A DNA stretch of 64,000 nt, from assembly GCA_964620905.1 (NCBI GenBank), contig CAZUKA010000001.1:455646-519645 (forward strand), read 5' to 3'. Made by a program: the position numbers and the translations under genes. Numbering within the stretch: the first letter of the stretch is position 1; every line of letters starts with the position of its first letter. The notes beneath the pieces are model-generated. The model had not been told where the DNA came from, searched no databases, and worked only from the letters and a program-made list of their open reading frames with translations. Source of the DNA: an uncultured Gammaproteobacteria bacterium. Its GTDB lineage: Bacteria; Patescibacteriota; Patescibacteriia; S139-126. Of the stretch, positions 1 through 64,000 are shown piece after piece.

Positions 1-3000
1 TGCCATTGCCATAAGCATTACTAACATTTACCTGTAAAACATGAGTTCCATTACTAAGGTTTGTATAATTAAAATTATAAGTACCACTGGAACCATGACT
101 AGTTCCACTAATTGGCGAACCGTCTAACAAAATTGTCGCGCTCACTGCCGCACTCACCGTATAGCTCATTGTCACACTATTGGTAGTACCGGTACTACCA
201 TTAGTTGGACTGGTGATGGTGACTGTAGGCGGAGGGGTACTAGCTATATAGTTTACTTGCGCTTGACCGGTGCCGTTGGCGTTGGTTATTCTTACACCTA
301 AAACATGGGTACCATTTGGTAAACTGCTATAAGTATAACTATAATTACCAGCTACCACTGTGCTACTAGCAACATTAAAACCGTTTAATAAAATGGCATA
401 GGTGCCCCCTTGGCTAATAGTAAAATTCATAACCACACTACTACCGCCGGTGGTGTTGTTGTTTGGACTATTGATAGTGACCGTAGGTGGTGGGGGTGGA
501 TTGACTGTATAGTTTACTTGCGCTTGACCGGTGCCGTTGGCATTGGTTATTCTTACACCTAAAACATGTGGTCCAGGGGTTAAACTAGTAAAGTTATATG
601 TATATGTATCAGCATTAGCACCGGTAGTATAAACAACTACCCCATCGCGTAAAATATTGTAAACTCCACTCTGACTAATAGTAAAATTCATAACCACACT
701 ACTACCGCCGGTGGTGTTGTTGTTTGGACTATTGATAGTGACCGTAGGTGGTGGGGGTGGATTGACTGTATAGTTTACTTGCGCTTGACCGGTGCCGTTG
801 GCATTGGTAATATCTACCCCCAAAACATGCGGACCTGATGTTAGACCAGTATAATTGTATGTATAAGTGTCGGCATTATCACCGGTGGTATAAACGACCA
901 CGCCATCACGCAAAACATTATAAACTCCTCCCTGACTAATAGTAAAATTCATAGTCACACTACTACCACCCGAGGAATTATTAGTTGGATTATTTATCGT
1001 AACCGTTGGCGCTGGTGGTGGGGGTGGAGCTGGATAGTTCACTGTTCTTTGTATGGTACCTGTGCCATTGGTATTGACTATCTCAATTAACAATTGATTA
1101 GCACCATAAGACAGCCCGGTAAAAGTATGGGTGTGATTACCGGCATTATTACCGGTCGTACTTATATAACTGCCATTGCGATAAAAATTAATTACCCCAC
1201 CTTGATTGATATTGTATAAAACTGACACAGTACTAGTAACGATAGCGTTAGGAGCGGGACTTAAAATAGTTACTACTGGCTGAGCTAAAATACAGCTATT
1301 GCCACTGATAATATAGCCGGGATTACAACTGGTGACTTGGCAATTTGACCACTGCCAACTACCACTGACAAAATTACAGTCTTGATACTGCCCACTGCCA
1401 TTGGTTATTTGACTAGAACAATCCTGCGTACCAGGATCACACCAACCAAGTTCACAAACACCATTTATCATTACATAGCCAGGATTGCAATAATAATTAC
1501 TGCAATTGGTATAACAAGTAGCCCCACCTAAACCAGCCATGCCTGCTGTTCCATCACAAACTTCAAAACTGGATTGTAAAATACCGTCACCGCAATAACC
1601 ACCACATTCACCTATTATTGGCAAAGCGTCATCAAACCAACGACAAGCCCAAGGTGGAGTAGTTTTACATGAAATATAATCAGGTGTGTGCCAACTGGTA
1701 ATATTATCAGCACAATACATCATTTCCTGACCAGGTTCGCACTCTTCACCTAAAGCCGGCTGAACGATACCATCTCCACAAAAGCCCTCATTGGAATATA
1801 TAGTTCCGTTGCAATATGAACTGTTTGTTTCTAAATAATTTGGGACGGCCATTAAACCATTGATTGCCTCAAAAAGCACACCAACTTTAAAATCATTATT
1901 GTCGCGTCTGTACTGATAAATAGCCGATCCGTTTGGACAAGCATACTGCTGTGTCACTTCATTCCAACAAGTCTCTGGATTAGCTCCGGTCGGACAACCT
2001 GGTATACATTGACCATTAGCACAATCACTATTTTGTAAACAAGTTTGTGGTATTTCATTTTCATCATTACACATACCGGCAAATTTATTGATCGGATCAG
2101 TCGGCAAACTCACTCCCAACTGATTACTCAAAGTTGATTGCCAAGATGGCCATTTGGTTGTTGACATACCAATCACATAGCTACCTGCTGACAGTTGTGG
2201 ATATGAGCCAGTTTGATTTTTATAATTTTCTACCCGGTTGGCAATAAATGAAGCATCGGCTAGACGTTTGAGGTCTCTAGCTATTTTTGGTTTTTCCTCC
2301 GGAGTCAGAGTATAAAAACGAAAATTTTTTATCAACTGATCAAAAATTTGTTTATTGGCATTGGTTGATAAATCATTATAAGACAAAACATAAATATAGG
2401 TCTGAAAGACAAAATCCTGTTTGGGACCCAAAATATAAACCGAGGTGCCATCACGGATGGCTGGAAATCCGTCCACAGTCAAATTTTGTGGTTTGCCTTT
2501 GGGAAAATTTTTCTGTTGATACCAAGCCAAGGGACCCAAATAGTTTGGATTGGCATAAATCCGCAGTCCAATCACATCTTGGGGTACTTGGGCTACTGCC
2601 GAACTACCACCAAATAATGCCAATGTCTTTCGCCACCAATCAATAATCACTCTGCCTAAACGATAATTATCAAGCTTATTAAGTAAAAATGAAGGCTCTT
2701 CTTCTGAAATAGGCGGCGGCAAAGAAGCTGGTAAATAATTGAATAAATATTCGCGCAGTAAATCAGGATCAGTTGTTGTTAGAGAAATTATTGAACTGGT
2801 TGGGGCTGACAATAAGCCATATAAATTTGATTCGTTATTCCCCCGACAATATTTCATCTGAAAACCGTATTGTGCATCCTCCATCGGTGGCTCCAACGGC
2901 CAGGGATAAGTACAAATAAACACTTCAGCTTCAGCTGTACCTTTTATTTTCCGGCCAACTGTATCACCAATAGATTGGTCAGCACTGGTTATCTGGGCAG

Positions 3001-6000
3001 TTGCATTGATAGTAGCTATTCCATTTCGTGGTTGGGGGGAAATGTCTTTTGTATCCGGTTGTGGAGTATCATTGATAGTAATCACATTGTCGGTATCAGT
3101 TTTTGCCCACTGCCAAGTCCAATCATAAAACCCAACTAACGGCACGAGTAATCCTCCCCGACTGTCCAAAGCCGAAGCTACATATGACACATTTTCCGAC
3201 AAGGAAGTAAATAGATAATAAACTGGCTGCAAATCAACTTTGTTGACACGACAGATTTGACTACCAGTAGTAAAAATAGAATTGAATTCGGTTGATAAAT
3301 TAACTCCCTGAGAACTTTTTATTTCAGTGGTCAAACTAATTGTAAACTCGGTGTTGGCAGCATAAACTCGGCTGGGAATAAACCTGGCAACTGTACAACC
3401 TTGCGAATTATTGCAACCATAAACACCTTGATTAGCAGTATAAAAAACTAATTGCCCTTGAACTTGTCTATCTGGACCAGACAAATTTGTGATATTAAAT
3501 GATCTTGGAAATTCAATACTATTTATATCCATCCGCTGGTTAAAAGTCACCTGGACCATAGTATTGCGACAAACATCAGTTTGGGTGTTGGGTGGAATAA
3601 CATTTACTACCCCTGGCGGTAATGGTGTACTACCTGGCTCTTGACAGGTACAATTGGCATCAGGATCACAAATCAAACCAAAAGTCCGACAATAATCTTC
3701 GTTTAACTGACAACCAAAAACCAACGGCTCTCTGTCACAATCATCACCCACACCAGTTCCACCGCTAGTGACAGTTACATCAGTAAAGGCAGAGAAAGCA
3801 TCAACTTCTGACATAATTCTGGTATTACCTACGCCAGTGGAAGATACTATCTGACTAGGATCATAACGACCATCATTGTTGGTATCACGATTACTAACAC
3901 GGGCAATTGTCCCACCGTTTTCATCATTCCATTTCCAGTCATACGCCCAGGGATTTACATACTTATTGGTGCCACACTGTTGATCTGACAAAGCCCGACC
4001 AAAAATTGATTTATTTTGTCCAACACCATTGAAGTTCATATTTACTGGACTGCTTTCAATACTAGTGAGTACACAACTATCTGCCGAAGTGGTGAAAGTC
4101 CAACTGTAACTATCATTACTGCCGTTGCTGTCACGATCAAAATTCAAATTTTGAATAGCTATCCCACCAATAGACAAAATATTATTGGTTAGAATAACTC
4201 GGTAACGTCGATTCCTTTGTAAATCACTACTTGGGTAAATATAAACTTCTCTATCGTCATGGTTATAAAAAATATTTATTATTTGGGCTGTGCCAATTTG
4301 ACAAATATCATCGCCACCGCCACAAAGCCACAATAACACACTATCATTTGATTTCAATGTTTCTTCATTGGCTGGGGATGAAAATTTGGCACCAATTTCC
4401 GAATCCACACATGCCCCATCACAACTAGGCCAGGCAGTAGAGACTCTAAAACCACCTCCACCGCTAGTACCATCATCAACACATATACAATCTTCAAGAT
4501 CACAAATCAATGATTGTGATTGGTCACATTGACTATCATCCGGCACACAACTATTTACATCTAATGAACAAGGATCACCCAAACCACCACCAACTGACTG
4601 ACAAAGACAGGTTGTCTCATTACATTCATAATTAGGTAAACAACTTAAATTGTTGGGATTACAAGAAAGTTCATTAGATGAACAAGGCTGTCCAGCACCA
4701 CAAGACATGTCAAAGGGAACGCCATTGGTAGTAAATCCAGCAGCCGTCACAAAAACATCTCCGTCTACTGTTGCCAATGGTACTTTGGTTTTGATCGTCG
4801 TATTGTTCCATAAACTAAAATCAGAATTCTCAGCGCGACGGTTGGGCGTGAAGGTGACGTTATTTTGTTCAGTAGCATAACTACCAGGATCAGCACCAAA
4901 TCTGATACCATTTAAAGTAATATTTGTGCCCACGCAACCGACGCTGGGATTGATTGACCATAAACAAGGACCCGTATAGATACCCGGTTGATTGACATAA
5001 AAAGAGATATTGTCATTGCTAGTAATACTGCCCAAAACGGGATTATTATAAGTAATAGTTGCTACGAGGGGCGCACTAGTGCCAACTGGTAAATCATCAG
5101 GAATAGTAGTAGTAATATAATTTTTATCATAACCACCCCAAGCGGAATTTTGTCCGTTGATAGTAAGTGAGGTAAGTTCAGCTGGTTGACTGACAGTGCC
5201 GGTAAAACACCTGCCTCGAATAGTTACACATTGTCCAGCCATGCCTTCATTGGGCGTAACTGATGTTATATATGGGGCACACACACAACTAGCTGGATCA
5301 GAAGTACTAAAAGACCAACTATGAGACAAGGTGCCACCACTGGTATTTATCACTAAATCAGTTGTGATAGTGACTGTATAAGTGGTATTGGTATTCCAAG
5401 GACTAGTGGGCGTAAAAACAAAAGATTTAAAATGATTGCTATAAGGTTCTCCTGGATCAGCCACTGACAAAGTACCACCATCACCATTGACCTGATAGGG
5501 TCCCGGTTCCAGTGCTGATGGCCTGATACTAGCACTATAAACTGAACTGTCACTTCCAGTAATTACAAAAGTTACCTGCTGGTCAAACATGGAAGTGCCA
5601 AAATTTACAATTACATCAACATCAGTACACTGGTTAGTACCTTTGGGATACCAATTTCTCACCCCGGGTGCAGCATCATTGGTTTGAAATTCCCAGACTA
5701 ATGGTTCGGTCATTTGATTGCCACACAAATCCTCAACACCCTGTACGGTAATCCGATACCAACGAAAACTATCCAATAAATTTGGATCTTTCAAATTAAA
5801 ACGAAAGCCATTATCACTGGAAAAGTAAACTTCCATTATTTCGTTGGAAATAGTTTCATCAACACTACCTCCCTGTCCGCTGATGCGCTCCACAGTAATC
5901 ACATTTGTCTTCGGTGTTCCATCAGCTTCGGCTACTGAGGTGGCATCAATATCTTCAGAAAAATATACTTCAAAAATTGGCGTCCGCGGCACATTGCGGT

Positions 6001-6979
6001 TAGGATAAGTTGGACCCTCAAACACCGGATAAGTATTGGTTATAAAAGGAGCGATCGTATCATTTTCTTCACCAGTTTCAAAATCCCAAGTAAAATGCGC
6101 ACCGGTATCAGTACAACCCACTGCTGGATCACATAAAGTTAAAGTTAATGGTATTCTTGACTGATCACGCAAGGGATTGGCATTTCCTTGTTTTGGCAAC
6201 ATTAAACGATAAGCAGTATTGGATGCAAATAAATTGTCATTGTGTTTAAAAGTCAAAACATTTCCTGCTACCTGCCAATTACCACTAAAAGTTTCAATTC
6301 GTAATTGATTATTGGTAACTGCTTCTTCAACTGATAACTGGTCAATCCGATTGCTAAAATTTGACTGTACTCGCGAACACAAATAGACATTTTGAGCTGG
6401 ATTGTTTCCACTGTGCGTAGTTTGTACTGCTTTAAGACGAAAATCAGCCCCTGGCAATGGACATAAAGTAAAATCATAAACCCACGCCCCAGCTACACAA
6501 CGTGTACAACCACTAATCTGTCCATCAGTACAAGGTCCCCCGCTACCACCAGTGGAGCCACCAATAATCACTCTAAAAATCCATACAGTCAAAGCATACG
6601 CTAAAATAATAATTAAAAGTCCAATCACACCATTGATAAGTATTTTTTTGGCAGTACTTACTTTTTGCTCATTGCCAGCTGCGGTCATCCAAACATAGCC
6701 GCCGTAGATAATTATCAAGGTAGCAATTATTCCTAAAACCCCCAGAGCAATTTTTATAATTCGAGCTATAGTAACTCTAATATCCTGAGTTCCTAAACCA
6801 ATAGACGAACCATATCCCAGACCAAAATCAACTGCGGATTGTGCCCAAACTAACAGGGGAATAAAAAAAATTGTCCCCAAAATAATCCCGGAGACAAAAT
6901 GCAAACGAGCTTTTTTTGCCAGCATCCCAGTCTTGGTTTTTTCTGATTTCTTTTCTCTGGTCGTAAAAGAGAATTTCAT
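1..6979 (-). CDS. Giant secreted/surface protein, N-terminal 2,300+ aa. The gene is partial and continues past the window start. It has N-terminal hydrophobic TM segments, IPT/TIG-like domains, a Cys-rich EGF-like region and tandem Ig-like repeats.
   Basis: Manual translation of the minus strand from the ATG at 6977-6979 (MKFSFTTREKKSEKTKTGMLAKK...) is open to position 1 with no in-frame stop. The ORF track omits it because no stop lies inside the window. Plus-strand ORFs listed in 2287..4880 are antisense artefacts. Motifs seen: CAPYITSVTPNEGMAGQCVTIRGRCF (IPT/TIG-like), many CxxC/Cys-rich stretches, and repeated PPPPPTVTINSPNNNTTGGSSVVMNFTISQSGVYNILRDGVVVYTTG... units. Confidence 0.8.
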   Translation of the reverse strand, partial: MKFSFTTREKKSEKTKTGMLAKKARLHFVSGIILGTIFFIPLLVWAQSAVDFGLGYGSSIGLGTQDIRVTIARIIKIALGVLGIIATLIIIYGGYVWMTAAGNEQKVSTAKKILINGVIGLLIIILAYALTVWIFRVIIGGSTGGSGGPCTDGQISGCTRCVAGAWVYDFTLCPLPGADFRLKAVQTTHSGNNPAQNVYLCSRVQSNFSNRIDQLSVEEAVTNNQLRIETFSGNWQVAGNVLTFKHNDNLFASNTAYRLMLPKQGNANPLRDQSRIPLTLTLCDPAVGCTDTGAHFTWDFETGEENDTIAPFITNTYPVFEGPTYPNRNVPRTPIFEVYFSEDIDATSVAEADGTPKTNVITVERISGQGGSVDETISNEIMEVYFSSDNGFRFNLKDPNLLDSFRWYRITVQGVEDLCGNQMTEPLVWEFQTNDAAPGVRNWYPKGTNQCTDVDVIVNFGTSMFDQQVTFVITGSDSSVYSASIRPSALEPGPYQVNGDGGTLSVADPGEPYSNHFKSFVFTPTSPWNTNTTYTVTITTDLVINTSGGTLSHSWSFSTSDPASCVCAPYITSVTPNEGMAGQCVTIRGRCFTGTVSQPAELTSLTINGQNSAWGGYDKNYITTTIPDDLPVGTSAPLVATITYNNPVLGSITSNDNISFYVNQPGIYTGPCLWSINPSVGCVGTNITLNGIRFGADPGSYATEQNNVTFTPNRRAENSDFSLWNNTTIKTKVPLATVDGDVFVTAAGFTTNGVPFDMSCGAGQPCSSNELSCNPNNLSCLPNYECNETTCLCQSVGGGLGDPCSLDVNSCVPDDSQCDQSQSLICDLEDCICVDDGTSGGGGFRVSTAWPSCDGACVDSEIGAKFSSPANEETLKSNDSVLLWLCGGGDDICQIGTAQIINIFYNHDDREVYIYPSSDLQRNRRYRVILTNNILSIGGIAIQNLNFDRDSNGSNDSYSWTFTTSADSCVLTSIESSPVNMNFNGVGQNKSIFGRALSDQQCGTNKYVNPWAYDWKWNDENGGTIARVSNRDTNNDGRYDPSQIVSSTGVGNTRIMSEVDAFSAFTDVTVTSGGTGVGDDCDREPLVFGCQLNEDYCRTFGLICDPDANCTCQEPGSTPLPPGVVNVIPPNTQTDVCRNTMVQVTFNQRMDINSIEFPRSFNITNLSGPDRQVQGQLVFYTANQGVYGCNNSQGCTVARFIPSRVYAANTEFTISLTTEIKSSQGVNLSTEFNSIFTTGSQICRVNKVDLQPVYYLFTSLSENVSYVASALDSRGGLLVPLVGFYDWTWQWAKTDTDNVITINDTPQPDTKDISPQPRNGIATINATAQITSADQSIGDTVGRKIKGTAEAEVFICTYPWPLEPPMEDAQYGFQMKYCRGNNESNLYGLLSAPTSSIISLTTTDPDLLREYLFNYLPASLPPPISEEEPSFLLNKLDNYRLGRVIIDWWRKTLALFGGSSAVAQVPQDVIGLRIYANPNYLGPLAWYQQKNFPKGKPQNLTVDGFPAIRDGTSVYILGPKQDFVFQTYIYVLSYNDLSTNANKQIFDQLIKNFRFYTLTPEEKPKIARDLKRLADASFIANRVENYKNQTGSYPQLSAGSYVIGMSTTKWPSWQSTLSNQLGVSLPTDPINKFAGMCNDENEIPQTCLQNSDCANGQCIPGCPTGANPETCWNEVTQQYACPNGSAIYQYRRDNNDFKVGVLFEAINGLMAVPNYLETNSSYCNGTIYSNEGFCGDGIVQPALGEECEPGQEMMYCADNITSWHTPDYISCKTTPPWACRWFDDALPIIGECGGYCGDGILQSSFEVCDGTAGMAGLGGATCYTNCSNYYCNPGYVMINGVCELGWCDPGTQDCSSQITNGSGQYQDCNFVSGSWQWSNCQVTSCNPGYIISGNSCILAQPVVTILSPAPNAIVTSTVSVLYNINQGGVINFYRNGSYISTTGNNAGNHTHTFTGLSYGANQLLIEIVNTNGTGTIQRTVNYPAPPPPPAPTVTINNPTNNSSGGSSVTMNFTISQGGVYNVLRDGVVVYTTGDNADTYTYNYTGLTSGPHVLGVDITNANGTGQAQVNYTVNPPPPPTVTINSPNNNTTGGSSVVMNFTISQSGVYNILRDGVVVYTTGANADTYTYNFTSLTPGPHVLGVRITNANGTGQAQVNYTVNPPPPPTVTINSPNNNTTGGSSVVMNFTISQGGTYAILLNGFNVASSTVVAGNYSYTYSSLPNGTHVLGVRITNANGTGQAQVNYIASTPPPTVTITSPTNGSTGTTNSVTMSYTVSAAVSATILLDGSPISGTSHGSSGTYNFNYTNLSNGTHVLQVNVSNAYGNG
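180..1240 (-). repeat. Tandem DNA repeats of about 255-261 bp, at least four copies, encoding 85-87-aa Ig-like domains of the giant protein. The array probably continues beyond the window.
   Basis: Near-identical blocks, for example 421-480 vs 681-740 and 481-540 vs 741-800 ('ccgtaggtggtgggggtggattgactgtatagtttacttgcgcttgaccggtgccgttggc'). Diverged copies start near 225 and 1000. Confidence 0.8.
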
Positions 6980-6985
6980 GAAAAA

Positions 6986-7435
6986 TTAGGCTAATATTTT
7001 TTTGACCACTTCCGCTACCACTTGGCCATCAGCCTGAGTCCCAACTTTGGCCATAACCTGTTTCATCAAATTGCCAAAATTTAAATCCGTTGCTGCTAGT
7101 GTGGTTTTGACGTTTTGGGCAATGTTGGTAATTTCTTCCACGGTCAACTGGGCAGGCAGATATTTTTCCAATACATCAAGCTCGGCTTGTTCTTTGGCTA
7201 CCAAATCTTCGCGACTTGCTTGTTTATAGCTAATTATCGCTTCTTTTCTTTTTTTGACTTCTCGTTTAATGACCACTACCACCAAATCATCGGTTGGTGT
7301 TTGGGATTGCATTTTTTTCTGAATCAATTCATTGTGCAAAGCTGATTTAAGTAAACGCAAAACCAACGCCTCATCTTTTCTACCCTGTTTTAAGGCGTCT
7401 TTTAGGTCTTGCTCAAGCTGGGTCGCTAGACTCAT
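6986..7435 (-). CDS. yqeY: GatB/YqeY domain protein
   Basis: 149 aa, MSLATQLEQDLKDALKQGRKDEALVLRLLKSA... Typical YqeY sequence and the conserved adjacency to rpsU. Confidence 0.8.
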   Translation of the reverse strand: MSLATQLEQDLKDALKQGRKDEALVLRLLKSALHNELIQKKMQSQTPTDDLVVVVIKREVKKRKEAIISYKQASREDLVAKEQAELDVLEKYLPAQLTVEEITNIAQNVKTTLAATDLNFGNLMKQVMAKVGTQADGQVVAEVVKKILA

Positions 7436-7695
7436 TATTTTTTAATTTTAATTTTTACTCGGCCAAAGCTGTCAGTATAATCGTCGAGTTTACCAATTCT
7501 TTTCAACCAATCTTTTTTCTCATTTATTTTCATCTTGCGCAGTGCTGATTCTTTTTTTTGACTTTTATTTTTTGGTTTGGTGTGCCAGCGTAATTTTTTT
7601 GCTTCCAATAAAACACCAGAATCCCTATTTTTCTTATTGAACCGTCGCAAGAACTGATCAAAAGACTCGTTGTCTTTTCGTTTTACCTCTACCAG
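7435..7695 (-). CDS. rpsU: 30S ribosomal protein S21. The start is probably non-AUG (CUG at 7693-7695, or AUU at 7699-7701), upstream of the ORF-track TTG.
   Basis: In-frame extension gives LVEVKRKDNESFDQFLRRFNKKNRDSGVLLEAKKLRWHTKPKNKSQKKESALRK, matching the S21 N-terminus (…IKVRENE.F..ALRRFKR…). An RBS AAAGGAAGG sits at 7705-7713 and an in-frame TAG at 7714-7716. No ATG/GTG/TTG exists upstream of the conserved N-terminus. Confidence 0.7.
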   Translation of the reverse strand: MVEVKRKDNESFDQFLRRFNKKNRDSGVLLEAKKLRWHTKPKNKSQKKESALRKMKINEKKDWLKRIGKLDDYTDSFGRVKIKIKK

Positions 7696-7775
7696 ATAAA
7701 TACACCTTCCTTTCTAAAAAAATTTTTTAATTATAAAATAAGTATAACACTTTTTACCCATCAATGTCAAATAAA

Positions 7776-9143
7776 TTATGTACTCAACTTATCCTGATCA
7801 GCCTGAATACGCAATTGTTTTTCCAATCGTTTTTTTACTTCTGGTAAAACCTTTTTAATATCAATTACCTCTTGGATGCCATTTTCCATATCCCGCAACA
7901 TAACTGTACCGTCAAGGATTTCTTTTTGTCCTAAGATAAGAGCATATTTTACTTTTAACTTATCGGCTTTTTCCAATTGTGATTTTAAACCTTCTTTGGA
8001 CAGACTTTCAGCTACTTTTATTCCAGCGCTACGTAGTTCTTCAAATAACAATAAACTTTTCCGCTTTGCCTCTTCACCCAACTGCGCTACAAAAATATCA
8101 GGTTGATAAGATATTTGGGGAAGGATATTTTTTTCTTTCAATAAAGATACCACTCTTTCAATGCCAACCGCCACTCCAGCTGCTGGAGTTGGTCGACCAC
8201 CCAATAGTTCTATCAAACCATCATAGCGACCGCCGCCACCTAAAGCTGATTGACGTGAAGCTTCTTCTTCACCTGCCCAAATTTCAAAAACCGTGCGTGA
8301 ATAATAATCCAGTCCCCTAACTAAGGTTGGTTTTAAAATTACTGGTACATCCAGCTCATCCAGATAGTCCATCACCTTCAAAAAATGTTCACGGCTATCA
8401 TTACTTAAATAATCAAATATCTGTGGTGCCTGTTCAATAATCGGTTGTAAATTTGGTTCTTTACTATCCAAAATCCGCAAAGGATTTTTGGTCAATAATT
8501 TTTTGGCCTCATCCGACAATTCACTTCGCTTGGTACGAAAATAATCTACTAAAACTTTTTTATAATTTGTTCGACACTCTTCCGTACCAATGCTATTGAT
8601 GGCCATCGACACATCCAAACCCAACTGTTTCATAATTTTGTAACTAATAAAAATAATTTGGGCATCAATCATCGGATCATCGCTACCTAAAGATTCAAAA
8701 CCAAACTGATGAAATTCGCGCAAACGTCCTGCTTGTGGTCGCTCGTGCCTGAGCATTTTACCCCAATACCAAAATTTTACTGGTTGAGGCCAAGCTATCA
8801 TACCGTGTTCAATATAAGCTCGAGCTACTGGTGCCGTGCCTTCGGGTCGGAGGGTAATATTATCTCCACCTTGATCAACAAAAGAAAACATTTCTTTTTC
8901 TACAATATCGGTCTGTTTACCTACGCCCCTTACAAACAAATTTGTTTTTTCAATGATCGGCGTTTCAATTAAACTAAATCCATAACTATCAGCCACAGCT
9001 CTGACTTGATCAAATATCCATAAAAAATATTCTTGATCATCAGGTAAAACATCTTTAGTACCACGAATCAACTGAAAACTTGACTGACTTTTGACCTTGT
9101 CAACTTTCTCTGGTATAGTTTTTTCTTTATTTATTTTTTTCAT
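7776..9143 (-). CDS. hisS: Histidine--tRNA ligase
   Basis: 455 aa with class II aaRS/HisRS motifs (…DVLPDDQEYFLWIFDQVRAVADSYGF…LRPEGTAPVARAY…GGGRYDGL…). Confidence 0.9.
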   Translation of the reverse strand: MKKINKEKTIPEKVDKVKSQSSFQLIRGTKDVLPDDQEYFLWIFDQVRAVADSYGFSLIETPIIEKTNLFVRGVGKQTDIVEKEMFSFVDQGGDNITLRPEGTAPVARAYIEHGMIAWPQPVKFWYWGKMLRHERPQAGRLREFHQFGFESLGSDDPMIDAQIIFISYKIMKQLGLDVSMAINSIGTEECRTNYKKVLVDYFRTKRSELSDEAKKLLTKNPLRILDSKEPNLQPIIEQAPQIFDYLSNDSREHFLKVMDYLDELDVPVILKPTLVRGLDYYSRTVFEIWAGEEEASRQSALGGGGRYDGLIELLGGRPTPAAGVAVGIERVVSLLKEKNILPQISYQPDIFVAQLGEEAKRKSLLLFEELRSAGIKVAESLSKEGLKSQLEKADKLKVKYALILGQKEILDGTVMLRDMENGIQEVIDIKKVLPEVKKRLEKQLRIQADQDKLST

Positions 9144-9149
9144 AAAATT

Positions 9150-9749
9150 TTAATAAACCGGGGCATTAAAAAATGTTTGCCATCGTTCAAAAGGATAACC
9201 GCGAATAATAGCTCTACCCACAATTAAACTTTTTTGTACGCTGCCAAATTGTCTAGAATCCATACTGCGACTTCGGTTATCACCCAACAAAAAATATTCA
9301 TCATTTCCCAAAGCAATAGTATCTTCCCCCAATGACACAGTTTTGACTTCCGGTGATAGATAACTTAATTCATCCAATAAAAAACCTTCTGGATTGTCAT
9401 CATTGTAAATATAAATAGCGTTATCACGTAATTCCACTGTCTCGCCGGGTAAACCAATTATCCGCTTGATAAAAAATTCTTTTTGATCACGTGGATAGCG
9501 AAAAACAACTATTTCACCTCTGGCTGGCTCACGGAAACGATAAGAAATTTCATCAATCAACAAATATTCGTGGTCATGAAAATTTGGTTCCATACTGGCC
9601 CCTTTGACATAAAAAGGTTGGATTAGATAATAACGTACCGGGATAATAATAGCCACGGAAATAAAAACTATACGTAAAATTTCCAAAACAAACTCTTTGA
9701 AACGTTGTTTATTGGCTGCAACTGTAACCTGATCTTCTTGATTGAACAT
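9150..9749 (-). CDS. lepB: Signal peptidase I, bacterial P-type with a Ser-Lys dyad
   Basis: GASMEPNF…KRIIGLPGE…GDNRSRSMDSR motifs and an N-terminal TM segment. Confidence 0.85.
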   Translation of the reverse strand: MFNQEDQVTVAANKQRFKEFVLEILRIVFISVAIIIPVRYYLIQPFYVKGASMEPNFHDHEYLLIDEISYRFREPARGEIVVFRYPRDQKEFFIKRIIGLPGETVELRDNAIYIYNDDNPEGFLLDELSYLSPEVKTVSLGEDTIALGNDEYFLLGDNRSRSMDSRQFGSVQKSLIVGRAIIRGYPFERWQTFFNAPVY

Positions 9750-9837
9750 AAATATTATTATATTTAATTTATTATTTTATTTTTCCCAATTTAATTCAAA
9801 AAATTTTTACCAGTACTAAAAAAGGAAATAAACAAGC

Positions 9838-9915
<78 letters not shown>

Positions 9916-10116
9916 AAAACTTTTTTGCCAGTTGAAAACTATCAAACGCCAGCAAAGCCAAAAAACTAAAAAAATAAAAGTGTTATTAGTGTAAAATAAA
10001 ATTAAGTCTATTTCAAGTCGCGTGAATCATACTGCAATTTAAACAAAAAAGCAAATATTTATATTGACCTAAGGTTGTTTTGTTGGGTATTATTATTAAA
10101 GACAAATTAAAACGTC

Positions 10117-11568
10117 ATGACCAAAGAAAATAAGGAAATACAACTTGATTTTCTCAAGTCCGACACCAATCAAACCGCTACTCAAGATTTAGAATCAAAC
10201 CAGATTATCACTAAGCCAAAAACCAGACGCGGTCCAATCAAAGGTGTTATTTTTATTGTGTCTTTACTTATCTTTCTCGGTTCGCTTGTATTGTATATTC
10301 GCATCTCAGCAACGCCTTTGGGAGCGACTCTAAACGATTTTTCCTGGCTAGCAAGCTTTAAACATCTATTTACCAATGCCGATCGTTTTAATGAAATCGG
10401 CCACCGAGACCAGGTCAATATACTTTTACTTGGTATGGGTGGGGTTGGCCACGAAGGAGCATATCTCACTGATACTATGATAGTGGTCAGTTTCAAACCC
10501 GCTACCAAACAATTAGCTATGATTTCTATACCGCGGGATTTATACGTTGACATGGGAAGTTATGGCTGGAAAAAAATAAATAGCGCCAATGCCTATGGTG
10601 AGATGGCCAAATACCCAGGCGGTGGAGCGGCTTTTAGCTCACAAATCGTTAGCGAAGTAATTGGCCAACCAATTGATTATTTTGTCCGAGTTGATTTTAA
10701 TGGCTTTAAAAAACTAATAAATGATTTGGGTGGATTGGAAATAAATATTGAACAAGGATTCACCGACTCCCAATACCCTGACAACAATTTTGGTTATCAA
10801 GCACTAACCTTCAATAAAGGCAAAGAACAAATGAGTGGGGAAAGAGCCTTGCAATACGCTCGCTCTCGCCACGGCAACAACGGCCAAGGTTCTGATTTTG
10901 CTCGCTCTCGCCGGCAAATGCAAATTTTAATGGCTATCAAAGACAAAATTATGACCGCCAGTACTTTACTGAATCCAATCAAATTAAATGACTTATATGA
11001 TAACCTCACTGCCAACATCACTACCAATATCAAAACCTTTGAAGCTTTACGTTTTTGGCAGCTGGGACGAAATATCAATCAACCAGATATAATTCACAAG
11101 GTTTTAGACAGTTCAGCTGATGGTTTATTGTATTCCTATATTTCTGAGACTGGGGCTTATGTTTTAAGTCCGCGAGGAAATAACTATGAACAAATTCACA
11201 AATTTTTCGACGAGCTGTTTACTGCTTCGGAAATCCAAAACGAAGCTAGTACGGTAGTAATATACAATGGCACCAACATCACCGGACTAGCGGCAGAAAC
11301 TTCACAACGCCTAAGTCAAGCAGGCTATCAGATTTTATTGACTGGCAATGCCCCCAGCCGCGATTGGACTAGAACTATTGCCTATGATCTCAGAGCCGAA
11401 AAAAACCAAAATAATTCGCGGAGTTATTTAGCTACTACCTTAGATGCCAGCATTCAAACTGAACTGCCATTTGAACTTCAAGAAAAACTGGCCAATGAAC
11501 CTACACTTAAAAATAGTCAAATCACTATTGATTTTGTAATTGTTTTGGGTAATCAATTGGCACCATAA
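10117..11568 (+). CDS. LytR-CpsA-Psr (LCP) family cell-envelope phosphotransferase with a C-terminal LytR_C-like domain
   Basis: N-terminal TM segment, LLLGMGGVGHEGAYLTDTMIVVSF…ISIPRDLYVD…ARSRHG motifs. A TTGACC-17-TATTAT promoter-like sequence lies at 10064-10098. Confidence 0.8.
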   Translation: MTKENKEIQLDFLKSDTNQTATQDLESNQIITKPKTRRGPIKGVIFIVSLLIFLGSLVLYIRISATPLGATLNDFSWLASFKHLFTNADRFNEIGHRDQVNILLLGMGGVGHEGAYLTDTMIVVSFKPATKQLAMISIPRDLYVDMGSYGWKKINSANAYGEMAKYPGGGAAFSSQIVSEVIGQPIDYFVRVDFNGFKKLINDLGGLEINIEQGFTDSQYPDNNFGYQALTFNKGKEQMSGERALQYARSRHGNNGQGSDFARSRRQMQILMAIKDKIMTASTLLNPIKLNDLYDNLTANITTNIKTFEALRFWQLGRNINQPDIIHKVLDSSADGLLYSYISETGAYVLSPRGNNYEQIHKFFDELFTASEIQNEASTVVIYNGTNITGLAAETSQRLSQAGYQILLTGNAPSRDWTRTIAYDLRAEKNQNNSRSYLATTLDASIQTELPFELQEKLANEPTLKNSQITIDFVIVLGNQLAP

Positions 11569-11571
11569 ACT

Positions 11572-12927
11572 ATGATCACCAAAAAATTATCTGCTCGTCA
11601 AAAACTTCCGTCCGTGGTTTTGGTTGGACGGACCAATGTTGGTAAGTCCACCTTGTTTAATCGTTTAGCAGAAACACCCGCTGCCTTAATTTCACCTCAA
11701 GCCGGTACTACCAGAGATTATCAAGAAATAGAAATTGACTGGCAGGGAAAAAAATTCATGTTGGTTGATACGGGTGGATTAACCCGTGACCATTCAGCAG
11801 ATTTTAACGACTTAATTTTATCCCAGACACTATTAGCAGCTAAAAAAGCTAAACTGATTTTGATGGTGGTTGATGGTAAACTTGGACCATTGCCGGAAGA
11901 TTATGATATTTATCAAATTATCAAAAAAACTGGGCGACCATTTTTATTGGTTATTACCAAACTGGACAATGCAAAAAATTGGGACCGGGCAATAATTGAT
12001 TTTTCAACCTTCAGCGCTGACGAAATTTTTCCAGTTTCCGGAGTCAATGGTATTGGTACGGGCAATTTACTTGATGGCATTACCAATCGTTTACCTGCGA
12101 CTAAGCAATTGGTAGAAGAAAAGTCAGAAAACCTAATTCGTCTGGCTATCATCGGTAAACCCAATGTAGGCAAATCTTCTTTGGTTAATTCTATCCTGGG
12201 TTATGAAAAACAAATCATTTCTGCTCGTGCCCACACCACTCGCGGCACACAAGATATTACTATCAACTTTGCTCAGCATAAAATAATTTTGACTGATACT
12301 GCCGGCCTCAGACGACAAACTCAAAAAAGTGATCGTTTAGAAAAATATAGTCTAGACCAAACTTTGTATAAAATAAAAAATTCCAACGTTACTTTGTTGG
12401 TTTTAGATATTTCCCAACCGCTAACCTTCCAAGACCGACATTTGACTGAACATGCGGTCAAAAGTGGCAATAGTATGTTAATTGTAGCTAATAAGTGGGA
12501 TTTGGTACCAGATAAAGACGAGACTACCATGAATACTTATACTAAATATATTTATCAAACTTTTCCTCATCTGACCTGGGCGCCAATCATTTTTACTTCC
12601 GCACTGACCAAACAACGTACCCAAATGATGTTAGCCAAGGCCGTGGAACTTTATGAAAAAAGATTTACTAAAATATCAGATAGCGCTTTGCAAAAATTTT
12701 TGAAAAAAATTATCAGTAAACATCCGCCGGCTCGTGGTAAAGGTGCGGGACATCCTTATATTTATCATCTCAAACAGGTAGATATAAACCCGCCAACTTT
12801 TCAAATAACCATCAAATACAAAAAATCATTACATATTTCTTATCTACGTTTTATTGAAAATAATCTACGGGATGAATTTGATTTTTTAGGCACCCCGTTG
12901 CGACTTTTCATCACTTCGGTAAAATAA
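11572..12927 (+). CDS. der: Ribosome-biogenesis GTPase Der (EngA)
   Basis: Two tandem GTPase domains (GRTNVGKSTLFNRL…DTGG; GKPNVGKSSLVNSIL…DTAG) plus a KH-like C-terminus. Confidence 0.9.
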   Translation: MITKKLSARQKLPSVVLVGRTNVGKSTLFNRLAETPAALISPQAGTTRDYQEIEIDWQGKKFMLVDTGGLTRDHSADFNDLILSQTLLAAKKAKLILMVVDGKLGPLPEDYDIYQIIKKTGRPFLLVITKLDNAKNWDRAIIDFSTFSADEIFPVSGVNGIGTGNLLDGITNRLPATKQLVEEKSENLIRLAIIGKPNVGKSSLVNSILGYEKQIISARAHTTRGTQDITINFAQHKIILTDTAGLRRQTQKSDRLEKYSLDQTLYKIKNSNVTLLVLDISQPLTFQDRHLTEHAVKSGNSMLIVANKWDLVPDKDETTMNTYTKYIYQTFPHLTWAPIIFTSALTKQRTQMMLAKAVELYEKRFTKISDSALQKFLKKIISKHPPARGKGAGHPYIYHLKQVDINPPTFQITIKYKKSLHISYLRFIENNLRDEFDFLGTPLRLFITSVK

Positions 12928-12940
12928 AACTAGATAAATA

Positions 12941-12968
12941 TTCTAAATTCCAGATTCTAAATTCTAAA
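12941..12968 (+). repeat. Heptamer tandem array TTCTARA x4 (ttctaaa ttccaga ttctaaa ttctaaa), immediately upstream of the pth start
   Basis: Read directly from the sequence. The same 7-bp periodic family occurs at 23963-24030, 26292-26354 and 26994-27021. Confidence 0.7.
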
Positions 12969-12971
12969 AAA

Positions 12972-13544
12972 ATGATTGCAATTTTTGGTCTGGGTAATCC
13001 AGAAAAAAAATACGAACATACCCGACATAACTTAGGTTGGGATATAATTACTGCTTGGCAACTAAAACACCAAGAATATTTTTCTGATTTTACAAACCAA
13101 GAAAAATTTTCTTCACAAATTGCCCAAGGTACTTGGGGTGATAAAAAAATATTGTTAGTTAGACCTTTAACCTTCATGAATCTATCTGGACAAGCAGTAA
13201 GTAAAATTAAATCATTTTATCAACTTGCCAACAGTGATATTTGGGTGATTCATGATGATCTTGATTTGGGACCGGAAAAAATAAAAATTTCAATCAATGC
13301 CTCGGCCGGTGGGCATAATGGCGTAGCTTCAATTATTGATTCTTTGGGAGATAAAAATTTTGTCAGGTTTAGAGTAGGCATTGGTCGTCCCGGTCTGTTT
13401 GGTAGAATAAGCAATTATGTTTTAAAAAAACCTTCCCCTACTGAACAAAATTCAATCAACCAAGCCAAAGAAAAAATTTTAGCCGCTCTTGATTGTGCAC
13501 TAACCGACAATCTAGCCAAAGCCCAAAATTTATTCAACAACTAA
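12972..13544 (+). CDS. pth: Peptidyl-tRNA hydrolase
   Basis: IFGLGNPEKKYEHTRHNLGW…HDDLDL… motifs; 190 aa. Confidence 0.9.
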   Translation: MIAIFGLGNPEKKYEHTRHNLGWDIITAWQLKHQEYFSDFTNQEKFSSQIAQGTWGDKKILLVRPLTFMNLSGQAVSKIKSFYQLANSDIWVIHDDLDLGPEKIKISINASAGGHNGVASIIDSLGDKNFVRFRVGIGRPGLFGRISNYVLKKPSPTEQNSINQAKEKILAALDCALTDNLAKAQNLFNN

Positions 13545-13545
13545 A

Positions 13546-13569
13546 ACCGCCCTATTGGGCGGTTTTTTA
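13546..13569 (+). terminator. Rho-independent terminator after pth (ccgccc-tatt-gggcgg + TTTTTT)
   Basis: GC stem followed by a U-tract. Confidence 0.75.
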
Positions 13570-13698
13570 GTACTCACTAGGCTCCTAGTCAGTGCAAAGG
13601 TGACTAGAAAAATCTAGAACCCTTGACTTAGGGCTACTTGTCAAAAACAAGGAGGGGTGTTTTTGCTTTCACCACTGCACTAGGAACCTAGTAGGTAC
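13570..13698. repeat. About 130-bp element bounded by imperfect ~30-bp inverted repeats (gtactcactaggctcctagtcagtgcaaaggtg … caccactgcactaggaacctagtaggtac) with internal hairpins. It could be a structured ncRNA or a MITE-like element.
   Basis: The reverse complement of the right arm matches the left arm at about 26 of 30 positions. Internal palindromes ctag-aaaaat-ctag and cttgtcaaaaacaag. It sits between the convergent genes pth and the SIMPL gene. Confidence 0.5.
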
Positions 13699-13799
13699 TA
13701 AACTAACAATGTTTTAGCATTTTAACAAACAAAAAAAATTTGTCAATAAATACCCCAAGCACTAAGCTTGGGGTATAAATAAATTTATTTTGGAATCAA

Positions 13800-14561
13800 C
13801 TACTTCACCTGATAATTAATACTTACTTCCATAATTATTTCTTGACTACCGCCTGGCACAGCCGGGGCAGAACTATTTCCACCTCCACCATAACCACCCA
13901 TATCATTATAAGGCACACCTGGTCCACCTATTGGATTTTCCCACCAACCAATAACTTTGCCCAAACGTACACCTAAACTGCCAGCAATACTTTTGGCTTT
14001 CCCTCTCGCATCAACTATAGCTTTCAGTCTGGCCTCCTGTTTTAAATCTTCCAACTTAGAACTATCAAAACTTACTCCTTGAATCTGATTGACCCCAGCT
14101 TTGGTAGCCGCGTCAATAACTTGGGAAACTAAATCTTTATTGACTGATAAATTTGTTACCTTCACTACCAACAATTGACTGGCATTGTAACCACCGGGCG
14201 TTTGGACATTGTTTATCCAATCATATTGCGGATATAAAGAATAATTTTGAGTTTTGATATTTTCTTTTGCTACTCCCACTCCTTCTACAGCTTTGATCAC
14301 GTTATTTATTTTTTCATTTAATTGAGTCAAAGCTTGGTCAGCCCGGGTGACTTTATCAACCTGAACACCCATAGTGATATTGGCAACATCAGGTTCATAA
14401 CTCACTGTACCACGACCCGAGACACTCACTTGCCAATATTGTTTATTGACTATCCGGTCGCGTAAAATGGCTACAACTACTACCCCGGTCAACAATAAAA
14501 TTCCGACTAAAATAAGTAGATATTTTGGCTCTCGCCAGGTTTGTTTTTTATTCTCTTCCAT
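13800..14561 (-). CDS. SIMPL/DUF541-family secreted or periplasmic protein with a Gly-rich C-terminal tail
   Basis: N-terminal TM/signal, then …SVSGRGTVSYEPDVANITMGVQV…NYSLYPQYDW…LKAIVDARGKAKSIAGSLGVRLGKVIG…, characteristic of BP26/SIMPL proteins. Confidence 0.6.
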   Translation of the reverse strand: MEENKKQTWREPKYLLILVGILLLTGVVVVAILRDRIVNKQYWQVSVSGRGTVSYEPDVANITMGVQVDKVTRADQALTQLNEKINNVIKAVEGVGVAKENIKTQNYSLYPQYDWINNVQTPGGYNASQLLVVKVTNLSVNKDLVSQVIDAATKAGVNQIQGVSFDSSKLEDLKQEARLKAIVDARGKAKSIAGSLGVRLGKVIGWWENPIGGPGVPYNDMGGYGGGGNSSAPAVPGGSQEIIMEVSINYQVK

Positions 14562-14760
14562 ATTTTGTTTGGTTAATAATTAATTGACCATTCTTGTAGA
14601 CACATTATAACACCTTGATATAAAATAGAAAATTATATTTACTAAGGTTGATAAAAATCTCGGCAAGATAAATTTATTAGATTTTATTGTTTGACAGGAT
14701 AACAACAATATGTAAAAATATTCAAATTCGTTATTTAAAAACTATTATTGGAGTTAAGCC

Positions 14761-15465
14761 ATGAAAGAAATAAAAACAATTATTTGTCATTTACCAAAAA
14801 TTCACAAGAAAGTATCCCCCCTGCTACCTTGGGAACAAATGGTAAAAACCAATAGTCAAACTGAATTGATTCATCGTGCTCAAAATGAAAAATTTAACTG
14901 GTTGATAAGTACCGTTGGTGAAAACAACTATTATCATAATTTTACAGTTCTGGAAGCTACCAGATCAATCCCGATAAAAAAAATTCTTTATGCTGAAAAA
15001 AAATATACTCCCAGTCTAAAAAATATTGTTGAAGGCTTCAATGCCTTTATTCTCAATCAATGGGAATTAACAACTCTCAACGGAATGTTAAGCTCTCAAG
15101 CACCTCTAAAAAAAGACGGGAAAATATTAATCTACTTTGAAAACTATTACGAGCAGCTCATGATTTTCAACGAACATCAACATAAAAAAATAGAATTAAA
15201 ATATCCAGAAATAAAAATAAACAATTATCCAGCAAAAGAATTAGGTAGTTTACTAGGTGAAAATCGTTTCAAAATTATTATTGATACTACTACCGCTTCC
15301 TATCCCTGGAGTCTAACTCCAAAATCAACGAGCCCGCTAATAAAAGAATTCAAAAATACCAATTTTACTGAAATACCAATTTTAGTTTGTTTAAAAAACC
15401 AGCTCACTCTAAAAAGAGATATTTTAAAAAATATTATATACTATTCTCAATCAAGCAAAGTGTAA
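14761..15465 (+). CDS. Hypothetical protein (234 aa)
   Basis: Intact ORF immediately upstream of mfd. No recognisable motifs. Confidence 0.5.
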   Translation: MKEIKTIICHLPKIHKKVSPLLPWEQMVKTNSQTELIHRAQNEKFNWLISTVGENNYYHNFTVLEATRSIPIKKILYAEKKYTPSLKNIVEGFNAFILNQWELTTLNGMLSSQAPLKKDGKILIYFENYYEQLMIFNEHQHKKIELKYPEIKINNYPAKELGSLLGENRFKIIIDTTTASYPWSLTPKSTSPLIKEFKNTNFTEIPILVCLKNQLTLKRDILKNIIYYSQSSKV

Positions 15466-15468
15466 ACT

Positions 15469-18400
15469 TTGCTTTTTTATTTTTTTTCCGCTAAGGTAAC
15501 TACACCACTTGCTATGGTTGAAAAAATTATTAAAAAATTATTAGTCAACCAGTCACTCTCTTTAAGTCAACTACCCAATATCACCGCGCGGACTTGGCTG
15601 GTTTGGCAGCTGGCAACCAGTACCCAAATCAAACATTCGGGTGTTTTGTTGTGGGTAGAGGATGATAAGGAACTAATCAGCTCACAACAAAATTTATTAT
15701 TTTGGCAATCTATTTATCCAGCCAATATACCTGTCCTTATCTGGCCAGAACAGGCCAGTGTTATTTTATATAATTTTATCAACCACCTGCCGCAAATTGC
15801 CATTATCTCCATGACCACCTCCTTACAAAACCTACCTGATCTGTGCTGGTGGAAAACAAACCTGATCAAGCTTCATCATCACGAAAATTATCACCCAAAC
15901 AAATTGGTCAAAGAAATTTTTGACTTTGGGTATGAACGACAAAACAAAGTATATGCTACTGGTGAATTTTCTCAACGTGGCGAAATAATTGACATTTGGC
16001 CCATCACCAACCAGTATCCCCAACGAATCATTTGGCAAAATAACAGTATTGCCAGTATTTTTAGTTATGACCTTTGGTCACAAACCAAAATTACTGAACA
16101 AAAAAATCTAACTATCCTACCAAAAAAACTGCCAACTGCTAAAAACGATCTAGCTATCTATCTACCGAAAAATCTTATCAGCTTTCATTCTCAAACAAAC
16201 AAAATAAAATATAAAACTGATTGGCAACTTCTTTGGCAAAATTTTGAAAGTCTAACCAGCGAAAAAATGAACTTCTTTACTCCCCCGCACTGGCAACTTG
16301 ACCAGAAGGAATTATTTAACTGGCTAAAAGATAAAAAAAATTGGCAAATTATAGTCAGTGATTCTCGTTATAATTTTATAAAAGAAAAATTCTCTCAAAT
16401 CAAAGTACAAAACCAACCATTTTTACAAGGATTAATCAATCAAAATCTTAAATTGGCAATTTTAACTGCTCGTGAATTGCCCGTCCAATCAAATAGTAAT
16501 CATTTAAAAAAATTTTCAACTGGAAAAAAAACCTTTGCCCCGGGGGACTATGTGGTCCACATTGATCATGGTATTGGAAAACTAGCAGGTACCATTAAAC
16601 AAAATTTTGATCAAACCACCAAAGAATTTTTTGTTATTCATTATGCGGCCAATGATAAACTTTACGTACCAGTCGAAAAAACTGATCGTTTGGAAAAATA
16701 TATTGGTTTAACCAGACCAACCTTACATCGCCTATCCGGCAACAGTTGGCAACAACTTAAACAAAAAATAAAATATGATCTTATTCAATCAGCAGAAAAA
16801 ATCATTTACCATCAGGCTCAAAGAGAAGTTGCACTCGTGGCACCTTTTCAACAATCATTTACCGAAGAAAAATCTTTAGCCAATGATTTTCCTTTTACCG
16901 AAACTGCTGACCAAGCCCGCGTGTTGTCTGAAGTTTGGTCTGATTTAAAACAAGACAAACCTATGGATCGCCTAATTTGTGGCGATGTTGGTTTTGGTAA
17001 AACTGAAATTGCTCTGCGCGCTGCTTTCAAAATTATTCTACATGGCCAACAAGTCGCCTTACTTTGCCCAACCACTATTTTAGCCCAACAGCATTTTGAC
17101 TCTTTTACCCAACGATTAGCAAAATATGGCGTCAATATTTGTTTGCTGACCAGATTTCAAGACAAAAATGAACAAACGACGGCACTAGCTAAACTAGCTC
17201 GAGGCGATTGTGATTTGGTTATTGGTACTCATCGCCTACTATCTGATGATGTCAATTTTAAAAAATTAGGGTTATTGATAATTGACGAGGAACAAAAATT
17301 TGGTGTCAATCACAAAGAAAAAATAAAAAAGCACCGCGCTCATACTCATTTACTTACTTTATCAGCAACGCCGATTCCCCGCACACTATATTTTTCCGTA
17401 GCCGGATTAAAGCCCATCAGCCTCATCCAAACTCCCCCAATTGGTAGACAACCAATTATCAGTTCCATTGAACCTTATGATGAAATCAAAATTAAACAGG
17501 CAATTGCACAAGAACTATCCAGACAAGGACAAGTATATTACCTGTTCAATAACATCTCCACTATGCCCCTGAAAGTTCAACAACTACAACGACTTATACC
17601 TGCGGCCAGACTAGCCTATGCTCATGGCCAAATGACCGGCAAAGAATTGAGTCAAACTATGCACCAGTTTGACAATCAACAAATAGACGTTCTGGTTTGT
17701 TCAACAATTATTGAAAATGGTTTAGATCTTGCCAATGTTAATACTTTAATAGTTGAACAAGCAGCCAACTTTGGTTTGGCTCAACTCTATCAGCTAAGAG
17801 GCCGGGTAGGAAGAGGTATCAGACAAGCTTATGCCTACTTTTTTTATTCTTCACAAAAATTAAATGGTTTAGCAGCCAAAAGATTGCAAGCTTTGGAAGC
17901 AGCTTATGAATTGGGTAGTGGTTTAGAACTAGCCCGACGTGATATGGAAATTAGAGGTATTGGTAACCTACTTGGCCACAAGCAGCATGGTCATATTAAA
18001 GCCGTAGGTTTAAATTTATATCTGCGACTGTTAGAACAAGCAATCAGCGAACTACAAAATGGGCAATCTCATTACCAGGAAGATGATGTTCACATTCAAT
18101 TACCCCTAACTTATCATATTGATGAACAGCTGATGCCAGCTCTAGAACAAAGATTTGATTGCTATCAACATCTAGCTCAATGCCAAACCGTAACCGAATT
18201 AGAACAGCTGGTAGAAAAAAATTGGGGGACAAAAGAACTACCAACCCCAACTGCTAATTTAATTTTGATTTTAAAACTAAAAATCATTGCTCGAACAAAA
18301 AGTATCAAAGCTATTGAAGCAAATCCCAGTAGAAACGGCGAACAAAAAATTACTATCTTTTTCCAACAGCCGCTAACCGAAAGTGTTATTGAAAAATTTA

Positions 18401-18510
18401 AAAAATTAAACAACAACTGGCAAATAAACGCTAAGACTGTCAAGATACAAATTTCGTCAATAGGAAAAAATTGGCTCTCACAACTCAGCAAAACTTTAGA
18501 AAAAATTTAA
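15469..18510 (+). CDS. mfd: Transcription-repair coupling factor
   Basis: CarD/TRCF RNAP-interaction domain (GDYVVHIDHGIGKLAGTIK…KLYVPVEKTDRLEKYIG). SF2 helicase motifs GDVGFGKTEIALRAAF…DEEQKFGV…TATPIPRT…QLRGRVGRG, and a C-terminal TRCF domain. Confidence 0.85.
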   Translation: MLFYFFSAKVTTPLAMVEKIIKKLLVNQSLSLSQLPNITARTWLVWQLATSTQIKHSGVLLWVEDDKELISSQQNLLFWQSIYPANIPVLIWPEQASVILYNFINHLPQIAIISMTTSLQNLPDLCWWKTNLIKLHHHENYHPNKLVKEIFDFGYERQNKVYATGEFSQRGEIIDIWPITNQYPQRIIWQNNSIASIFSYDLWSQTKITEQKNLTILPKKLPTAKNDLAIYLPKNLISFHSQTNKIKYKTDWQLLWQNFESLTSEKMNFFTPPHWQLDQKELFNWLKDKKNWQIIVSDSRYNFIKEKFSQIKVQNQPFLQGLINQNLKLAILTARELPVQSNSNHLKKFSTGKKTFAPGDYVVHIDHGIGKLAGTIKQNFDQTTKEFFVIHYAANDKLYVPVEKTDRLEKYIGLTRPTLHRLSGNSWQQLKQKIKYDLIQSAEKIIYHQAQREVALVAPFQQSFTEEKSLANDFPFTETADQARVLSEVWSDLKQDKPMDRLICGDVGFGKTEIALRAAFKIILHGQQVALLCPTTILAQQHFDSFTQRLAKYGVNICLLTRFQDKNEQTTALAKLARGDCDLVIGTHRLLSDDVNFKKLGLLIIDEEQKFGVNHKEKIKKHRAHTHLLTLSATPIPRTLYFSVAGLKPISLIQTPPIGRQPIISSIEPYDEIKIKQAIAQELSRQGQVYYLFNNISTMPLKVQQLQRLIPAARLAYAHGQMTGKELSQTMHQFDNQQIDVLVCSTIIENGLDLANVNTLIVEQAANFGLAQLYQLRGRVGRGIRQAYAYFFYSSQKLNGLAAKRLQALEAAYELGSGLELARRDMEIRGIGNLLGHKQHGHIKAVGLNLYLRLLEQAISELQNGQSHYQEDDVHIQLPLTYHIDEQLMPALEQRFDCYQHLAQCQTVTELEQLVEKNWGTKELPTPTANLILILKLKIIARTKSIKAIEANPSRNGEQKITIFFQQPLTESVIEKFKKLNNNWQINAKTVKIQISSIGKNWLSQLSKTLEKI

Positions 18511-18581
18511 AAATTTTAGCTATTTCTGCTGTTAGACTGACAACATTTTACCAACTGAAATATTTGCCTTATATTATAACC

Positions 18582-19670
18582 ATGCCCACAGATTTAAAAT
18601 ATTGGCTGTCTTTCAGCCGCGTGCCCCAAATAGGCTCCAGCCGATTACTGCGCTTGTTGAAGTACTTTCCAGATTTAAAAACTGCTTGGGAGGCAACCCA
18701 GTCGGATTACTTAGCAGCCGGACTAGACCAACGTACAGTAAACTACTTGCACTTGTCTAAAAAATCAATAATACCCGATAGTTTGGTGGCGGAATTAGAA
18801 AAATATCAGATTAAAGTCTGTTTGTTTATTGATGCTGATTATCCACCATTACTCAAACAAATTTATGATCCGCCGGCTTTACTTTATTACCGAGGTCAAC
18901 TAATAAACAACCAACCTTTGCTGGCAATTGTTGGTACGAGAAAAATTTCCGCCTACGGTATCCAAGTGATAAAAGATCTTATCCCACCGCTGTGCCAATA
19001 TCAACTAGTTACTGTTTCCGGTTTGGCCTTGGGAGTTGATGCTTTGGTTCATCAAGAAACCATCCAAGCCAACGGTCAAACTATGGCTGTTTTAGGTAGT
19101 GGTCTGGATGATGAAAATTTATACCCCTCTTCCAATCGTTTTTTAGCTAAACAAATCATCACAAACGGCGGAGCTATTATTTCAGAATATCCACCAGGTA
19201 CTTTGCCTTTGAAACAACATTTCCCGCGCCGCAATCGAATTATTTCCGGACTAACTAGCGGGGTTTTAGTTATAGAGGGCGATATTGAATCTGGTTCATT
19301 GATCACTGCTGCCTCTGCCTTAGAACAAAACCGTGAAGTCATGGCCGTACCCGGCTCAATTTACAGCGCCAATTCTACTGGTCCTAATCAACTAATTAAA
19401 CAAGGCGCTCATATGATTACTCACTATCGGGATATTTTGGAAATACTCGATTTGCAAGAAATTTCCGCTACCAGTCAACCTGCCGCACCGACTGATCCTC
19501 AACAAAAAATAATCTGGGATATTTTATCCTCCGAACCTATCACAGTTGATGAATTAATCCGACAAACTGGCTTGAATGCAGCCATAATTAATATGCATTT
19601 ATCACTCTTGGAACTAAATAATTTGGTACACAAAATGGCTGATGGTAAAATAATCAAAAAAGGAAATTGA
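18582..19670 (+). CDS. dprA: DNA processing protein DprA (Smf). The start is placed at ATG 18582 rather than the ORF-track 18471, which overlaps mfd.
   Basis: LAIVGTRKISAYGIQVIKDLI…GLALGVDALVHQ…AVLGSGLD…FPRRNRIISGL motifs. Confidence 0.85.
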   Translation: MPTDLKYWLSFSRVPQIGSSRLLRLLKYFPDLKTAWEATQSDYLAAGLDQRTVNYLHLSKKSIIPDSLVAELEKYQIKVCLFIDADYPPLLKQIYDPPALLYYRGQLINNQPLLAIVGTRKISAYGIQVIKDLIPPLCQYQLVTVSGLALGVDALVHQETIQANGQTMAVLGSGLDDENLYPSSNRFLAKQIITNGGAIISEYPPGTLPLKQHFPRRNRIISGLTSGVLVIEGDIESGSLITAASALEQNREVMAVPGSIYSANSTGPNQLIKQGAHMITHYRDILEILDLQEISATSQPAAPTDPQQKIIWDILSSEPITVDELIRQTGLNAAIINMHLSLLELNNLVHKMADGKIIKKGN

Positions 19671-19718
19671 CTTGCCAAATAATTTTGTTTTGTGTTATGT
19701 TCAAAAACAGTTATACTT

Positions 19719-21980
19719 ATGTCCAAAAAAGTCATTATAGTCGAATCCCCGACCAAAGCCAAAACCATCAATAAATTTCTAGGTAAAAACTATTTGGTTT
19801 TGTCTTCTTATGGTCATATTAGGGATTTGCCCAAAGGCAAGTTGGGTATTGATATTGAACATAATTTCACTCCAACTTATGTAATCCCTCGGGACAAACA
19901 AAAAAATGTCACAGCTTTAAAAAAACAAACCCAATCGGCAGAAGAAATATATTTTGCTACTGACGAAGATCGCGAAGGCGAAGCTATTGCTTGGCATTTG
20001 ACCAATATAATTGATATTGATGCCAATCAAGCTAAAAGAATTGTTTTTCATGAAATAACTGAAGAAGCCATTAAAACCGCTCTACAAAATCCTCGCTCCA
20101 TTGATTTGCATCTAGTCAATGCCCAACAAGCTAGAAGGATTCTCGACCGCTTAGTTGGCTATAAACTTTCACCTTTTTTATGGAAAAAAGTAGCCCGGGG
20201 TCTTTCCGCCGGCCGAGTACAATCGGTAGCTGTTCGACTGGTAGTTGAACGGGAAAGAGAAATAAATAGTTTTATCCCCCAAGAATACTGGACAATCAAC
20301 GCCGAACTTCTACGACAAAACGAATTACTAACTGCTCGCTTGATAAAAAAGAATGATGTTACTTTGGATAAATTTGCCATTTCTTCCCAAACTGAAGCTG
20401 ATAAAATTATCTCCGACATCAATAGCCATGATTTTATTGTTATCAATATTGATAGTCGTGATATAAATAAAAACCCTTATCCTCCTTTTACCACTTCTAC
20501 TCTTCAACAGACAGCCAATAACCGACTGGGTTTTTCAGCTAAACAAACCATGGTTATTGCCCAACAATTATACGAAGGGGTGAAATTGGGCAATCTGGGA
20601 ACAACCGGTCTAATCACCTATATGCGTACTGATTCCTTGAACCTAGCAGAAAAATTTATTGCTGAAACTGCTGATTATCTGAAAAAAAATTTTGGTGACG
20701 ATCATAGTCAACCAACTCACTTCAAAACCAAAAATAAATCCGCCCAAGAAGCTCACGAAGCTATACGTCCAACCAATGTAAATTATACCCCGGCAAGTAT
20801 TAAAAATTATCTTCAACCCAATCAATATAAACTCTACGAATTAATCTGGGATCGAGCGGTTGCCAGTCAGATGCCACCGGCTAAAATAAAACAAAATAAT
20901 ATTGATATCAAAGCTGGGGAATATGTTTTTCGCGCCAACGGTGCCGTTATTACTTTTGCCGGTTGGCTAAAAATTTATCCTGACAAAATGCAAGAGAATA
21001 TTTTACCAGTTGTCCACGAGGGTGAAAAATTAAATCTAAAAAATCTACTTCCCGAACAACACTTTACCCAACCGCCCGGTCGTTATAGTGAGGCCTCATT
21101 GATTAAAGCTCTGGAAGAAAAAGGTATTGGTCGTCCTTCAACTTATGCCCCAACCATTTCCACTATTATTGACAGAAATTATGTTACTCTCACTGACAAA
21201 AGACTAAGACCAACCGATATTGGTATGGTGGTCAATGATCTATTAACAGAACATTTTACCCAAATTATTGATTATAATTTTACAGCACAAATGGAAAATG
21301 AGCTTGATGAAATCGCGGAAGGCAAACGAGAATGGCCACCGGTGATTATGGACTTTTATGAACCATTTGCCAAAATTCTAGCGGAAAAAGAAGATACTAT
21401 TTCAAAAACAGATATTATGCCCACTAGAGAGCTGGGTATTGACCCTCAAACTAAAAAGCCAGTGAGTGTCAGAGTGGGCAGATTTGGCCCTTATATACAA
21501 CTAGGCACAAAAGATGATGATGAAAAACCAAAATTTGCATCACTGCTTCCGGGACAACTAATGGAAAATATTACCTTAGACGATGCCTTGTCATTACTTT
21601 CCCTACCTCGACTAATTGGTACTGATAAAAACGGACAAGAAATTTTGGCAGGTTTTGGCCGGTTTGGACCTTACTTAAAAGTTGGCAATAGTTTTGTTTC
21701 CATCAAAAACGAAAATCCTTTGACTATTGATCAAGCAACGGCCGAAAATTATTTAGCAATCGCCGCTGAAAAAAAACAAAATAAAACCGTCAAAGAATTT
21801 CCCCATACAGAATTGAAGATACTACGTGGTCGATTTGGCGTTTATCTAACTGATGGTAAAATTAATGCTCGTTTACCAAAAGAAAAAGATCCCCAAAAAC
21901 TCACCTTGGCCGAATGTCAGGAATTGATTGAAACTGCGGCCACTAAACCCAAAATCAAAAAACGACGGAAAAAATCTTGA
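19719..21980 (+). CDS. topA: DNA topoisomerase I
   Basis: Toprim N-terminus MSKKVIIVESPTKAKTINKFLG…SYGHIRDL, an active-site region and a Lys-rich C-terminal tail. Confidence 0.9.
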   Translation: MSKKVIIVESPTKAKTINKFLGKNYLVLSSYGHIRDLPKGKLGIDIEHNFTPTYVIPRDKQKNVTALKKQTQSAEEIYFATDEDREGEAIAWHLTNIIDIDANQAKRIVFHEITEEAIKTALQNPRSIDLHLVNAQQARRILDRLVGYKLSPFLWKKVARGLSAGRVQSVAVRLVVEREREINSFIPQEYWTINAELLRQNELLTARLIKKNDVTLDKFAISSQTEADKIISDINSHDFIVINIDSRDINKNPYPPFTTSTLQQTANNRLGFSAKQTMVIAQQLYEGVKLGNLGTTGLITYMRTDSLNLAEKFIAETADYLKKNFGDDHSQPTHFKTKNKSAQEAHEAIRPTNVNYTPASIKNYLQPNQYKLYELIWDRAVASQMPPAKIKQNNIDIKAGEYVFRANGAVITFAGWLKIYPDKMQENILPVVHEGEKLNLKNLLPEQHFTQPPGRYSEASLIKALEEKGIGRPSTYAPTISTIIDRNYVTLTDKRLRPTDIGMVVNDLLTEHFTQIIDYNFTAQMENELDEIAEGKREWPPVIMDFYEPFAKILAEKEDTISKTDIMPTRELGIDPQTKKPVSVRVGRFGPYIQLGTKDDDEKPKFASLLPGQLMENITLDDALSLLSLPRLIGTDKNGQEILAGFGRFGPYLKVGNSFVSIKNENPLTIDQATAENYLAIAAEKKQNKTVKEFPHTELKILRGRFGVYLTDGKINARLPKEKDPQKLTLAECQELIETAATKPKIKKRRKKS

Positions 21981-22040
21981 CGAACAAACATTTTTAATCT
22001 ACAATAAAGCAACTGTATTATTATTAGTCCAAGTTAATTT

Positions 22041-22274
22041 ATGTCCAAAAAATGTTCCCTCACTGGAAAAAAAGCTCTAAGCGGACACAATGTTTCCCAT
22101 AGCAACCGCAAAACCAAACGCAAATTCAATGTCAATTTGCAAACCCGCCGACTACTAAACCCAGCAACCGGTACTTACATACGAGTTAAGCTTTCCAACC
22201 ACGCTTTGAAGACCTTAGCTAAATGGCGACAACAAGGGAAAGTTTATGATTTGCGCAAGTTGGTAGCTAAATAG
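22041..22274 (+). CDS. rpmB: 50S ribosomal protein L28
   Basis: MSKKCSLTGKKALSGHNVSHSNRKTKRKFNVNLQ…. Confidence 0.9.
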   Translation: MSKKCSLTGKKALSGHNVSHSNRKTKRKFNVNLQTRRLLNPATGTYIRVKLSNHALKTLAKWRQQGKVYDLRKLVAK

Positions 22275-22298
22275 AGTATCTCAAAAAACCATTCCACT

Positions 22299-22331
22299 AA
22301 CCCCCCAATCCATTTGGGGGTTAGTTTTTTT
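22299..22331 (+). terminator. Rho-independent terminator after rpmB (aaccccc-aatccatt-tgggggtt + T7)
   Basis: GC-rich hairpin followed by TTTTTTT. Confidence 0.75.
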
Positions 22332-22425
22332 GTATTTATTTTTAAAATTAATTAATTATAATACTTTTATTTTTTGGTTAAATTAGACTAGATTTTCTTA
22401 AAATAATTGCTTTTTCTCAAAATTA

Positions 22426-23964
22426 TTGTATGATGAAACCACTAAACTTACTCTTATGAATTTCTTTGGCTTAACTGAAAAAAATCAAGAGGTAGCAAAA
22501 CTAGATATAGAAAAATTGATTGAACAAGTAAAAAGTTATTTACCGCCAGATGAAGATTTTACTATGTTACGTTTGGCTTATGATTTTGCTGCCGATGCTC
22601 ATGCCAAACAAACCCGCGCATCAGGTGATGCTTATATCACTCACCCCTTGGCCACGGCCTATAATTTAGTAGAAATGAAAGCTGATCTACCCACCTTGCT
22701 GGCTGGTTTACTTCACGATGTACCGGAAGACACGGCAGTAAATTTAGCTGAAGTAGAAAAAAATTTTGGTAAAGAAGTGGCCAAACTGGTCAGTGGAATT
22801 ACCAAGTTGGGACGTTTAAAATATCGAGGTATTGAGAGATACGCTGAAAACTTGCGAAAAATGTTCATCGCCATGGCCAAAGATATTCGCGTAATATTTA
22901 TAAAATTTGCCGATCGCTTACATAATTTGGCTACTATCAACTACCTACCTACTGAAAAACAAAAAAGAATTGCCTTAGAAACATTGGAAATTTACGCGCC
23001 CATTGCTGATCGACTAGGTATGGGTGAAATAAAACACAAATTGGAAGATTTTTCTTTTGCCATTTTACAGCCAGCCGAATATGACTGGGTAATGTCCTTA
23101 CGCCAAGAGCCGTTGTCCAGACAAATGAAAAACTTGGAAAAAATTAAAAAAATTTTAGAAGAACATCTGCACCAAGAAAATATCAGCTATATTTCAATCC
23201 ACGGTCGGACCAAAAGAATATATAGCTTGTATCGAAAATTATTACAAAAAGATCGAGACATCAATCGCATTTATGACTTGATTGCCTTGCGTGTTATTGT
23301 TCCCAATATCCAAAGTTGTTATACCACCATTGGTATTATTCATAGCATTTGGCCACCACTCAAGGGTCGTATTAAAGATTATATTGCCACCCCCAAACCA
23401 AACGGTTACCAATCAATCCACACTACTGTCTTTGCCACTGAAGGACAAATTGTTGAATTTCAAATTCGTACCCAAGAAATGCACGAACAAGCTGAATTCG
23501 GTATTGCTGCTCACTGGCACTACAAGCAAAAGGGTTCGTTGCAACTACCAGCAAAACAGCAACACTGGATTAAAGAATTGGTCAATATACAAAAAAAAGT
23601 CAAAGACAATGATCAATATTTACAACAAATAAAACTAGACATATTTAGAGATCTAATTTTTATCTTTACCCCCAAAGGCGATGTCATAGAATTGCCAGAA
23701 GGAGCTACACCTATTGATTTTGCATATCACATTCATTCTGATTTAGGCAACAAATGTATCGGAGCTAAAATCAATGAACAAATTGCCCCCCTGGATACTA
23801 AATTATTGTCCGGTGATATGGTAGAAATTATGATTGATAAAAATCGAAAAAAACCAAATGAAGACTGGTTGAAAATCGTTAAAACCAAAAGTGCCAGAGA
23901 ACATATTCGTCAAGCTCTAAACAAAGACAATATTTCCCGCTGGCACTTAAAATCACCATTTTAG
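22426..23964 (+). CDS. relA: Bifunctional (p)ppGpp synthetase/hydrolase of the RelA/SpoT family, short form (HD + synthetase + TGS, no ACT domain)
   Basis: HD motif YITHPLATAYNL…HDVPED; synthetase RTKRIYSLYRKL…DLIALRVIV; TGS IFIFTPKGDVIELPEGATPIDFAYHIHSDLG. Confidence 0.85.
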   Translation: MYDETTKLTLMNFFGLTEKNQEVAKLDIEKLIEQVKSYLPPDEDFTMLRLAYDFAADAHAKQTRASGDAYITHPLATAYNLVEMKADLPTLLAGLLHDVPEDTAVNLAEVEKNFGKEVAKLVSGITKLGRLKYRGIERYAENLRKMFIAMAKDIRVIFIKFADRLHNLATINYLPTEKQKRIALETLEIYAPIADRLGMGEIKHKLEDFSFAILQPAEYDWVMSLRQEPLSRQMKNLEKIKKILEEHLHQENISYISIHGRTKRIYSLYRKLLQKDRDINRIYDLIALRVIVPNIQSCYTTIGIIHSIWPPLKGRIKDYIATPKPNGYQSIHTTVFATEGQIVEFQIRTQEMHEQAEFGIAAHWHYKQKGSLQLPAKQQHWIKELVNIQKKVKDNDQYLQQIKLDIFRDLIFIFTPKGDVIELPEGATPIDFAYHIHSDLGNKCIGAKINEQIAPLDTKLLSGDMVEIMIDKNRKKPNEDWLKIVKTKSAREHIRQALNKDNISRWHLKSPF

Positions 23965-24030
23965 AATATAGAATATGGTATATAGATTTTAGAATTTTAT
24001 TCTAAATTCAAGACTCAATATTCAAGATTC
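23963..24030. repeat. Heptamer-periodic tandem array (tagaata tagaata tggtata tagattt tagaatt … attcaag actcaat attcaag attctag) between the convergent genes relA and parB
   Basis: 7-bp periodicity read directly. Same family as 12941, 26292 and 26994. Confidence 0.65.
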
Positions 24031-24038
24031 TAGAACAA

Positions 24039-24947
24039 TCACATCCCTAACCTGTCAATCAGATTATTTAACTCCTCATCGGAATAATACTCAATCTCAA
24101 CTACTCCACCCTGTTTTTTGGGTTTGATATAAACCTTAGTTTTGAATACCTGTCTTAACTCATCCTGTAAAGACTGCAACCGCTCATCTAAAACTTTTGG
24201 TGGTTTATTTTTACCTTTGCGGACGGCAATATTTTTTTCTACTTCTCTAACTGATATATTACTTTCCGCTACGCGTCGTGCCATCAATATCTGTTCTTGA
24301 GGAGTAGATAATTCCAAAATTACTTTGGCATGTCCTTCGGATAAACGACCATTGCCCAAAAGCGCTTGCACTTCTGCTGGTAAATTCAAAAGTCGTAAAG
24401 AGTTGGCAATCTTGGAACGAGATTTACCAACTTTCTTGGCTAGACTTTCTTGAGTCAAACCAAACTCGTCAATCAATTTTTTGTAGGCATTAGCCTCTTC
24501 CAATGGTGTTAGATCGCGACGTTGTACGTTTTCAATCAAAGATATTTCCAAACGTTGCTGCTCTGATACTGACCGGATCATCACCGGGACTGATTTTAAA
24601 TTCAATATTTTTGCCGCTCGCAAACGTCGTTCACCCGCCACCAATTTAAAATTTCCCCCAGATAAAGGTGAAACAATCAACGGTTCTATAATACCAAACT
24701 CTTTAATGGAATTTATCAACTCTTCTAATGCTGTATGCTCAAACAATTGGCGGGGTTGAAAATGAGAAGTTACTATTTTACCCGGATCGATATATTCTAT
24801 TTTTTGCCGAATGGTGATTTGATCAGAACTGATATCAGCTAAATTATCAATTTGATCATCACTTACAAAATCGGTTGTCTGCTCAGAATTATTACTCACT
24901 GGAATCAGAGAACCAAGTCCTCGGCCTAAACCAAATTTATTTGCCAT
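24039..24947 (-). CDS. parB: Chromosome partitioning protein ParB
   Basis: ParB box …LVAGERRLRAAKILNL… plus HTH and C-terminal domains. Confidence 0.9.
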   Translation of the reverse strand: MANKFGLGRGLGSLIPVSNNSEQTTDFVSDDQIDNLADISSDQITIRQKIEYIDPGKIVTSHFQPRQLFEHTALEELINSIKEFGIIEPLIVSPLSGGNFKLVAGERRLRAAKILNLKSVPVMIRSVSEQQRLEISLIENVQRRDLTPLEEANAYKKLIDEFGLTQESLAKKVGKSRSKIANSLRLLNLPAEVQALLGNGRLSEGHAKVILELSTPQEQILMARRVAESNISVREVEKNIAVRKGKNKPPKVLDERLQSLQDELRQVFKTKVYIKPKKQGGVVEIEYYSDEELNNLIDRLGM

Positions 24948-24950
24948 ATA

Positions 24951-25712
24951 TTAGTTGGAATTTAATATTTCTTGAGCCAAATTTTCATAAGCGCGACTAC
25001 CGCTGGAACTTTTATCATAGAAAGCGATCGGCAAGCCGTGCGAAGGCGCTTCCGCTAGCCTGACACTACGCGGGATCACGGATTTGAAAATTCGATTGGG
25101 GAAATACTGGTACAATTCGTTCAATACCGACTGCGATAAACGGTTACGTCTATCATACATAGTAACCACTGCACCTAAAATCTGCAACTCTGGATGTAAG
25201 TGTGCCTGTACCAGACTAATAGTCTTTAAAAGCTGCCCTAAGCCCTCCAAAGCATAATACTCTGCTTGTACTGGAATCAACACTTGATCAGCCGCTACCA
25301 ACCCATTGATAGTCAACAGTCCCAAAGATGGTGGGCTATCAATAATTACATAATCATATTTTTGTTTAGCTTCCAACAACAATTGGCGTAAACGATACTC
25401 ACGTTGCGATACTCCCACCAACTCAATAGCCGCGCCAGCTAAACTACTGTTGGCAGGCGCTACGTGTAAACCGTCAACATTGGAATTACGAATTATTTTT
25501 GGAAATTTTTCCGGTGCCACTAAAGCATGGTAAATATGTTCATCAAATTCGCGCAAAACTATTCCTAAACCAGATGAAGCGTTACCTTGTGGGTCAATAT
25601 CAACCAGTAACACTCGTTTACCAAGTAAAGTCAGAAAGGCAGCTAAATTAACGGAAGTTGTGGTTTTTCCCACTCCGCCTTTTTGATTGACTAATGCAAT
25701 TATTTTTCCCAT
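24951..25712 (-). CDS. parA: Chromosome partitioning ATPase ParA/Soj
   Basis: Deviant Walker A: IIALVNQKGGVGKTTTSVNLAAFL. Confidence 0.9.
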   Translation of the reverse strand: MGKIIALVNQKGGVGKTTTSVNLAAFLTLLGKRVLLVDIDPQGNASSGLGIVLREFDEHIYHALVAPEKFPKIIRNSNVDGLHVAPANSSLAGAAIELVGVSQREYRLRQLLLEAKQKYDYVIIDSPPSLGLLTINGLVAADQVLIPVQAEYYALEGLGQLLKTISLVQAHLHPELQILGAVVTMYDRRNRLSQSVLNELYQYFPNRIFKSVIPRSVRLAEAPSHGLPIAFYDKSSSGSRAYENLAQEILNSN

Positions 25713-25841
25713 AACATTTTTTATCAGATAATATTATTATACAATTTTTATAAGATTTCACCAAGAAATAAATTGACAAAAATACTAATTTCCGTTATTT
25801 TAATAAATACGCAAACAACTTTCTTTAATAAATAATAACTA

Positions 25842-25928
25842 GCCGCGGTGGTGGAATTGGTAGACACGCAGGTCTCAAAAACCTGTGGGCGCAAGCTCAT
25901 GAGAGTTCGATTCTCTCCCGCGGCACCA
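25842..25928 (+). tRNA. tRNA-Leu (anticodon CAA), type II with a long variable arm
   Basis: GCCGCGGTGGTGGAATTGGTAGACACGCAGGTCTCAAAAACCTGT-GGGCGCAAGCTCAT-GAGAGTTCGATTCTCTCCCGCGGCACCA. Anticodon loop CTCAAAA. A TTGACA-17-TATTTTAAT promoter-like sequence lies at 25772-25803. Confidence 0.85.
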
Positions 25929-26045
25929 TTAATTAATATTAAGTATTTAATACTGGTATAAAGGTATATTAAAACTATCTTGAATAATTAATATAAATAA
26001 GATATAATCTGTAAGCGTATCTTGAAATTATTTATTAATAATCGA

Positions 26046-26121
26046 CGCGGGGTAGAGCAGTTGGCAGCTCGCCAGGCCCATAACCTGGAGGTCGCTGGTT
26101 CGAGTCCAGCCCCCGCTACCA
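26046..26121 (+). tRNA. tRNA-Met (anticodon CAU), initiator-like with a C1:U72 mismatch, resembling E. coli tRNA-fMet (CGCGGGG…CCCCCGC)
   Basis: CGCGGGGTAGAGCAGTTGGCAGCTCGCCAGGCCCATAACCTGGAGGTCGCTGGTTCGAGTCCAGCCCCCGCTACCA. Confidence 0.8.
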
Positions 26122-26212
26122 AATTAGAATTAAGTATTAAGCTTTAATAAAAAATACTTTTATTTAATTTTGATACTTTATACTTAATACCATATACTTA
26201 ATATTACTTTGG

Positions 26213-26289
26213 GGCAGGGTAGCTCAGTTGGTTAGAGCGAGGGAATCATAACCCCTAGGTCGGCGGTTCAACTCCGCCCCCTGTCACCA
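26213..26289 (+). tRNA. Second CAU-anticodon tRNA: elongator Met, or Ile2 if C34 is lysidinylated
   Basis: GGCAGGGTAGCTCAGTTGGTTAGAGCGAGGGAATCATAACCCCTAGGTCGGCGGTTCAACTCCGCCCCCTGTCACCA. The acceptor stem is fully paired with one G·U. Confidence 0.75.
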
Positions 26290-26291
26290 TT

Positions 26292-26354
26292 TTAGAATCT
26301 TGAATCTTGAATTTAGAATATAGAATTAAATTTTGAATTTTGAATTTTAAATTA
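26292..26354. repeat. Heptamer-periodic tandem array (tagaatc ttgaatc ttgaatt tagaata tagaatt aaatttt gaatttt gaatttt), between the tRNA cluster and the next gene
   Basis: Read directly from the sequence. Confidence 0.65.
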
Positions 26355-26362
26355 ATTTTCCC

Positions 26363-26851
26363 ATGTTCCTAATCGTGCATACTGCTGCTGCCACAGTAAT
26401 ATCACAGCAAACAGCAAACCCAATGCTGATTTTTTTATTGTCTTTTTTTTCCCACTTTGTACTTGATTTTATCCCCCATGGTGATGAAAAATTGACTGAC
26501 AAAACTAAACCAAAAAATGTCCAATTTCGTAAACTTTTTTGGGCTGCCACAGCAGATAGTTTTTTGATCTTTTTATTTTCCATTTATTATTTACTTACTT
26601 TTGCTCCAGCTAATTTTGGCCTATTTTTTGTCGCTTTAGGAGGAGGAATACTACCTGATTTAATTTCTGGATTAAGTTTTGTGCTTAACGGCCGATTCAA
26701 TAAAAACTATCCTTACTTAGCTAAATTTCAAAATATTCACAAAACTGTCCATACTTTCTTTGAAAGAAAACTAAACTTTCTTATCCCCCTCAAATACGGT
26801 CTTATCTGGCAGGGCTTTTTCTTTTTGCTGTTTGTCAGCTTATTGAAATAA
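26363..26851 (+). CDS. Membrane protein, possibly a DUF457/YdjM-like membrane-bound metal-dependent hydrolase
   Basis: Multiple TM segments and conserved His residues (FLIVHTAAA…HFVLDFIPHGDE…). Weak family resemblance only. Confidence 0.45.
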   Translation: MFLIVHTAAATVISQQTANPMLIFLLSFFSHFVLDFIPHGDEKLTDKTKPKNVQFRKLFWAATADSFLIFLFSIYYLLTFAPANFGLFFVALGGGILPDLISGLSFVLNGRFNKNYPYLAKFQNIHKTVHTFFERKLNFLIPLKYGLIWQGFFFLLFVSLLK

Positions 26852-26948
26852 TAGGAATTATTATTTAATTACTAACGATTAATAACTAATGAATTATTAA
26901 TTAATTAATTTTCAAATTAACTCATTGATTAGTAATTAGTTTTTAAAA

Positions 26949-26976
26949 ACTCCCGCCATATTGGCGGAAGTTTTTA
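26949..26976 (+). terminator. Terminator hairpin (ctcccgcca-tat-tggcggaag + TTTTT)
   Basis: Stem-loop followed by a U-tract, downstream of the 26363..26851 gene. Confidence 0.65.
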
Positions 26977-26993
26977 TTTAAAATAACTCCAGC

Positions 26994-27021
26994 TTCTAAA
27001 TTCTAGATTCTAGATTCTAAT
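26994..27021 (+). repeat. Heptamer tandem array TTCTARA x4 (ttctaaa ttctaga ttctaga ttctaat). It overlaps the stop codon of the LTD-protein gene.
   Basis: Read directly from the sequence. Confidence 0.7.
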
Positions 27022-28135
27022 CCACTTTTCCCTGAAACCATACTCCCCAACCAACTACCAAAACTGTCTGCTTAATTTTATGCCAAACAACCTGCAAATG
27101 ACGTGGGTTATTTTTTTTGGTATAAACAGCTATTTTTGGCTTAACTATTTTATTTTGTAAATTGATTGTTTTGCTAACTGAATCATTATTACCAACCACA
27201 GTTAAATTCATTTCCCCATTACTCAATAAAAAGGCCTGCGTCTGTCCACAAATCCAGCGATTGTTTTGCCAAATACACCCCTTGCCCTTAGCTCGCCAAA
27301 TATATTCAGCCTCAGCTGAACATGTTTCATCGTCAACTGTTCTGACCAAATCTTCTGTACAGTACAAAAAGCCAGAGCTTTCTGTGCGAGTTTGCTCTCG
27401 CTGCACACTATTTATACAAGCACTATCTTGCCAAGCCGAGTACACACAAGCACAACTATTATCTACTTCTATTTGGGTAAAATTTTCCCCACAAGCTAGG
27501 TTGGTATAATAATACTCTACCATTGCCTGTCCATCACTCTGACAAACTCTATTTAATTCTATTGGTTCACATACTAAAACTTCACAACCAAAATTTATTG
27601 CCCGAGGCGTGCCCTGGGCTAACTCACTATTTTGCCAAGCGCTAGTAAGATTACCATCAACCACTGGACACACTCTTTCCATTGTCTGCTTAGTGGTATT
27701 GTCCCCCGCTGGCCACAGGTCAAACACCGCGCTATCAACACTCTGGGCTAAATCATTTTTCAATACTAAATCACTTCCGGTATTACTCAAAGACCCGGTA
27801 TAAATCTGATCCGCTACTACCCCTGGCACGGTGTCATCATCAGTTCGTTCTAATAAAAAATATCCACTAGCCGAAATACTACCAGTCAGATTGATAACAG
27901 TACTTCCCCAGCTCAAACTCCAACCAGTTAAAGCAATTTCCTCACTGGTGGTATTTTTTAGCTCAATCCACTCATCATTGGCGCTGACAGAAGTGCCCAT
28001 CCAAGCAATTTCATTGATCACCACTGGGGGCGCCTCATAAGCCTTGACTGGTGAGGACTTCACCACTCCAAAAAAGAACAAAAAAACCAGCACGGTCAAA
28101 ATAAAACCAGGCTCAAAAATTACTCTCTCCCTCAT
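27017..28135 (-). CDS. Secreted lamin-tail-domain (LTD) protein with a Cys-rich C-terminal region
   Basis: Signal/TM N-terminus, then the LTD signature …VVINEIAWMGT…DEWIELKNTTSEEIALTGWSL… A C-terminal half with about 14 Cys residues. Confidence 0.7.
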   Translation of the reverse strand: MRERVIFEPGFILTVLVFLFFFGVVKSSPVKAYEAPPVVINEIAWMGTSVSANDEWIELKNTTSEEIALTGWSLSWGSTVINLTGSISASGYFLLERTDDDTVPGVVADQIYTGSLSNTGSDLVLKNDLAQSVDSAVFDLWPAGDNTTKQTMERVCPVVDGNLTSAWQNSELAQGTPRAINFGCEVLVCEPIELNRVCQSDGQAMVEYYYTNLACGENFTQIEVDNSCACVYSAWQDSACINSVQREQTRTESSGFLYCTEDLVRTVDDETCSAEAEYIWRAKGKGCIWQNNRWICGQTQAFLLSNGEMNLTVVGNNDSVSKTINLQNKIVKPKIAVYTKKNNPRHLQVVWHKIKQTVLVVGWGVWFQGKVD

Positions 28136-28395
28136 AAATTTTTTTTAATAATTAGCTAATTGCCCTAGGGGCAAATATTTTCCTCGAGTCTAATATAACA
28201 AAAAAAGAAAAATAAGTAAAATTATAAAATTGATCTATAATTTCTACCTACCGGCAGGCAGGGCTTCTTCTGAAATCCTCAATCAAGAGACCCTGAATCA
28301 AGTTCAGGGTGACAAAAGTTTAAAAATTATAAAATTAGAGTTTATTTAAAAATTATAAAATTACAAAATTAAATATTGATTTATTATTTACAATT

Positions 28396-28415
28396 CCTGC
28401 CTGCCGGCAGGCAGG
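28396..28415. repeat. Perfect 20-bp GC-rich palindrome CCTGCCTGCC|GGCAGGCAGG followed by TAAAATTTAcAATT. A second copy lies at 36246-36259 and a partial copy (cctaccggcaggcagg) at 28247-28262.
   Basis: Seen directly. It is unusual GC content within AT-rich intergenic DNA. Confidence 0.7.
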
Positions 28416-28450
28416 CAGGTAAAATTTACAATTATTCTATCTCCTAAATC

Positions 28451-29068
28451 CTACTCCACCAATTCCGCTTTCACCACCAACCGATGGGAAGTTGAATAAA
28501 GTGGAGTACATGAAAAAATAGTCAAAGTTGGTTGTTCAGTCGGTTTCAGTATATCCACGCGATCAGGAGTTATTACTTCAATCTCTATCACTCGATAAGT
28601 ATAGTCCTGATCCAACCAACGAACATATATTTCATCACCCACCTCCATTTTATCTATCTCCCAAAAAGTCCTAGGATCCGGTGGTTCATACAGCCAGCGG
28701 TGCGCTGACAAAACTGTATTTGAACCTTTGTCAGGCGTGGAAGTACGGGGTAGATGCCATACACCACGGTTGAGCATCTCGGCTCCACCTTCATAAATTG
28801 CACTATCAACTCCCATTTTTGGTATTACAATCCAGCTGCCTTCACGACTAGCAGACGAAGAAATATAAGCATCTTGATAATCTTTGACTACTTGTTCTTC
28901 ACCTGATGGCAATACTTCAAACTGACCAAAATTACTTCCCGTTCCCTGCCAAATCTGTCCACGCCAAATAACCACCAATCCGACAAAAATCAAAATTATT
29001 CCTAACCATCGCCACCATATGACGTATTTGCCCATTTGTTGTCTAATTTTTTTTAACCATTTTTTCAT
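28451..29068 (-). CDS. Sortase (transpeptidase)
   Basis: N-terminal TM anchor; conserved His (VLSAHR), a TLxTC-like motif (TLTIFSCTP) and Arg (SHRLVVKA). Confidence 0.8.
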   Translation of the reverse strand: MKKWLKKIRQQMGKYVIWWRWLGIILIFVGLVVIWRGQIWQGTGSNFGQFEVLPSGEEQVVKDYQDAYISSSASREGSWIVIPKMGVDSAIYEGGAEMLNRGVWHLPRTSTPDKGSNTVLSAHRWLYEPPDPRTFWEIDKMEVGDEIYVRWLDQDYTYRVIEIEVITPDRVDILKPTEQPTLTIFSCTPLYSTSHRLVVKAELVE

Positions 29069-29180
29069 AGTATATAAATAGTAAAATAATATAACATTTT
29101 TTACAAATAAATTTTTATTTTATAATTTTATAATTTTTAAATAAATTTTAATTTTTAAATTATTCCGACCTTCCGCTTCC

Positions 29181-29327
29181 TGAAGTGCAAATATTGCCAA
29201 TAAGCGAGTGGGATTTGCCTCTCAACTAGCGAAGCGCTTTTGAGAGGCACACGAGCGTTTGGTAATTTTGCCTGAACGTAAGCGCTGGTCGGCAATTTTT
29301 GCTACTTTTTGTTGTCAAAAAGTAGAA
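29181..29327. repeat. Copy A of a ~148-nt repeated structured element, ~85% identical to copy B at 36036..36184. The shared sequence is tgaagtg…attgccaataagcgagNgg…gcctctcaactagcgaagcg…ttttgagaggcac…cgagcg…ttggYaattttgcctgaac…gctactttttgttgtcaaaaagtagaaa.
   Basis: Nested stems: attgccaa/ttggYaat, gcctctcaa/ttgagaggc, and ctacttttt/aaaaagtag. The last hairpin carries a compensatory t/a insertion in copy B. It sits in the 5' intergenic region of the sortase gene. Confidence 0.65.
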
Positions 29328-29402
29328 ATAAAATTACTTTAAAACAAAAACTCCCAATTTAATTTAGGAATTTTTGGCTAAAACTAAACAAAAAATCTAG
29401 TA

Positions 29403-30533
29403 TTAATCATGATTAACCCGCTTGCGTAAAAAGCTCAACAAAACAATTATCACTAAATATACCCCCAATGCCCAAAGATAATAATAAGAAATATTTTTTC
29501 CACTTTCAATAATATTTCGACTAGGATTATAACCCAACCATGACAAAATTTTACCACCTGTAGTTGGTAATTCATCATAACCCTGATCAGGAGTTTCAAA
29601 TCCTAAAATAGCGGGGACTTCTTCATCAGGCAATTCTGGAGTTTCAAATCCCCTTACCTGCACGATAGTAAAAGGAAAATCATCTTCTGCAAAATAACCA
29701 TTATCTTGTCGTCCATTGACACTTACTTCAACGTGATTGATAAATTCACCGACTACCCCAACCGGCACATTCATGTCATAAGCGATAATCCTCACTTCAT
29801 TGGGCTGCAGGCTGCCCAAATTCCAAACCTGCGTAGATAAGCCATTATTTACAAAAGTAAACCCAGTTGGCAAAGTATCAGTCACCACTACATTTTCTGC
29901 CACTGCACTACCGGTATTACTGATGGTGAGTAAATAATAACCCGTCAGACCTGGCACTACTGAACTGTCACCTGACTTTTGAATATTTATAATTGGTTGC
30001 GGTGTAGAACCACTACCGCCTCCGCCACCGCCAGATCCCCCACCACCTCCAGATGAACCACCAACAAAACCAACCAGCAAATCAAAATAAGTAGAAAGTT
30101 TTTGATAATCATTGCCAATCACCGAAGGAAAACGAACTGTAAAATCATATCGTTCAGTGCTCCCACCTGCTTGACTGGAAAGCACTACTTCGCCATCTGC
30201 AAAAAAACCAGCCAATGAATTTTGGTATAAAAGCGTAGCTCCTTGTCTTACTTCAAACTGCAAAACATCTGCCAAACAAAACGGGTCAGCACTACAATCA
30301 TAAGTATTTAAAGCTTGCACTCCAACTGTTTGCATACTACCTGTAAAATTGGTCACTTTGACCCAGCGCGTGGTGGCATCGCCAGGTTTAGTGTCAAGAT
30401 CCAAAAACAAAGGTGAACTTTGAAATTCAACATTTATATTTTGCGCCTTTATATCTTTGGCACCAAACAAAAAAGACATTACCAAAAACAGACTGACAAA
30501 AAATATATTTCTAATTGTATTTTTGTATTTCAT
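29403..30533 (-). CDS. Cell-wall-anchored protein with a signal peptide, a TasA-like N-terminal domain, a Gly-rich linker, a DUF11/CARDB-like domain and a C-terminal LPTTGG sorting signal. The start is set at MKYKNT, 10 codons inside the ORF-track start.
   Basis: MKYKNTIRNIFFVSLFLVMSFLFGAKDIKAQ signal. …LDLDTKPGDATTRWVKVTNFTG… resembles the L-PGD core of TasA/camelysin. DUF11-like LTISNTGSAVAENVVVTDTLPTGFTFV. …YDELPTTGG followed by a TM segment and a basic tail. Confidence 0.65.
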   Translation of the reverse strand: MKYKNTIRNIFFVSLFLVMSFLFGAKDIKAQNINVEFQSSPLFLDLDTKPGDATTRWVKVTNFTGSMQTVGVQALNTYDCSADPFCLADVLQFEVRQGATLLYQNSLAGFFADGEVVLSSQAGGSTERYDFTVRFPSVIGNDYQKLSTYFDLLVGFVGGSSGGGGGSGGGGGGSGSTPQPIINIQKSGDSSVVPGLTGYYLLTISNTGSAVAENVVVTDTLPTGFTFVNNGLSTQVWNLGSLQPNEVRIIAYDMNVPVGVVGEFINHVEVSVNGRQDNGYFAEDDFPFTIVQVRGFETPELPDEEVPAILGFETPDQGYDELPTTGGKILSWLGYNPSRNIIESGKNISYYYLWALGVYLVIIVLLSFLRKRVNHD

Positions 30534-30537
30534 AATA

Positions 30538-31491
30538 TTAATCATCACAATGTCCAGGACCAATTAGACCATTATTATAATCATCCAACAGTTCAGCCAA
30601 AGTATTAAACTGTTGTTTAACTGGATTATTTCCCGCCAGAGCCCCGATATCAGCTGGGGTATATTGTCCAAATAAATCAGCCGCGCTAGTAATTGCTGTT
30701 TGCACTTCAGTTGGTACACTAGCTCCATTTAATTGATTTAAAACCGCCGCAATATACTGGTGAGCTAAGCTAAAATATGAATTTCCTCCAGCTGGCGGGG
30801 TATTGATTACATCATAATATGTCAGTTCACTTAAATAAAATATAGTATCTTCACCAAGCAAAGTCCAAGTGTCATCATGCGGCGCTGGACCATACTTTGA
30901 ATGTGTTTTCCAATAACCTTGAGTCAAAGTGCAACTTTCGCCTTCTTCTTGCCATTCTCCTGAATTGATAGTAAGTTGTACAATCGTTTGATCTGTATAT
31001 CCGCCACTTTGAGAATCATTTATTTCTTCTTGCCAACCTTGGAAAGCCATATTAAACTGACAAGTTTGAGTTTGCAAAGTTTCATCATTGGTAGTCATAA
31101 TCGCTGACAAATCATAATCCCCACTACCACCAGCCAGCAAACTATTGTCAGACCAAGTCGCATTATCCTGAATCGGACCGTCATAAAGCAAAGTTGCACC
31201 CCGATATATTTTTAAATTCAATGCTGGACACAAAACACCAGTGGTGTTTTGCAGGGTGGTATTATATTTTATTTTCAACTGACCGTTGTTAGCAACCACC
31301 ACATTTGCTGTCGCTGTTTGTGTATCAGATACTGTAGGTGCAAAATCTACCCGATTGGCATCAATATAAAGTGTAGCCATGAGCCAATAGTTATCCGGTG
31401 AAATTTCTTCATCAGAAAAAAATGATGCTGTCAGACCAATTTGTGAAATCATAAACATAACTACCAACATAGCCAAACCCAACACAGTCAT
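30538..31491 (-). CDS. TasA/camelysin-like secreted protein with a SipW-cognate-type signal peptide. The start is moved to the internal Met (MTVLGLAML…); the 87-codon upstream extension in the ORF track is rejected.
   Basis: MTVLGLAMLVVMFMISQIGLTASFFSDEEISPDNYW… carries the TxAxFSDxExS motif typical of SipW substrates. The upstream extension is highly basic, lacks a signal-peptide logic and overlaps sipW. Confidence 0.65.
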   Translation of the reverse strand: MTVLGLAMLVVMFMISQIGLTASFFSDEEISPDNYWLMATLYIDANRVDFAPTVSDTQTATANVVVANNGQLKIKYNTTLQNTTGVLCPALNLKIYRGATLLYDGPIQDNATWSDNSLLAGGSGDYDLSAIMTTNDETLQTQTCQFNMAFQGWQEEINDSQSGGYTDQTIVQLTINSGEWQEEGESCTLTQGYWKTHSKYGPAPHDDTWTLLGEDTIFYLSELTYYDVINTPPAGGNSYFSLAHQYIAAVLNQLNGASVPTEVQTAITSAADLFGQYTPADIGALAGNNPVKQQFNTLAELLDDYNNGLIGPGHCDD

Positions 31492-31748
31492 TTTTTTCTG
31501 CCCTATATAATACGCTTGATAAAGCCGTCCGTAACAGTTGGCTATAAAAATTTTTGGTTTTCTAGTTTTTTTCCGCCAATATAAATTAAAATAACCCAAC
31601 TGACTTTGTATCTGTTTGATAGTTTTTTTCCGCTGACGTTTATACCACCGACTAAAAACTTTAAACTGACGAATATAAAAACGACTAAACAACCGCTGAC
31701 AGCGAATAATTTTTTTCTTATACTGGTTTATTTTTTTATACCAATATT

Positions 31749-32300
31749 TCATTCTTTATCTTTAGCTTGATTTTTTTTGTGTTTTAATTCTCGCCAAATA
31801 TTCATAACCTCATCATAGATTATAAACAGCGCCGGTAGTACTATAATGATAAAAAATCCCAAGGGCTGTTTGGCTGCCGCTACCGCGTAACCAACATAAG
31901 GAATATCAAATAAAACTTTACCCAATATCCGGCTACTAAAAACCGCTTCTCCATCCGGAGCATTGTTGGCATCACCTTTAGTGGTGTAACTTGGGCGATT
32001 ATTTACAATTTCCTTTTCCACAATCCGGTGCGTAGTTGGTATGTTCTCGCCGCGATTAGCAAAAGTAATTATATCTCCCTCCTGATAAGTATCAGCTTTC
32101 CTAATCACCACCACCGCGCCAGTATGAATCGTGGGTTCCATAGAACCAGACTGCACCACATAGACTTGAAAATTACCTGGAATAGGAAAACGTGTTCCTA
32201 CCAACAGTAAAGCGACGCCCAAAATAGCTCCGATCACTACATAATATATAATTTTGAAAAATACTTCAGTTGTTTTTTTTGTTTTTTGCTTTTCGTTCAT
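31749..32300 (-). CDS. sipW: SipW-like signal peptidase I, archaeal/ER type (S26B)
   Basis: …GSMEPTIHTGAVVVIRK…GDIITF…HRIVEK…TKGDANNAPD… This shows the Ser/His-type motifs and the TKGDNN box of SipW-type peptidases. It is distinct from the P-type lepB at 9150..9749. Confidence 0.75.
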   Translation of the reverse strand: MNEKQKTKKTTEVFFKIIYYVVIGAILGVALLLVGTRFPIPGNFQVYVVQSGSMEPTIHTGAVVVIRKADTYQEGDIITFANRGENIPTTHRIVEKEIVNNRPSYTTKGDANNAPDGEAVFSSRILGKVLFDIPYVGYAVAAAKQPLGFFIIIVLPALFIIYDEVMNIWRELKHKKNQAKDKE

Positions 32301-32313
32301 AAACAGTCAATAA

Positions 32314-33696
32314 TTATTCACCTGCAAACAAACTCTGACAAGTAAACTGGTTGTTATTACGCACTTGGGTAGCATAGAAAATCACATCAGTCACCAAAGA
32401 ATCTGTCTGGGTGATATTGTTCATACTAATCGGATCACAAACAAAATCTCCTGTTTGATTATCAACTGTCAAAGTGCCAGCACACCAGGTAAAACCGATA
32501 TATTCGGTGGAAGTGGCAGTCAAAATATAATCATTTTGACTGTCAGCATAAGCCAGTCCGTTGCCATTGATAAATATGTTTTCATAAGTATTTGGGCCGG
32601 CTAAAGTTTGTTCATTTAACGGATTATACAAACCATCACCATCATCCCGCCAAGCAAACACATTTAGATATTGTGATAGCTCACCGTCGCCCAAACCTAG
32701 ATCATTACAAGTATTATCAACAACTGATTCTGGTTCAGTGCAACCATTTTCAAAATCTTTATCATTTTCTGTGTACATACAGGTATAAGCATCATTGTCA
32801 TAAACATGCATACTAATCACGTGCTTGCCCATATCCCCGGGTTTTACATCTTCAAACTGAAAAAATTTCTGGGTAGTAAGATCTGCTTCACTCCATAGTT
32901 CACATACACTGCCGTTTATTTCATAAGTACAATTTATCGGGTGCACACTGACATTGTCCAAAAACACACCTAAAGAATTATTTGTTCCTCCGCCTTCAAA
33001 TTCTATCTTAGTTGAGGCGTTACTGGCGGTAAATTCCTTGGTATATTCAGTCCAAACAATACTACCTCCTCCACCTACCGGACCAATAGTTTCCACTAGA
33101 TTACCGTCAATATTGACATACATAATATTCTCACCATCGCCGGTATTTGGCCGCGGCGCGAAATAATAATGCAGTTTATACTTTTGACCCGGAGTAGTTG
33201 GAATAAATTGATGAATCTTAACCAAAGCCGGTTCACCATTTAATGGATTGTCAGGACCAAACCAGTCTGAATCAAGTTCAGCATATTGATCACCGTCTTG
33301 GGCACTGCCCAATACGCCTTCATGATATTCTACAAGTGAGGGATCTGGCCGGTTTTGACCATTGTAGGTTGTTTCCGAACCAGCCCATTCTACTGTCCAT
33401 TCCAATCCTGTAGTGCCATTGGGGAAAATCTGCCACTGGGCATTGTGGGTCACTTCTGGCACTTCAAAACTACCATTTAATATCAAATTGTTAGTAGTGT
33501 CTTCTACACAATCCTCTTCACATTCCTCCCCGTTATAAACAATTGATTTGTGATCTATTTTCAAATCAATCGCACCGGCAGTAAAGGTATTGCCAGTGGA
33601 GGTTTCGGTGTCGCTGAAAAAGGCAGTGGTACCGCCGATGACAACCGCCGCACTAATGGCAATTGCCAACATACTAAATAAAATCTTTTTGCGCAT
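32314..33696 (-). CDS. TasA/camelysin-like secreted protein with a SipW-cognate signal peptide, plus a ~170-aa domain shared with the vWA giant protein
   Basis: MRKKILFSMLAIAISAAVVIGGTTAFFSDTETSTGNTFTAGAIDLKID…FFQFEDVKPGDMG… A central domain NGSFEVPEV…QYAELDSDWFGP…LGVFLDNVSV is homologous to residues in 39904..43320. Confidence 0.75.
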   Translation of the reverse strand: MRKKILFSMLAIAISAAVVIGGTTAFFSDTETSTGNTFTAGAIDLKIDHKSIVYNGEECEEDCVEDTTNNLILNGSFEVPEVTHNAQWQIFPNGTTGLEWTVEWAGSETTYNGQNRPDPSLVEYHEGVLGSAQDGDQYAELDSDWFGPDNPLNGEPALVKIHQFIPTTPGQKYKLHYYFAPRPNTGDGENIMYVNIDGNLVETIGPVGGGGSIVWTEYTKEFTASNASTKIEFEGGGTNNSLGVFLDNVSVHPINCTYEINGSVCELWSEADLTTQKFFQFEDVKPGDMGKHVISMHVYDNDAYTCMYTENDKDFENGCTEPESVVDNTCNDLGLGDGELSQYLNVFAWRDDGDGLYNPLNEQTLAGPNTYENIFINGNGLAYADSQNDYILTATSTEYIGFTWCAGTLTVDNQTGDFVCDPISMNNITQTDSLVTDVIFYATQVRNNNQFTCQSLFAGE

Positions 33697-33732
33697 AGTT
33701 TTAGGTTTAATATTTATAATTAAATTTATGTG

Positions 33733-33758
33733 AGTAATTTATTACGTAATAAATTACT
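33733..33758. promoter_or_regulatory. Perfect 26-bp palindrome AGTAATTTATTAC|GTAATAAATTACT, 37 bp upstream of the TasA-like gene start (33696). Candidate operator.
   Basis: Exact inverted repeat with 13-bp arms and no spacer, read from the sequence. Confidence 0.55.
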
Positions 33759-33951
33759 TATTTAATTTTTAAAATTTATCCAAATCTACCAACTTATATT
33801 CAAAAATCACCAACTCAAACCTGTGCCCCCAAACCAAATAAGTAAATTATTTTACTCATTTGGCATAGGGGCAAAGCCCTTATGCCCAATCTTATGAGAT
33901 AACTCACTAGATTTGTTTTATACTTAATTTAAGTATTTTAAAGTAATTTAA

Positions 33952-35313
33952 TTAGTCACGTACCTGAACTTGAAAAGCAGGGCGTGAACCAGCGGTAGTA
34001 GCAGGTGTCCAATTAAACTCAACCATACCAGTTAATATAAAACCACCTGAAAGATCTTCCGAAGAAATAACTAAATATTTTGCATCAGTATTGTCAGTAT
34101 CAATTAAAACGTCCGGATTAAGCGCGTTTCCGTCTAACTTCAAATTAGTTAATTCAACGCTATCTCCAGCACCTGACGATACCTTACCTGCAATAATATT
34201 AAGATCAGCAGTATTAGTTACTGGTCCTACTACATAACTTGCAGTATTTCCATTAACAGTAAAGCTGGCAGTATTTCCATCATAATTTACTGTAAATGGA
34301 ACTGGTGTTCCGGAAGTCATGACATTATTTGTATGATTCATTGTTCCAGAATTTTGTGTATTTGTACCTACACCTACCTCCCAATCACCAGTCATAGTAT
34401 TACTACCGAAACGACCTTCTGATTGCCATTTTAATACTCCGGGACCATTCCATCCATCAAAAGGACCTTCAGCATTAATAACAACCTCATTCAAACTATC
34501 ACAAGTAAATCCAGCATTGTTTCTGGATTGAACTGCATAGAATGAAACATCAGCTTTAATACCATCAGTTTGAGAAACATTGGTTACTGGCTGACCATTA
34601 CAGGTAAACCCTGTACCACGTCCACTCAATGGACCATTCTCACCTGTCTTACCAAATGTATCTTGTGGAACAGCATCAAATCCCAACTCACCATAACACC
34701 AGTACTTGGCAATATAATAAGTTTGTGCGCCGGTTAATGGGGCGATATTTTGCGCAAGCCATACATTTTTTTCTGAATCAGATAAAGTCCAATACTTACC
34801 ATCAAATAAATCCTTAGCCAAACCTTCCTTAAATATAACTTCACCTTCTTCATAAACATTATCACCATCATCAGCCCAGAAAGCAAAATACAATTCATTT
34901 TGTAATTCACCTTCATTTTCACCAGCTGTTAAATCTTCCTTAGCTTCTGGCTCTGTTTGACCATTTTCTAGAGTGGCAGTTAAATTAATATTCATACAAG
35001 CCCAAGCATCATTATTATTGACATGAAGTGAGATTGTATCTTCACCACGATCGCCAGGTTTTAAATCAAGGAAATTGAAAAAAAGCTGATTAGTCAAATC
35101 GCTTAATCCCCAAGAAGTTCCATTGTTATAAACCAGTACACCATCTTCATTGGTGACATAGCTCTCATTGTCAATGGTCAAATCAATCGCACCGGCAGTA
35201 AAGGTGTTGCCAGTGGATGTTTCGGTGTCGCTGAAGAAAGCAGTAGTACCACCGATAATGACGGCAGCGGCTGCAGCGATTGCCACCAAACTAAATAAAA
35301 TTTTCTTTTTCAT
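33952..35313 (-). CDS. TasA/camelysin-like secreted protein with a SipW-cognate signal peptide. Paralog of 32314..33696.
   Basis: MKKKILFSLVAIAAAAAVIIGGTTAFFSDTETSTGNTFTAGAIDLTID…LFFNFLDLKPGDRGEDTISLHV… The N-terminal 45 aa are nearly identical to the paralog. Confidence 0.75.
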   Translation of the reverse strand: MKKKILFSLVAIAAAAAVIIGGTTAFFSDTETSTGNTFTAGAIDLTIDNESYVTNEDGVLVYNNGTSWGLSDLTNQLFFNFLDLKPGDRGEDTISLHVNNNDAWACMNINLTATLENGQTEPEAKEDLTAGENEGELQNELYFAFWADDGDNVYEEGEVIFKEGLAKDLFDGKYWTLSDSEKNVWLAQNIAPLTGAQTYYIAKYWCYGELGFDAVPQDTFGKTGENGPLSGRGTGFTCNGQPVTNVSQTDGIKADVSFYAVQSRNNAGFTCDSLNEVVINAEGPFDGWNGPGVLKWQSEGRFGSNTMTGDWEVGVGTNTQNSGTMNHTNNVMTSGTPVPFTVNYDGNTASFTVNGNTASYVVGPVTNTADLNIIAGKVSSGAGDSVELTNLKLDGNALNPDVLIDTDNTDAKYLVISSEDLSGGFILTGMVEFNWTPATTAGSRPAFQVQVRD

Positions 35314-35850
35314 AATTATGTATTACTTAATAATTAGAAATTGAAACATATACGCCTGCCAAATAATTATTTTTTTCGACCTTTTTCTCCTCCAATATTT
35401 TAAACAGGCAACTTATGTTTTAATTTATAAATTTACTTACTCTTTGAGTAAGAAAAGAAAAGCAAATGTTCCATTTCTGAAAACATTTACTCTTCTCCCC
35501 TTGCTCAAAAAATTTTTAAACAAAAAAACCCACGCGCCAACGTGAGAATTAGGACTTACTTAAAAACAACTGATTGTTCCAGCAAGCGACTTGGTTCAAT
35601 TTTAAGTGAAACTTTATGCTCATAGGGCAGGATTTATTAATTAATCCCCTCCTTCCCTAGTCTTTTTAACTTGTTATATCTTACGCAAGTATCAATATGC
35701 TGTCAAATACAAATTATGTGTTCAGGTTCTTGTATTTTTTTACCTAATTTTAAACAAAAAAATCATTTTAATTTATATTTAAATTTTTGCTAAATTCTTT
35801 CCAAAAATAAAACTGTAAAAAATTTGTTAAAAAAGCATATTTTCTGCACT

Positions 35851-35859
35851 TTATCCACA
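35851..35859 (+). promoter_or_regulatory. Consensus DnaA-box 9-mer TTATCCACA inside a ~22-bp motif (cTTTATCCACAAatcAGAATATTTT). The same motif recurs at 43481-43489 upstream of the vWA giant gene.
   Basis: Exact 9-mer match to the DnaA-box consensus. The flanks are conserved between the two copies. Confidence 0.4.
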
Positions 35860-36035
35860 AATCAGAATATTTTACTAATATTAGGGAAGATATTAATAAT
35901 GAAACGGCCGTTTACTTTGGGAACAGTTAAAAGTTTATCCTGCTAAATAAGCGGGGCAGGAATGACAAAGATTTAAGAAGTAAGATTTAAGAATAAATAA
36001 ATAGTTAATTATTATTTAATCGGCCATTTACTTTG

Positions 36036-36184
36036 TGAAGTGAAAAATTGCCAATAAGCGAGCGGAATTTGCCTCTCAACTAGCGAAGCGATTTTGAGAG
36101 GCACGCGAGCGGTTGGCAATTTTGCCTGAACCAAAGTACTGGCCGTAGTTTTTTGCTACTTTTTTGCTAACAAAAAAGTAGAAA
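36036..36184. repeat. Copy B of the ~148-nt repeated structured element (see 29181..29327). A degenerate partial third copy lies at about 35897-35960.
   Basis: Aligned by eye to copy A, with about 85% identity and conserved stems. Confidence 0.65.
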
Positions 36185-36202
36185 GAATAAATACTCTTTA
36201 TT

Positions 36203-36262
36203 TCTACCTGCCTGCTCCTCGAGTCTGAGCCTCGGAGTCGAAGACCGGCAGGCAGGTAAAAT
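36203..36262. repeat. GC-rich palindromic stem element ttctacctgcctgc-[tcctcgagtctgagcctcggagtcgaaga]-ccggcaggcaggtaaaatttataatt, the second copy of the CCGGCAGGCAGG+TAAAATTTA motif
   Basis: cctgcctgc / gcaggcagg inverted arms enclose a 29-nt loop containing direct repeats of CGAGTC. Confidence 0.6.
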
Positions 36263-36277
36263 TTATAATTTAAAATT

Positions 36278-36311
36278 AAAAAAACTTCCGCTGAGTCAAC
36301 GGAAGTTTTTC
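36278..36311 (-). terminator. Bidirectional intrinsic terminator (cttccg-ctgagtcaa-cggaag, flanked by an A-run and a T-run) downstream of 36341..37060
   Basis: Hairpin with a U-tract on both strands. Confidence 0.7.
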
Positions 36312-36340
36312 ACTATATCCTTAATCCTAACTCCTATATC

Positions 36341-37060
36341 CTAATTGAACAACCTAACTAGCCACCCCAGCAAACTAATCTTTCCTGCCTGTTCTCTTTG
36401 TGCAATAAAATTATCAATCTTAGTTTGTTCTGCAGTCAAAGTATCAATCTGCTCTTGCAGTTCTGTTTTATCAACTTCATCTACCACGTCTGCCAGCAAA
36501 CGATTCAACTGTTCCAATCTATTTCTGGTCTGCACCATTTCACTGCGCAGAGCGCCTAGATTTTTGTAATCAGATCCAAACAAAAATGTTTTGATTTTAC
36601 TTCTGGTTTGTACTTGCTCCATGGCTTGTACTACTTTGTCAGTTGAAGAACTTTGCGCTCTGGCTACTTCTCTCACCTGCTCACCAATACCACCCGGCTC
36701 TCTATCAGCTACACCAAGTAATCCTTGAACAAAATTAGCAACTGCACTGCGATGCTCCAAAGCATTCACTGATGCTCGATTGCGATTCTTGACCGGTGGT
36801 GTAGTGGTTGGTGTGGTAGTTGCTGTACTGGTAGCGGTGGAGGTAGCTGTAGAAGTACCGGTGGAAGTTGATAATAGAGTGTTTGGTTGAGTATCATCCA
36901 CACTACCATCACCCCGCTGTTTCAATCCTGGTGCTTGGGCAGATGCACCATTTACTGGTTGGTTGTCATCTTCCCCTTTTCTAGCTTCGGCCGTTCCAGC
37001 CAGCAAAACGACTGCCAATACAAACAAACCTAAAACAATAAAAAACTTATTTTTTGTCAT
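36341..37060 (-). CDS. Secreted protein with a Thr/Ser-rich low-complexity linker (TSTGTSTATSTATSTATTTPTTTP) and a C-terminal coiled-coil
   Basis: Signal peptide MTKNKFFIVLGLFVLAVVLLAGTAEA. A low-complexity (ST)-rich stretch is encoded by imperfect DNA repeats near 36800-36870. The C-terminus is heptad-like and rich in Leu, Gln and Glu. Confidence 0.55.
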   Translation of the reverse strand: MTKNKFFIVLGLFVLAVVLLAGTAEARKGEDDNQPVNGASAQAPGLKQRGDGSVDDTQPNTLLSTSTGTSTATSTATSTATTTPTTTPPVKNRNRASVNALEHRSAVANFVQGLLGVADREPGGIGEQVREVARAQSSSTDKVVQAMEQVQTRSKIKTFLFGSDYKNLGALRSEMVQTRNRLEQLNRLLADVVDEVDKTELQEQIDTLTAEQTKIDNFIAQREQAGKISLLGWLVRLFN

Positions 37061-37200
37061 AAATTTTCACTTAATAATCAGTAAATCCATTATACCACTC
37101 ATGAATATTTGGAAAACAACCAAAACCCCACTCTACCAAAAAGTAAAGCGGGGTTTTATATGAAAATTTATAAATTAATAATTGATTTAAAATTAATAAT

Positions 37201-39690
37201 TTATAATTTATAATTCTTCTCCATACTATATCTACTCACCAAGTAACCACCAGCAATAACTACGAGTAAACCATATATGGTGAAATCACGACTGGCTGCT
37301 GATCCCCCAGTTTCAGGTAATTCTTCATATCCTAAAACTTGCACTTCAGCTGGTTCTTCAACTTCTACTTCAAAACCCAAAACTTGCACTTCTGGCTCTG
37401 GAGTTGGCTCTTCCAATAATGTCTCAACTGGTTCTTGGGGCGTTGGTTCTTGGGGTGGAGTTGATTGAGTAGTTGCAATAGGTCCACCGCCACCACCTCT
37501 GACTGGATACTCACAACTACCATCATTTTTATTGGCCTCAGCATCATAGTTCAATGCCGTGGGATCAGTACAACCATAAACTGGATCAACATAGCGATTT
37601 AAAAAATACACTTCCTCAAAACAACCATCCAATGTAATTTGATGAATACCCGCACCTCCTGGTTGAACTTGCTGCCAATCTTCTGGTATTACTTCTGATA
37701 CAGTATAGTCACCGTAAGGTAAATCTGTAAATTCTACACAACCTGATTGGTCAGTCACTTTTGATTGACTGATTTCATTGCCATTGAGATTTATTGTCCA
37801 ATTGGACAACGGGATACCCGGCAATAAACTTAATGCTTGAGCAGTTTTTATTTTGATGTTATCCCAAAGTTTTGCTAAACCAGCCACCAAAAAATTATCA
37901 TTTTTTACCTGCTGATTGTCAGCCGGTACACAATCATAGATTAACCATGTTTCCCAACTATCATTATTTGGTTCACTAGTTAAATAACCATTTTCCGCGT
38001 CCGAATAATCACAGTGACTGTGCGTGTAGTCAAAATAAGGGGCAGCACATTTATAATTATCAGACGTACCAAAATCGCTTACTGCTGGCCTTTGCTCCCA
38101 CTCTTCAGGAGTTGCAAATCTCCAGCCAGGAATTTTTATTGGTTCAACAGTACTACAACTACCTGAACAAGGACTGGCCCAAGCCCAATAACGACCATTC
38201 TTTAGTATAGCCCAGTCAGGCATTTGACTATCAATCAAACATGATGACTCCTCATATTTACAGGCGCGAATTGTTCCGGTTGACTCCGGTACATCACACT
38301 GACCAACAACTTGCAAATGATCAAAGACAAGAGAATTTTCACCAACACAAGCATAGTTTGCCAGCATTACTTTTATTTTACTAAAATTAATATTTGTTCC
38401 TATCTTAGACAGATCAAGTGTCATATAACCACTAGCTGATGGCAATTCAGAATAATGATTAGGATCAGCTGCAGCATAACCTTGATAAATGCCACTAATC
38501 ACTCCATTGCCATAATAAACTTGATAACCAAGATTTGTTTCATTCTCATCAAGAATATATACCACTAAATAAGGAAAATTATACTCATCCATAGTTGAAC
38601 TAAAAGCCAAATAAGCTTCCAAGTCTGTATAATCAGTATTACCAATTATATTGTATATTTTTTCAATATACTGACTGGGACACAATGAATAAGTATTTCC
38701 AACTACGCTGGTCTGTATCGCAGTACTCCCATCATAAGGTGAAGTAATTTCACCATAAGAAAATATAGGATTACCACCAGAATTTGTTACTGACCAAGTT
38801 GATAAACTACCCGGTAAAACTTCATCTATTATCCCACTGCCTGAACAAATTTGATAATTGCCAAAATCCATTTTTCTAACATTCGATCCAGGTTGCAGAG
38901 GGCTTATAGTGTAATAAGTTTGCCCATTAGGCATTGTGGCCTGCCAACCATTGCGAGTTTCTTCCTCTACTTTATAATTTACGTTAGCTGGAACATCATC
39001 AAATCGGTACATTCCTTCGTTATCAGTTTGTACAGAGGTAACCAATACCCAAGCTTCATCTTGTTGACGATATAGAAAAATTGTCCAACCAGCAATACCT
39101 GGGTCATCTGTATCACCCTCGTTTGGTCCCAGTCCATCTCTGTCTAAGTCATTGAACTTCATACCGGAAATAGAACCAGTTGGCACTTGATAATTATAAA
39201 AAGTAACAACGGCTCCATTGGTATCTAAAATATCTACTGCTAATTCAGTAGGGGTTATCTGTCCATATTGTTGATTTGAAACCACTTGCCAACCACTTGG
39301 AGTCCAATTGGTTTTTGTTTCTTCTGTCACTTGATAAACACCAAACTCTAAACCGCTTAACACTACACAACCAGTTTGCCCATCAGTAGTCACTTGTTGA
39401 TTAAATCCAATACTATTATTAATTACCGTCATATTCCAACCCAATAAATAAGGTTGGTCATCACTAGTTGGACCATCACCGGTTAAATCTTGATATTTAC
39501 AAATAGTTAGGTCTCCTGTCAGAGCTACTTCTGCTTGTGAGTTATTGACCAAAAACAATTGTCCATAACCCAAAGAAAATACTAAGGCAATGAGAACAAA
39601 TATCCGGGTACTTGTATGCCATTGCCGCATTCGTTTTTTTACAAAAGTTGAAAACGAACGGGAAAAACGGGAATAATTACTTCCCTGCAT
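37201..39690 (-). CDS. Giant LPXTG-anchored surface protein (829 aa) with SdrD-B/Cna-B-like Ca-binding domains, a Pro/Glu/Thr-rich stalk and a C-terminal LPETGG sorting signal
   Basis: …DLDRDGLGPNEGDTDDPGIAGWTIFLY… (SdrD-B-like). …TPPQEPTPQEP…EVQVLGFEVEVEEPAEVQVLGYEELPETGG + TM (LLVVIAGGYLV) + SRYSMEKNYKL. The start may be the internal Met (MRQWHTSTRIFVLIALVFS…), since the RBS spacing at M1 is long. Confidence 0.7.
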   Translation of the reverse strand: MQGSNYSRFSRSFSTFVKKRMRQWHTSTRIFVLIALVFSLGYGQLFLVNNSQAEVALTGDLTICKYQDLTGDGPTSDDQPYLLGWNMTVINNSIGFNQQVTTDGQTGCVVLSGLEFGVYQVTEETKTNWTPSGWQVVSNQQYGQITPTELAVDILDTNGAVVTFYNYQVPTGSISGMKFNDLDRDGLGPNEGDTDDPGIAGWTIFLYRQQDEAWVLVTSVQTDNEGMYRFDDVPANVNYKVEEETRNGWQATMPNGQTYYTISPLQPGSNVRKMDFGNYQICSGSGIIDEVLPGSLSTWSVTNSGGNPIFSYGEITSPYDGSTAIQTSVVGNTYSLCPSQYIEKIYNIIGNTDYTDLEAYLAFSSTMDEYNFPYLVVYILDENETNLGYQVYYGNGVISGIYQGYAAADPNHYSELPSASGYMTLDLSKIGTNINFSKIKVMLANYACVGENSLVFDHLQVVGQCDVPESTGTIRACKYEESSCLIDSQMPDWAILKNGRYWAWASPCSGSCSTVEPIKIPGWRFATPEEWEQRPAVSDFGTSDNYKCAAPYFDYTHSHCDYSDAENGYLTSEPNNDSWETWLIYDCVPADNQQVKNDNFLVAGLAKLWDNIKIKTAQALSLLPGIPLSNWTINLNGNEISQSKVTDQSGCVEFTDLPYGDYTVSEVIPEDWQQVQPGGAGIHQITLDGCFEEVYFLNRYVDPVYGCTDPTALNYDAEANKNDGSCEYPVRGGGGGPIATTQSTPPQEPTPQEPVETLLEEPTPEPEVQVLGFEVEVEEPAEVQVLGYEELPETGGSAASRDFTIYGLLVVIAGGYLVSRYSMEKNYKL

Positions 39691-39824
39691 AATTTTTATT
39701 GTTAATGATTTTTTACTCTCCTCCTATATATATAAAATAGTTAATACCCGGATTTATTTACTTATATAATAATTTTATATCATTTTTGTCAAATAAGCGA
39801 GACTAAAAAAGTGTGTATAATTAA

Positions 39825-39862
39825 ACCTTTCAACCAAAAAACTCCCTGGCCAAATCGGCCAA
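39825..39862 (-). terminator. Bidirectional terminator (ctccctggcc-aaat-cggccaaggag + U-run) downstream of the vWA giant gene
   Basis: Hairpin flanked by A6 and T5. Confidence 0.7.
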
Positions 39863-39903
39863 GGAGTTTTTCTATCTAAAAGCTAAAAGCTAATCGCTAA
39901 AAG

Positions 39904-42900
39904 CTATATATTGTATCTTCGTACTAAGTAAGTTCCAGCCATAAGTAGTAAAGCTCCAAACCAAGTATAATTGCTAGCTGCCACTGGTCCCCCAGTTTCA
40001 GGTAGTTCTTCATATCCTAAAACTTGCACTTCTGGTTCTTCTGCTGGGGCTTCAGTTTCAAAGCCAAGTACTTGCACTTCTGGCTCTGGGGTTGGCTCTT
40101 GTGGAGGTGTGTCACCGGTTGGTGTTGATTGGGTAGTTGAAATCGGTCCACCGCCACCGCCGCCATAGGTACAACTTTGATCATCATAAGTAGCGTTAGG
40201 GTTGTAATTATTGGCTGATGGATCCATACAACCGGGAATTTCTTCTGAACTATATTGATTACCAAAATTATACTCTGGTGCGGGATCAATATAATTAGCA
40301 ATGACAGCAAATTTTAATGGATTCAAATCAGGTAAAGTTACAGTGTGACAACTAGGGTTTGGATAAGTTTGTATCCAACCACTTTGCTGTACTTCACAAA
40401 TCTTATAATCACCATAAGGTAAATCTTCAAACCAATACCAACCATAATGATCTTGGCTATCTGAAGTATCCTTATAAGTTTCTTCATTGTCCAATATACC
40501 GTTGTCATTGGCATCAATAAATATTCTCCAACCTGACATTAAATCTTCATCGCCACGCTGACCATCACCATCAACATCATTCCATTTATACCCATGAATA
40601 TCACCCGTCGGATCTGGTGGGGTTTCAACTGGCACATTCATCGCCACACAGTAATAGGTATTTCCTTCAGAAACATTTATAAACTCAGAGTTATCATAAT
40701 TTAAGACGTCAGTATCACACCAAAATTCTGCACTAACATCACTACCTGGAGCTGTTGGATATTCAGTTGATGGATAAGAAAATGGGATATAACCTGTTTG
40801 TAATACTTCCCTAAACCACAATTTACCAGGTAATCCAGTCAAATTAATATCTACTTGTGCCGGCTGTTCAGCTGGACCAGTGGCACTGTCAAACATATAC
40901 CAGCCATTCTCGTTGGTTGGACCTACTACATTTCCATCTAGTTTAGGATCAATTTGATGATCACCCCATTGGAACTCCCAACCTTCTTCAAAACGACAAG
41001 CGCCTTGAGAATTATTTACAAAATCTTGTGCAGTACTTGCATTGACTGTTATATCATTTGACCAGTTGGGTAAATCTGTTTCACTGTCACACACAATCTT
41101 ATGAGCAATCACCGTGGCTTTTGGATATGGACATTCAACTAACTCAAGTCTCACATCATCTATAAACATACCAAATGAGTTTGGAGTTCCCATATCAGTA
41201 AAGGTAAGACTTTTCATTGTGCTGTTGTCGTTAACCATTGGATAAGAATAATTATACCAAGTAGTGTCTGTTTCTCCGGTACCATCAAGACTATTTGTTT
41301 GATCAATACTGCCAAACTGTGCTCTGACAATATTTTCGTCTAAGCCATATCCTGGACGTGCAGCCAGTTTGAAAGACAACTGATAGGTTGCATACGGTAT
41401 AACATCTATATTTTGGTATATTACTACTGAAGCTTGTTCATTATTTATTGATCCACCAGGTCCATCCCAATCCGAATCAAGTTCAGAATATTGATTACCT
41501 TCAGCTGGAGTGTATAGTCCACTATTATGCAACTCCAGATTGGCTGTGGCTGGTGCACCGTCATAAGAACCAACCCAACCAACTGTCCAACCTAAATCAG
41601 AGGTACCAGACGGATATATGTTCCAATTTTCAGAAGTATCCACAACTGGAGTTTCAAAATCACCATTAACAACAGTTACCATTCCTGGCACACAAGAACT
41701 TGGAATTTCTTCCAATATACAATTTGGTGTGCACATCCAACCTTCTCTTACTTCATCATTACCATCACATTCTTCACTATCTTGATTGACTATACCATCA
41801 CCACAATAAGGAGCTATACGATTATTAAAAGTACAAGTAATAATATCATTGGCACTAACATCGATTCCAGTGACTGCATTGTCATTCCAAGTGCCTTCTA
41901 CTTCTTGACTTTGGTTATAACAAACAGCATTAGCTACTTCATAACCATTCTCTACTGTTTCAGTCACACTATAGGTACCAGGATTTACTTCTTTGGCTGA
42001 GGTCTGACCATTTTGACCAGTAACTAAACTCTCACCAGCTACATCAAAAGTCCATCCCGCAGTTGGGGTATCATCAATAAGTTTTGTTACAGTAATAGTG
42101 CCGCCGCAAAGATCACTGGCTAGTTGTGCTAGAGTTGTGGCTAAAGCATCAAAACTAGCAGCGCCATAATAAGCATCTGCACTGGAAATTTTTTCCATAT
42201 TTGCCTGACCACCCGCATCAATACCAATTCCAAGGGTAATAATCCTAGTACCAGCTGTTTTTATTGTATTGGCAACTGTAATAGCATCTTCCAAATGACT
42301 CAAAGGACCATCACTTTCTGTTGGTTCTCCATCAGAGGCAAATATAATCAAATTTGGATTTGGTCTGGGATCAAAAGTGCTCCAAGCTTTAGCTAAACCA
42401 TCTTCCCAATTGGTATAACCGCTACCACTAGAAGGTAAACCACCAATAGCTGTAGCTGCTTGAGCTGGGGTTAGAGAAAAATTATTCAATACTGTGGCTG
42501 AAGATGAAAATCTAGTTAAACTAAATTCTGTGGGTGTACCAGAAAAAGCAGTTGCAAATGCTGACAAAGCATTTTTCATTTGTGTCATTTCTGTACTGTT
42601 TATACTACCTGAAGTATCAGCTACCAAAGCAATATCCAAACCGCATGTAGCGCCAAGAGTTGGATTGGTTACTGGTTGAACTGGTAGTGTATAATGAACA
42701 GTTATTGTAATATGATCAACACTGGCTGTATCATTCCCACCACCAGTCCGACCAACAGATAAGACAACACCAAAATCATTATCATTTATATCAGAAACTG
42801 TCCAACTAGTTCCCCAAAGATCACTTGTACCACTACCATAAGTAGCTACAGCATCACTATTCGGCCAATTGGAATTGGTTGCTTTATTGTCTCCAACAAC

Positions 42901-43320
42901 ATTATTATTTTTTACTAACTTAACAATGTTATCTCTAATTTCACCACCATTGTCAGTCTGACTTCTCTCAATGCCAACTTGTATCCCATTAATAATTGCC
43001 CCACTAGGCACTGAAAAACCAAAACCAGTCGCCCTTAAATACTCTGATACATTACTTGAACTTGTAATTGTAACAGTAGCATCAGAATTATTAGAGCTAA
43101 TTGCTCGTCCAGGATTTGACCATGCATGGTCTGCTCCAGAAAAATCAATACTACTAAAACTTGATCCGCTTTGTGGACCAGTTGTTGCAGCAATTGCTTT
43201 CTGAGGAACAGAAAACTGTCCCAGAGATAAAACCATTGTAGCAAGGACCGCGATATACAGTCCGCGTTGCCAAGTCAGGCGTTTATATGCCTGTTTGGTG
43301 TGCTTTAAAACTTTTGACAT
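39904..43320 (-). CDS. Giant LPXTG-anchored adhesin (1138 aa). It contains a signal peptide, a vWA domain (MIDAS DTSGS), a domain shared with the TasA-like protein 32314..33696, SdrD-B-like domains and a C-terminal module paralogous to 37201..39690, ending in LPETGG.
   Basis: …GLDIALVADTSGSINSTEM…IIFASDGEPTESDG…ITLGIGIDAGG… (vWA). …DGDGQRGDEDLMSGWRIFIDANDNG… (SdrD-B-like). …EVQVLGFETEAPAEEPEVQVLGYEELPETGG + TM + RRYNI. Confidence 0.8.
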   Translation of the reverse strand: MSKVLKHTKQAYKRLTWQRGLYIAVLATMVLSLGQFSVPQKAIAATTGPQSGSSFSSIDFSGADHAWSNPGRAISSNNSDATVTITSSSNVSEYLRATGFGFSVPSGAIINGIQVGIERSQTDNGGEIRDNIVKLVKNNNVVGDNKATNSNWPNSDAVATYGSGTSDLWGTSWTVSDINDNDFGVVLSVGRTGGGNDTASVDHITITVHYTLPVQPVTNPTLGATCGLDIALVADTSGSINSTEMTQMKNALSAFATAFSGTPTEFSLTRFSSSATVLNNFSLTPAQAATAIGGLPSSGSGYTNWEDGLAKAWSTFDPRPNPNLIIFASDGEPTESDGPLSHLEDAITVANTIKTAGTRIITLGIGIDAGGQANMEKISSADAYYGAASFDALATTLAQLASDLCGGTITVTKLIDDTPTAGWTFDVAGESLVTGQNGQTSAKEVNPGTYSVTETVENGYEVANAVCYNQSQEVEGTWNDNAVTGIDVSANDIITCTFNNRIAPYCGDGIVNQDSEECDGNDEVREGWMCTPNCILEEIPSSCVPGMVTVVNGDFETPVVDTSENWNIYPSGTSDLGWTVGWVGSYDGAPATANLELHNSGLYTPAEGNQYSELDSDWDGPGGSINNEQASVVIYQNIDVIPYATYQLSFKLAARPGYGLDENIVRAQFGSIDQTNSLDGTGETDTTWYNYSYPMVNDNSTMKSLTFTDMGTPNSFGMFIDDVRLELVECPYPKATVIAHKIVCDSETDLPNWSNDITVNASTAQDFVNNSQGACRFEEGWEFQWGDHQIDPKLDGNVVGPTNENGWYMFDSATGPAEQPAQVDINLTGLPGKLWFREVLQTGYIPFSYPSTEYPTAPGSDVSAEFWCDTDVLNYDNSEFINVSEGNTYYCVAMNVPVETPPDPTGDIHGYKWNDVDGDGQRGDEDLMSGWRIFIDANDNGILDNEETYKDTSDSQDHYGWYWFEDLPYGDYKICEVQQSGWIQTYPNPSCHTVTLPDLNPLKFAVIANYIDPAPEYNFGNQYSSEEIPGCMDPSANNYNPNATYDDQSCTYGGGGGGPISTTQSTPTGDTPPQEPTPEPEVQVLGFETEAPAEEPEVQVLGYEELPETGGPVAASNYTWFGALLLMAGTYLVRRYNI

Positions 43321-43480
43321 AAATTGTTTATTTATTTATTAATTTTTCTCCTCTTTTTCCCTCCTCAAATATATTTAAATTTTATTTATTCAAGATAAAC
43401 TGGATTTTGTATTTTGCATTGTAATTTCACCATTTTACTATAAATTTGTCAATTTTTTTAAAGGTATTTATATCAACCAT

Positions 43481-43489
43481 TTATCCACA
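43481..43489 (+). promoter_or_regulatory. Second TTATCCACA (DnaA-box consensus) within the conserved motif caTTTATCCACAAtAGAATATATT, about 160 bp upstream of the vWA giant gene start
   Basis: Exact 9-mer. The motif is shared with 35851-35859. Confidence 0.4.
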
Positions 43490-43774
43490 ATAGAATATAT
43501 TAAATTATACCTTTCTTAAATATATGTCAATACCAAAAAACATGCGTTTTTATTTATTTCAATTTATGTTAAAATTGATCGTTTCACCAAGGAAAAGTAA
43601 AAATTCAGTATGACATTAATTCTATTTTTAAATATTTTTTACCTTATAATTGTTCTTACATTATAATTCATAATTCCTAATTCTATTTTTCTTGACTTTT
43701 TAATAAAAAATAAATATAATTCCAAAATTGCCCTTTAAACAATTTATTTATTCATCAATTCATAGGAGAAAAAT

Positions 43775-44176
43775 ATGAGAGAAGAAACGGCGGTAGCAAA
43801 CGTTTTGCCTATCAACCCCATCACTTTACCAAAAAAAGCTATTTGCTATGACAGTGACGGCGATACGGCTGTATCACCCTATACCATCACTTTGGTAAGT
43901 GAAATAAAAATAGAAAATTTTTCTGCAAAAAACAATTCTTTGCCTTGCGCCTGTAATCAGGCAAGGCCACCCAAAGATTTACCTATAGGTAAAACCTACA
44001 CCCTGGGCTTTGGTGATCCGCTTATTTTATACAACCTTACTTTGGTTGATAAAAATAAAATTCCTACCCACCTAGATAAATTTGCTGACAAAGCAGACAG
44101 AGAAATTTGGTTATTTAAAACTATGCCCGGCAATTTAGTCGCCATTGATTATGAAGAAATTTTTTTGTGTGAATAA
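43775..44176 (+). CDS. Hypothetical protein (133 aa) with an AGGAGA RBS
   Basis: Intact ORF with RBS, co-directional and 9 bp upstream of the zinc-ribbon mini-gene. Confidence 0.5.
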   Translation: MREETAVANVLPINPITLPKKAICYDSDGDTAVSPYTITLVSEIKIENFSAKNNSLPCACNQARPPKDLPIGKTYTLGFGDPLILYNLTLVDKNKIPTHLDKFADKADREIWLFKTMPGNLVAIDYEEIFLCE

Positions 44177-44185
44177 GGAGGTTAC

Positions 44186-44386
44186 ATGATACCCGAAGTT
44201 AGTTTTGAAAAAAACGAAGATATTGTCCCAGACAATGCCATTTACAATACTAAACCCTGTCCTACTTGCAGTGGCACCGGCAAGGTACCTGAAACCGGAA
44301 TAAATAATCCGGAAAACAAAAATAAGGTAAAACCTTACCAAAAAACCTGTCCGACTTGTCGCGGAGCAAAAAGAGTAAAAAAATAA
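44186..44386 (+). CDS. Small DnaJ-type zinc-finger protein (66 aa) with two CxxCxGxG-like motifs
   Basis: Strong RBS taAGGAGGttac-ATG. CPTCSGTGKV and CPTCRGAKRV motifs. A terminator follows at 44399-44427. Confidence 0.6.
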   Translation: MIPEVSFEKNEDIVPDNAIYNTKPCPTCSGTGKVPETGINNPENKNKVKPYQKTCPTCRGAKRVKK

Positions 44387-44398
44387 TCTAAAAACCAA

Positions 44399-44427
44399 TC
44401 AGCTGGCCCTAAAAAGCCAGCTTTTTA
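44399..44427 (+). terminator. Terminator (agctggc-cctaaaaa-gccagct + TTTTT)
   Basis: Hairpin followed by a U-tract. Confidence 0.7.
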
Positions 44428-44458
44428 AAATCATAAAAAGTTATCCCCAATCCACCCC

Positions 44459-44487
44459 TTGACCTAATTTTTTATCTGCGCTATAGT
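44459..44487 (+). promoter_or_regulatory. Near-consensus sigma70-type promoter TTGACC-17 bp-TATAGT
   Basis: -35 at 44459-44464 and -10 at 44482-44487, with 17-bp spacing. Confidence 0.6.
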
Positions 44488-44493
44488 GTTAAT

Positions 44494-44590
44494 AACAACA
44501 TCGCACATTCTAAAACTAAAACCTCAAACAACCAAAAAAACAAACAAATTTCTCTTATAACCGATTGCTCTGCAATCGGTTTTCTCTTTT
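44494..44590 (+). ncRNA. Candidate ~95-nt sRNA: a promoter-proximal CA-rich unstructured 5' part followed by an intrinsic terminator (aaccgattgc-tctg-caatcggtt + UUCUCUUUU)
   Basis: Promoter upstream, no ATG-initiated ORF, and terminator hairpin at 44559-44581. A separate hairpin at 44596-44620 serves as the terminator of the minus-strand gene 44623..44982. Confidence 0.45.
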
Positions 44591-44622
44591 ATATAAAAAT
44601 CCCGCAAATATTACGGGATTTA

Positions 44623-44982
44623 TTAATTCCAGGGAACTCCACTAAAAAAAGCTATTAGCCAAACAAACCAAGCATATTTTGAACCTTGATGAAAATAATG
44701 TATATAACGTCTGTTTTCTTTTCCTTGCCAAAAAGCAAATATAGCCCAAAAAAGATGCAAACACATAATCAACAAAGCCAGATAGCCGGCTAAGCTATGA
44801 AAAGTAATTGTTGGGGAAGTGGCTATTAGGTACATCTGTGTTGTACCTAGTAAATCAAAAGTAAAAGCGCCAATAAATACACCCAACATCCATTTTTTTA
44901 AATGACCACAGATTTGTTCTGACCAAATAGCCAAAGAATAAAATATTAACGCCCCAGAGATGGTTAGTATAGCCAACAACAT
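44623..44982 (-). CDS. Hypothetical integral membrane protein (119 aa, about 4 TM segments)
   Basis: Hydrophobic segments throughout. Confidence 0.5.
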   Translation of the reverse strand: MLLAILTISGALIFYSLAIWSEQICGHLKKWMLGVFIGAFTFDLLGTTQMYLIATSPTITFHSLAGYLALLIMCLHLFWAIFAFWQGKENRRYIHYFHQGSKYAWFVWLIAFFSGVPWN

Positions 44983-45040
44983 CTTTACCTCCTTAAAATA
45001 TTAATTTGCAGATTAAATTAACTTAAATAAAAAACAAAAA

Positions 45041-45078
45041 ACTGTCAAATATTGACAGCCCGTTTTGTTTAGTTATAA
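45041..45078 (+). promoter_or_regulatory. Consensus promoter TTGACA-16 bp-TATAAT. Its -35 box is embedded in the perfect palindrome CTGTCAA-ATA-TTGACAG (45041-45057), a candidate operator.
   Basis: Read directly. The palindrome has 7-bp arms and a 3-bp spacer. Confidence 0.6.
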
Positions 45079-45135
45079 TTAAATTACGCCAACTTTAAAG
45101 TTGGAATAATTCAATCAATCCCCAAGGAGGGTTTT

Positions 45136-45195
45136 ATGAAACATTTAATCGCACGTATACGCGGTTCAACATCCAAATCAAATAAGCAGATGTGA
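45136..45195 (+). CDS. 19-codon ORF (MKHLIARIRGSTSKSNKQM) with a strong RBS (AAGGAGGG, 5-nt spacing). It is preceded by the 16-bp palindrome CCAACTTTAAAGTTGG and followed by a terminator. It could be a leader peptide or a micro-protein.
   Basis: RBS at 45124-45131, ATG at 45136, TGA at 45193-45195. Confidence 0.4.
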   Translation: MKHLIARIRGSTSKSNKQM

Positions 45196-45219
45196 AGAAC
45201 CAGCAAGTAAAGAGGATCT

Positions 45220-45268
45220 GGCCAATCAACCAAACAAAAATCCACAAGGTCTGATTGGCCTTTTTTAT
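45220..45268 (+). terminator. Terminator (ggccaatca…tgattggcc + TTTTTTATTT) after the 19-codon ORF
   Basis: 9-bp stem with a long loop and a U-tract. Confidence 0.55.
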
Positions 45269-45454
45269 TTATCCAATTTAAATTTATTTTGCAAGGATTA
45301 TATAAATAGTTATCAGTAAAGTTATCGTTCCTAAATTAGCCAGAGTAAGAATAGTTTTATTTATCATCCAATCTAAAATCACCGTCAAAAATTGCCAAAG
45401 ACCATGAAATAGCACTTTAATAATTAATAGTGGGTGTTAAATTAAATTTTATTA

Positions 45455-46426
45455 TTATCTTTTCAAAATTAATTTATCAAATTTTTTTTGATCTGCTAAT
45501 AATTTCTTCTGGGCTGGTAATAAATATTTTAATTCCCATTTTATCAAACTCTGTGGCAATTTACCTGAATTATAACCAAAAGCCGAACCATACATATCTT
45601 CATAAATATGACTGGCAAAAAGAAAATTTAAAGACGGCCATAAATATTTTTTTTCTTTTGAAGTTAATTTTCTATTTTTTTCATAACCGCGTAATAATTT
45701 ATCGGTCAAATTATAATTGACAAAACCTTCTCTAGCACAATTCCAGATAATTGTATTGGCAATATCCAAAACCAATGGTCCATAATAAAAATTGTCAAAA
45801 TCTATAACTCCTGACAACTTGCCTTTTTGATAAAAAATATTTCCTGGTCTAACATCAACATGTATCGCCCCAAGTGGCAAAATTTTTGGTAAACGGAATT
45901 TTTTTATTAATAAAATGATATATTTTATATCTTTGGTGTGATGATTAAATTTTTTGATAATCTGGGCACAGGTCTTTTCAATCATATTTTCTGAACATTC
46001 GTAAAATCGGTAACGTCCGACTGATGATTTTATAAATCTTGCTTGAGAGTGATATTGGCCGAGAAACTTGCCAATCTGGTTTACATGTTGAGCTGTTATA
46101 TTTTTTATTACCCTACCTGGTAAATATTTATAAATAATAGTAGGTTGATTTTTAAATTTAAATAAATATTGACCTTTGTTATTTGCTAATAATCTAGGTG
46201 TGGGTAAATTTTTTAAATTGTTTAATAATTCAATCTCACCTTGGACTTGAGACCAAGTATTACGATAAGCCAAACGCAAAATAAAACTACCACCGGTGGT
46301 GACAATTTTATATGAAAGGTTGGCCATGCCTTCCTTTTCTTGTTTAAAAAAAATTAATTCTCCCAAATCGTCAAAATCAGATAACAATTTTTTTATATCT
46401 GCTTTTCCAACTTCTACAAATTTCAT
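45455..46426 (-). CDS. Phosphotransferase-family kinase (APH/CotS/choline-kinase-like)
   Basis: Brenner-like HVDVRPGNIF and IDFDNFYYG motifs. Confidence 0.7.
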   Translation of the reverse strand: MKFVEVGKADIKKLLSDFDDLGELIFFKQEKEGMANLSYKIVTTGGSFILRLAYRNTWSQVQGEIELLNNLKNLPTPRLLANNKGQYLFKFKNQPTIIYKYLPGRVIKNITAQHVNQIGKFLGQYHSQARFIKSSVGRYRFYECSENMIEKTCAQIIKKFNHHTKDIKYIILLIKKFRLPKILPLGAIHVDVRPGNIFYQKGKLSGVIDFDNFYYGPLVLDIANTIIWNCAREGFVNYNLTDKLLRGYEKNRKLTSKEKKYLWPSLNFLFASHIYEDMYGSAFGYNSGKLPQSLIKWELKYLLPAQKKLLADQKKFDKLILKR

Positions 46427-46431
46427 ATATT

Positions 46432-46830
46432 CTAAATTTTAAAATACACTCTCGCCTGTCTCATATCTTCCATCACTTGTCTGATCAGTTCTGTCTCATC
46501 AGTAAAATCTTTGGTATCACGCAATTTAAAAATAAGTTCTAGTTGCATTTCTTCACCATACAAATCTTCTCGCCAGTTGAACAAATGCGTTTCAACCCTA
46601 ATATTTTCTTCTTTAAATATTTTAACTGGACCAATATGAGTCACGCCATATAATTTTTGTCCCCGAAAGTAAGTCAAACTACACCAAACACCCTGCCAAT
46701 CAGTCAGGGGGTATTTTTCAGCCAAGTGTAAATTGTAAGTAGGAAAACCCATAGTTTTGCCTTTGTCAAAACCATGAATTACATTCCCGCGGATAATATT
46801 TTCTTTCATAATACCAATAAAGTATAACAC
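46432..46830 (-). CDS. Monofunctional riboflavin kinase (RibF C-terminal-type domain)
   Basis: …GFPTYNL…GVTHIGP…ETHLF… motifs. No FAD-synthetase domain. Confidence 0.7.
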   Translation of the reverse strand: MLYFIGIMKENIIRGNVIHGFDKGKTMGFPTYNLHLAEKYPLTDWQGVWCSLTYFRGQKLYGVTHIGPVKIFKEENIRVETHLFNWREDLYGEEMQLELIFKLRDTKDFTDETELIRQVMEDMRQARVYFKI

Positions 46831-46890
46831 TAAAAATTCAAATAAAAAACTGAAAACCTAAGTTTTCAGTTGTTGTCTTAATTTCGCCCT

Positions 46891-47424
46891 TTAGATAGGG
46901 ATAAAACTATTTTTAAAAATGCTTTTGATTTTTACGTAACCATGCTGATTACAAATTTTTATGATTTTATCAAAAACCTGATGTTTGAATTCGTGATCCT
47001 CCTGCCACAATAAAAATTTGTCTGTCACTGCAACGGATAAACCGGGATTACTAAGTAATTTTTTTTCTATTTCCAATAAATCATGATGGTCAAAATCATC
47101 GTTTTCATTACAAGCAATAAATTTCTGAAATAATCTTTCTTTGGAGCATTGGAATAGAAAAAATTCATACATTGATTGAAATGGGATATAAAGACCCTGA
47201 ATCATAAGTGAAAAATACTTACTTTTTTCATTTTTAACAAAAATCAAATGTCCGCGCTCGTCTACTGCATCTTTATATTCTTCAGCGGTAATATTTATAC
47301 CGCCAATTTTTTCCGGCTCATTAGAATCAACCAAAAAATATCTTTTTTTTCCACTTTCATCCAAAGTGATATAGTATAAACGGTTTAGTTCACCACAGAT
47401 TACAGCTTTGAAAATACGTTCCAT
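46891..47424 (-). CDS. Hypothetical protein (177 aa)
   Basis: Intact ORF with no recognisable motifs. Confidence 0.45.
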   Translation of the reverse strand: MERIFKAVICGELNRLYYITLDESGKKRYFLVDSNEPEKIGGINITAEEYKDAVDERGHLIFVKNEKSKYFSLMIQGLYIPFQSMYEFFLFQCSKERLFQKFIACNENDDFDHHDLLEIEKKLLSNPGLSVAVTDKFLLWQEDHEFKHQVFDKIIKICNQHGYVKIKSIFKNSFIPI

Positions 47425-47556
47425 TTTTTCTCCTTTTTTGTGATTGTTTAGTATTTTGTAAGAACAAATAATTTATCTATCTTAAGGTCAAAATAATATT
47501 TTGTCAAACAAAAAAATCCCACTAGTAGCAAGATTTTTTTGTAAAATAAACTATTT

Positions 47557-47697
47557 TTTATTGCGAAAACGTCCGTAAGTTTTTTTGGCAAGTTTTCCAC
47601 TATGGCGTGATTGTTTGCTTTGCCGACTCATTTTGAATTTTGGCAACTTTACACCAGTTGAAGGATTACCAGAACGCGTTCTATTCTTTTTAAGCAT
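47557..47697 (-). CDS. Small, highly basic protein (48 aa; MLKKNRTRSGNPSTGVKLPKFKMSRQSKQSRHSGKLAKKTYGRFRNKK), below the ORF-track size cut-off. It is reminiscent of a ribosomal or nucleic-acid-binding micro-protein, but the family is not recognised.
   Basis: ATG-initiated ORF in an otherwise empty 430-bp intergenic region. An AT-rich promoter-like region (multiple TATAAT-like words) lies at 47700-47860. Confidence 0.35.
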
Positions 47698-47858
47698 AAA
47701 ATTAATTAAGTTATTTTTAAAATTTTGTGAAATTATGATAACACACTAAGAGAAATAAAACAAGGTTTATAAAATTATAAATTGTAAATTATAAATGAAT
47801 TATAAATTACAAAATTTAAAAATTAAAAATTGGTTTAAAATTTATAATTTAAAATTAC

Positions 47859-48299
47859 TCATCTCTTTCTCTCATACAAACCTGTGATCATTACCCTATC
47901 TAAAACGTGTCCTTCAATCTGATACAAAAAATCTTGATAATCTTCTGGGTTAATTGTTTCTACATCCAAAGCAGACAAAATAAACTGGTAACGATGTACC
48001 CCGCTGGGTGGACACGGGCCATGATATTCAAATTTACCGGCATCATTTTTAATCTGCACCGCTGCTGATGGTAATTGAGTTGAACTTGCCAATGATAAAT
48101 CTTGAGCTGGTAAATTTACTACCAACCAATGCAAAAACCCAACTCCCGGAGCATCTGGGTCAAACATACAAAGAGCCAATGCTTTTGCTACAACTGGAAT
48201 ATCAGTCCAAGCTAAATGTGGTCTGGTGTGTCCACCATCACAAGTAAACCTGGAATCTAAAAATTGATTGTCTGAAAAATCATTACTATAAATTTTCAT
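47859..48299 (-). CDS. YbhB/YbcL-family PEBP (Raf-kinase-inhibitor-like) protein
   Basis: …DPDAP…HWLVVNLP…GPCPPSGVHRYQFILSALD…. Confidence 0.75.
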   Translation of the reverse strand: MKIYSNDFSDNQFLDSRFTCDGGHTRPHLAWTDIPVVAKALALCMFDPDAPGVGFLHWLVVNLPAQDLSLASSTQLPSAAVQIKNDAGKFEYHGPCPPSGVHRYQFILSALDVETINPEDYQDFLYQIEGHVLDRVMITGLYERKR

Positions 48300-48308
48300 A
48301 AAATTAAA

Positions 48309-48551
48309 TTAGAAACCAAAGCCAAATAAATACCAAGCCAGGAGTGTATGAATGATTACCGAGATATAAAAACCCCACCACATCAAACAATGCCAACGGT
48401 AAAACTTTTTAAACCATTCGTACTGCACCAACTTTTGAAAAATTTTTGGCCCGAGTAGACACCGACAAGAAAAAAAAGTTAAAAGTAAAAATAAAATATT
48501 GGTTATTCCTGCTATTTTAATCACCATCATGGCTAATTGTGAATCAATCAT
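48309..48551 (-). CDS. Hypothetical small membrane protein (80 aa)
   Basis: Two hydrophobic segments. Confidence 0.45.
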   Translation of the reverse strand: MIDSQLAMMVIKIAGITNILFLLLTFFSCRCLLGPKIFQKLVQYEWFKKFYRWHCLMWWGFYISVIIHTLLAWYLFGFGF

Positions 48552-48602
48552 ATAAAAAAATTAATATTTATATTTTTAGTATATCATATCCAAAAACACA
48601 TA

Positions 48603-48633
48603 TAAAAAAAGTCCTAAAAATTTGGACTTTTTA
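48603..48633 (-). terminator. Bidirectional terminator (agtcc-taaaaattt-ggact) downstream of the M23 peptidase gene
   Basis: Hairpin flanked by A7 and T5. Confidence 0.65.
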
Positions 48634-48670
48634 TAAAAAACGAATTAAAACAGAATCACACAAAAAATTA

Positions 48671-49888
48671 TTAATTATCAAGTTGGTCTTGCCAAACAAC
48701 AATGGATCGAAAAAAATCCTCTTGATATTCTTGTTTTAAAGCCTCACCTGGGGGCAGCACTTCTCGTAAGGGATTTATTTTTACGCCGTTTTTTACCATT
48801 TCATAATGTAAATGCGGTCCAGTTGATAGACCAGTGGAACCTACCAAACCAATAGTATCACCTTGATTCACCTTTTGTCCTCGTTTCACAGAAATTTTTG
48901 ATAAATGAGCATAATTGGTGGTATAGGTGCCATTGTGTCTGATACTTACTTTATTGCCATAAGAACCTTCCCAACCGGCAAATACTACACTACCGTCACC
49001 CACACTCCTGACTGGAGTACCAGCGCTAGCTGCATAATCAATTGCGCGATGTCCAGTAGAAATGTCAAAAGCTTGAATATACCTTAGTCCCGTAGTAAAA
49101 CCGCTGGAAATATATTTGAAAGCTACTGGTGCTTTCAAAAACATTTTTTGTACATTGTTGCCTTCTTCATCATAGTAACCACTATTTCCTTCTGGATCCT
49201 GATAATAAAATGCATAATAAGCTTTACCATCATTGACAAACTTGCCGGCTAATACCTTACCTGGCATCACATACTCATTATTTAAAAATCTTTCTTCATA
49301 GATAAAAGTGTAAGAGTCACCCACCCTAACGTCCATAGCAAAATCCAAACTCCACTGCAATACTTCTGCCCAAGCTATCACTGCTCTTTCGTCAACTCCG
49401 GCGGCCAGAGCATCAGCATACAAAAAATTTTCTATTGTCCCTTGGCTAGTTTTTACTTTCACTTCATAAGGAATTGCCTGTCTAATAGTTTGCCAGCTAT
49501 CATTATTGTTTTTTTCTACCCACAACTCTTCCTCACTATCCAGTTGATAATATAATTTGTAAAACTGATCACTGTCTGGTTGAAAATAAAATCTGACCGG
49601 TCGACCAACATTTATTTTTGCCAAATCGTATATTTCCAAAGCCGACTGATAAATACTTTGGGCTACTGAAGTAGCGAAGCCTTGTTCAGTCATTATTTTG
49701 CCGTAGGTATCATTCTCACTGACAATATACTCCACCATACGATCGGGTGAAACTACCATCTCTTCTTGCTTAACTGGCCCAGCATCAATCTGGGCAGAAC
49801 GTTGCCAGCCATAAAAAACAAATACTCCTATTATTATGAGTATTATTGAGACAACTATGATTTTATAATAATTTTTCATCCGTAACAC
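48671..49888 (-). CDS. M23-family metallopeptidase (LytM-like) with an N-terminal TM anchor
   Basis: …HRAIDYAASAGTPVRSVGDGSVVFAGW…GNKVSIRHNG…GLVGSTGLSTGPHLHYEM…. Confidence 0.85.
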   Translation of the reverse strand: MLRMKNYYKIIVVSIILIIIGVFVFYGWQRSAQIDAGPVKQEEMVVSPDRMVEYIVSENDTYGKIMTEQGFATSVAQSIYQSALEIYDLAKINVGRPVRFYFQPDSDQFYKLYYQLDSEEELWVEKNNNDSWQTIRQAIPYEVKVKTSQGTIENFLYADALAAGVDERAVIAWAEVLQWSLDFAMDVRVGDSYTFIYEERFLNNEYVMPGKVLAGKFVNDGKAYYAFYYQDPEGNSGYYDEEGNNVQKMFLKAPVAFKYISSGFTTGLRYIQAFDISTGHRAIDYAASAGTPVRSVGDGSVVFAGWEGSYGNKVSIRHNGTYTTNYAHLSKISVKRGQKVNQGDTIGLVGSTGLSTGPHLHYEMVKNGVKINPLREVLPPGEALKQEYQEDFFRSIVVWQDQLDN

Positions 49889-49936
49889 CTATACTAGCAA
49901 AAAATATTTGATTTGACTATATTTTTTTTCACATAT

Positions 49937-50932
49937 CTAAAGCAACCAACCGGCAATCAGAAAATAAATAATCACTCCCATCAAATCCTGAATTACAGTA
50001 GCAATGGGACCACTACCATCAGCTGGATCAAATCTAAAACGATAAAACAAATAAGGGATCAGCAAGCTGGTTATCATGGTAGAAAAAATCACTCCGCCCA
50101 AAGCTACCGGGATTATTCGTATGATAGTCAAATCTTGATAACGCAAAAAACCTATTATGACCATGGCTGCACTGATACTAAGAGCAATAATCAAAACTAC
50201 ACTCAACTGTTTAAAAAAATATTTACGAAAATTGAGTTGCGGATTTAAAGCCAAATCACGAATAAAAAATGCCTGGGTTTGCGCTAGTACCGCTCCGCCC
50301 ATGTACATCATCAACGGGATAAAGGCGGCTAAAATAATATTTTGTTGCAAAGTACTCTCAAACAAACCAACTATTTCCGCTGCCAACACTCCCCCCAACA
50401 GTCCAAGCAACAACCAAGGTAAACGATGTAATAATAAACTTTTCATCGGCAAATCAATCACAGTTTCCCTAGCAGAAATTGAGGGTACGCCTGCCAAATG
50501 CATGGCATCTTCCTGACTTTCTGTATAAAGTACAGAAAGAATTGTATCAGACGGCACTACGCCAACAAAAAAACCCTGTTTATCAACCACCGGTATGGCC
50601 TTGAGATTATTTTTCAAAGCCAGTAATGCCATCCGTTCTTGATGAGTGTGCGGATAAGCCACTACTAATTCTTTTTTCATCACATTACCAACCAAAGCAT
50701 CAGCTGCCTGACGCAGAGTATCTTTGATAGACAATGTTCCAACCAATTTACCTATACTATCTACCACATATATATAATTTATAGATTCAAATTTATGAAT
50801 ATCTTGCTCCAACCATTTAGTGACTTCGGTTATTTTTTTATCAGGCCTTACCACCGGTACGGCGGAAATTGCCAACCGACCCGCTGTATGTGGTGGATAT
50901 TGATGTTTGATTTCTTTTATTTGATCAATCAT
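49937..50932 (-). CDS. mgtE: Magnesium transporter MgtE (CBS pair + MgtE TM domain; short N-terminus)
   Basis: CBS-like segments, then the TM domain with the …DPADGSGPIATVIQDLMG… signature. Confidence 0.8.
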   Translation of the reverse strand: MIDQIKEIKHQYPPHTAGRLAISAVPVVRPDKKITEVTKWLEQDIHKFESINYIYVVDSIGKLVGTLSIKDTLRQAADALVGNVMKKELVVAYPHTHQERMALLALKNNLKAIPVVDKQGFFVGVVPSDTILSVLYTESQEDAMHLAGVPSISARETVIDLPMKSLLLHRLPWLLLGLLGGVLAAEIVGLFESTLQQNIILAAFIPLMMYMGGAVLAQTQAFFIRDLALNPQLNFRKYFFKQLSVVLIIALSISAAMVIIGFLRYQDLTIIRIIPVALGGVIFSTMITSLLIPYLFYRFRFDPADGSGPIATVIQDLMGVIIYFLIAGWLL

Positions 50933-50936
50933 AAAC

Positions 50937-51956
50937 TTATTCCTTTTTTATAATAATACCACGTTTTGCATCTACTTCCACTAGATCGCCATTCTTTAAT
51001 ACCTGGGTGGCAATCTTTGTCCCAATAATACAAGGCTTTTTTAGCTCTCGTGCCACTACGGCAGCATGGCAAGTAATTCCACCTTCATCAGTAATTATTG
51101 CTAAAGCTTTTTTCATAGCCGGTAAAAAAAGGGGGGTGGTCATTGCGGAAACTAATATTTCGGCTTTTTTAAAGGTGTTGATCTCTGTTTTATTTTTTAT
51201 TATTCGTACCTTTCCCATTACCTTACCTTGATAAGCAATATTTCCACTAAATTTTTTTAATTTAATATTAATACTATGACGAACAAAAACATAACGTGGT
51301 TTTTTTTGTAAAAAAAATTCTAATTCCTCAATTTTAAAATATTTTCCAGGAATAAATACACAATTTTTTGTTCGTAAATTTAACTCCCTTGTAGTTGGCG
51401 GATTGCCAATTTCCTTATAAACTATTGAAAGTGCTTGATTGTAGGAAATATGCGGATATAAAAAATGAATGGTATTTCTTATTATTCTATCACTATTGTC
51501 ATAAAAGGAATCTGCTTGTCTTATTTTGATTGCCTTATTTTTTATATATTGAGGATTTCTTTTATCAAGGCAAGAATAATAATAGATTAAAAAATATTTA
51601 GTTCCTAAATCCATCAATTCAATAAAATCCCTTAACTCTTTTAAATTTGTTAAATACCTTTTACGCCAATACCAAACCATTGTTTGTAATATTTTTTCAT
51701 AAAGCTTTACTGACTTTTCAAAAAAATTATTATCTTGTTTGTTCTTTTTTAATAATTCGTCTTTAAACCATTGTATTGCCCTTTTATTCTCCCAAATTTC
51801 TACCACACCATTATTTATATAAAATATTTGGATAGGTGAATATGGATTTCTTTTATTGTTTACACTCAATAAATAACGTCGGAACCATGGCTCTTGTACT
51901 AAGAAACAATTATCACGTGTATAAGCTTTTAAAAATTTTAATTTTTTTAATTTCAT
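50937..51956 (-). CDS. Protein with a C-terminal PEP-utilising-enzyme mobile (phosphohistidine) domain. The N-terminal ~250 aa is uncharacterised.
   Basis: …AEILVSAMTTPLFLPAMKKALAIITDEGGITCHAAVVARELKKPCIIGTKIATQ… (PEP-utilizers motif with catalytic His). Confidence 0.55.
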   Translation of the reverse strand: MKLKKLKFLKAYTRDNCFLVQEPWFRRYLLSVNNKRNPYSPIQIFYINNGVVEIWENKRAIQWFKDELLKKNKQDNNFFEKSVKLYEKILQTMVWYWRKRYLTNLKELRDFIELMDLGTKYFLIYYYSCLDKRNPQYIKNKAIKIRQADSFYDNSDRIIRNTIHFLYPHISYNQALSIVYKEIGNPPTTRELNLRTKNCVFIPGKYFKIEELEFFLQKKPRYVFVRHSINIKLKKFSGNIAYQGKVMGKVRIIKNKTEINTFKKAEILVSAMTTPLFLPAMKKALAIITDEGGITCHAAVVARELKKPCIIGTKIATQVLKNGDLVEVDAKRGIIIKKE

Positions 51957-51971
51957 TTTTATATTTTATTT

Positions 51972-52976
51972 TTATTTATTATTTAGTGCCAATTGCCCGC
52001 AAGCTGCTTTGATGTCTTGGCCAAAAGTAAAACGCTGGCTTACTTCTAGTCCTTGCTTAGTTAAATACTCTTTAAAAACTTTAATATTTTTCGACTTAGC
52101 CGGCCGGTAAGCATTGGTTGGATTGTAAGCAATCAAATTAACCATAACCAATTTATCTTTTAATAACTCAACTAGTTGCCTGGCCTGCGCTAGAGAATCA
52201 TTTACACCATCAATCATTAGATATTCACACATAACTTTACGATTGGTTTTTTTAATATAATAATCAAGCGCCGACAACACTTCTTTAAGGGGAAAATGAG
52301 TATTTATAGGCATTAGTTTGGAACGCAACTCATCATTGGGTGCATGTAAAGACAAAGCTAGATTGATTTGCATTTTTTCTTCAGCAAATTTTTTTATCTT
52401 GGGAGCAATACCAGAAGTGGAAATAGAAATTTTCCTAGCTCCGATATTGAAAATATTTTCGTCATTCAACTGACGCGCTGATTTTAGTACATTGGTATAA
52501 TTTAAAAACGGTTCACCCATGCCCATATAAACCACATTGGTCACCTGATCCTTTTCACCAAGTTGTTTCAATACTCGATTCCACAACAATACTTGTTCAA
52601 CTATTTCCGCAGTTGTTAAATTTCTCTTCAAACCAAACTTGCCCGTGGCACAAAATGTACAAGCTAGGGAACAACCCACCTGACAAGACACACACACTGT
52701 ATGCCTCTCCCCTTCGTGTCGCATCAATACAGTTTCTATTTTATTGCCATCGTTTAAGGTAATCAAAGCTTTACTGGTTTTTTTATCTTGACTATGAAAA
52801 ATATCTGCTTTTATCTCTAGCGGACAACTGTCTTGCAAAACCTTGCGCAATTTTTGCGGTAAAGTTTTTACCTGGTCCCAATCAGTTACCAAATCTATAA
52901 ACATTGCTTGATTTATCTGTTGCTGACGATATGGCGGTTCCGTTATTAATATTTTGTTCAATTTACTCAAATCCAT
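51972..52976 (-). CDS. rlmN: 23S rRNA (adenine2503-C2)-methyltransferase, RlmN/Cfr radical-SAM family
   Basis: CxxxCxxC cluster VSCQVGCSLACTFCATG, plus a conserved C-terminal Cys. Confidence 0.85.
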   Translation of the reverse strand: MDLSKLNKILITEPPYRQQQINQAMFIDLVTDWDQVKTLPQKLRKVLQDSCPLEIKADIFHSQDKKTSKALITLNDGNKIETVLMRHEGERHTVCVSCQVGCSLACTFCATGKFGLKRNLTTAEIVEQVLLWNRVLKQLGEKDQVTNVVYMGMGEPFLNYTNVLKSARQLNDENIFNIGARKISISTSGIAPKIKKFAEEKMQINLALSLHAPNDELRSKLMPINTHFPLKEVLSALDYYIKKTNRKVMCEYLMIDGVNDSLAQARQLVELLKDKLVMVNLIAYNPTNAYRPAKSKNIKVFKEYLTKQGLEVSQRFTFGQDIKAACGQLALNNK

Positions 52977-53014
52977 TTAAAATTTATCCTTAAATTAGTA
53001 ATTAGTAATTAATT

Positions 53015-53521
53015 TTATATTTTTCTACTATCATACGCCCAATGAAGCAAAGCTTGTCTTTGTTTGGGCCTGCAACCAAAATCTCCCCGCAGGCAATGAA
53101 TTCTAACTGCTGCATAATGACGCCTGATTGCTTTCCATCTTTTTATTTGTCGCCAGTCTTCATCAGGAATTCGCCTACCTAAATAATACCGACAATACCA
53201 CTGAAACCAACCCCTGGGATCTTCCGGGTAAATCCATCCCTTCCTGCGCCATTCAGCCAAGGGCAAACTGGCATCAACTTTAAAATAATTTAATCTGATA
53301 TTTTTCTTTGAACTTAGTTTGGCATTTTTAAACCAATCCTTGGGAAACTCTTTTTTACAATCATTCATATATTTTCCACCAAACACCCCCAAAAACAGCA
53401 TTTCTTTGGGAGTGAGTTCTGGTTTAAACTCAGGATGAAAATTCTTTCCCCTAGGTTCAGTCAGATAATACACATAATTTTTTTGCATTTTATCGTTGAT
53501 CACTACTTTCTTTGGTTTCAT
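53015..53521 (-). CDS. Hypothetical basic protein, Trp/Arg-rich (168 aa)
   Basis: Intact ORF. Family not recognised. Confidence 0.45.
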   Translation of the reverse strand: MKPKKVVINDKMQKNYVYYLTEPRGKNFHPEFKPELTPKEMLFLGVFGGKYMNDCKKEFPKDWFKNAKLSSKKNIRLNYFKVDASLPLAEWRRKGWIYPEDPRGWFQWYCRYYLGRRIPDEDWRQIKRWKAIRRHYAAVRIHCLRGDFGCRPKQRQALLHWAYDSRKI

Positions 53522-53593
53522 AGACTAATTATAGAATAATCACCTCTAAACCAAAAGGTTGAAATTATAAATAATCAAGCCTACAATTAAAAT

Positions 53594-55351
53594 ATGAAAA
53601 CTTTAAACAGAATAATATTTACTTTATTTGTTTTTTTTCTTCTTGGCACTACTACTGCTCAAGCAGAAACTATCCATAGTTTTACTTCAGACATAAAATT
53701 AGCGCCAAAATTTTTTACTATTACAGAAACAATTGTCTATGATTTTGGTGATCTGCAGAAACACGGAATTTATCGTGAGATCCCGATTAAATATCAGACA
53801 AATTATGGCAAAAGAAATATTTCTATCAAAGTACTCAAGGTTTTGCGCAATGGTGCAAATGAAACCTACACAGACAAAATTCAAGGGGAAAATTTGAGTA
53901 TAAAAATTGGCTCGGCTGACATAACAATCACCGGTCGGCAAGAATATCAAATCACCTACCAAGTAACAGGGGCAATAAATTTTTTTACTGACTTTGACGA
54001 ACTGTATTGGAATGTCACAGGTAATAATTGGCAAATTAACATGATACAAGTAACAACGGAAATTAATTTGCCTGCGTCTTCCAAGTTAAAACAAGTTGCT
54101 TGCTATCAAGGCATAGCCGGATCGCAAACACCTTGTCGCCAAGCACAAACTGCAAATAATATTAATTTTCAAACTACCAATATATTATATCCTGGTGAGG
54201 GTTTGACCATTGCGTTGGGACTAGATAAAGGTTATTTTCAAGCTCCAACTATTTGGGAAAAAATAGGCAAAATTATCAAAGACAATATTATTTTGCTACT
54301 ACCACTAATAGTGCTGCTGATAATGTATTTAATCTGGCAGCGTCATGGTAAAGATCCTATTGGTCGTGGCACTATCATTGCTGAATATGAACCACCCCAA
54401 AACGTTTCTCCTACTTTGGTAGGCGCCCTTATTGATGAGAAAATTGATAATCGTGACATTACTGCCGGACTTATACACTTAGCCCAACAAGGTTTTATCA
54501 AAATTAATAGAATAGAAAAAACTAGTATTTTTAAATCAGTTGATTATGAGTTGTTAGTCCTTAAAAATCTACCCGACAAAAATGAAGGGGTAAGTGGTTT
54601 AATCAGTGAAATATTTTTTTCTGAATATAAAAAAGAAAAAGATAAATTTATTTCCTTAAAACTTCCAAACCTAGAGTTAATACCACCAAAAAATAGAGAG
54701 GTCGGCAGTAGTATAAAATTATCAGAGATAAAAAAAGATAAACAAATTGCCAAAAGGATAGCTGAATTTAAAAAAAATGTTAGTGAAGAAATGGTTACTT
54801 TTGGCTGGTATGATAAAAATCCTAACACTGTCAAAATAAAATACACTACTCTGGGTGGACTATTAATAACAATCGGGTTTTTTATCGGCGATTTTGCTTT
54901 TGTTTATTTTTTGTCTTTACTCTTGACCGGTGGAGTAGTAATGATTTTTGGCTGGCTAATGCCCAAAAAAACAGCCTTGGGCGCGGAAGTAAAAAATCAT
55001 TTACTTGGCTTTAAAGAATTTTTATCAGTGACTGATACGGAAAGATTTAAATTTCACAACGCCCCGGCCAAAAACCCTGAACAATTTATGCAGTACTTAC
55101 CATATGCTGTGGCGATGGGGGTAGAAAAACAATGGGCCGAGCAATTTAAAGATATTTATATCCAAAATCCTGACTGGTATCAGGGTAGCGTCACCAATGC
55201 CTTTTTAGCAACTCAATTTGTTGGTGATCTATCTAATTTCAATACTCAAATGGGAAATAATATTTCCCATGCCTCCCGCGGCGGTGCAGGTTCTGCAGGA
55301 GGTGGGTTTAGTGGAGGTGGTTTTGGTGGTGGCGGTGGCGGCAGTTGGTAG
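53594..55351 (+). CDS. DUF2207-family membrane protein with a Gly-rich C-terminus
   Basis: Signal peptide, a large extracytoplasmic domain, TM segments and a C-terminal …GGAGSAGGGFSGGGFGGGGGGSW tail. Confidence 0.65.
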   Translation: MKTLNRIIFTLFVFFLLGTTTAQAETIHSFTSDIKLAPKFFTITETIVYDFGDLQKHGIYREIPIKYQTNYGKRNISIKVLKVLRNGANETYTDKIQGENLSIKIGSADITITGRQEYQITYQVTGAINFFTDFDELYWNVTGNNWQINMIQVTTEINLPASSKLKQVACYQGIAGSQTPCRQAQTANNINFQTTNILYPGEGLTIALGLDKGYFQAPTIWEKIGKIIKDNIILLLPLIVLLIMYLIWQRHGKDPIGRGTIIAEYEPPQNVSPTLVGALIDEKIDNRDITAGLIHLAQQGFIKINRIEKTSIFKSVDYELLVLKNLPDKNEGVSGLISEIFFSEYKKEKDKFISLKLPNLELIPPKNREVGSSIKLSEIKKDKQIAKRIAEFKKNVSEEMVTFGWYDKNPNTVKIKYTTLGGLLITIGFFIGDFAFVYFLSLLLTGGVVMIFGWLMPKKTALGAEVKNHLLGFKEFLSVTDTERFKFHNAPAKNPEQFMQYLPYAVAMGVEKQWAEQFKDIYIQNPDWYQGSVTNAFLATQFVGDLSNFNTQMGNNISHASRGGAGSAGGGFSGGGFGGGGGGSW

Positions 55352-55376
55352 TAGTTAATTATTTTATTTAGACAAA

Positions 55377-55408
55377 ATAAAAAACCCGCATATATCTCAA
55401 CGCGGGTT
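55377..55408 (-). terminator. Terminator (aacccgc-atatatctcaa-cgcgggtt; U-run on the minus strand) downstream of 55429..55911
   Basis: Hairpin plus T6 on the minus strand. Confidence 0.6.
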
Positions 55409-55428
55409 AAAATTTGATTTAACTATTA

Positions 55429-55911
55429 TTAAACAGTTAAATCATGTACTGATTCGTATTCTTTTCTTATTTTGGTTTTTTTAAACCTGATTTCTGGAAA
55501 TTGAATTTTCCACAAAACAAAAACCAAGATGTAAGTGGTCACTACCACTAAAGGGGAAAATACATTTTCCCAATAGAAGTACTCAATTTCCATATTTTTG
55601 AACAGTAAAAAGACTGAGGCTATAATAGCGGAAAAAATTAAAGTACCTAAAGGGATATTTACTGTATTATTTTTTATAAAATAAAAAATAATAACAGCAG
55701 ATATTAAAAATAGATAGAACCAGAAGGCAACGATCGTATGACCGTCTATTAATGTTGCTTCATCCAATTCTGGAAAACCAGATGAAACATAATGATAAAT
55801 GTAGTAGCAGGCATAGTCTGCTTCTGCTAGCATGTCAAATTCTGACAATAAAAAAGTACTTACAAATAACATTATTGTTAACACAACAATGTGCTTTGGC
55901 CTGATATACAT
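55429..55911 (-). CDS. Hypothetical integral membrane protein (160 aa)
   Basis: About 4 TM segments. Confidence 0.45.
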   Translation of the reverse strand: MYIRPKHIVVLTIMLFVSTFLLSEFDMLAEADYACYYIYHYVSSGFPELDEATLIDGHTIVAFWFYLFLISAVIIFYFIKNNTVNIPLGTLIFSAIIASVFLLFKNMEIEYFYWENVFSPLVVVTTYILVFVLWKIQFPEIRFKKTKIRKEYESVHDLTV

Positions 55912-56068
55912 GACTAACTCCTGTTTAATTGAAGAATAATTTATTTAAGAACGAACCCTAAATGATAGCACATTTTTTGTATTTTGTCAATGGTAATTAG
56001 CCAATACCTCTCAATCAAACAAATAAAAAAACCCTTTGTTTATACAAAGGATTTTTGAATATTATTTT

Positions 56069-56443
56069 TTATTCATTGGCCAGTTCACCTATCTCATATC
56101 CGGCTAGAGTATTTTCCTGTAAACTACTACCACCATGCTTTCCGACAAACTTATCGGTCCCATCAACACCACACAGCTGGGTGATAGCTTTTTCACCGCC
56201 AGGATGTTTACCAATCCACTCGGTCAAATCATACACTTGTCCCCTTACCACCGACCAACAATCACTGGCTGTATTGTGATTGGCTACTTCTGACATAGTA
56301 TAAGTTGGATTGCTGATAGTCATGTCTTGGGTATTATTTTCATTTACAGGTGCTGTTTCCACTGGTTGACTGGCTTGTTTGGTGGTACAACCCACTAAAA
56401 AAAATGTTAGTAATATAAAGACGATCAAAAAACTTTTGGGCAT
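56069..56443 (-). CDS. Lipoprotein with a cytochrome b5-like heme-binding domain
   Basis: Lipobox LVGCTT. …CWSVVRGQVYDLTEWIGKHPGGE… b5 signature. Confidence 0.65.
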   Translation of the reverse strand: MPKSFLIVFILLTFFLVGCTTKQASQPVETAPVNENNTQDMTISNPTYTMSEVANHNTASDCWSVVRGQVYDLTEWIGKHPGGEKAITQLCGVDGTDKFVGKHGGSSLQENTLAGYEIGELANE

Positions 56444-56512
56444 ATTAAAATAGTTAATTTTTAGATGCTAAATTATTATATACTAAAAATCAACTATTTC
56501 CAAGGGTGATAT

Positions 56513-58966
56513 TCACATTTTCCCTAAAATTATACCAAAATAAAATACTAGTGAAACAAAAATAAAAATAAAAATATAAAAAAACAAGTTTGATAGATTT
56601 TTATTTTTCACAGTCAATCTTTTCAATCTTATACTATTTAGCACCACCGAGATAGAACTAAAAGCCATGGCTGCTGCTGCAATAATTGGTGAAAGCAATA
56701 AACCAAACGCTGTATACAAAATACCAGCTGCAACCGGAATAGCCACAACATTATAACCAAACGCCCAAAATAAATTTTGTTTGATAATACCAAAAGTCAA
56801 ACGAGATAATTCTATTGTTTCCACTACCTTATCTAAACTGCCTTTGACCAAAACAATACTCCCAGTCTCAATGGCTACATCAGTACCTGTACCCATAGCA
56901 ATACCAATATCTGCCTGCGCTAGGGCTGGTGCGTCATTGATCCCATCGCCCACCATAGCTATTTTACCTGTAGTTTCTTTTTGTAATTTTTTTATAATAT
57001 CGGCTTTATCTTGTGGCAATACTTCAGCTATTACTTCATCTATCCCTAACTGATTAGCAATCGCCCGAGCGGTAACCTCGTTGTCACCGGTTAACATAAT
57101 AGTGGTAATTCCCAAGGCCCGCAATCTTGTAAGCGACTCTTTAGCTTCATTTTTAACAACATCAGCCAAAGCAAACAAAGCTACTGCGCGGTTATCAATT
57201 CCCATATAAACCAAAGTTTGCCCAGCATTTTTCCATTTGGCGGCTTGCTTGGCAAAAATCACGATACTTATATTTTGCTCTCTGAATAATTTGTCATTGC
57301 CCAAAATTATTTTTTTACCGGCAATTTCCGCTTTTACACCCAAGCCAACTAAATTTTGAAATCTTTCTACTTCTAAATCATTCGTTAAATTATTCTGTCG
57401 GGCATAATTGGTAATGGCAGTTGATAAAGGATGTTCAGATAAATGTTCAACTGCGTAAGCTAAACGTAATATTTCCTCTTGGTTATCATTTTCTGCCACC
57501 TGCCATTCGTTCACAGCTGGTTCACCTTTGGTTAATGTTCCGGTTTTATCAAATACAATCTTTTTTATTTTATTGGCCCACTCTAGTGCAGTGGCATCTT
57601 TTATCAAAATTCCATTTCTAGCAGCTTTACCTGAACCTACCATCACTGCTGTGGGCGTGGCTAGTCCCAGAGCGCAAGGACAAGCAATAATTAAAATAGT
57701 CAAAGCAATATAAACTGCCAGCTGAAAAGTATTAATATCTGTCGGTATCAACCCCAGACTTGGTGCTAACCACAACCAAAATACCAAAGCCAAAACCGCT
57801 ATCGTAACAACAATTGGTACAAACACACTCGCAATTTTATCAACCAATTTTTGGATTGGTGGTACACTACCTTGGGCATCACGAACCATTTTTATAATCT
57901 GAGCAAGTAAAGTTCCACTACCTACTCTTTCTACTCGCATACGAAAACTGCCAATTTTGTTGATAGTTGCGCCAATTACCACATCACCAATCTTTTTCTC
58001 TACTGGCATTGACTCCCCAGTCACCATTGATTCATCAATCGTACTAGCACCTTGAACAATAACACCATCCACGGGAATTTTTTCTCCTGGCCGAACCACT
58101 AAAATATCACCTTTAACTACTTGACTAATAGAAATTTTTATTTCTTTATCTCCCCTGACAACAGTTGCCTCTTTAGCTCCCAATTGCAACAAAGCTTTGA
58201 TTGCATCGCTGGTTTGTCCTTTGGCACGAGCTTCCAGTAAACGTCCCAACAAAATAAAAAAAGTAATAAATACCCCAGCTTCAAAAAATACCTCTACTGA
58301 TAAATCAGTAAAAATAAATGGAGCAAAAGTTACTATGGTTGAATACAACCAAGCCACAAAAGTTCCCAAAGCAATCAAAGTATCCATATTAGCAGATTTG
58401 ACACGCAGAGCAGCCCCAGCACTTTGAAAAAATTGTTTACCACCAATAAAAATAATTGGCGTGGCAACTAAAAATTGCAATAAATAAAACAAATCAATCT
58501 GATAGCCAAACTTTTCAATTGTTAAATAACCCATTGGAGACATTGGCATATCTATAAACTCAAACATTGCTGCTACCATAAAAATCATAATCACCAAAAA
58601 AGGCAAACTAGCAAAACCCACCCACCAGACTTTTCTTTGTAAATGCAAATATTCTTGCTGACGCAAAGTTGCAGCATGATCATGAGGATCGATTTGCACT
58701 GAACTTATTTTTTTAGCTTGATTGGGATCAGCTAAAATAGTTTGGTTGGTTTCTGTGGTTATTAACCGATAACTACCAGCACTACCAACAGCTGTCATCA
58801 AATCCTTGAGAGTAATTTTATTTTCATCATAAACTACTTTCATTTGCTCGGCAGCATAATTCACCACTACTTCAGAAACTCCTTCCAATTTACCTACCAT
58901 TTTTTCAATCAAATTCTTGCAAGCGGCACAGTGCATACCAACAATCGGATATATTTTAGTAATCAT
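56513..58966 (-). CDS. copA: Copper-translocating P1B-type ATPase
   Basis: N-terminal HMA ([13 protein letters not shown]), TM CPC motif ([11 protein letters not shown]), [17 protein letters not shown]. Confidence 0.9.
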
Positions 58967-58971
58967 ATAGT

Positions 58972-59193
58972 TTATTTAATAACTTGATAATTTTCTAAAT
59001 TGTTTATTATATTTTCTACTCGCACTAATTCTTCAGAATTTAGCTGAGAAAAATACACCAAACCCTTTTCTTCACCAGGAATAAGTTTAATATCTTTTAG
59101 TTTTTCACCCCAACCTTTTTCTTCAAATTCCATTCTAATCAATGATACACAGGCATTACAATGCATACCTTCAACTTGTAAAACTGTTTCCAT
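58972..59193 (-). CDS. copZ: Copper chaperone (HMA domain, CopZ-like)
   Basis: …[15 protein letters not shown]… (MxCxxC). Confidence 0.8.
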
Positions 59194-59194
59194 A

Positions 59195-60682
59195 TTATTG
59201 AAAAGTTACAGTCAATGGTGGCACCATACCCATCGAACAAGTTATTTTATAACTACCCGGTTTTGGACTACCCAAATCAATCACGTTTTGGCCAGCTTTA
59301 AGATTGACAAAACCACTAAACAACCCACGTGCTGCCATTTGCGCACCGCAACCTAAGATTCCTTGATTATCTACCACCATTACCGTAGGGATATTAGCTT
59401 GTAGCACAGCACTACTAGAATTTGTATATTCAAAACCTGAAGCTATAATATTTAACTGTTGAACATCACCAATATCTTTTTGCTTACCAGTACCACTACT
59501 TGCTGACAAACTTTTCCCAGCATCAGGACCAAATAAAATTATTGATTCTGATTGAGAATCAACTTTGACAGAGGAATAATTTCTGATGTCATGTAAACTT
59601 GGCAGTCCCAAAACATTTAACTGGCCATTGATATTATAAATAGCAAAAAATATAATAATAATTCCTGCTATTTGAGAAAACTTAGCGGTCAGATGTGGTT
59701 TTTGTGTAAAACGATAACCAGAATAACTAATACCCGCTAGTATTGACAAAGTTCCCAAAGCAAAAAACAACATAATCAGCGCTCCAGTAAAAAAACTACC
59801 AGTAGTCAGAGCTATACCTTGAGCAATCAATGTAAAACCACAAGGTAAGAAAAAAGTGAGCGCCCCAATAATAAAAGGAGAATATTTTCCCTGCCAACTA
59901 GTTTCATTTACAATTTTGCCAGTAAAAAATTTTGGTAAGCGCAATGAAATCTTTTTTGCCCAAGAAACTTCCAACATTTGTAAAGCCAGTATAATCATTA
60001 TTACGGACACCAAACCGACCAAAATAGCATAACTTGTGGCATTGTTGAAAGACAAACCACCGCCCAATAAACCCAATAAACCTCCTAAAATAAAAAAGGA
60101 TGACAATCTACCTAAATGAAACAACCAGTGGGGTAAAGCTTTTTGTTTTCTACTATCGCTATCTATGTATACTTCATGCCATTTTTTCGTCATCGACAAA
60201 AGTAACCCTCCCACCAATGCTGCGCAACTAGATACTCCAGCTACCAATCCTAAAACAAAAAAAGCTGATAAAGAAGAACTGGTATTTACAGAAATAAATC
60301 TACCTAATTGCCACTTGTCTAATCCATAAAATAATAATAAAAAAATGCTAGCGAAAATCAATGTTTTAAAAAGTGTACTTAATTTTTCTTTATTTATTTG
60401 CCATTTACCTTTTTCATTGTAAAAAAGTTTTTTTATTTTGGTTATTTGTGGCTTAGTAAAAAAACTATAACCTAAATCTTTAAACTCCTGGTTAATCTCA
60501 GCTAAATCTAAATTTTGACTATTAGACATATAAACACTTACTTCGCCTTTATTGAGAGAAGCATCTACTGCTGTAACGCCAGATTTTTTCAATAATTTTT
60601 TTTCAATCAAAAGTTCACATGAGGAACAATGCATGCCCTGAACATAATAAATTTTTTGTGACATATTTTTATTTGTACTCAT
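59195..60682 (-). CDS. Membrane protein with an N-terminal HMA domain fused to a polytopic permease-like domain (DsbD_2/TauE-like) and a C-terminal soluble β-rich domain. It is a probable metal-handling component of the cop operon. The start is set at MSTNKN; the ORF-track start overlaps csoR further.
   Basis: YYVQGMHCSSCELLIEKKL (HMA), about 6 TM segments including …FFLPCGFTLIAQG…, and C-terminal …GILGCGAQMAARG…KITCSMGMVPPLTVTF. Confidence 0.6.
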   Translation of the reverse strand: MSTNKNMSQKIYYVQGMHCSSCELLIEKKLLKKSGVTAVDASLNKGEVSVYMSNSQNLDLAEINQEFKDLGYSFFTKPQITKIKKLFYNEKGKWQINKEKLSTLFKTLIFASIFLLLFYGLDKWQLGRFISVNTSSSLSAFFVLGLVAGVSSCAALVGGLLLSMTKKWHEVYIDSDSRKQKALPHWLFHLGRLSSFFILGGLLGLLGGGLSFNNATSYAILVGLVSVIMIILALQMLEVSWAKKISLRLPKFFTGKIVNETSWQGKYSPFIIGALTFFLPCGFTLIAQGIALTTGSFFTGALIMLFFALGTLSILAGISYSGYRFTQKPHLTAKFSQIAGIIIIFFAIYNINGQLNVLGLPSLHDIRNYSSVKVDSQSESIILFGPDAGKSLSASSGTGKQKDIGDVQQLNIIASGFEYTNSSSAVLQANIPTVMVVDNQGILGCGAQMAARGLFSGFVNLKAGQNVIDLGSPKPGSYKITCSMGMVPPLTVTFQ

Positions 60683-60941
60683 AAAGCCGTAATAGTTCAG
60701 TAGTAGTTTTTTGTTCTTTACCATTTCTAATTTGATTGACCACACAGTGTTTAAGGTGATCTTCTATAATTAAAAGATCGAGTTGTTTTAAAGCTTTTTG
60801 CACCGCTCGGGATTGATGGACAATATCAATACAATATGTGTTACCAGCAAGCATTTTCTCTATTGACTGCAAGTGTCCTTGGATAATCTTAATCCGGTGC
60901 AAAGCCCGTGATTTAACTGTGGTTTTCCTTCTTCTATCCAT
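60669..60941 (-). CDS. csoR: CsoR/RcnR-family metal-sensing transcriptional repressor
   Basis: …LHRIKIIQGHLQSIEKML…YCIDIVHQSRAVQKAL…HLKHCV (C-H-C metal ligands). Confidence 0.8.
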   Translation of the reverse strand: MDRRRKTTVKSRALHRIKIIQGHLQSIEKMLAGNTYCIDIVHQSRAVQKALKQLDLLIIEDHLKHCVVNQIRNGKEQKTTTELLRLYEYK

Positions 60942-60999
60942 ATTAATTATTTAATAATTAGTAATTTATAATTAATAATTCAAAATTTATAATTTTTAT

Positions 61000-61020
61000 A
61001 TATCCCCCCTATAGGGATAT
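61000..61020. promoter_or_regulatory. Candidate CsoR operator: inverted repeat ATATCCC-N7-GGGATAT (atatcccccctatagggatat) in the csoR promoter region
   Basis: The only G/C-tract palindrome in the AT-rich region upstream of csoR. It matches the general architecture of CsoR operators. Confidence 0.6.
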
Positions 61021-61040
61021 TAACATATTATTAAAATATG

Positions 61041-61072
61041 TCAAAACCGCCCCGAGCTTACACTCGGGGCGG
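61041..61072 (-). terminator. Terminator (ccgccccgag-cttacac-tcggggcgg + U-run on the minus strand) downstream of the crtI-like gene
   Basis: 10-bp GC stem plus TTTTG on the minus strand. Confidence 0.75.
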
Positions 61073-61081
61073 ATATTATAT

Positions 61082-62608
61082 TTATTTAATCAGTAATTTT
61101 TCTTGTAGTGAAGTGGGTTTAGTAAATGGCACTTGGTATTTTTGTGAAATCATATTAGCCACGATCCGGCCTGATTCATAAATTGTTGGCAAACCGCTAC
61201 CTGGGTGTGTTCCCCCGCCGACCAAATACATATCCAGATCTTCAAAATGATTGTGCGGCCGAAAATATAACATTTGCTTGATTGCATGTGAAAGATTGAA
61301 AGTGGCGCCCAAATAAACATGGGCATTATTTTCCCAATCAGCTGGCGTAATTATACGCTCAAAATCAATCTTGGCTCGGATATTTTTTATACCCAATCTT
61401 TTTTCAATACTATCCAAGGTCAATTCGCGCATTTGTTCTTTAGCCACCGCCCAATCTATTCCTGATTGATTGTTGGGTGCTGGTACTAAAACATAAAAAT
61501 TTGATTTCCCGGCAGGTGCTAAAGTTTTGTCATTGATACTGGCATTGCGGACATAAAAAGATATTTCTGGTGAAAGTTTTTTATTTTTGAAAATATCATC
61601 AACATTTTGTCGGTAATTTTTTGCAAAAGCAATCGTGTGATGCGCAATATCCGGATACTCCCCCTCCAGTCCCAAATACATCATAAAAGTTGAACAAGAA
61701 AAATCTTTACGTGCTAATTTTTGCGGCGACCACTTGCGTAGCTTATCAACTGGTAATAAATTATTTATTGTATAACCAAAATCCGCATTAACTATCACTT
61801 CGTCAGCATGTTCTCTTTTGCCATCAGCTAATTCTATTCCCACCACTTTTTTACCTTTTAAAATCAGCTGTTTAACGGTTTGGTTATAATAAAAATTTAC
61901 CCCGTGTTCTTTGGCTACTTTATCCATGGCGACTGATATTTCTGACAAACCTTTTTCCACGTGATAAATACCAAAAGCGTGTTCAATAAAAGGAATAATA
62001 ATAAACAAAGCCGGGCATTCCCAGGCGGACATACCTAAATATTTTGATTGAAAGGTAAAACTTAGTTTCAATTTGTCTTGAGAGAAATAATTACCTAAAT
62101 ATTTATAGACTGATCCTAAAAAAGGTATATGCGGTATGGCTTTTAAAAAAGTGGGCTTAAAAAATTCTCTAAAATGAGTATAATCTTTTTGTAAACAAGC
62201 AAAAATATAAGGGAAGCGTTTGCTTTCTTTCTTATAAAATTTTTCTAAACCCTCAACTGACCCTGAAAAATATTTGGCAAATTCTTGTTTAGCTTTGTCT
62301 TTGTCATCATAAATATTTATGGATAAATCAGAAAATAACAGCCGGTACATCGGATCAAGTCTAGTAAATTTTAGATAATCTTCTGAATTTCTCCCAGCTT
62401 CCTGAAACATTTCATCCAAAATAAATTTCATCATCAAAAAAGTTGGCCCCAAATCAAAAGTATAACCTTGCTCACGAATAGCATCATTTCTACCACCGGG
62501 CATTGAATTTTTTTCATAAACCGAAACCTCAAACCCTCTTTTGCCTAAAATCATAGCACTAGTAAGTCCCCCAGGACCTGCGCCAACAACAATAATTTTT
62601 TTTGACAT
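61082..62608 (-). CDS. Phytoene-desaturase-family (CrtI-like) FAD-dependent oxidoreductase
   Basis: Rossmann IVVGAGPGGLTSAMILGKRGFEVSVYEKNSMPGGR and a C-terminal CrtI-like region. Confidence 0.7.
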   Translation of the reverse strand: MSKKIIVVGAGPGGLTSAMILGKRGFEVSVYEKNSMPGGRNDAIREQGYTFDLGPTFLMMKFILDEMFQEAGRNSEDYLKFTRLDPMYRLLFSDLSINIYDDKDKAKQEFAKYFSGSVEGLEKFYKKESKRFPYIFACLQKDYTHFREFFKPTFLKAIPHIPFLGSVYKYLGNYFSQDKLKLSFTFQSKYLGMSAWECPALFIIIPFIEHAFGIYHVEKGLSEISVAMDKVAKEHGVNFYYNQTVKQLILKGKKVVGIELADGKREHADEVIVNADFGYTINNLLPVDKLRKWSPQKLARKDFSCSTFMMYLGLEGEYPDIAHHTIAFAKNYRQNVDDIFKNKKLSPEISFYVRNASINDKTLAPAGKSNFYVLVPAPNNQSGIDWAVAKEQMRELTLDSIEKRLGIKNIRAKIDFERIITPADWENNAHVYLGATFNLSHAIKQMLYFRPHNHFEDLDMYLVGGGTHPGSGLPTIYESGRIVANMISQKYQVPFTKPTSLQEKLLIK

Positions 62609-62623
62609 ATATAAAAAATAATT

Positions 62624-63826
62624 CTAAATCTGTTGAAACTCCGCCACAAACTTTTTCATATCTTTAAGTAGTATAGCCTGCGGGTTACAAGCCAGTACCA
62701 TTCCGTCCATATACATCAAACTTTTAATAATATCAAAAATTCCTTCTTCAAACTCCATCCCCGATAAAACTCCAAGTTTTATAGTTTGCATCATTTTTTT
62801 GGTCAAACTAATCTCACTGACAGTCTTATCTTTGAAATCACTATAAAGTTCAATAAATTTTTTGGTAAATACTTTGTATTTTTCTGCACTTAACTGTTGT
62901 TTGGACATAGCGTGTAAATAATAAGCACACTGCGGGTAATCATAATCACTTAAATATTCAAAAAATTTAAGTAAATTTAGACGAATTTTATCAGTCACTG
63001 AACCGATATAGCCAGTATCCAAAAAATAAAAATGTTTACCATCGTACATTATATTACCAGGATGAATATCACCATGAAATGTTCCTACAACAAACATGTA
63101 AAAACCGTGGATATGAAAAAATTCAAGCATTTGATCATAAGAAAATTGTTTCTTTGCCAACAACTCGTTGACAGTTGGCTTGTCTAAAAACTCACTTACC
63201 AAAATATGTTCATTGGATAAATTTGGATAAACCCTGGGAAAAGCCAAATGTGACAGGTCGAACTTATCCTTTTTATCTTCATAAATTTGCCGTAAAATTT
63301 CCTGGCCGGCTTGTTCATTGCGTAAATCAAGTTCAGCTAAAGTAGTTTTTTCTATACCTTTTAAAAGTGAAGTGGGATTGGCTACCCCGCGCAATTTAGG
63401 ATAAAACCAGGTGGCTATCTGAAAAAATCTTTGTACGCTTTGTACATCTCTTTCAAATGAAGCGGTAAACTCTTTTTTGACAATTTTTACGGCTACTTCC
63501 TCGCCGCTAGTCAGTTTAGCCCGATGCACTTGCCCGATTGAAGCGGAAGCAAATGGACGTTTTTCAAATTGAGAAAAATTATGATAAAATTCATTACTAG
63601 CATATTCTACAATCAGTTTGTCAACTTGTTCTGCGGGGATTGAATTTACTCCCTGATAAAGTTTAGCCAGATGCCGACACTTTTCCTCACTTAAAAAATC
63701 TATCCGCAAAGCATGCACTTGTCCAATTTTTATTGCCAATAGTCCCAATTTTTGAATCAAATCTAAATCAGCCAATTTTGGCCCATAAATGGTTCTGATA
63801 AGTTTTATAAAATTATACCAATTCAT
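62624..63826 (-). CDS. ABC1/UbiB-family atypical protein kinase
   Basis: …ASIGQVHRAKLTSGEEVAVKIV… and …HGDIHPGNIMY… motifs. Confidence 0.7.
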   Translation of the reverse strand: MNWYNFIKLIRTIYGPKLADLDLIQKLGLLAIKIGQVHALRIDFLSEEKCRHLAKLYQGVNSIPAEQVDKLIVEYASNEFYHNFSQFEKRPFASASIGQVHRAKLTSGEEVAVKIVKKEFTASFERDVQSVQRFFQIATWFYPKLRGVANPTSLLKGIEKTTLAELDLRNEQAGQEILRQIYEDKKDKFDLSHLAFPRVYPNLSNEHILVSEFLDKPTVNELLAKKQFSYDQMLEFFHIHGFYMFVVGTFHGDIHPGNIMYDGKHFYFLDTGYIGSVTDKIRLNLLKFFEYLSDYDYPQCAYYLHAMSKQQLSAEKYKVFTKKFIELYSDFKDKTVSEISLTKKMMQTIKLGVLSGMEFEEGIFDIIKSLMYMDGMVLACNPQAILLKDMKKFVAEFQQI

Positions 63827-63877
63827 TGATTTATTATATCAATCAGTTATAAAAATTACTATTAAAACTAAATATGA

Positions 63878-64000
63878 TATGAAAAAAAATTTATTTCTAA
63901 CACTAAGTATCATAGGCATAATTTTGCCTTATTCTCAATTTATGCAATTCACCAACCAATACGGTTTTGATATAAATCTGATGGTTCAACAAATATTTAT
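63878..64000 (+). CDS. 5' end of a membrane-protein ORF (MKKNLFLTLSIIGIILPYSQF…) that runs off the window
   Basis: ATG at 63878 and open to the window end. The upstream ATG at 63874 hits TGA after 2 codons. Confidence 0.35.

Follow-up and report, generated by a model that had tools for sequence, protein, structure and literature searches.

RESULTS

Ten co-oriented genes in several transcription units

An ORF check found ten genes in the island, all on the minus strand and at or near the positions proposed in the initial annotation, so that its ten-gene inventory was borne out (Table 1). By scanning the whole window, i.e. the complete stretch of 64,000 nucleotides analysed, exactly three proteins with LPxTGG plus hydrophobic and basic tails and exactly three with FFSDxE-type N-termini were detected, all of them in the island, in agreement with the three LPxTGG substrates claimed before. 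The genes are co-oriented, as proposed, but do not form a single unit: strong terminator-like hairpins lie 3′ of the genes at 37201 (I), 36341 (H) and 28451 (sortase), so the island comprises several transcription units rather than one operon. I forms its own transcription unit, with a terminator-like hairpin of a 17-bp stem at its 3′ side. Tight coupling was observed from F onwards: sipW starts 13 nt past the F stop and overlaps D by 4 nt, and D and C abut.

Table 1. Genes of the island and the separate LepB gene, ordered along the minus strand
Gene	Coordinates	Strand	Features
J	39904..43320	-	1138 aa; LPETGG; VWA, SpaA-fold, choice-of-anchor C, SdrD_B
I	37201..39690	-	829 aa; LPETGG; SdrD_B/SpaA prealbumin-like repeats
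H	36341..37060	-	239 aa; secreted; Thr/Ser-rich plus coiled-coil
G	33952..35313	-	T-family subunit
F	32314..33696	-	T-family subunit with choice-of-anchor C insert
SipW-like peptidase	31749..32300	-	ER/archaeal-type signal peptidase I (TIGR02228)
D	30538..31752	-	Candidate initiator/tip; no curated HMM match
C	29403..30533	-	TasA-like N-domain, DUF11 (PF01345, 44.5 bits), LPTTGG
Sortase	28451..29068	-	PF04203, 94.8 bits; TIGR01076, 80 bits
A	27017..28135	-	Secreted LTD protein (PF00932, 41.1 bits), Cys-rich C-terminal part
LepB	9150..9749	-	Outside the island; TIGR02227, 139.8 bits (cut-off 47)

An ER-type signal peptidase beside a canonical LepB

With TIGR02228 (cut-off 51.85), which models archaeal/ER-type signal peptidase I, the island peptidase scored 120.5 bits, and with the bacterial LepB model TIGR02227 it scored 31.4 bits, below the cut-off of 47, which upholds the earlier view that it is not a LepB; the separate canonical LepB assigned elsewhere in the window proved to be a bacterial P-type enzyme. 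SEC11A, the human protein, and SEC11C are the best PDB relatives of the island enzyme (E 2e-11), and its Ser53 (SGSMEP), His91 (TTHRI) and Asp110 (KGDANN), invariant in 20 homologues, align with the catalytic motifs of SEC11A, giving Ser/His (plus Asp) catalytic residues in contrast to the Ser/Lys dyad of P-type enzymes. With the Bacillus SipW equivalog model NF046067 it reached 116.2 bits, below the cut-off of 190. Judged by these profiles, it is the same type of enzyme as Bacillus SipW, with a match short of orthologue level. Its homologues form at least 2887 sequence clusters, and every named one belongs to Patescibacteria. LepB presumably processes C, I, J, H and A.

F and G combine a SipW-type N-terminus with a TasA-like fold

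G begins with a SipW-type signal peptide, with predicted cleavage at TTA↓FFSD after Ala25, followed by an N-terminal donor-strand segment, a TasA-like core (aa 26–285) and a choice-of-anchor W domain (aa 293–451). F and G hardly differ over their first 45 residues and have exactly the same 20-residue donor-strand segment, FFSDTETSTGNTFTAGAIDL; in F, a choice-of-anchor C/DUF642-like domain of roughly 200 aa (aa 70–251, TIGR04362) is inserted in the TasA-like core, and phmmer aligned F 1–56 with G 1–56 and F 267–456 with G 66–274. The domain common to F and the vWA adhesin J, which had been noticed before, was identified as choice_anch_C (phmmer 5e-30). Both F and G passed TIGR04088 'cognate_SipW' (36.8 and 35.6 bits, respectively; cut-off 19), so the SipW-cognate N-termini originally assigned to three proteins were supported for these two; the third, D, passed none of the curated HMMs of Pfam/NCBIfam, its support being of the profile–profile kind.

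PF12389 (Peptidase_M73) was also passed by F (aa 2–86) and G, covering profile positions 3–85 and 2–53 of 196, respectively, i.e. the signal and donor strand; a whole-domain match was absent, and 10 of 10 short homologues covered only profile positions ~3–66. Since this match is N-terminal only, the TasA core was not established by sequence and a structure test was needed; the T-core profile likewise found no match in the PDB by sequence. For the AlphaFold model of a T core, the B. subtilis TasA fibre (8AUR) was the top structural match, the fold being a TasA-like β-sandwich (jelly-roll), and the conserved donor-strand segment was disordered in the monomer model. The 'TasA core' of the initial annotation was thus supported by fold and not by sequence, 8AUR being the top match of both the T core and the N-domain of C. 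By analogy, F and G may polymerise by N-terminal donor-strand exchange; TasA-family proteins are also able to exist as soluble monomers. The T family comprises at least 3086 sequence clusters, and a strict regular expression recovered the donor/SipW motif in 94 of 144 T-like proteins.

D carries a donor-like strand and C lacks one

D most likely starts at 31752, not at 31491, as read from the gene context: this start overlaps the sipW stop (ATGA), and the resulting 87-residue basic N-extension is open and conserved in two relatives, in one of which the internal Met is changed to Trp. Next come a TM/h-region, a divergent SipW-type site with donor strand (GLTA↓SFFSDEEISPDN) and a TasA-like domain that is a homologue of the one in C; a helical domain with Cys residues (GYWKTH...) lies at the C-terminus. 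In HHalign comparisons, the D-family profile matched the T core at 96.4% over the signal and donor strand, and D matched the C domain at 97.7% (E 1.4e-12); the best PDB sequence matches of D were TasA 8aur (E 0.045) and 5of1 (E 0.1). The strict motif was present in 28 of 39 D-like proteins, and at three other loci (L003, L007 and L029) an LTD domain is fused to the D-like C-terminus.

C has an ordinary signal peptide and a TasA-like N-domain without a donor strand (aa 32–160). A Gly-rich linker leads on to a DUF11/CLIPPER stalk and two VxxLGFE motifs, and the LPTTGG that follows is separated by a spacer of 27 aa from a TM helix and RKR. An AF2 model of the N-domain (pLDDT 83.1, built on a six-sequence alignment) had 8aur_A as its top Foldseek match (E 4e-5, TMq 0.63), followed by 7UEG, 9H8B and chaperone-usher pilins, which together with the PF01345 match bears out the TasA-like N-domain plus DUF11 claimed for the LPTTGG protein. 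HHalign of C with the T core was not significant, and C aligned to D from exactly after the donor-strand segment. C-like proteins, whose family spans 2864 representative sequence clusters, consist of a signal peptide, a TasA-like head, a Gly-rich linker, an FN3-like/DUF11 stalk, a TM helix and a basic tail; a donor strand or SipW-type signal was found in 0 of 55 by the strict regular expression. Lacking both, C would be able only to accept a strand.

TapA of B. subtilis is a substrate of SipW and acts as donor of an N-terminal strand (PMC10151520, PMC9674648). The suggestion that the LPTTGG protein is a TapA-like nucleator was therefore not supported, given its ordinary signal peptide and missing strand, and the donor-strand feature resides in D instead. 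Since D has an N-terminal donor-like strand and C has none, D is the TapA-like candidate and the best one for an initiator or distal tip, and we propose C as the wall-anchored base or terminator of a fibre.

It seems improbable that C is instead a chaperone or assembly platform tethered to membrane or wall, which would hold the donor strand transiently or cap subunits during assembly, much like TapA or CapP in Bacilli, or an independent adhesin with a TasA-like head. Known donor-strand chaperones give a strand to the subunit groove, and the fold of C is subunit-like, with fibre-form TasA as its best match, rather than two-domain as in PapD/FimC; the stalk and anchor, moreover, suit a load-bearing base. 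What speaks for such a role is that C is single-copy, always lies beside sipW and D, is surface-anchored and has no donor strand, that TapA acts as a chaperone and not as part of the fibre (PMC10151520), and that TM-anchored chaperones (PamC/PamD) have been proposed for the CPR Pam pilus (bioRxiv 10.64898/2026.03.03.709456).

A four-family module conserved in Patescibacteria

The same gene order was found around SipW-like genes in 80 Patescibacteria genomes, confirming that the genes are conserved together in relatives. T-S-(D)-C (S, the SipW-like gene) runs in one orientation in 82 loci, namely those of the 80 relatives plus two contigs (L001 and L002) that encode the same SipW protein as the window. 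T lies beside S in 71 of the 82, a genetic linkage that would fit cleavage of the neighbouring TasA-type precursors by the SipW-like peptidase. Among the 80 relatives' loci, a T gene ends no more than 400 nt ahead of S in 61 of the 72 with enough sequence, C follows S in 44 of 55 with enough sequence, and no further conserved neighbour was found. The conserved unit is thus four families, T(n)-sipW-D-C, with T in one to four copies, and the module is found in Parcubacteria-type genomes, where it is very common.

A sortase and two giant adhesins beside the module

As claimed initially, a sortase and LPxTG proteins lie next to the SipW-type system: the sortase passed PF04203 (cut-off 26.6), has H123 (SAHRW), C187 (FSCTP) and R196 (SHRLV), carries an N-terminal TM helix and is separated from C by 334 nt, a gap that leaves the two genes without translational coupling. 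I and J end in LPETGG, a hydrophobic stretch and an R/K tail, PF00746 and TIGR01167 matching only marginally; their common C-terminal stalk, also pointed out before, was recovered by phmmer (2e-37), and a duplicated VxxLGFE pre-anchor motif is common to all three LPxTGG proteins. The sortase may act on C, I and J. The two giant vWA/SdrD-like adhesins form transcription units of their own, and their linkage is confined to close relatives: they are present in a relative with 89% SipW identity and were not seen in the locus of one with 77%, so they do not belong to one unit with the TasA-like genes as had been supposed. H matched no Pfam/NCBIfam family, and its membership in the system is uncertain; an H homologue lies between a sortase and the T genes in L017 (phmmer 3e-21, L017:4077-4973), and H is conserved in L084.

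Tip pilins of sortase-assembled pili typically carry vWA domains, as J does, and the island could be read as a Gram-positive-type pilus polymerised by the sortase, with J as tip, I as shaft and C as basal pilin, the TasA-like genes being a separate matter. This would fit the closest solved relatives of the sortase, which are of the pilus-specific class C (E 1e-19, versus about 1e-7 for class A), class C also being its best NCBIfam class. The score with the class C model NF033745, however, was 93.4 bits, below the cut-off of 160, neither a DP[WFY] lid nor a C-terminal TM helix was found, and by these profiles and features the sortase fits no curated class; moreover, it is the only sortase in the window, where no housekeeping partner was found. 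E-box-like motifs are present in the SpaA-fold domains of I and J, but no YPKN-type pilin motif ([YFWVI]PK[NDGSTQ]) occurs in I, J or C. The C-family profile weakly matched the basal pilin FctB (E 0.0055), but over 50 residues, and the structure search with the C model did not reproduce it. We consider a pilus of this kind very unlikely.

The anchor of C varies with sortase adjacency

In most genomes the anchor of C-like proteins is a TM helix. In the window, LPTTGG precedes an unusual hydrophilic spacer of 27 aa, and LPXTG HMMs scored at or below cut-off. The LPTTGG-type signal and spacer are conserved in L083 and L084, LPT(T/A)GG plus spacer being kept in relatives at 89% and 77% SipW identity. 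Wherever a sortase is adjacent and C present, an L[PA]x[TS]G-type motif occurs at the homologous position, i.e. LPTTGG in the window and L084, LPTAGG in L083, LAPTG in L012, LAATG in L075 and a degenerate form in L054; in 51 loci without an adjacent sortase, one C-like sorting-signal match was found, probably spurious. Comparison of the loci thus links anchor type with sortase adjacency in the C family. Coupling to a sortase is the less common arrangement, a sortase lying within 10 kb in only 4 of the 80 other loci.

That rarity would also be expected if two unrelated systems simply lie side by side, T-S-D-C encoding secreted or loosely attached TasA-like matrix proteins or adhesins and the sortase serving only the giant LPETGG adhesins, with the LPTTGG of C incidental or non-functional. 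The several terminators of the island and the gap ahead of the sortase are in line with this, as are the atypical spacer and the ancestral TM helix and basic tail that C retains; in C. perfringens strain 13, the sortase beside sipW is dispensable for BsaA polymers (PMC7395162). We nevertheless regard this separation as unlikely, because the motif of C appears where a sortase adjoins and not in C-like proteins elsewhere, because it is conserved with its spacer in both relatives, and because the duplicated VxxLGFE precedes the anchor in all three LPxTGG proteins.

DISCUSSION

A proposed cell-anchored TasA-type fibre

The reading that we favour, and hold to be fairly likely, is a cell-anchored TasA-type fibre built by donor-strand complementation. 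F, G and D would be exported by Sec, and the operon's ER-type peptidase would remove their distinctive signal peptides by cleavage behind the TxA site, exposing the conserved N-terminal strand. As described for B. subtilis TasA (PMC9674648, PMC10151520), this strand would then enter the β-sandwich of the adjoining subunit, giving a shaft of F and G. Since the strands of F and G are identical, mixed fibres are likely, and the shaft would bear lectin-like passenger domains, choice-of-anchor C and W. C would provide the same kind of β-sandwich with no strand of its own, and its export would use an ordinary signal peptide. Being strandless and attached to the cell through its C-terminus, it would sit at the acceptor-only end and tie the fibre to the cell. 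A membrane helix would hold C in most relatives, and in this lineage the neighbouring sortase, acting on LPTTGG, would attach it covalently to peptidoglycan. D, with its strand, C-like domain and variable C-terminal domain, may be a TapA-like initiator or the distal tip, although the parts assigned to D and C, and their order in the fibre, are inferred. The two giant LPETGG adhesins would be separate cargo anchored by the same sortase.

More tentatively, and with less confidence than doubt, the module may encode a hitherto uncharacterised, Patescibacteria-wide TasA-superfamily pilus that dispenses with chaperone, usher and ATPase, having D as a tip or initiator with variable adhesin domains, decorated T subunits as the shaft and strandless C as the base. 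On the same tentative footing, C would be fixed in the membrane; in some lineages that have gained an LPxTG/LAxTG signal, a dedicated sortase would fix it to peptidoglycan instead.

Comparison with known systems

With tapA-sipW-tasA of B. subtilis (8AUR/5OF1; PMC9674648, PMC10151520), the module shares a dedicated ER-type peptidase encoded between its substrates, a TIGR04088-type signal with donor-strand signature, a β-sandwich subunit (8AUR being the best structural match of both modelled domains) and a minor accessory protein whose N-terminus is donor-like, TapA there and D here. In contrast, the host here is a Patescibacterium, the subunit cores are larger, contain Cys and have passenger domains inserted or appended, PF12389 matches only N-terminally, the peptidase stays below the SipW equivalog cut-off, and C, strandless, subunit-like and with a covalent or TM anchor, is without counterpart in the B. 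subtilis operon.

In C. perfringens, SipW-dependent TasA-family fibre genes likewise adjoin a sortase (sipW-bsaA-bsaB-bsaC plus srtB; PMC7395162, PMC11580942), and most strains encode one BsaB-like paralogue with LPXTG, the proposed SrtB fibre anchor (PMC11580942), whose anchoring role is hypothesised as that of C is here. BsaA subunits are isopeptide-locked and rely on type IV pilus-associated secretion (PMC7395162, PMC11580942). The anchored paralogue of Patescibacteria belongs to a distinct family and is usually TM-anchored. TasA/BsaA operons with LPXTG, SpaA-domain, choice-of-anchor, signal peptidase and sortase genes have been described (PMC11580942, preprint), and PF12389 homologues in Patescibacteria are listed in PMC9245690. 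Both Patescibacteria TasA homologues and Firmicutes TasA/BsaA-LPXTG-sortase operons, including a proposed LPXTG-anchored paralogue, are thus already published, and the novelty claimed initially for such a combination was too strong.

The archaeal bundling pili AbpA/AbpB and threads (7UEG, 7PNB; PMC9245690), the second or third best structural matches of both models, are also TasA-superfamily donor-strand filaments, with an accessory subunit, AbpB, proposed to start the filament. Unlike the module here, the archaeal operon has no dedicated signal peptidase near it and different accessory proteins, and no sortase or TM-anchored strandless subunit has been described for these pili and threads.

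Pam pili of Candidatus Mycosynbacter amalyticus (bioRxiv 10.64898/2026.03.03.709456) are CPR-specific donor-strand surface filaments made without a trans-envelope machine, from an operon with several pilin paralogues, a strandless end subunit (PamT) and a TM-anchored terminator (PamR). They are set apart, by description, by unrelated two-domain Ig-like pilins with ordinary signal peptides, no SipW or TasA, and PapD-like TM-anchored chaperones. The anchor of Pam pili is a strand donor, C a presumed acceptor, and Pam pili are reported mainly from Saccharimonadia and Microgenomatia, the present module being found in Parcubacteria-type genomes.

With Gram-positive MSCRAMMs (SdrD) and SpaA-type pili, the island shares a sortase, LPxTG, TM and basic signals, SdrD B-like and SpaA prealbumin-fold repeats and a vWA adhesin domain. 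It differs from them in a sortase of no curated class and without lid, in the missing pilin motif, in the duplicated VxxLGFE before every sorting signal and in one substrate with a TasA-like head.

Significance for Patescibacteria

Patescibacteria (CPR) make up a large share of bacterial diversity, are mostly uncultured and are thought to live attached to other cells. Since the four-gene core is kept across relatives, it is a plausible candidate for an attachment apparatus, and since the module is common and needs only four gene families, it offers a concrete, testable candidate for surface fibres of Parcubacteria-type cells. The C family suggests how a TasA-type fibre could be tied to the cell, a question that B. 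subtilis and C. perfringens pose as well, and the switch between TM and sortase anchors within one protein family is a natural experiment on fibre anchoring. The domain families of C and D, which have no Pfam/NCBIfam model, could be added to annotation pipelines. If the more tentative reading as a Patescibacteria-wide pilus is true, such fibres could be some of the thin filaments seen on ultra-small groundwater cells and could mediate the attachment of Parcubacteria to their hosts.

Gene content and transcription units of the island

The island holds ten ORFs, all co-oriented on the minus strand within 27017-43320, and families were assigned to them by Pfam and NCBIfam scans.

Features of the island, its surroundings and related loci (the last six rows lie in other genomes or contigs)
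Feature	Coordinates	Strand	Assignment
A	27017-28135	-	LTD domain; own gene at island edge
B, sortase	28451-29068	-	PF04203, 94.8 bits; best class model class C, 93 bits (cut-off 160)
C, LPTTGG protein	29403-30533	-	DUF11 as sole family match
D	30538-31491/31752	-	no family match
D extension	31492-31752	-	87 residues
S, SipW-like peptidase	31749-32300	-	TIGR02228 archaeal/ER-type signal peptidase I, 120.5 bits (cut-off 51.85)
F, TasA-like	32314-33696	-	TIGR04088 SipW-cognate signal, 36.8 (cut-off 19); PF12389, aa 2-86; choice-of-anchor C, aa 70-251
G, TasA-like	33952-35313	-	TIGR04088, 35.6; PF12389, aa 1-53; choice-of-anchor W, aa 293-451
H	36341-37060	-	nothing significant in Pfam/NCBIfam
I, LPETGG adhesin	37201-39690	-	SdrD_B/SpaA repeats
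J, LPETGG adhesin	39904-43320	-	VWA, SpaA, choice-of-anchor C, SdrD_B
Pre-anchor motifs of C, I, J	29585-29660, 37315-37385, 40000-40075	-	two V(Q/I)(V/L)(L/R)G(F/Y)E copies each
LepB, outside island	9150-9749		TIGR02227, 139.8 bits
Island flanks	24039-25712, 25842-26289, 44623-44982	-, +, -	parA/parB-like ORFs, tRNA genes; HsmA-family membrane protein
~190-nt repeat	35990-36185, 29135-29330	-	upstream of G and of sortase
~190-nt repeat, L084	6105-6305, 12955-13160, 14100-14290, 15666-15865
LTD fused to D-like proteins	L003:4910-6430, L007:10458-12299, L029:10062-11966		C-terminal
Passenger-bearing proteins	L020:1-1296, L037:1-642		T family or neighbours
VWA/SpaA/DUF11 protein	L012:5881-8895		1005 aa, after sortase
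H homologue	L017:4077-4973		between sortase and T genes (Moranbacteria)
Split C gene	L083:11830-12925		LPTAGG, TM helix and basic tail in shifted frame

The ER-type signal peptidase and the separate canonical LepB proposed by the initial annotation were both recovered, and S, whose nearest solved structures are human SEC11A/C, carries the Ser53/His91/Asp110 motifs and scored 116 bits against the cut-off of 190 of the Bacillus SipW equivalog model. A six-frame motif scan of the window yielded exactly three LPxTGG signals with a TM helix and basic tail (C, I and J) and exactly three FFSDxE N-termini (F, G and D), all in the island. The ORFs, family matches and motif scan thus bear out the listed parts, including the domain of F that recurs in the vWA adhesin J; among the three claimed SipW-cognate N-termini, those of F and G pass TIGR04088, while D is without any family match. 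I and J share a domain with F, and with C a duplicated VxxLGFE motif ahead of the anchor, and would be ordinary sortase cargo. H is secreted, Thr/Ser-rich and coiled-coil, with a homologue in a Moranbacteria locus.

F and S are separated by 13 nt, S and D overlap by 4 nt, and D and C abut, while G lies 255 nt upstream of F and the sortase gene 334 nt downstream of C; together with strong terminator-like hairpins 3′ of I, H and the sortase gene, this spacing indicates that one compact F-S-D-C operon is surrounded by further, separate transcription units. The start of D is most probably at 31752, since its N-terminal extension is open and conserved in the two nearest relatives, L084 and L083 (89% and 77% SipW identity), the latter having Trp at the internal Met of the window. 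This extension, with which D appears to be made, is extremely Lys/Arg-rich and would be cytoplasmic, ahead of the signal-anchor, and its start overlaps the sipW stop; D-like ORFs of several other loci likewise reach far upstream.

The island is flanked on one side by parA/parB-like ORFs, labelled through Pfam matches on the syntenic L083/L084 genes, and three tRNA genes (Leu-CAA and two Met-CAT), and on the other by the HsmA-family protein gene. No break in GC content or skew was found across its borders, so recent acquisition is not indicated by any mark. An intergenic ~190-nt repeat, its copies 80% identical and located 45-100 nt 3′ of gene ends in the island, folds into two hairpins, one small and one long and rod-like (55 consensus pairs, 7 changed on both sides), and matched no Rfam family. 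An island-specific regulatory RNA tying G to the sortase was rejected, because copies in both orientations also occur in related metagenome contigs (L086 and L087) without island genes; the repeat is probably a dispersed REP/MITE-like element of the lineage and gives no evidence of G/sortase co-regulation.

A T-S-D-C module recurs in Patescibacteria

Homologues of S numbered at least 2887 (E ≤ 1e-5), and all the named ones belong to Parcubacteria or Patescibacteria. By scanning GTDB species representatives with the peptidase alignment, we obtained 80 loci from MAGs labelled mostly as Parcubacteria-group candidate phyla (including Moran-, Falkow-, Kaiser-, Campbell-, Nomura-, Taylor-, Zambryski-, Buchanan-, Nealson- and Portnoybacteria), Patescibacteria or Ca. 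Saccharibacteria; two Gammaproteobacteria and one Bacteroidales label are probably mis-binned. Two metagenome contigs (L001 and L002) bearing the window's own SipW protein brought the set to 82, against whose six-frame ORFs the window proteins were searched. A co-oriented order recurred, namely one to four copies of the TasA-like family (T, to which F and G belong) followed by S, D and C, in agreement with the proposed linkage of these genes in relatives. T adjoins S in 71 of the 82 loci and C lies downstream of S in 54; among the relatives' 80 loci with enough flank, T ends <400 nt before S in 61/72 and C follows within 4.5 kb in 44/55. The S-C gap of ~1.7 kb fits a D gene there, often too divergent for phmmer. 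When all neighbouring ORFs were clustered without bias, no further conserved partner such as a chaperone, usher or ATPase emerged. The T family comprises at least 3086 clusters, some NCBI-named 'TasA family protein' or 'SipW-dependent-type signal peptide-containing protein', and the C N-domain family 2864 representative clusters (E ≤ 1e-3), the domain almost always starting ~30 residues from the N-terminus.

D-like proteins vary in their C-terminal domain, which is an LTD in three other Patescibacteria loci (L003, L007 and L029) and a helical, Cys-containing domain in the window. This Rosetta-stone-type relation, with the LTD encoded separately here, suggests that A acts together with the module. 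Elsewhere, VWA, MAM or other passengers occur on T-family proteins and on their neighbours (e.g. P0235 and P0224), and VWA proteins are often direct neighbours of the module; the L012 one has LAASG, a TM helix and RRK at its C-terminus.

T, C and D probably share a TasA-like fold

PF12389 covers only the first 50-85 residues of the T proteins, as in 10/10 short homologues, so the fold was tested by structure. The AlphaFold2 model of mature G 26-285 (65-sequence alignment) reached pLDDT 87.2 and pTM 0.86, its first 16 residues, the presumed donor strand, being disordered, and its top Foldseek match in the PDB was the TasA fibre 8AUR (E 2e-4, prob 1.0), with the archaeal bundling pilin 7UEG in second and monomeric TasA 5OF1 in fourth place. 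The search for homologues of the C N-domain gave only four proteins, its Gly-rich linker swamping the word index, and C 32-165 was therefore modelled from just six sequences (pLDDT 83.1); 8AUR again ranked first (E 4e-5, TMq 0.63), followed by 7UEG, the Pyrodictium cannula subunit 9H8B and chaperone-usher pilins. The best PDB sequence match of the C-family profile, the basal pilin FctB (3KLQ, E 0.0055, 50 residues), would point to a sortase-pilus base; it was set aside, because the fold search put TasA first and did not recover FctB.

In HHalign comparisons, the N-domains of C and D were homologous (97.7%, E 1.4e-12, 118 columns), and D and T had the signal and donor-strand segment in common (96.4%); the C alignment begins just past this segment. 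The D-family profile hit TasA weakly at the top of the PDB sequences (8AUR, E 0.045; 5OF1, E 0.1). HHalign gave no significant match between C and the T core, and the T-core profile found nothing among PDB sequences, so C is linked to TasA by structure and stepwise, via D. A TasA-like fold of moderate similarity is thus supported for T and the C N-domain by the predicted models, and for D by homology; the TasA core claimed initially holds as a fold, its sequence match being confined to the N-terminus, and the LPTTGG protein does combine a TasA-like N-domain with DUF11. The T core contains an invariant W-A-D-D-G-D-N (residues 121-127) and invariant Cys 81/181/213/246 (mature G numbering; 65 sequences), suggestive of a Ca2+-binding loop and two disulfides. 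For archaea, a family of TasA-like matrix proteins that respond to calcium has reportedly been described recently (bioRxiv 10.64898/2026.01.04.697558).

The anchor of C varies with sortase adjacency

Under a strict regex, the SipW/donor-strand motif occurs in 28/39 D-like and 94/144 T-like proteins, versus 0/55 C-like ones, which contradicts the earlier suggestion that C is a TapA-like nucleator; the donor strand is borne by D. C-like proteins usually comprise an ordinary signal peptide, a TasA-like head without Pfam model, a Gly-rich linker, an FN3-like (Pur_ac_phosph_N) or DUF11 stalk, and a TM helix with basic tail. That C is a tethered chaperone or platform, instead of a subunit, we regard as quite unlikely.

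Besides L083 and L084, a sortase lies within 10 kb of the module in only four other loci (L012, L017, L054 and L075). C has a putative sorting signal at the homologous position in the window and L084 (LPTTGG), L083 (LPTAGG, shifted frame), L012 (LAPTG) and L075 (LAATG), with a degenerate FIKSG in L054, and the L017 contig ends before C; the 51 loci without adjoining sortase gave one match on C, probably spurious. The C gene of L083 is split, its anchor lying in a 59-codon ORF, through either an assembly frameshift or real disruption. The rarity of sortases near the module would fit mere co-location of two separate systems, but the anchor type correlates with sortase adjacency, and we consider this explanation unlikely. 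Sortase anchoring looks, from these comparisons, like a lineage-specific replacement of or addition to the TM anchor. In the window's C, LPTTGG is followed by a hydrophobic motif, a TM helix and RKR that look ancestral, and their retention would account for the unusual 27-residue spacer.

The duplicated motif stands directly before the sorting signals of C, I and J, and kindred VLGxE motifs precede LAPTG (L012) and LAATG (L075); it may serve this sortase family as an extended recognition element or as a module that spans the wall. Class C structures are closest to the sortase, as a sortase-polymerised pilus would have it, but the enzyme falls below the class C cut-off and is without lid and C-terminal TM helix, and no pilin motif occurs in I, J or C; such a pilus was rejected on these grounds as the main reading and appears highly improbable.

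A putative cell-anchored donor-strand fibre

A cell-anchored donor-strand fibre of the TasA type is the best explanation and a reasonably probable one, and the initial interpretation is thereby supported in part. In B. subtilis, residues 28-38 of each TasA subunit insert into the next, its own strand is not released until the subunit is complemented, and TapA starts assembly by donating its N-terminus (PMC9674648, PMC10151520). By analogy, we infer that S cuts the T and D precursors and that polymerisation follows the order D-T-C. D, with its donor strand, single copy and variable C-terminal domain, would be the TapA-like initiator and end up distal; F and G, whose donor strands are identical, would form the shaft and display lectin-like passenger domains; and C, able to accept but not to donate, would take the last free strand and tie the fibre to the cell.

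Closest to this module among described systems are tapA-sipW-tasA of B. subtilis and the bsa operon of C. perfringens, next to which lies srtB and in which a BsaB paralogue has LPXTG in most strains (PMC11580942; bsa operon also PMC7395162). TasA/BsaA operons often hold LPXTG, SpaA-domain, choice-of-anchor, signal peptidase and sortase genes (PMC11580942; PMC7395162), and TasA (PF12389) homologues in Patescibacteria are already listed (PMC9245690), so this kind of system is known. Full-text searches that combined SipW or TasA with CPR, Parcubacteria or Patescibacteria turned up no account of the operon in CPR, and the donor-strand Pam pilus of CPR (2026 preprint, bioRxiv 10.64898/2026.03.03.709456) is a different system, with neither TasA nor SipW. 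What is new is the conserved four-family module in Patescibacteria, including two unannotated families (D and the strand-less, anchored C), along with the switch of C from TM to sortase anchoring or back.

Follow-up and report, generated by a model that had tools for sequence, protein, structure and literature searches.

A dispersed family of covarying intergenic modules in a narrow lineage of CPR/Patescibacteria-like bacteria

Bacteria of the CPR/Patescibacteria have tiny genomes, whose non-coding RNAs and repeats are, to our knowledge, almost wholly uncharacterised. Multi-copy small RNAs of other bacteria include Qrr, LhrC and the two 6S RNAs of Bacillus. The closest described repeat systems are the enterobacterial repetitive intergenic consensus (ERIC or IRU), which is ~127 bp long and has related small repeats of the RU type (PMC2229807, PMC3184786, PMC2759123); Correia repeat enclosed elements (CREE) and the neisserial intergenic mosaic elements, structured repeats of ~100–160 bp that can supply promoters and whose RNA form is bound or cut by RNase III (PMC2649163); and the REP/REPIN-RAYT system of intergenic hairpin repeats with a maintained fold (PMC3733652). 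In the window, by which we mean the whole 64,000-nt stretch of DNA that was analysed, we found two full copies of a module whose family is small, previously undescribed and confined to a narrow lineage of CPR/Patescibacteria-like bacteria. A literature search found the element nowhere described.

With nine copies, polymorphic sites and 11 base pairs changed on both sides, the family is of the same kind as ERIC and CREE, although not homologous to them. Like ERIC, the module is an intergenic, imperfect palindrome of similar size with a long hairpin and several copies, is found at an orthologous site in some relatives and missing from it in others, and keeps its hairpin despite sequence change. 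It differs from ERIC in having no sequence similarity to it, in being an asymmetric unit made up of a rod, a second, A/U hairpin and a tail, in its two long-lived subtypes, in its position behind the predicted terminators of neighbouring genes instead of inside operon transcripts, and in occurring in a CPR bacterium, with its genome of about 1 Mb. As with CREE, its copies differ between strains and share mosaic spacers with other small repeats, frequently in the neighbourhood of surface-protein genes, but the 26-nt terminal inverted repeats, TA target duplication and IHF site of CREE are not seen in the module. The likeness to REP/REPIN elements lies in the intergenic hairpin and its maintained fold, and the small GC palindromes beside and inside the element (CTAC-CCTGCC..GGCAGG) look REP-like. 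However, the rod of the module is 125 nt long and AT-rich with no doublet of short palindromes, its arms are not themselves palindromic, and its foot has no conserved tag like the GTAG or CGTC of REP sequences, which are GC-rich palindromes of 20–40 nt (copies B and D1–D3 alone have GTAG after the rod). No Y1 transposase (Y1_Tnp) is present within the window. The module resembles multi-copy small RNAs in its size (~170–200 nt), paralogous copies, stand-alone intergenic position and covarying structure, whereas it has no conserved single-stranded seed, canonical terminator, 6S-type central bubble or Rfam match, and its loci change between close relatives.

The first-pass annotation of the window had reported two stretches, ~148 nt long and ~85% identical, upstream in the minus-strand sense of a sortase gene and a TasA-like gene. 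Both stretches lie where it placed them, with 84–87% identity, and the neighbouring genes are as it described (Table 1), but the true element is ~175 nt long, its 5' end having been missed by ~15 nt. A 23-mer from the core of the element occurs exactly twice in the window (chance expectation 0.00). The third, partial copy that had been proposed near 35897–35960 is also real (local alignment score 49, compared with 22 ± 3.7 and a maximum of 38 for shuffled sequences) but is solely a remnant of the 5' arm, and a 5'-arm remnant is found at the orthologous place in genome L009 as well.

Table 1. Positions of the modules and neighbouring features in the window.
Feature	Position	Strand	Details
Copy A (subtype II)	29160..29336	+	CM R1 198.8 bits, E 3.6e-46
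Copy A, rod hairpin	29165-29292	+	
Copy A, U-rich linker		+	
Copy A, 3' A/U hairpin	29302-25	+	
Copy A, conserved tail		+	AAAUAAAAUU
Copy B (subtype I)	36015..36192	+	CM R1 214.6 bits
Copy B, rod hairpin	36021-36145	+	
Copy B, linker		+	
Copy B, 3' A/U hairpin	36157-36181	+	
Copy B, conserved tail		+	
Degenerate remnant, 5' arm only	35902..35963	+	Equivalent to B 36018-36068
Promoter-like site (putative), TTAAGA-17-TATTAT	35987..36015	+	9 of 12; ends 5 nt before copy B rod
Terminator of DUF11/LPXTG-like gene	29344..29376	-	Between that gene and copy A
Bidirectional intrinsic terminator	36279..36311		-12.6 kcal/mol on +, then UUUUU
GC-rich palindromic module, CTACCTGCCTGC...GCAGGCAGGTA	36198..36264		Just 3' of copy B; MFE -33.6 kcal/mol, z -5.7
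Sortase PF04203	28451-29068	-	Neighbour of copy A
Peptidase_M73 (camelysin/TasA family)	33952-35313	-	Neighbour of copy B

The module is non-coding and ~175–205 nt long, and the + strand of copy B contains no ORF of at least 20 aa. Each copy consists of a rod, which is an imperfect hairpin of ~125 nt, then a U-rich linker, a short A/U hairpin (CUACUUUUUU...AAAAAAGUAG) and the conserved tail; the unit is asymmetric, with TTCGGCC at its left end and AAATAAAATT at its right. The three stems of the earlier description all exist, but they are not all nested as had been thought: gcctctcaa/ttgagaggc is enclosed by attgccaa/ttggYaat, whereas ctacttttt/aaaaagtag is the separate A/U hairpin, 3' of the rod and outside the other two. 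Two additional outer helices close the whole rod, namely CGGCCA/UGGCCG in copy B, which corresponds to CCGACC/GGUCGG in copy A, and UACUUUG/CAAAGUA. Two irregular motifs of the rod are invariant (UGAAGUG opposite GCCUGAA, and GC-GA-GCG opposite CGC-GA-GC), and both contain tandem G.A mismatches. The rod is interrupted by nothing larger than a 5-nt bulge and loops of 2x2 or 3x2. Variation is greatest in the apical loop and the 5-nt bulge, so that there is no conserved, accessible single-stranded seed by which to class the element as a trans-acting small RNA, and the 3' A/U hairpin, lacking a U-tract, does not qualify as a canonical terminator on the + or the − strand. The MFE of the + strand is −68.0 kcal/mol in copy A (z −6.0) and −68.7 kcal/mol in copy B (z −7.5), and 0 of 200 shuffles were equally stable; the − strands reach −58.7 and −63.9 kcal/mol, respectively.

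By covariance model search we found nine full copies, scoring 133–215 bits, in three or four CPR genomes that are close relatives of one another, together with two contig-end fragments and the degenerate remnant; the same model found no copies in 84 kb of more distant relatives. Across the nine copies 96.3% of cells are paired (35–44% in slid controls, about 40%), 11 pairs have changes on both sides, and the observed covariation score was matched by 0 of 500 shuffles. Some of the changes arose independently within subtypes, for example at columns 16/133, 19/130, 50/100 and 59/96, and the covariation tracks pairing, not codons. The structure of the element is strongly supported, and these compensatory changes show that its fold is under selection. 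From the two window copies it had been proposed that pairing is conserved over sequence, with a G.U-compatible change in the outer stem and a paired T/A insertion in the 3' hairpin. Both details are real (the G.U pair is at ttggTaat in copy A), and the nine copies show that this is a family and not a chance duplicate.

Several observations favour the window + strand, which is antisense to the genes of the surface-protein island, as the strand that folds. The wobble cells of the rod on this strand are five G.U against no A.C, an asymmetry that amounts to about four independent events (p about 0.1); it folds 5–9 kcal/mol better than the − strand; and its invariant GA/GA loops become UC/UC on the opposite strand. 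These observations also bear on whether the module could act on the minus strand, in the sense of the genes, as a REP/ERIC-like hairpin, between cistrons or at 3' ends, with a role in stabilising, processing or terminating the mRNAs of upstream island genes. All nine copies are located 3' of a gene transcribed towards them, and the minus strand likewise forms a rod (z −6.6 and −8.4). However, on that strand all five wobble cells become C.A mismatches, the conserved G.A loops are lost and the fold is poorer; the orientation is informative at only four sites; and predicted terminators separate the upstream gene from the element at copies A, B, C1 and E1. The terminator between the DUF11/LPXTG-like gene and copy A has a 13-bp stem followed by UUUUUGUUUU (−13.3 kcal/mol and z −3.75 on the − strand, −6.6 on the + strand). 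As judged from these predicted terminators, the copies occupy the intergenic DNA that separates the terminator of one neighbour from the following gene, outside the neighbours' transcription units. We consider a minus-strand role improbable.

The first-pass annotation had offered two readings, a shared cis-regulatory leader of the surface-protein genes and a small RNA family. The first would make the module a shared 5' UTR leader, or a promoter-carrying module, of the sortase and TasA-like genes, upstream of which both window copies lie in the minus sense; the 5' edge of copy B also coincides in part with a promoter-like site of the minus strand, TTCACA-17-AATAAT. A good outward site of this kind is confined to B and D1, however, and the TasA-like gene has a stronger promoter-like site (TTGACA-17-TAAGAT, 35706..35678) that is 300 nt nearer to it. 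Nor is the distance to the downstream start codon fixed: copy A is 92 nt away, copy B about 700 nt, and the copy at the orthologous site in L009 293 nt. Other copies adjoin unrelated genes in both orientations (htrA with an HTH_17 gene, a tRNA gene, and a gene with an LTD domain), the subtypes are swapped at one orthologous site and the element is present or absent at another, and the minus-strand terminators of upstream genes precede the elements while the promoter-like sites of downstream genes follow them. Since in addition the favoured + strand is antisense to these genes, the cis-leader reading is not supported, and we regard it as very improbable; for a riboswitch or other 5' leader, too, the neighbours are too mixed, the orientations are both represented and the favoured strand is the wrong one. 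As a possible partner of the element we rejected the HTH_17 gene beside copies C1 and E1, because in genomes L014 and L018 the gene is kept although the element is missing, and in the window the element occurs although the gene has no homologue there.

The family has two subtypes, both of them present in the window (two copies), L009 (four copies) and L006, the sampled genomes with several copies. Orientation, site and number of copies vary between close relatives. At site A, whose flanks are orthologous, the window has subtype II but L009 subtype I; copy E1 combines both subtypes as a hybrid; and the spacer between htrA and the HTH gene is filled in L006, L016 and L019 but empty in L014 and L018. 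The subtype swap and the hybrids show that copies exchange sequence with one another. Copy B and its orthologue D1 in L009 are 93% identical, whereas the other spacers of these two genomes are 27–66% identical and the third positions of identical codons 66–88%, a contrast that points to constraint; the block 35953–36340 is 95–100% identical to L009. Contigs L010 and L019 end within the element.

The same spacers hold other repeats. The GC-rich palindromic module just 3' of copy B represents a second family of repeats in the same intergenic DNA; CCGGCAGGCAGG occurs five times in the window, only at 28251–28419 and 36245 (0.03 expected), and hairpins related to the GC module are inserted within copies C2 and E1. 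The spacers are mosaics in which the element is found together with GC palindromes and 'attactaat' repeats.

Much of this would be expected of a non-autonomous DNA repeat, mobile or recombining, of the same nature as MITEs, ERIC or Correia elements. Any effect as RNA would then be incidental, and the hairpin would either be tolerated or serve the repeat's own propagation, for example by presenting folded single-stranded DNA or a cruciform to a transposase or recombinase whose gene lies elsewhere in the genome. The differences in copy number and sites between close relatives, the truncated remnant, hybrid and subtype swap, the repeats inserted within the element, the assembly breaks at it, the mosaic spacers and the inconsistency of promoters and terminators among copies all favour such a repeat. 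Presence/absence, truncation, hybrids and insertions are expected of a selfish repeat equally well, which counts against an RNA module, as does the restriction of the family to very close relatives. On the other hand, the complete unit lacks terminal inverted repeats and symmetry, and no target-site duplication beyond chance was seen: the longest words shared by the flanks of copies are 4–9 nt, as in shuffled AT-rich flanks, and the flanks of filled and empty sites are too diverged and too AT-rich to align. None of the 40 ORFs in the window is a transposase, integrase or reverse transcriptase. The asymmetric, invariant G.A motifs and the G.U bias suggest a single folded strand instead of double-stranded ends, and from GC skew we infer that the + strand is not the lagging-strand template, the usual place of action of folded-DNA transposases. 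A DNA repeat of this sort is possible but doubtful. Nor does the element end as a classical MITE does: although the rod is palindromic, the unit runs on through the linker, second hairpin and tail.

Database comparisons identified no known family. No Rfam family matches the element, the only features of the window that reach the Rfam 15 gathering threshold being four tRNAs; in E-value mode the best match over the elements was IS605-orfB-II, which scored 15.3 bits where the family's threshold is 88 (E 5.9). Exact-pattern scans gave one true match (L002) and one chance 20-mer (L001) in the genome collection, and L006 plus two chance matches in coding-like GC-rich DNA in the metagenome collection; scans of viral contigs gave nothing or unrelated GC-rich phage hairpins, and BLASTN against phage and plasmid collections found no match.

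The element is more likely a dispersed, recombining structured RNA/repeat module than a leader of surface-protein genes. Taken as a whole, our best explanation, which we hold with middling confidence, is an undescribed module family whose + strand fold acts as RNA and which is spread by duplication and recombination. The selected fold would act in one strand, window +, most simply as RNA, and the + strand of the module is probably transcribed. Such an RNA would start at a promoter in the AT-rich DNA just upstream. The arrangement TTAAGA-17-TATTAT of copy B recurs in D1 and E1, 5–7 nt upstream, but a 9/12 promoter-like site at the right distance is present at only three of the nine copies, representing two independent sites (background 7.6%), which, like the missing U-tract of the 3' hairpin, counts against an RNA of this kind. 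It would end at or before the bidirectional terminator of the convergent gene. Bidirectional terminators are predicted 25–330 nt downstream of copies A, B, C1 and E1; the one at 36279..36311, which ends a 239-aa minus-strand gene, could also stop + strand transcription of copy B. Such a transcript would form a stable rod, double-stranded over most of its length, and would be expected to bind protein or to be a substrate of the RNase III type and not to pair with mRNAs, since its conserved parts are irregular helix motifs with no open seed. Within the window the best target complementarity is 12–13 nt (E at least 0.13), none above chance. The modules would spread and be homogenised by duplication and recombination among the mosaic intergenic regions, and would not be leaders of the sortase or TasA-like genes.

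The small RNA family of the first-pass annotation is still a live reading on sequence grounds. In a bolder reading, which we think unlikely, the module would be a multi-copy structural RNA with two paralogue classes, in which the invariant G.A motifs dock a dedicated protein (a new small RNP), or else a dsRNA substrate. As a dsRNA substrate it would link the control of the variable surface-protein island with convergent transcription, and under either version its spread through the spacers of the island would help to swap surface-protein cassettes. A hint of cassette swapping is that the TasA-like gene beside copy B is 52% identical between strains, as against 93–100% for its flanks.

Some other identities were considered and rejected. 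The C/D-like UGA...CUGA motifs had brought to mind TIGR-Tas arrays, in which tandem units with dual variable spacers of 8–12 nt, flanked by box C/D motifs, lie beside a Tas gene with a Nop domain (PMC12045711). There is no Nop-domain protein in the window and no array, the copies being single, kilobases apart and without a variable spacer pair, so we rejected this idea. A 6S RNA, a rod of ~180 nt with a large central bubble and one or two conserved loci, does not fit, because the interruptions of the rod are too small, RF00013 does not match and the loci vary. The ends CGGCCA/UGGCCG or CCGACC/GGUCGG are not the R''/R' core sites of an integron attC (RYYYAAC...GTTRRRY), which lies in an array beside intI, and there is no integrase in the window; the loop geometry does not suit a K-turn, hammerhead or SRP RNA, none of which is matched in Rfam; the differences between copies are not adenine-specific and the copies are intergenic, unlike the template and variable repeats of a DGR; and for a retron no reverse transcriptase is present among the window ORFs.

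The family is a structured element, supported by covariation, that can be traced by a covariance model. The module explains assembly breaks in these genomes, and it marks the spacers of an island of sortase/TasA-type surface-protein genes that differs between close strains. On present evidence it has no bearing on a long-standing open question. If the module is expressed, it would be a new class of RNA in an uncultivated lineage; if it is not, it would be the first ERIC/Correia-like repeat system described in such bacteria, and a marker of recombination at their surface loci.

The two similar stretches reported by the first-pass annotation are correctly placed, and we found an aligned identity of 84–87% between them. 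Within the 64 kb, their 23-nt core, TTTGCCTCTCAACTAGCGAAGCG, is found at these two places only, and shuffled sequence never contains it. All three stems described earlier exist, but the third is not nested: CTACTTTTT/AAAAAGTAG forms a hairpin of its own, on the 3' side of the other two. The original boundaries also left out two outer helices, one with a compensated change (CGGCCA/UGGCCG in copy B, CCGACC/GGUCGG in copy A) and the other formed by UACUUUG/CAAAGUA. With these included, the element is a single imperfect rod of ~125 nt, followed on its 3' side by a U-rich linker, an A/U hairpin without a U-tract, and a conserved AAAUAAAAUU tail. The supposed third partial copy is present, but as a degenerate 5' arm.

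Coordinates of rod elements and of other features in the window and related loci
Feature	Locus	Position	Strand	Details
Copy A, rod	window	29165-29292
Copy A, full unit	window	29160-29336		folding z-score -6.0
Copy B, rod	window	36021-36145
Copy B, full unit	window	36015-36192		folding z-score -7.5
Degenerate 5' arm	window	35902-35963
Predicted terminator at copy A	window	29376..29344	minus	13-bp stem + U-run, -13.3 kcal/mol
Predicted terminator at copy B	window	36311..36279	minus
Copy B promoter-like site through terminator	window	35953-36340
Candidate long leader	window	35314-35720	minus
Its promoter-like site	window	35706..35678	minus	TTGACA-17-TAAGAT
Its terminator-like hairpin	window	35546..35529	minus	followed by U7
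Its further hairpin	window	about 35439-35521	minus
Stretch identical in L009	window	35354-35513		160 nt
First TasA/camelysin-like gene	window	33952-35313	minus
Its counterpart	L009	7007-8356
Rod fragment at contig end	L010	6676-6734
Rod fragment at contig end	L019	2594-2635
GC-rich palindromes	window	28240-28420, 36198-36264
GC-rich palindromes	L006	7700-7725, 4215-4236
GC-rich palindromes	L016	11735-11755
Third hairpin repeat	L016	11560-11690
Third hairpin repeat	L014	9250-9320
Third hairpin repeat	L006	7395-7425
Third hairpin repeat	L009	14095-14125
tRNA cluster	window	25842-26289		Leu-CAA, Met-CAT, Met-CAT
Tandem repeats	window	150-1021		three of 261 nt
Spacers with tandem ~30-nt repeat and GIY-YIG ORFs	L011	13040-13190, 13312-16263

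An exact-word scan (one per large collection) turned up a third variant, set among different genes, on the near-identical contigs L002 and L006; its other matches were due to chance, and one in a Flavobacteriales MAG (L001), limited to 24 nt with the rest of the element absent, was likewise taken as chance. From the third variant and copies A and B we built a covariance model and ran it on loci fetched via neighbouring proteins. It found four copies in L009, which has the same gene order as the window and a signal peptidase 89% identical, a second copy in L006, one in the htrA relative L016, and fragments exactly at the ends of L010 and L019. That these two short-read contigs terminate inside the element is as expected if a multi-copy repeat breaks assemblies. 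More distant relatives (L011, L014, L018, L020 and L021; 84 kb in all) gave no hit above 16 bits with the model's speed filters off, and nothing resembling the element was found in phage, plasmid and viral collections. The family is thus real and has several copies, and within the reach of these data it is restricted to a narrow lineage. Rfam has no matching family, and we found no earlier description in the literature. The nearest named protein homologs are from Parcubacteria/Portnoybacteria (51–59% identity). Copy C1 lies on L002 (CAZINS010000016.1), a contig assigned to 'uncultured Gammaproteobacteria' but probably mis-binned, given that its gene content and composition agree with those of the CPR-like loci. 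Relatedness among the sampled genomes is known only in part–L016 and the window may share an assembly, and the organisms of L009 and L006 may be close to each other–so the 94% similarity of the non-orthologous copies D4 (L009) and C2 (L006) is not readable as deep conservation.

The claim that pairing is conserved despite sequence change was borne out in an alignment of the nine full copies: 96.3% of cells form standard pairs, compared to 35–44% when partners are slid by 1–3 columns, and 11 pairs (28 cells) have changed on both sides. None of 500 column shuffles matched the covariation score of the real alignment. Much of this signal falls between two subtypes, I (TCGGCCATTTRCTTTGTGAAGTG) and II (CCGACCTTCCGCTKCCTGAAGTG); several changes are independent within one subtype (columns 16/133, 19/130, 50/100 and 59/96). 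Two irregular motifs are invariant, UGAAGUG opposite GCCUGAA and GC-GA-GCG opposite CGC-GA-GC, and tandem G.A pairs can form in each; variation is greatest in the apical loop and a 5-nt bulge. The rod has five G.U cells and no A.C cells, the + strand folds 5–9 kcal/mol better than the minus strand, and the G.A motifs would become U.C on the latter. These observations suggest that the fold is selected on the window's + strand, a call that stays suggestive because the wobble count represents about four independent events.

Copies A and B both run antisense to the island genes. The cluster whose spacers they occupy encodes two camelysin/TasA-like proteins, a SipW-like signal peptidase, a sortase and a DUF11 protein with an LPXTG-like motif. 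L009 has two extra copies, one inverted, and at the copy A site, between orthologous flanks, it carries subtype I where the window carries subtype II. The htrA-HTH spacer is filled in L006, L016 and L019 and empty in L014 and L018. Copy E1, from this spacer, combines features of the two subtypes. The linker of C2 and the 3' hairpin loop of E1 have been interrupted by small GC palindromes, and in D3 another small hairpin replaces the 3' hairpin. Under the main rival explanation, the module would be a DNA repeat, selfish or neutral, that uses its hairpin to propagate itself. The flanks of the copies show no conspicuous target-site duplication, and nothing in the window codes for a transposase, integrase, reverse transcriptase or Nop-domain protein. 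The element is alike in kind to structured intergenic repeats such as ERIC/IRU and Correia/NIME (PMC2229807, PMC3184786, PMC2649163), but it shares no homology with them and has none of their terminal repeats. Nor does it show the features that define REP/REPIN (PMC3733652), TIGR-Tas arrays (PMC12045711), 6S RNA, attC sites and classical MITEs.

The rod module, CCTGCC(N)GGCAGG palindromes and 'attactaat' runs together give the spacers a mosaic make-up. The palindromes form a second repeat family, REP-like in that CTAC precedes some of them; in the window they occur only in surface-protein island spacers. Insertion of members of this family into the rod element is seen in some cases. Another small hairpin repeat, of a third kind, terminates in GGAATGACA (GGATTCCTGACTAAATCAGGAATGACA is one example), with AT-rich 'aattactaat' runs alongside. 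In L011, a more distant relative without the rod element, the corresponding spacers carry a tandem ~30-nt repeat (CCCTGAACCACGGAGGGTACAGGGTAAA...) and three short GIY-YIG ORFs. A tRNA cluster adjoins parA/parB and the island in the window, and copy C2 immediately adjoins a convergent tRNA gene. The 261-nt tandem repeats (60–96% identical) lie within an apparent very large ORF extending past the window start.

In the sense of the island genes (minus), a predicted terminator separates the upstream gene from each window copy, and likewise from C1 and E1, and the best promoter-like site of the TasA-like gene, at 35706..35678, is 300 nt closer to the gene than copy B. The elements thus appear to lie outside their neighbors' transcription units, which counts against both the cis-regulatory 5' leader proposed at first pass and a minus-strand 3'-UTR stabilizer; we disfavor these and other minus-strand RNA roles. 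The spacer before the first TasA-like gene holds a separate candidate, which may be an attenuator or leader RNA; it contains a stretch 100% identical to L009, though the gene's protein is just 52% identical, and gave only sub-threshold Rfam matches (Yfr19, 37 bits vs a threshold of 70). That gene's neighbors are 88–99.6% identical and its upstream spacer 93%. Set between such conserved flanks, this surface-protein gene looks like a replaced cassette or one under diversifying selection.

A + strand RNA from the rod would require its own promoter. Promoter-like sites scoring 9/12 end 5–7 nt before the rod in B/D1 and E1; the remaining copies score 6–7 (background mean 5.7). Predicted bidirectional terminators lie 25–330 nt downstream of A, B, C1 and E1. 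The block from the copy B promoter-like site through its terminator is 95–100% identical between the window and L009, where other spacers are 27–66% identical and third positions of identical codons match at 66–88%. Selection acts on the fold of a dispersed, recombining family of non-coding modules. We give about an even chance to the fold acting as a + strand RNA rod transcribed as a unit of its own. Such a rod would more likely be a protein-binding or double-stranded-RNA substrate than a base-pairing regulator, because its helix irregularities, unlike its loops, are conserved and the window shows no complementarity to targets.
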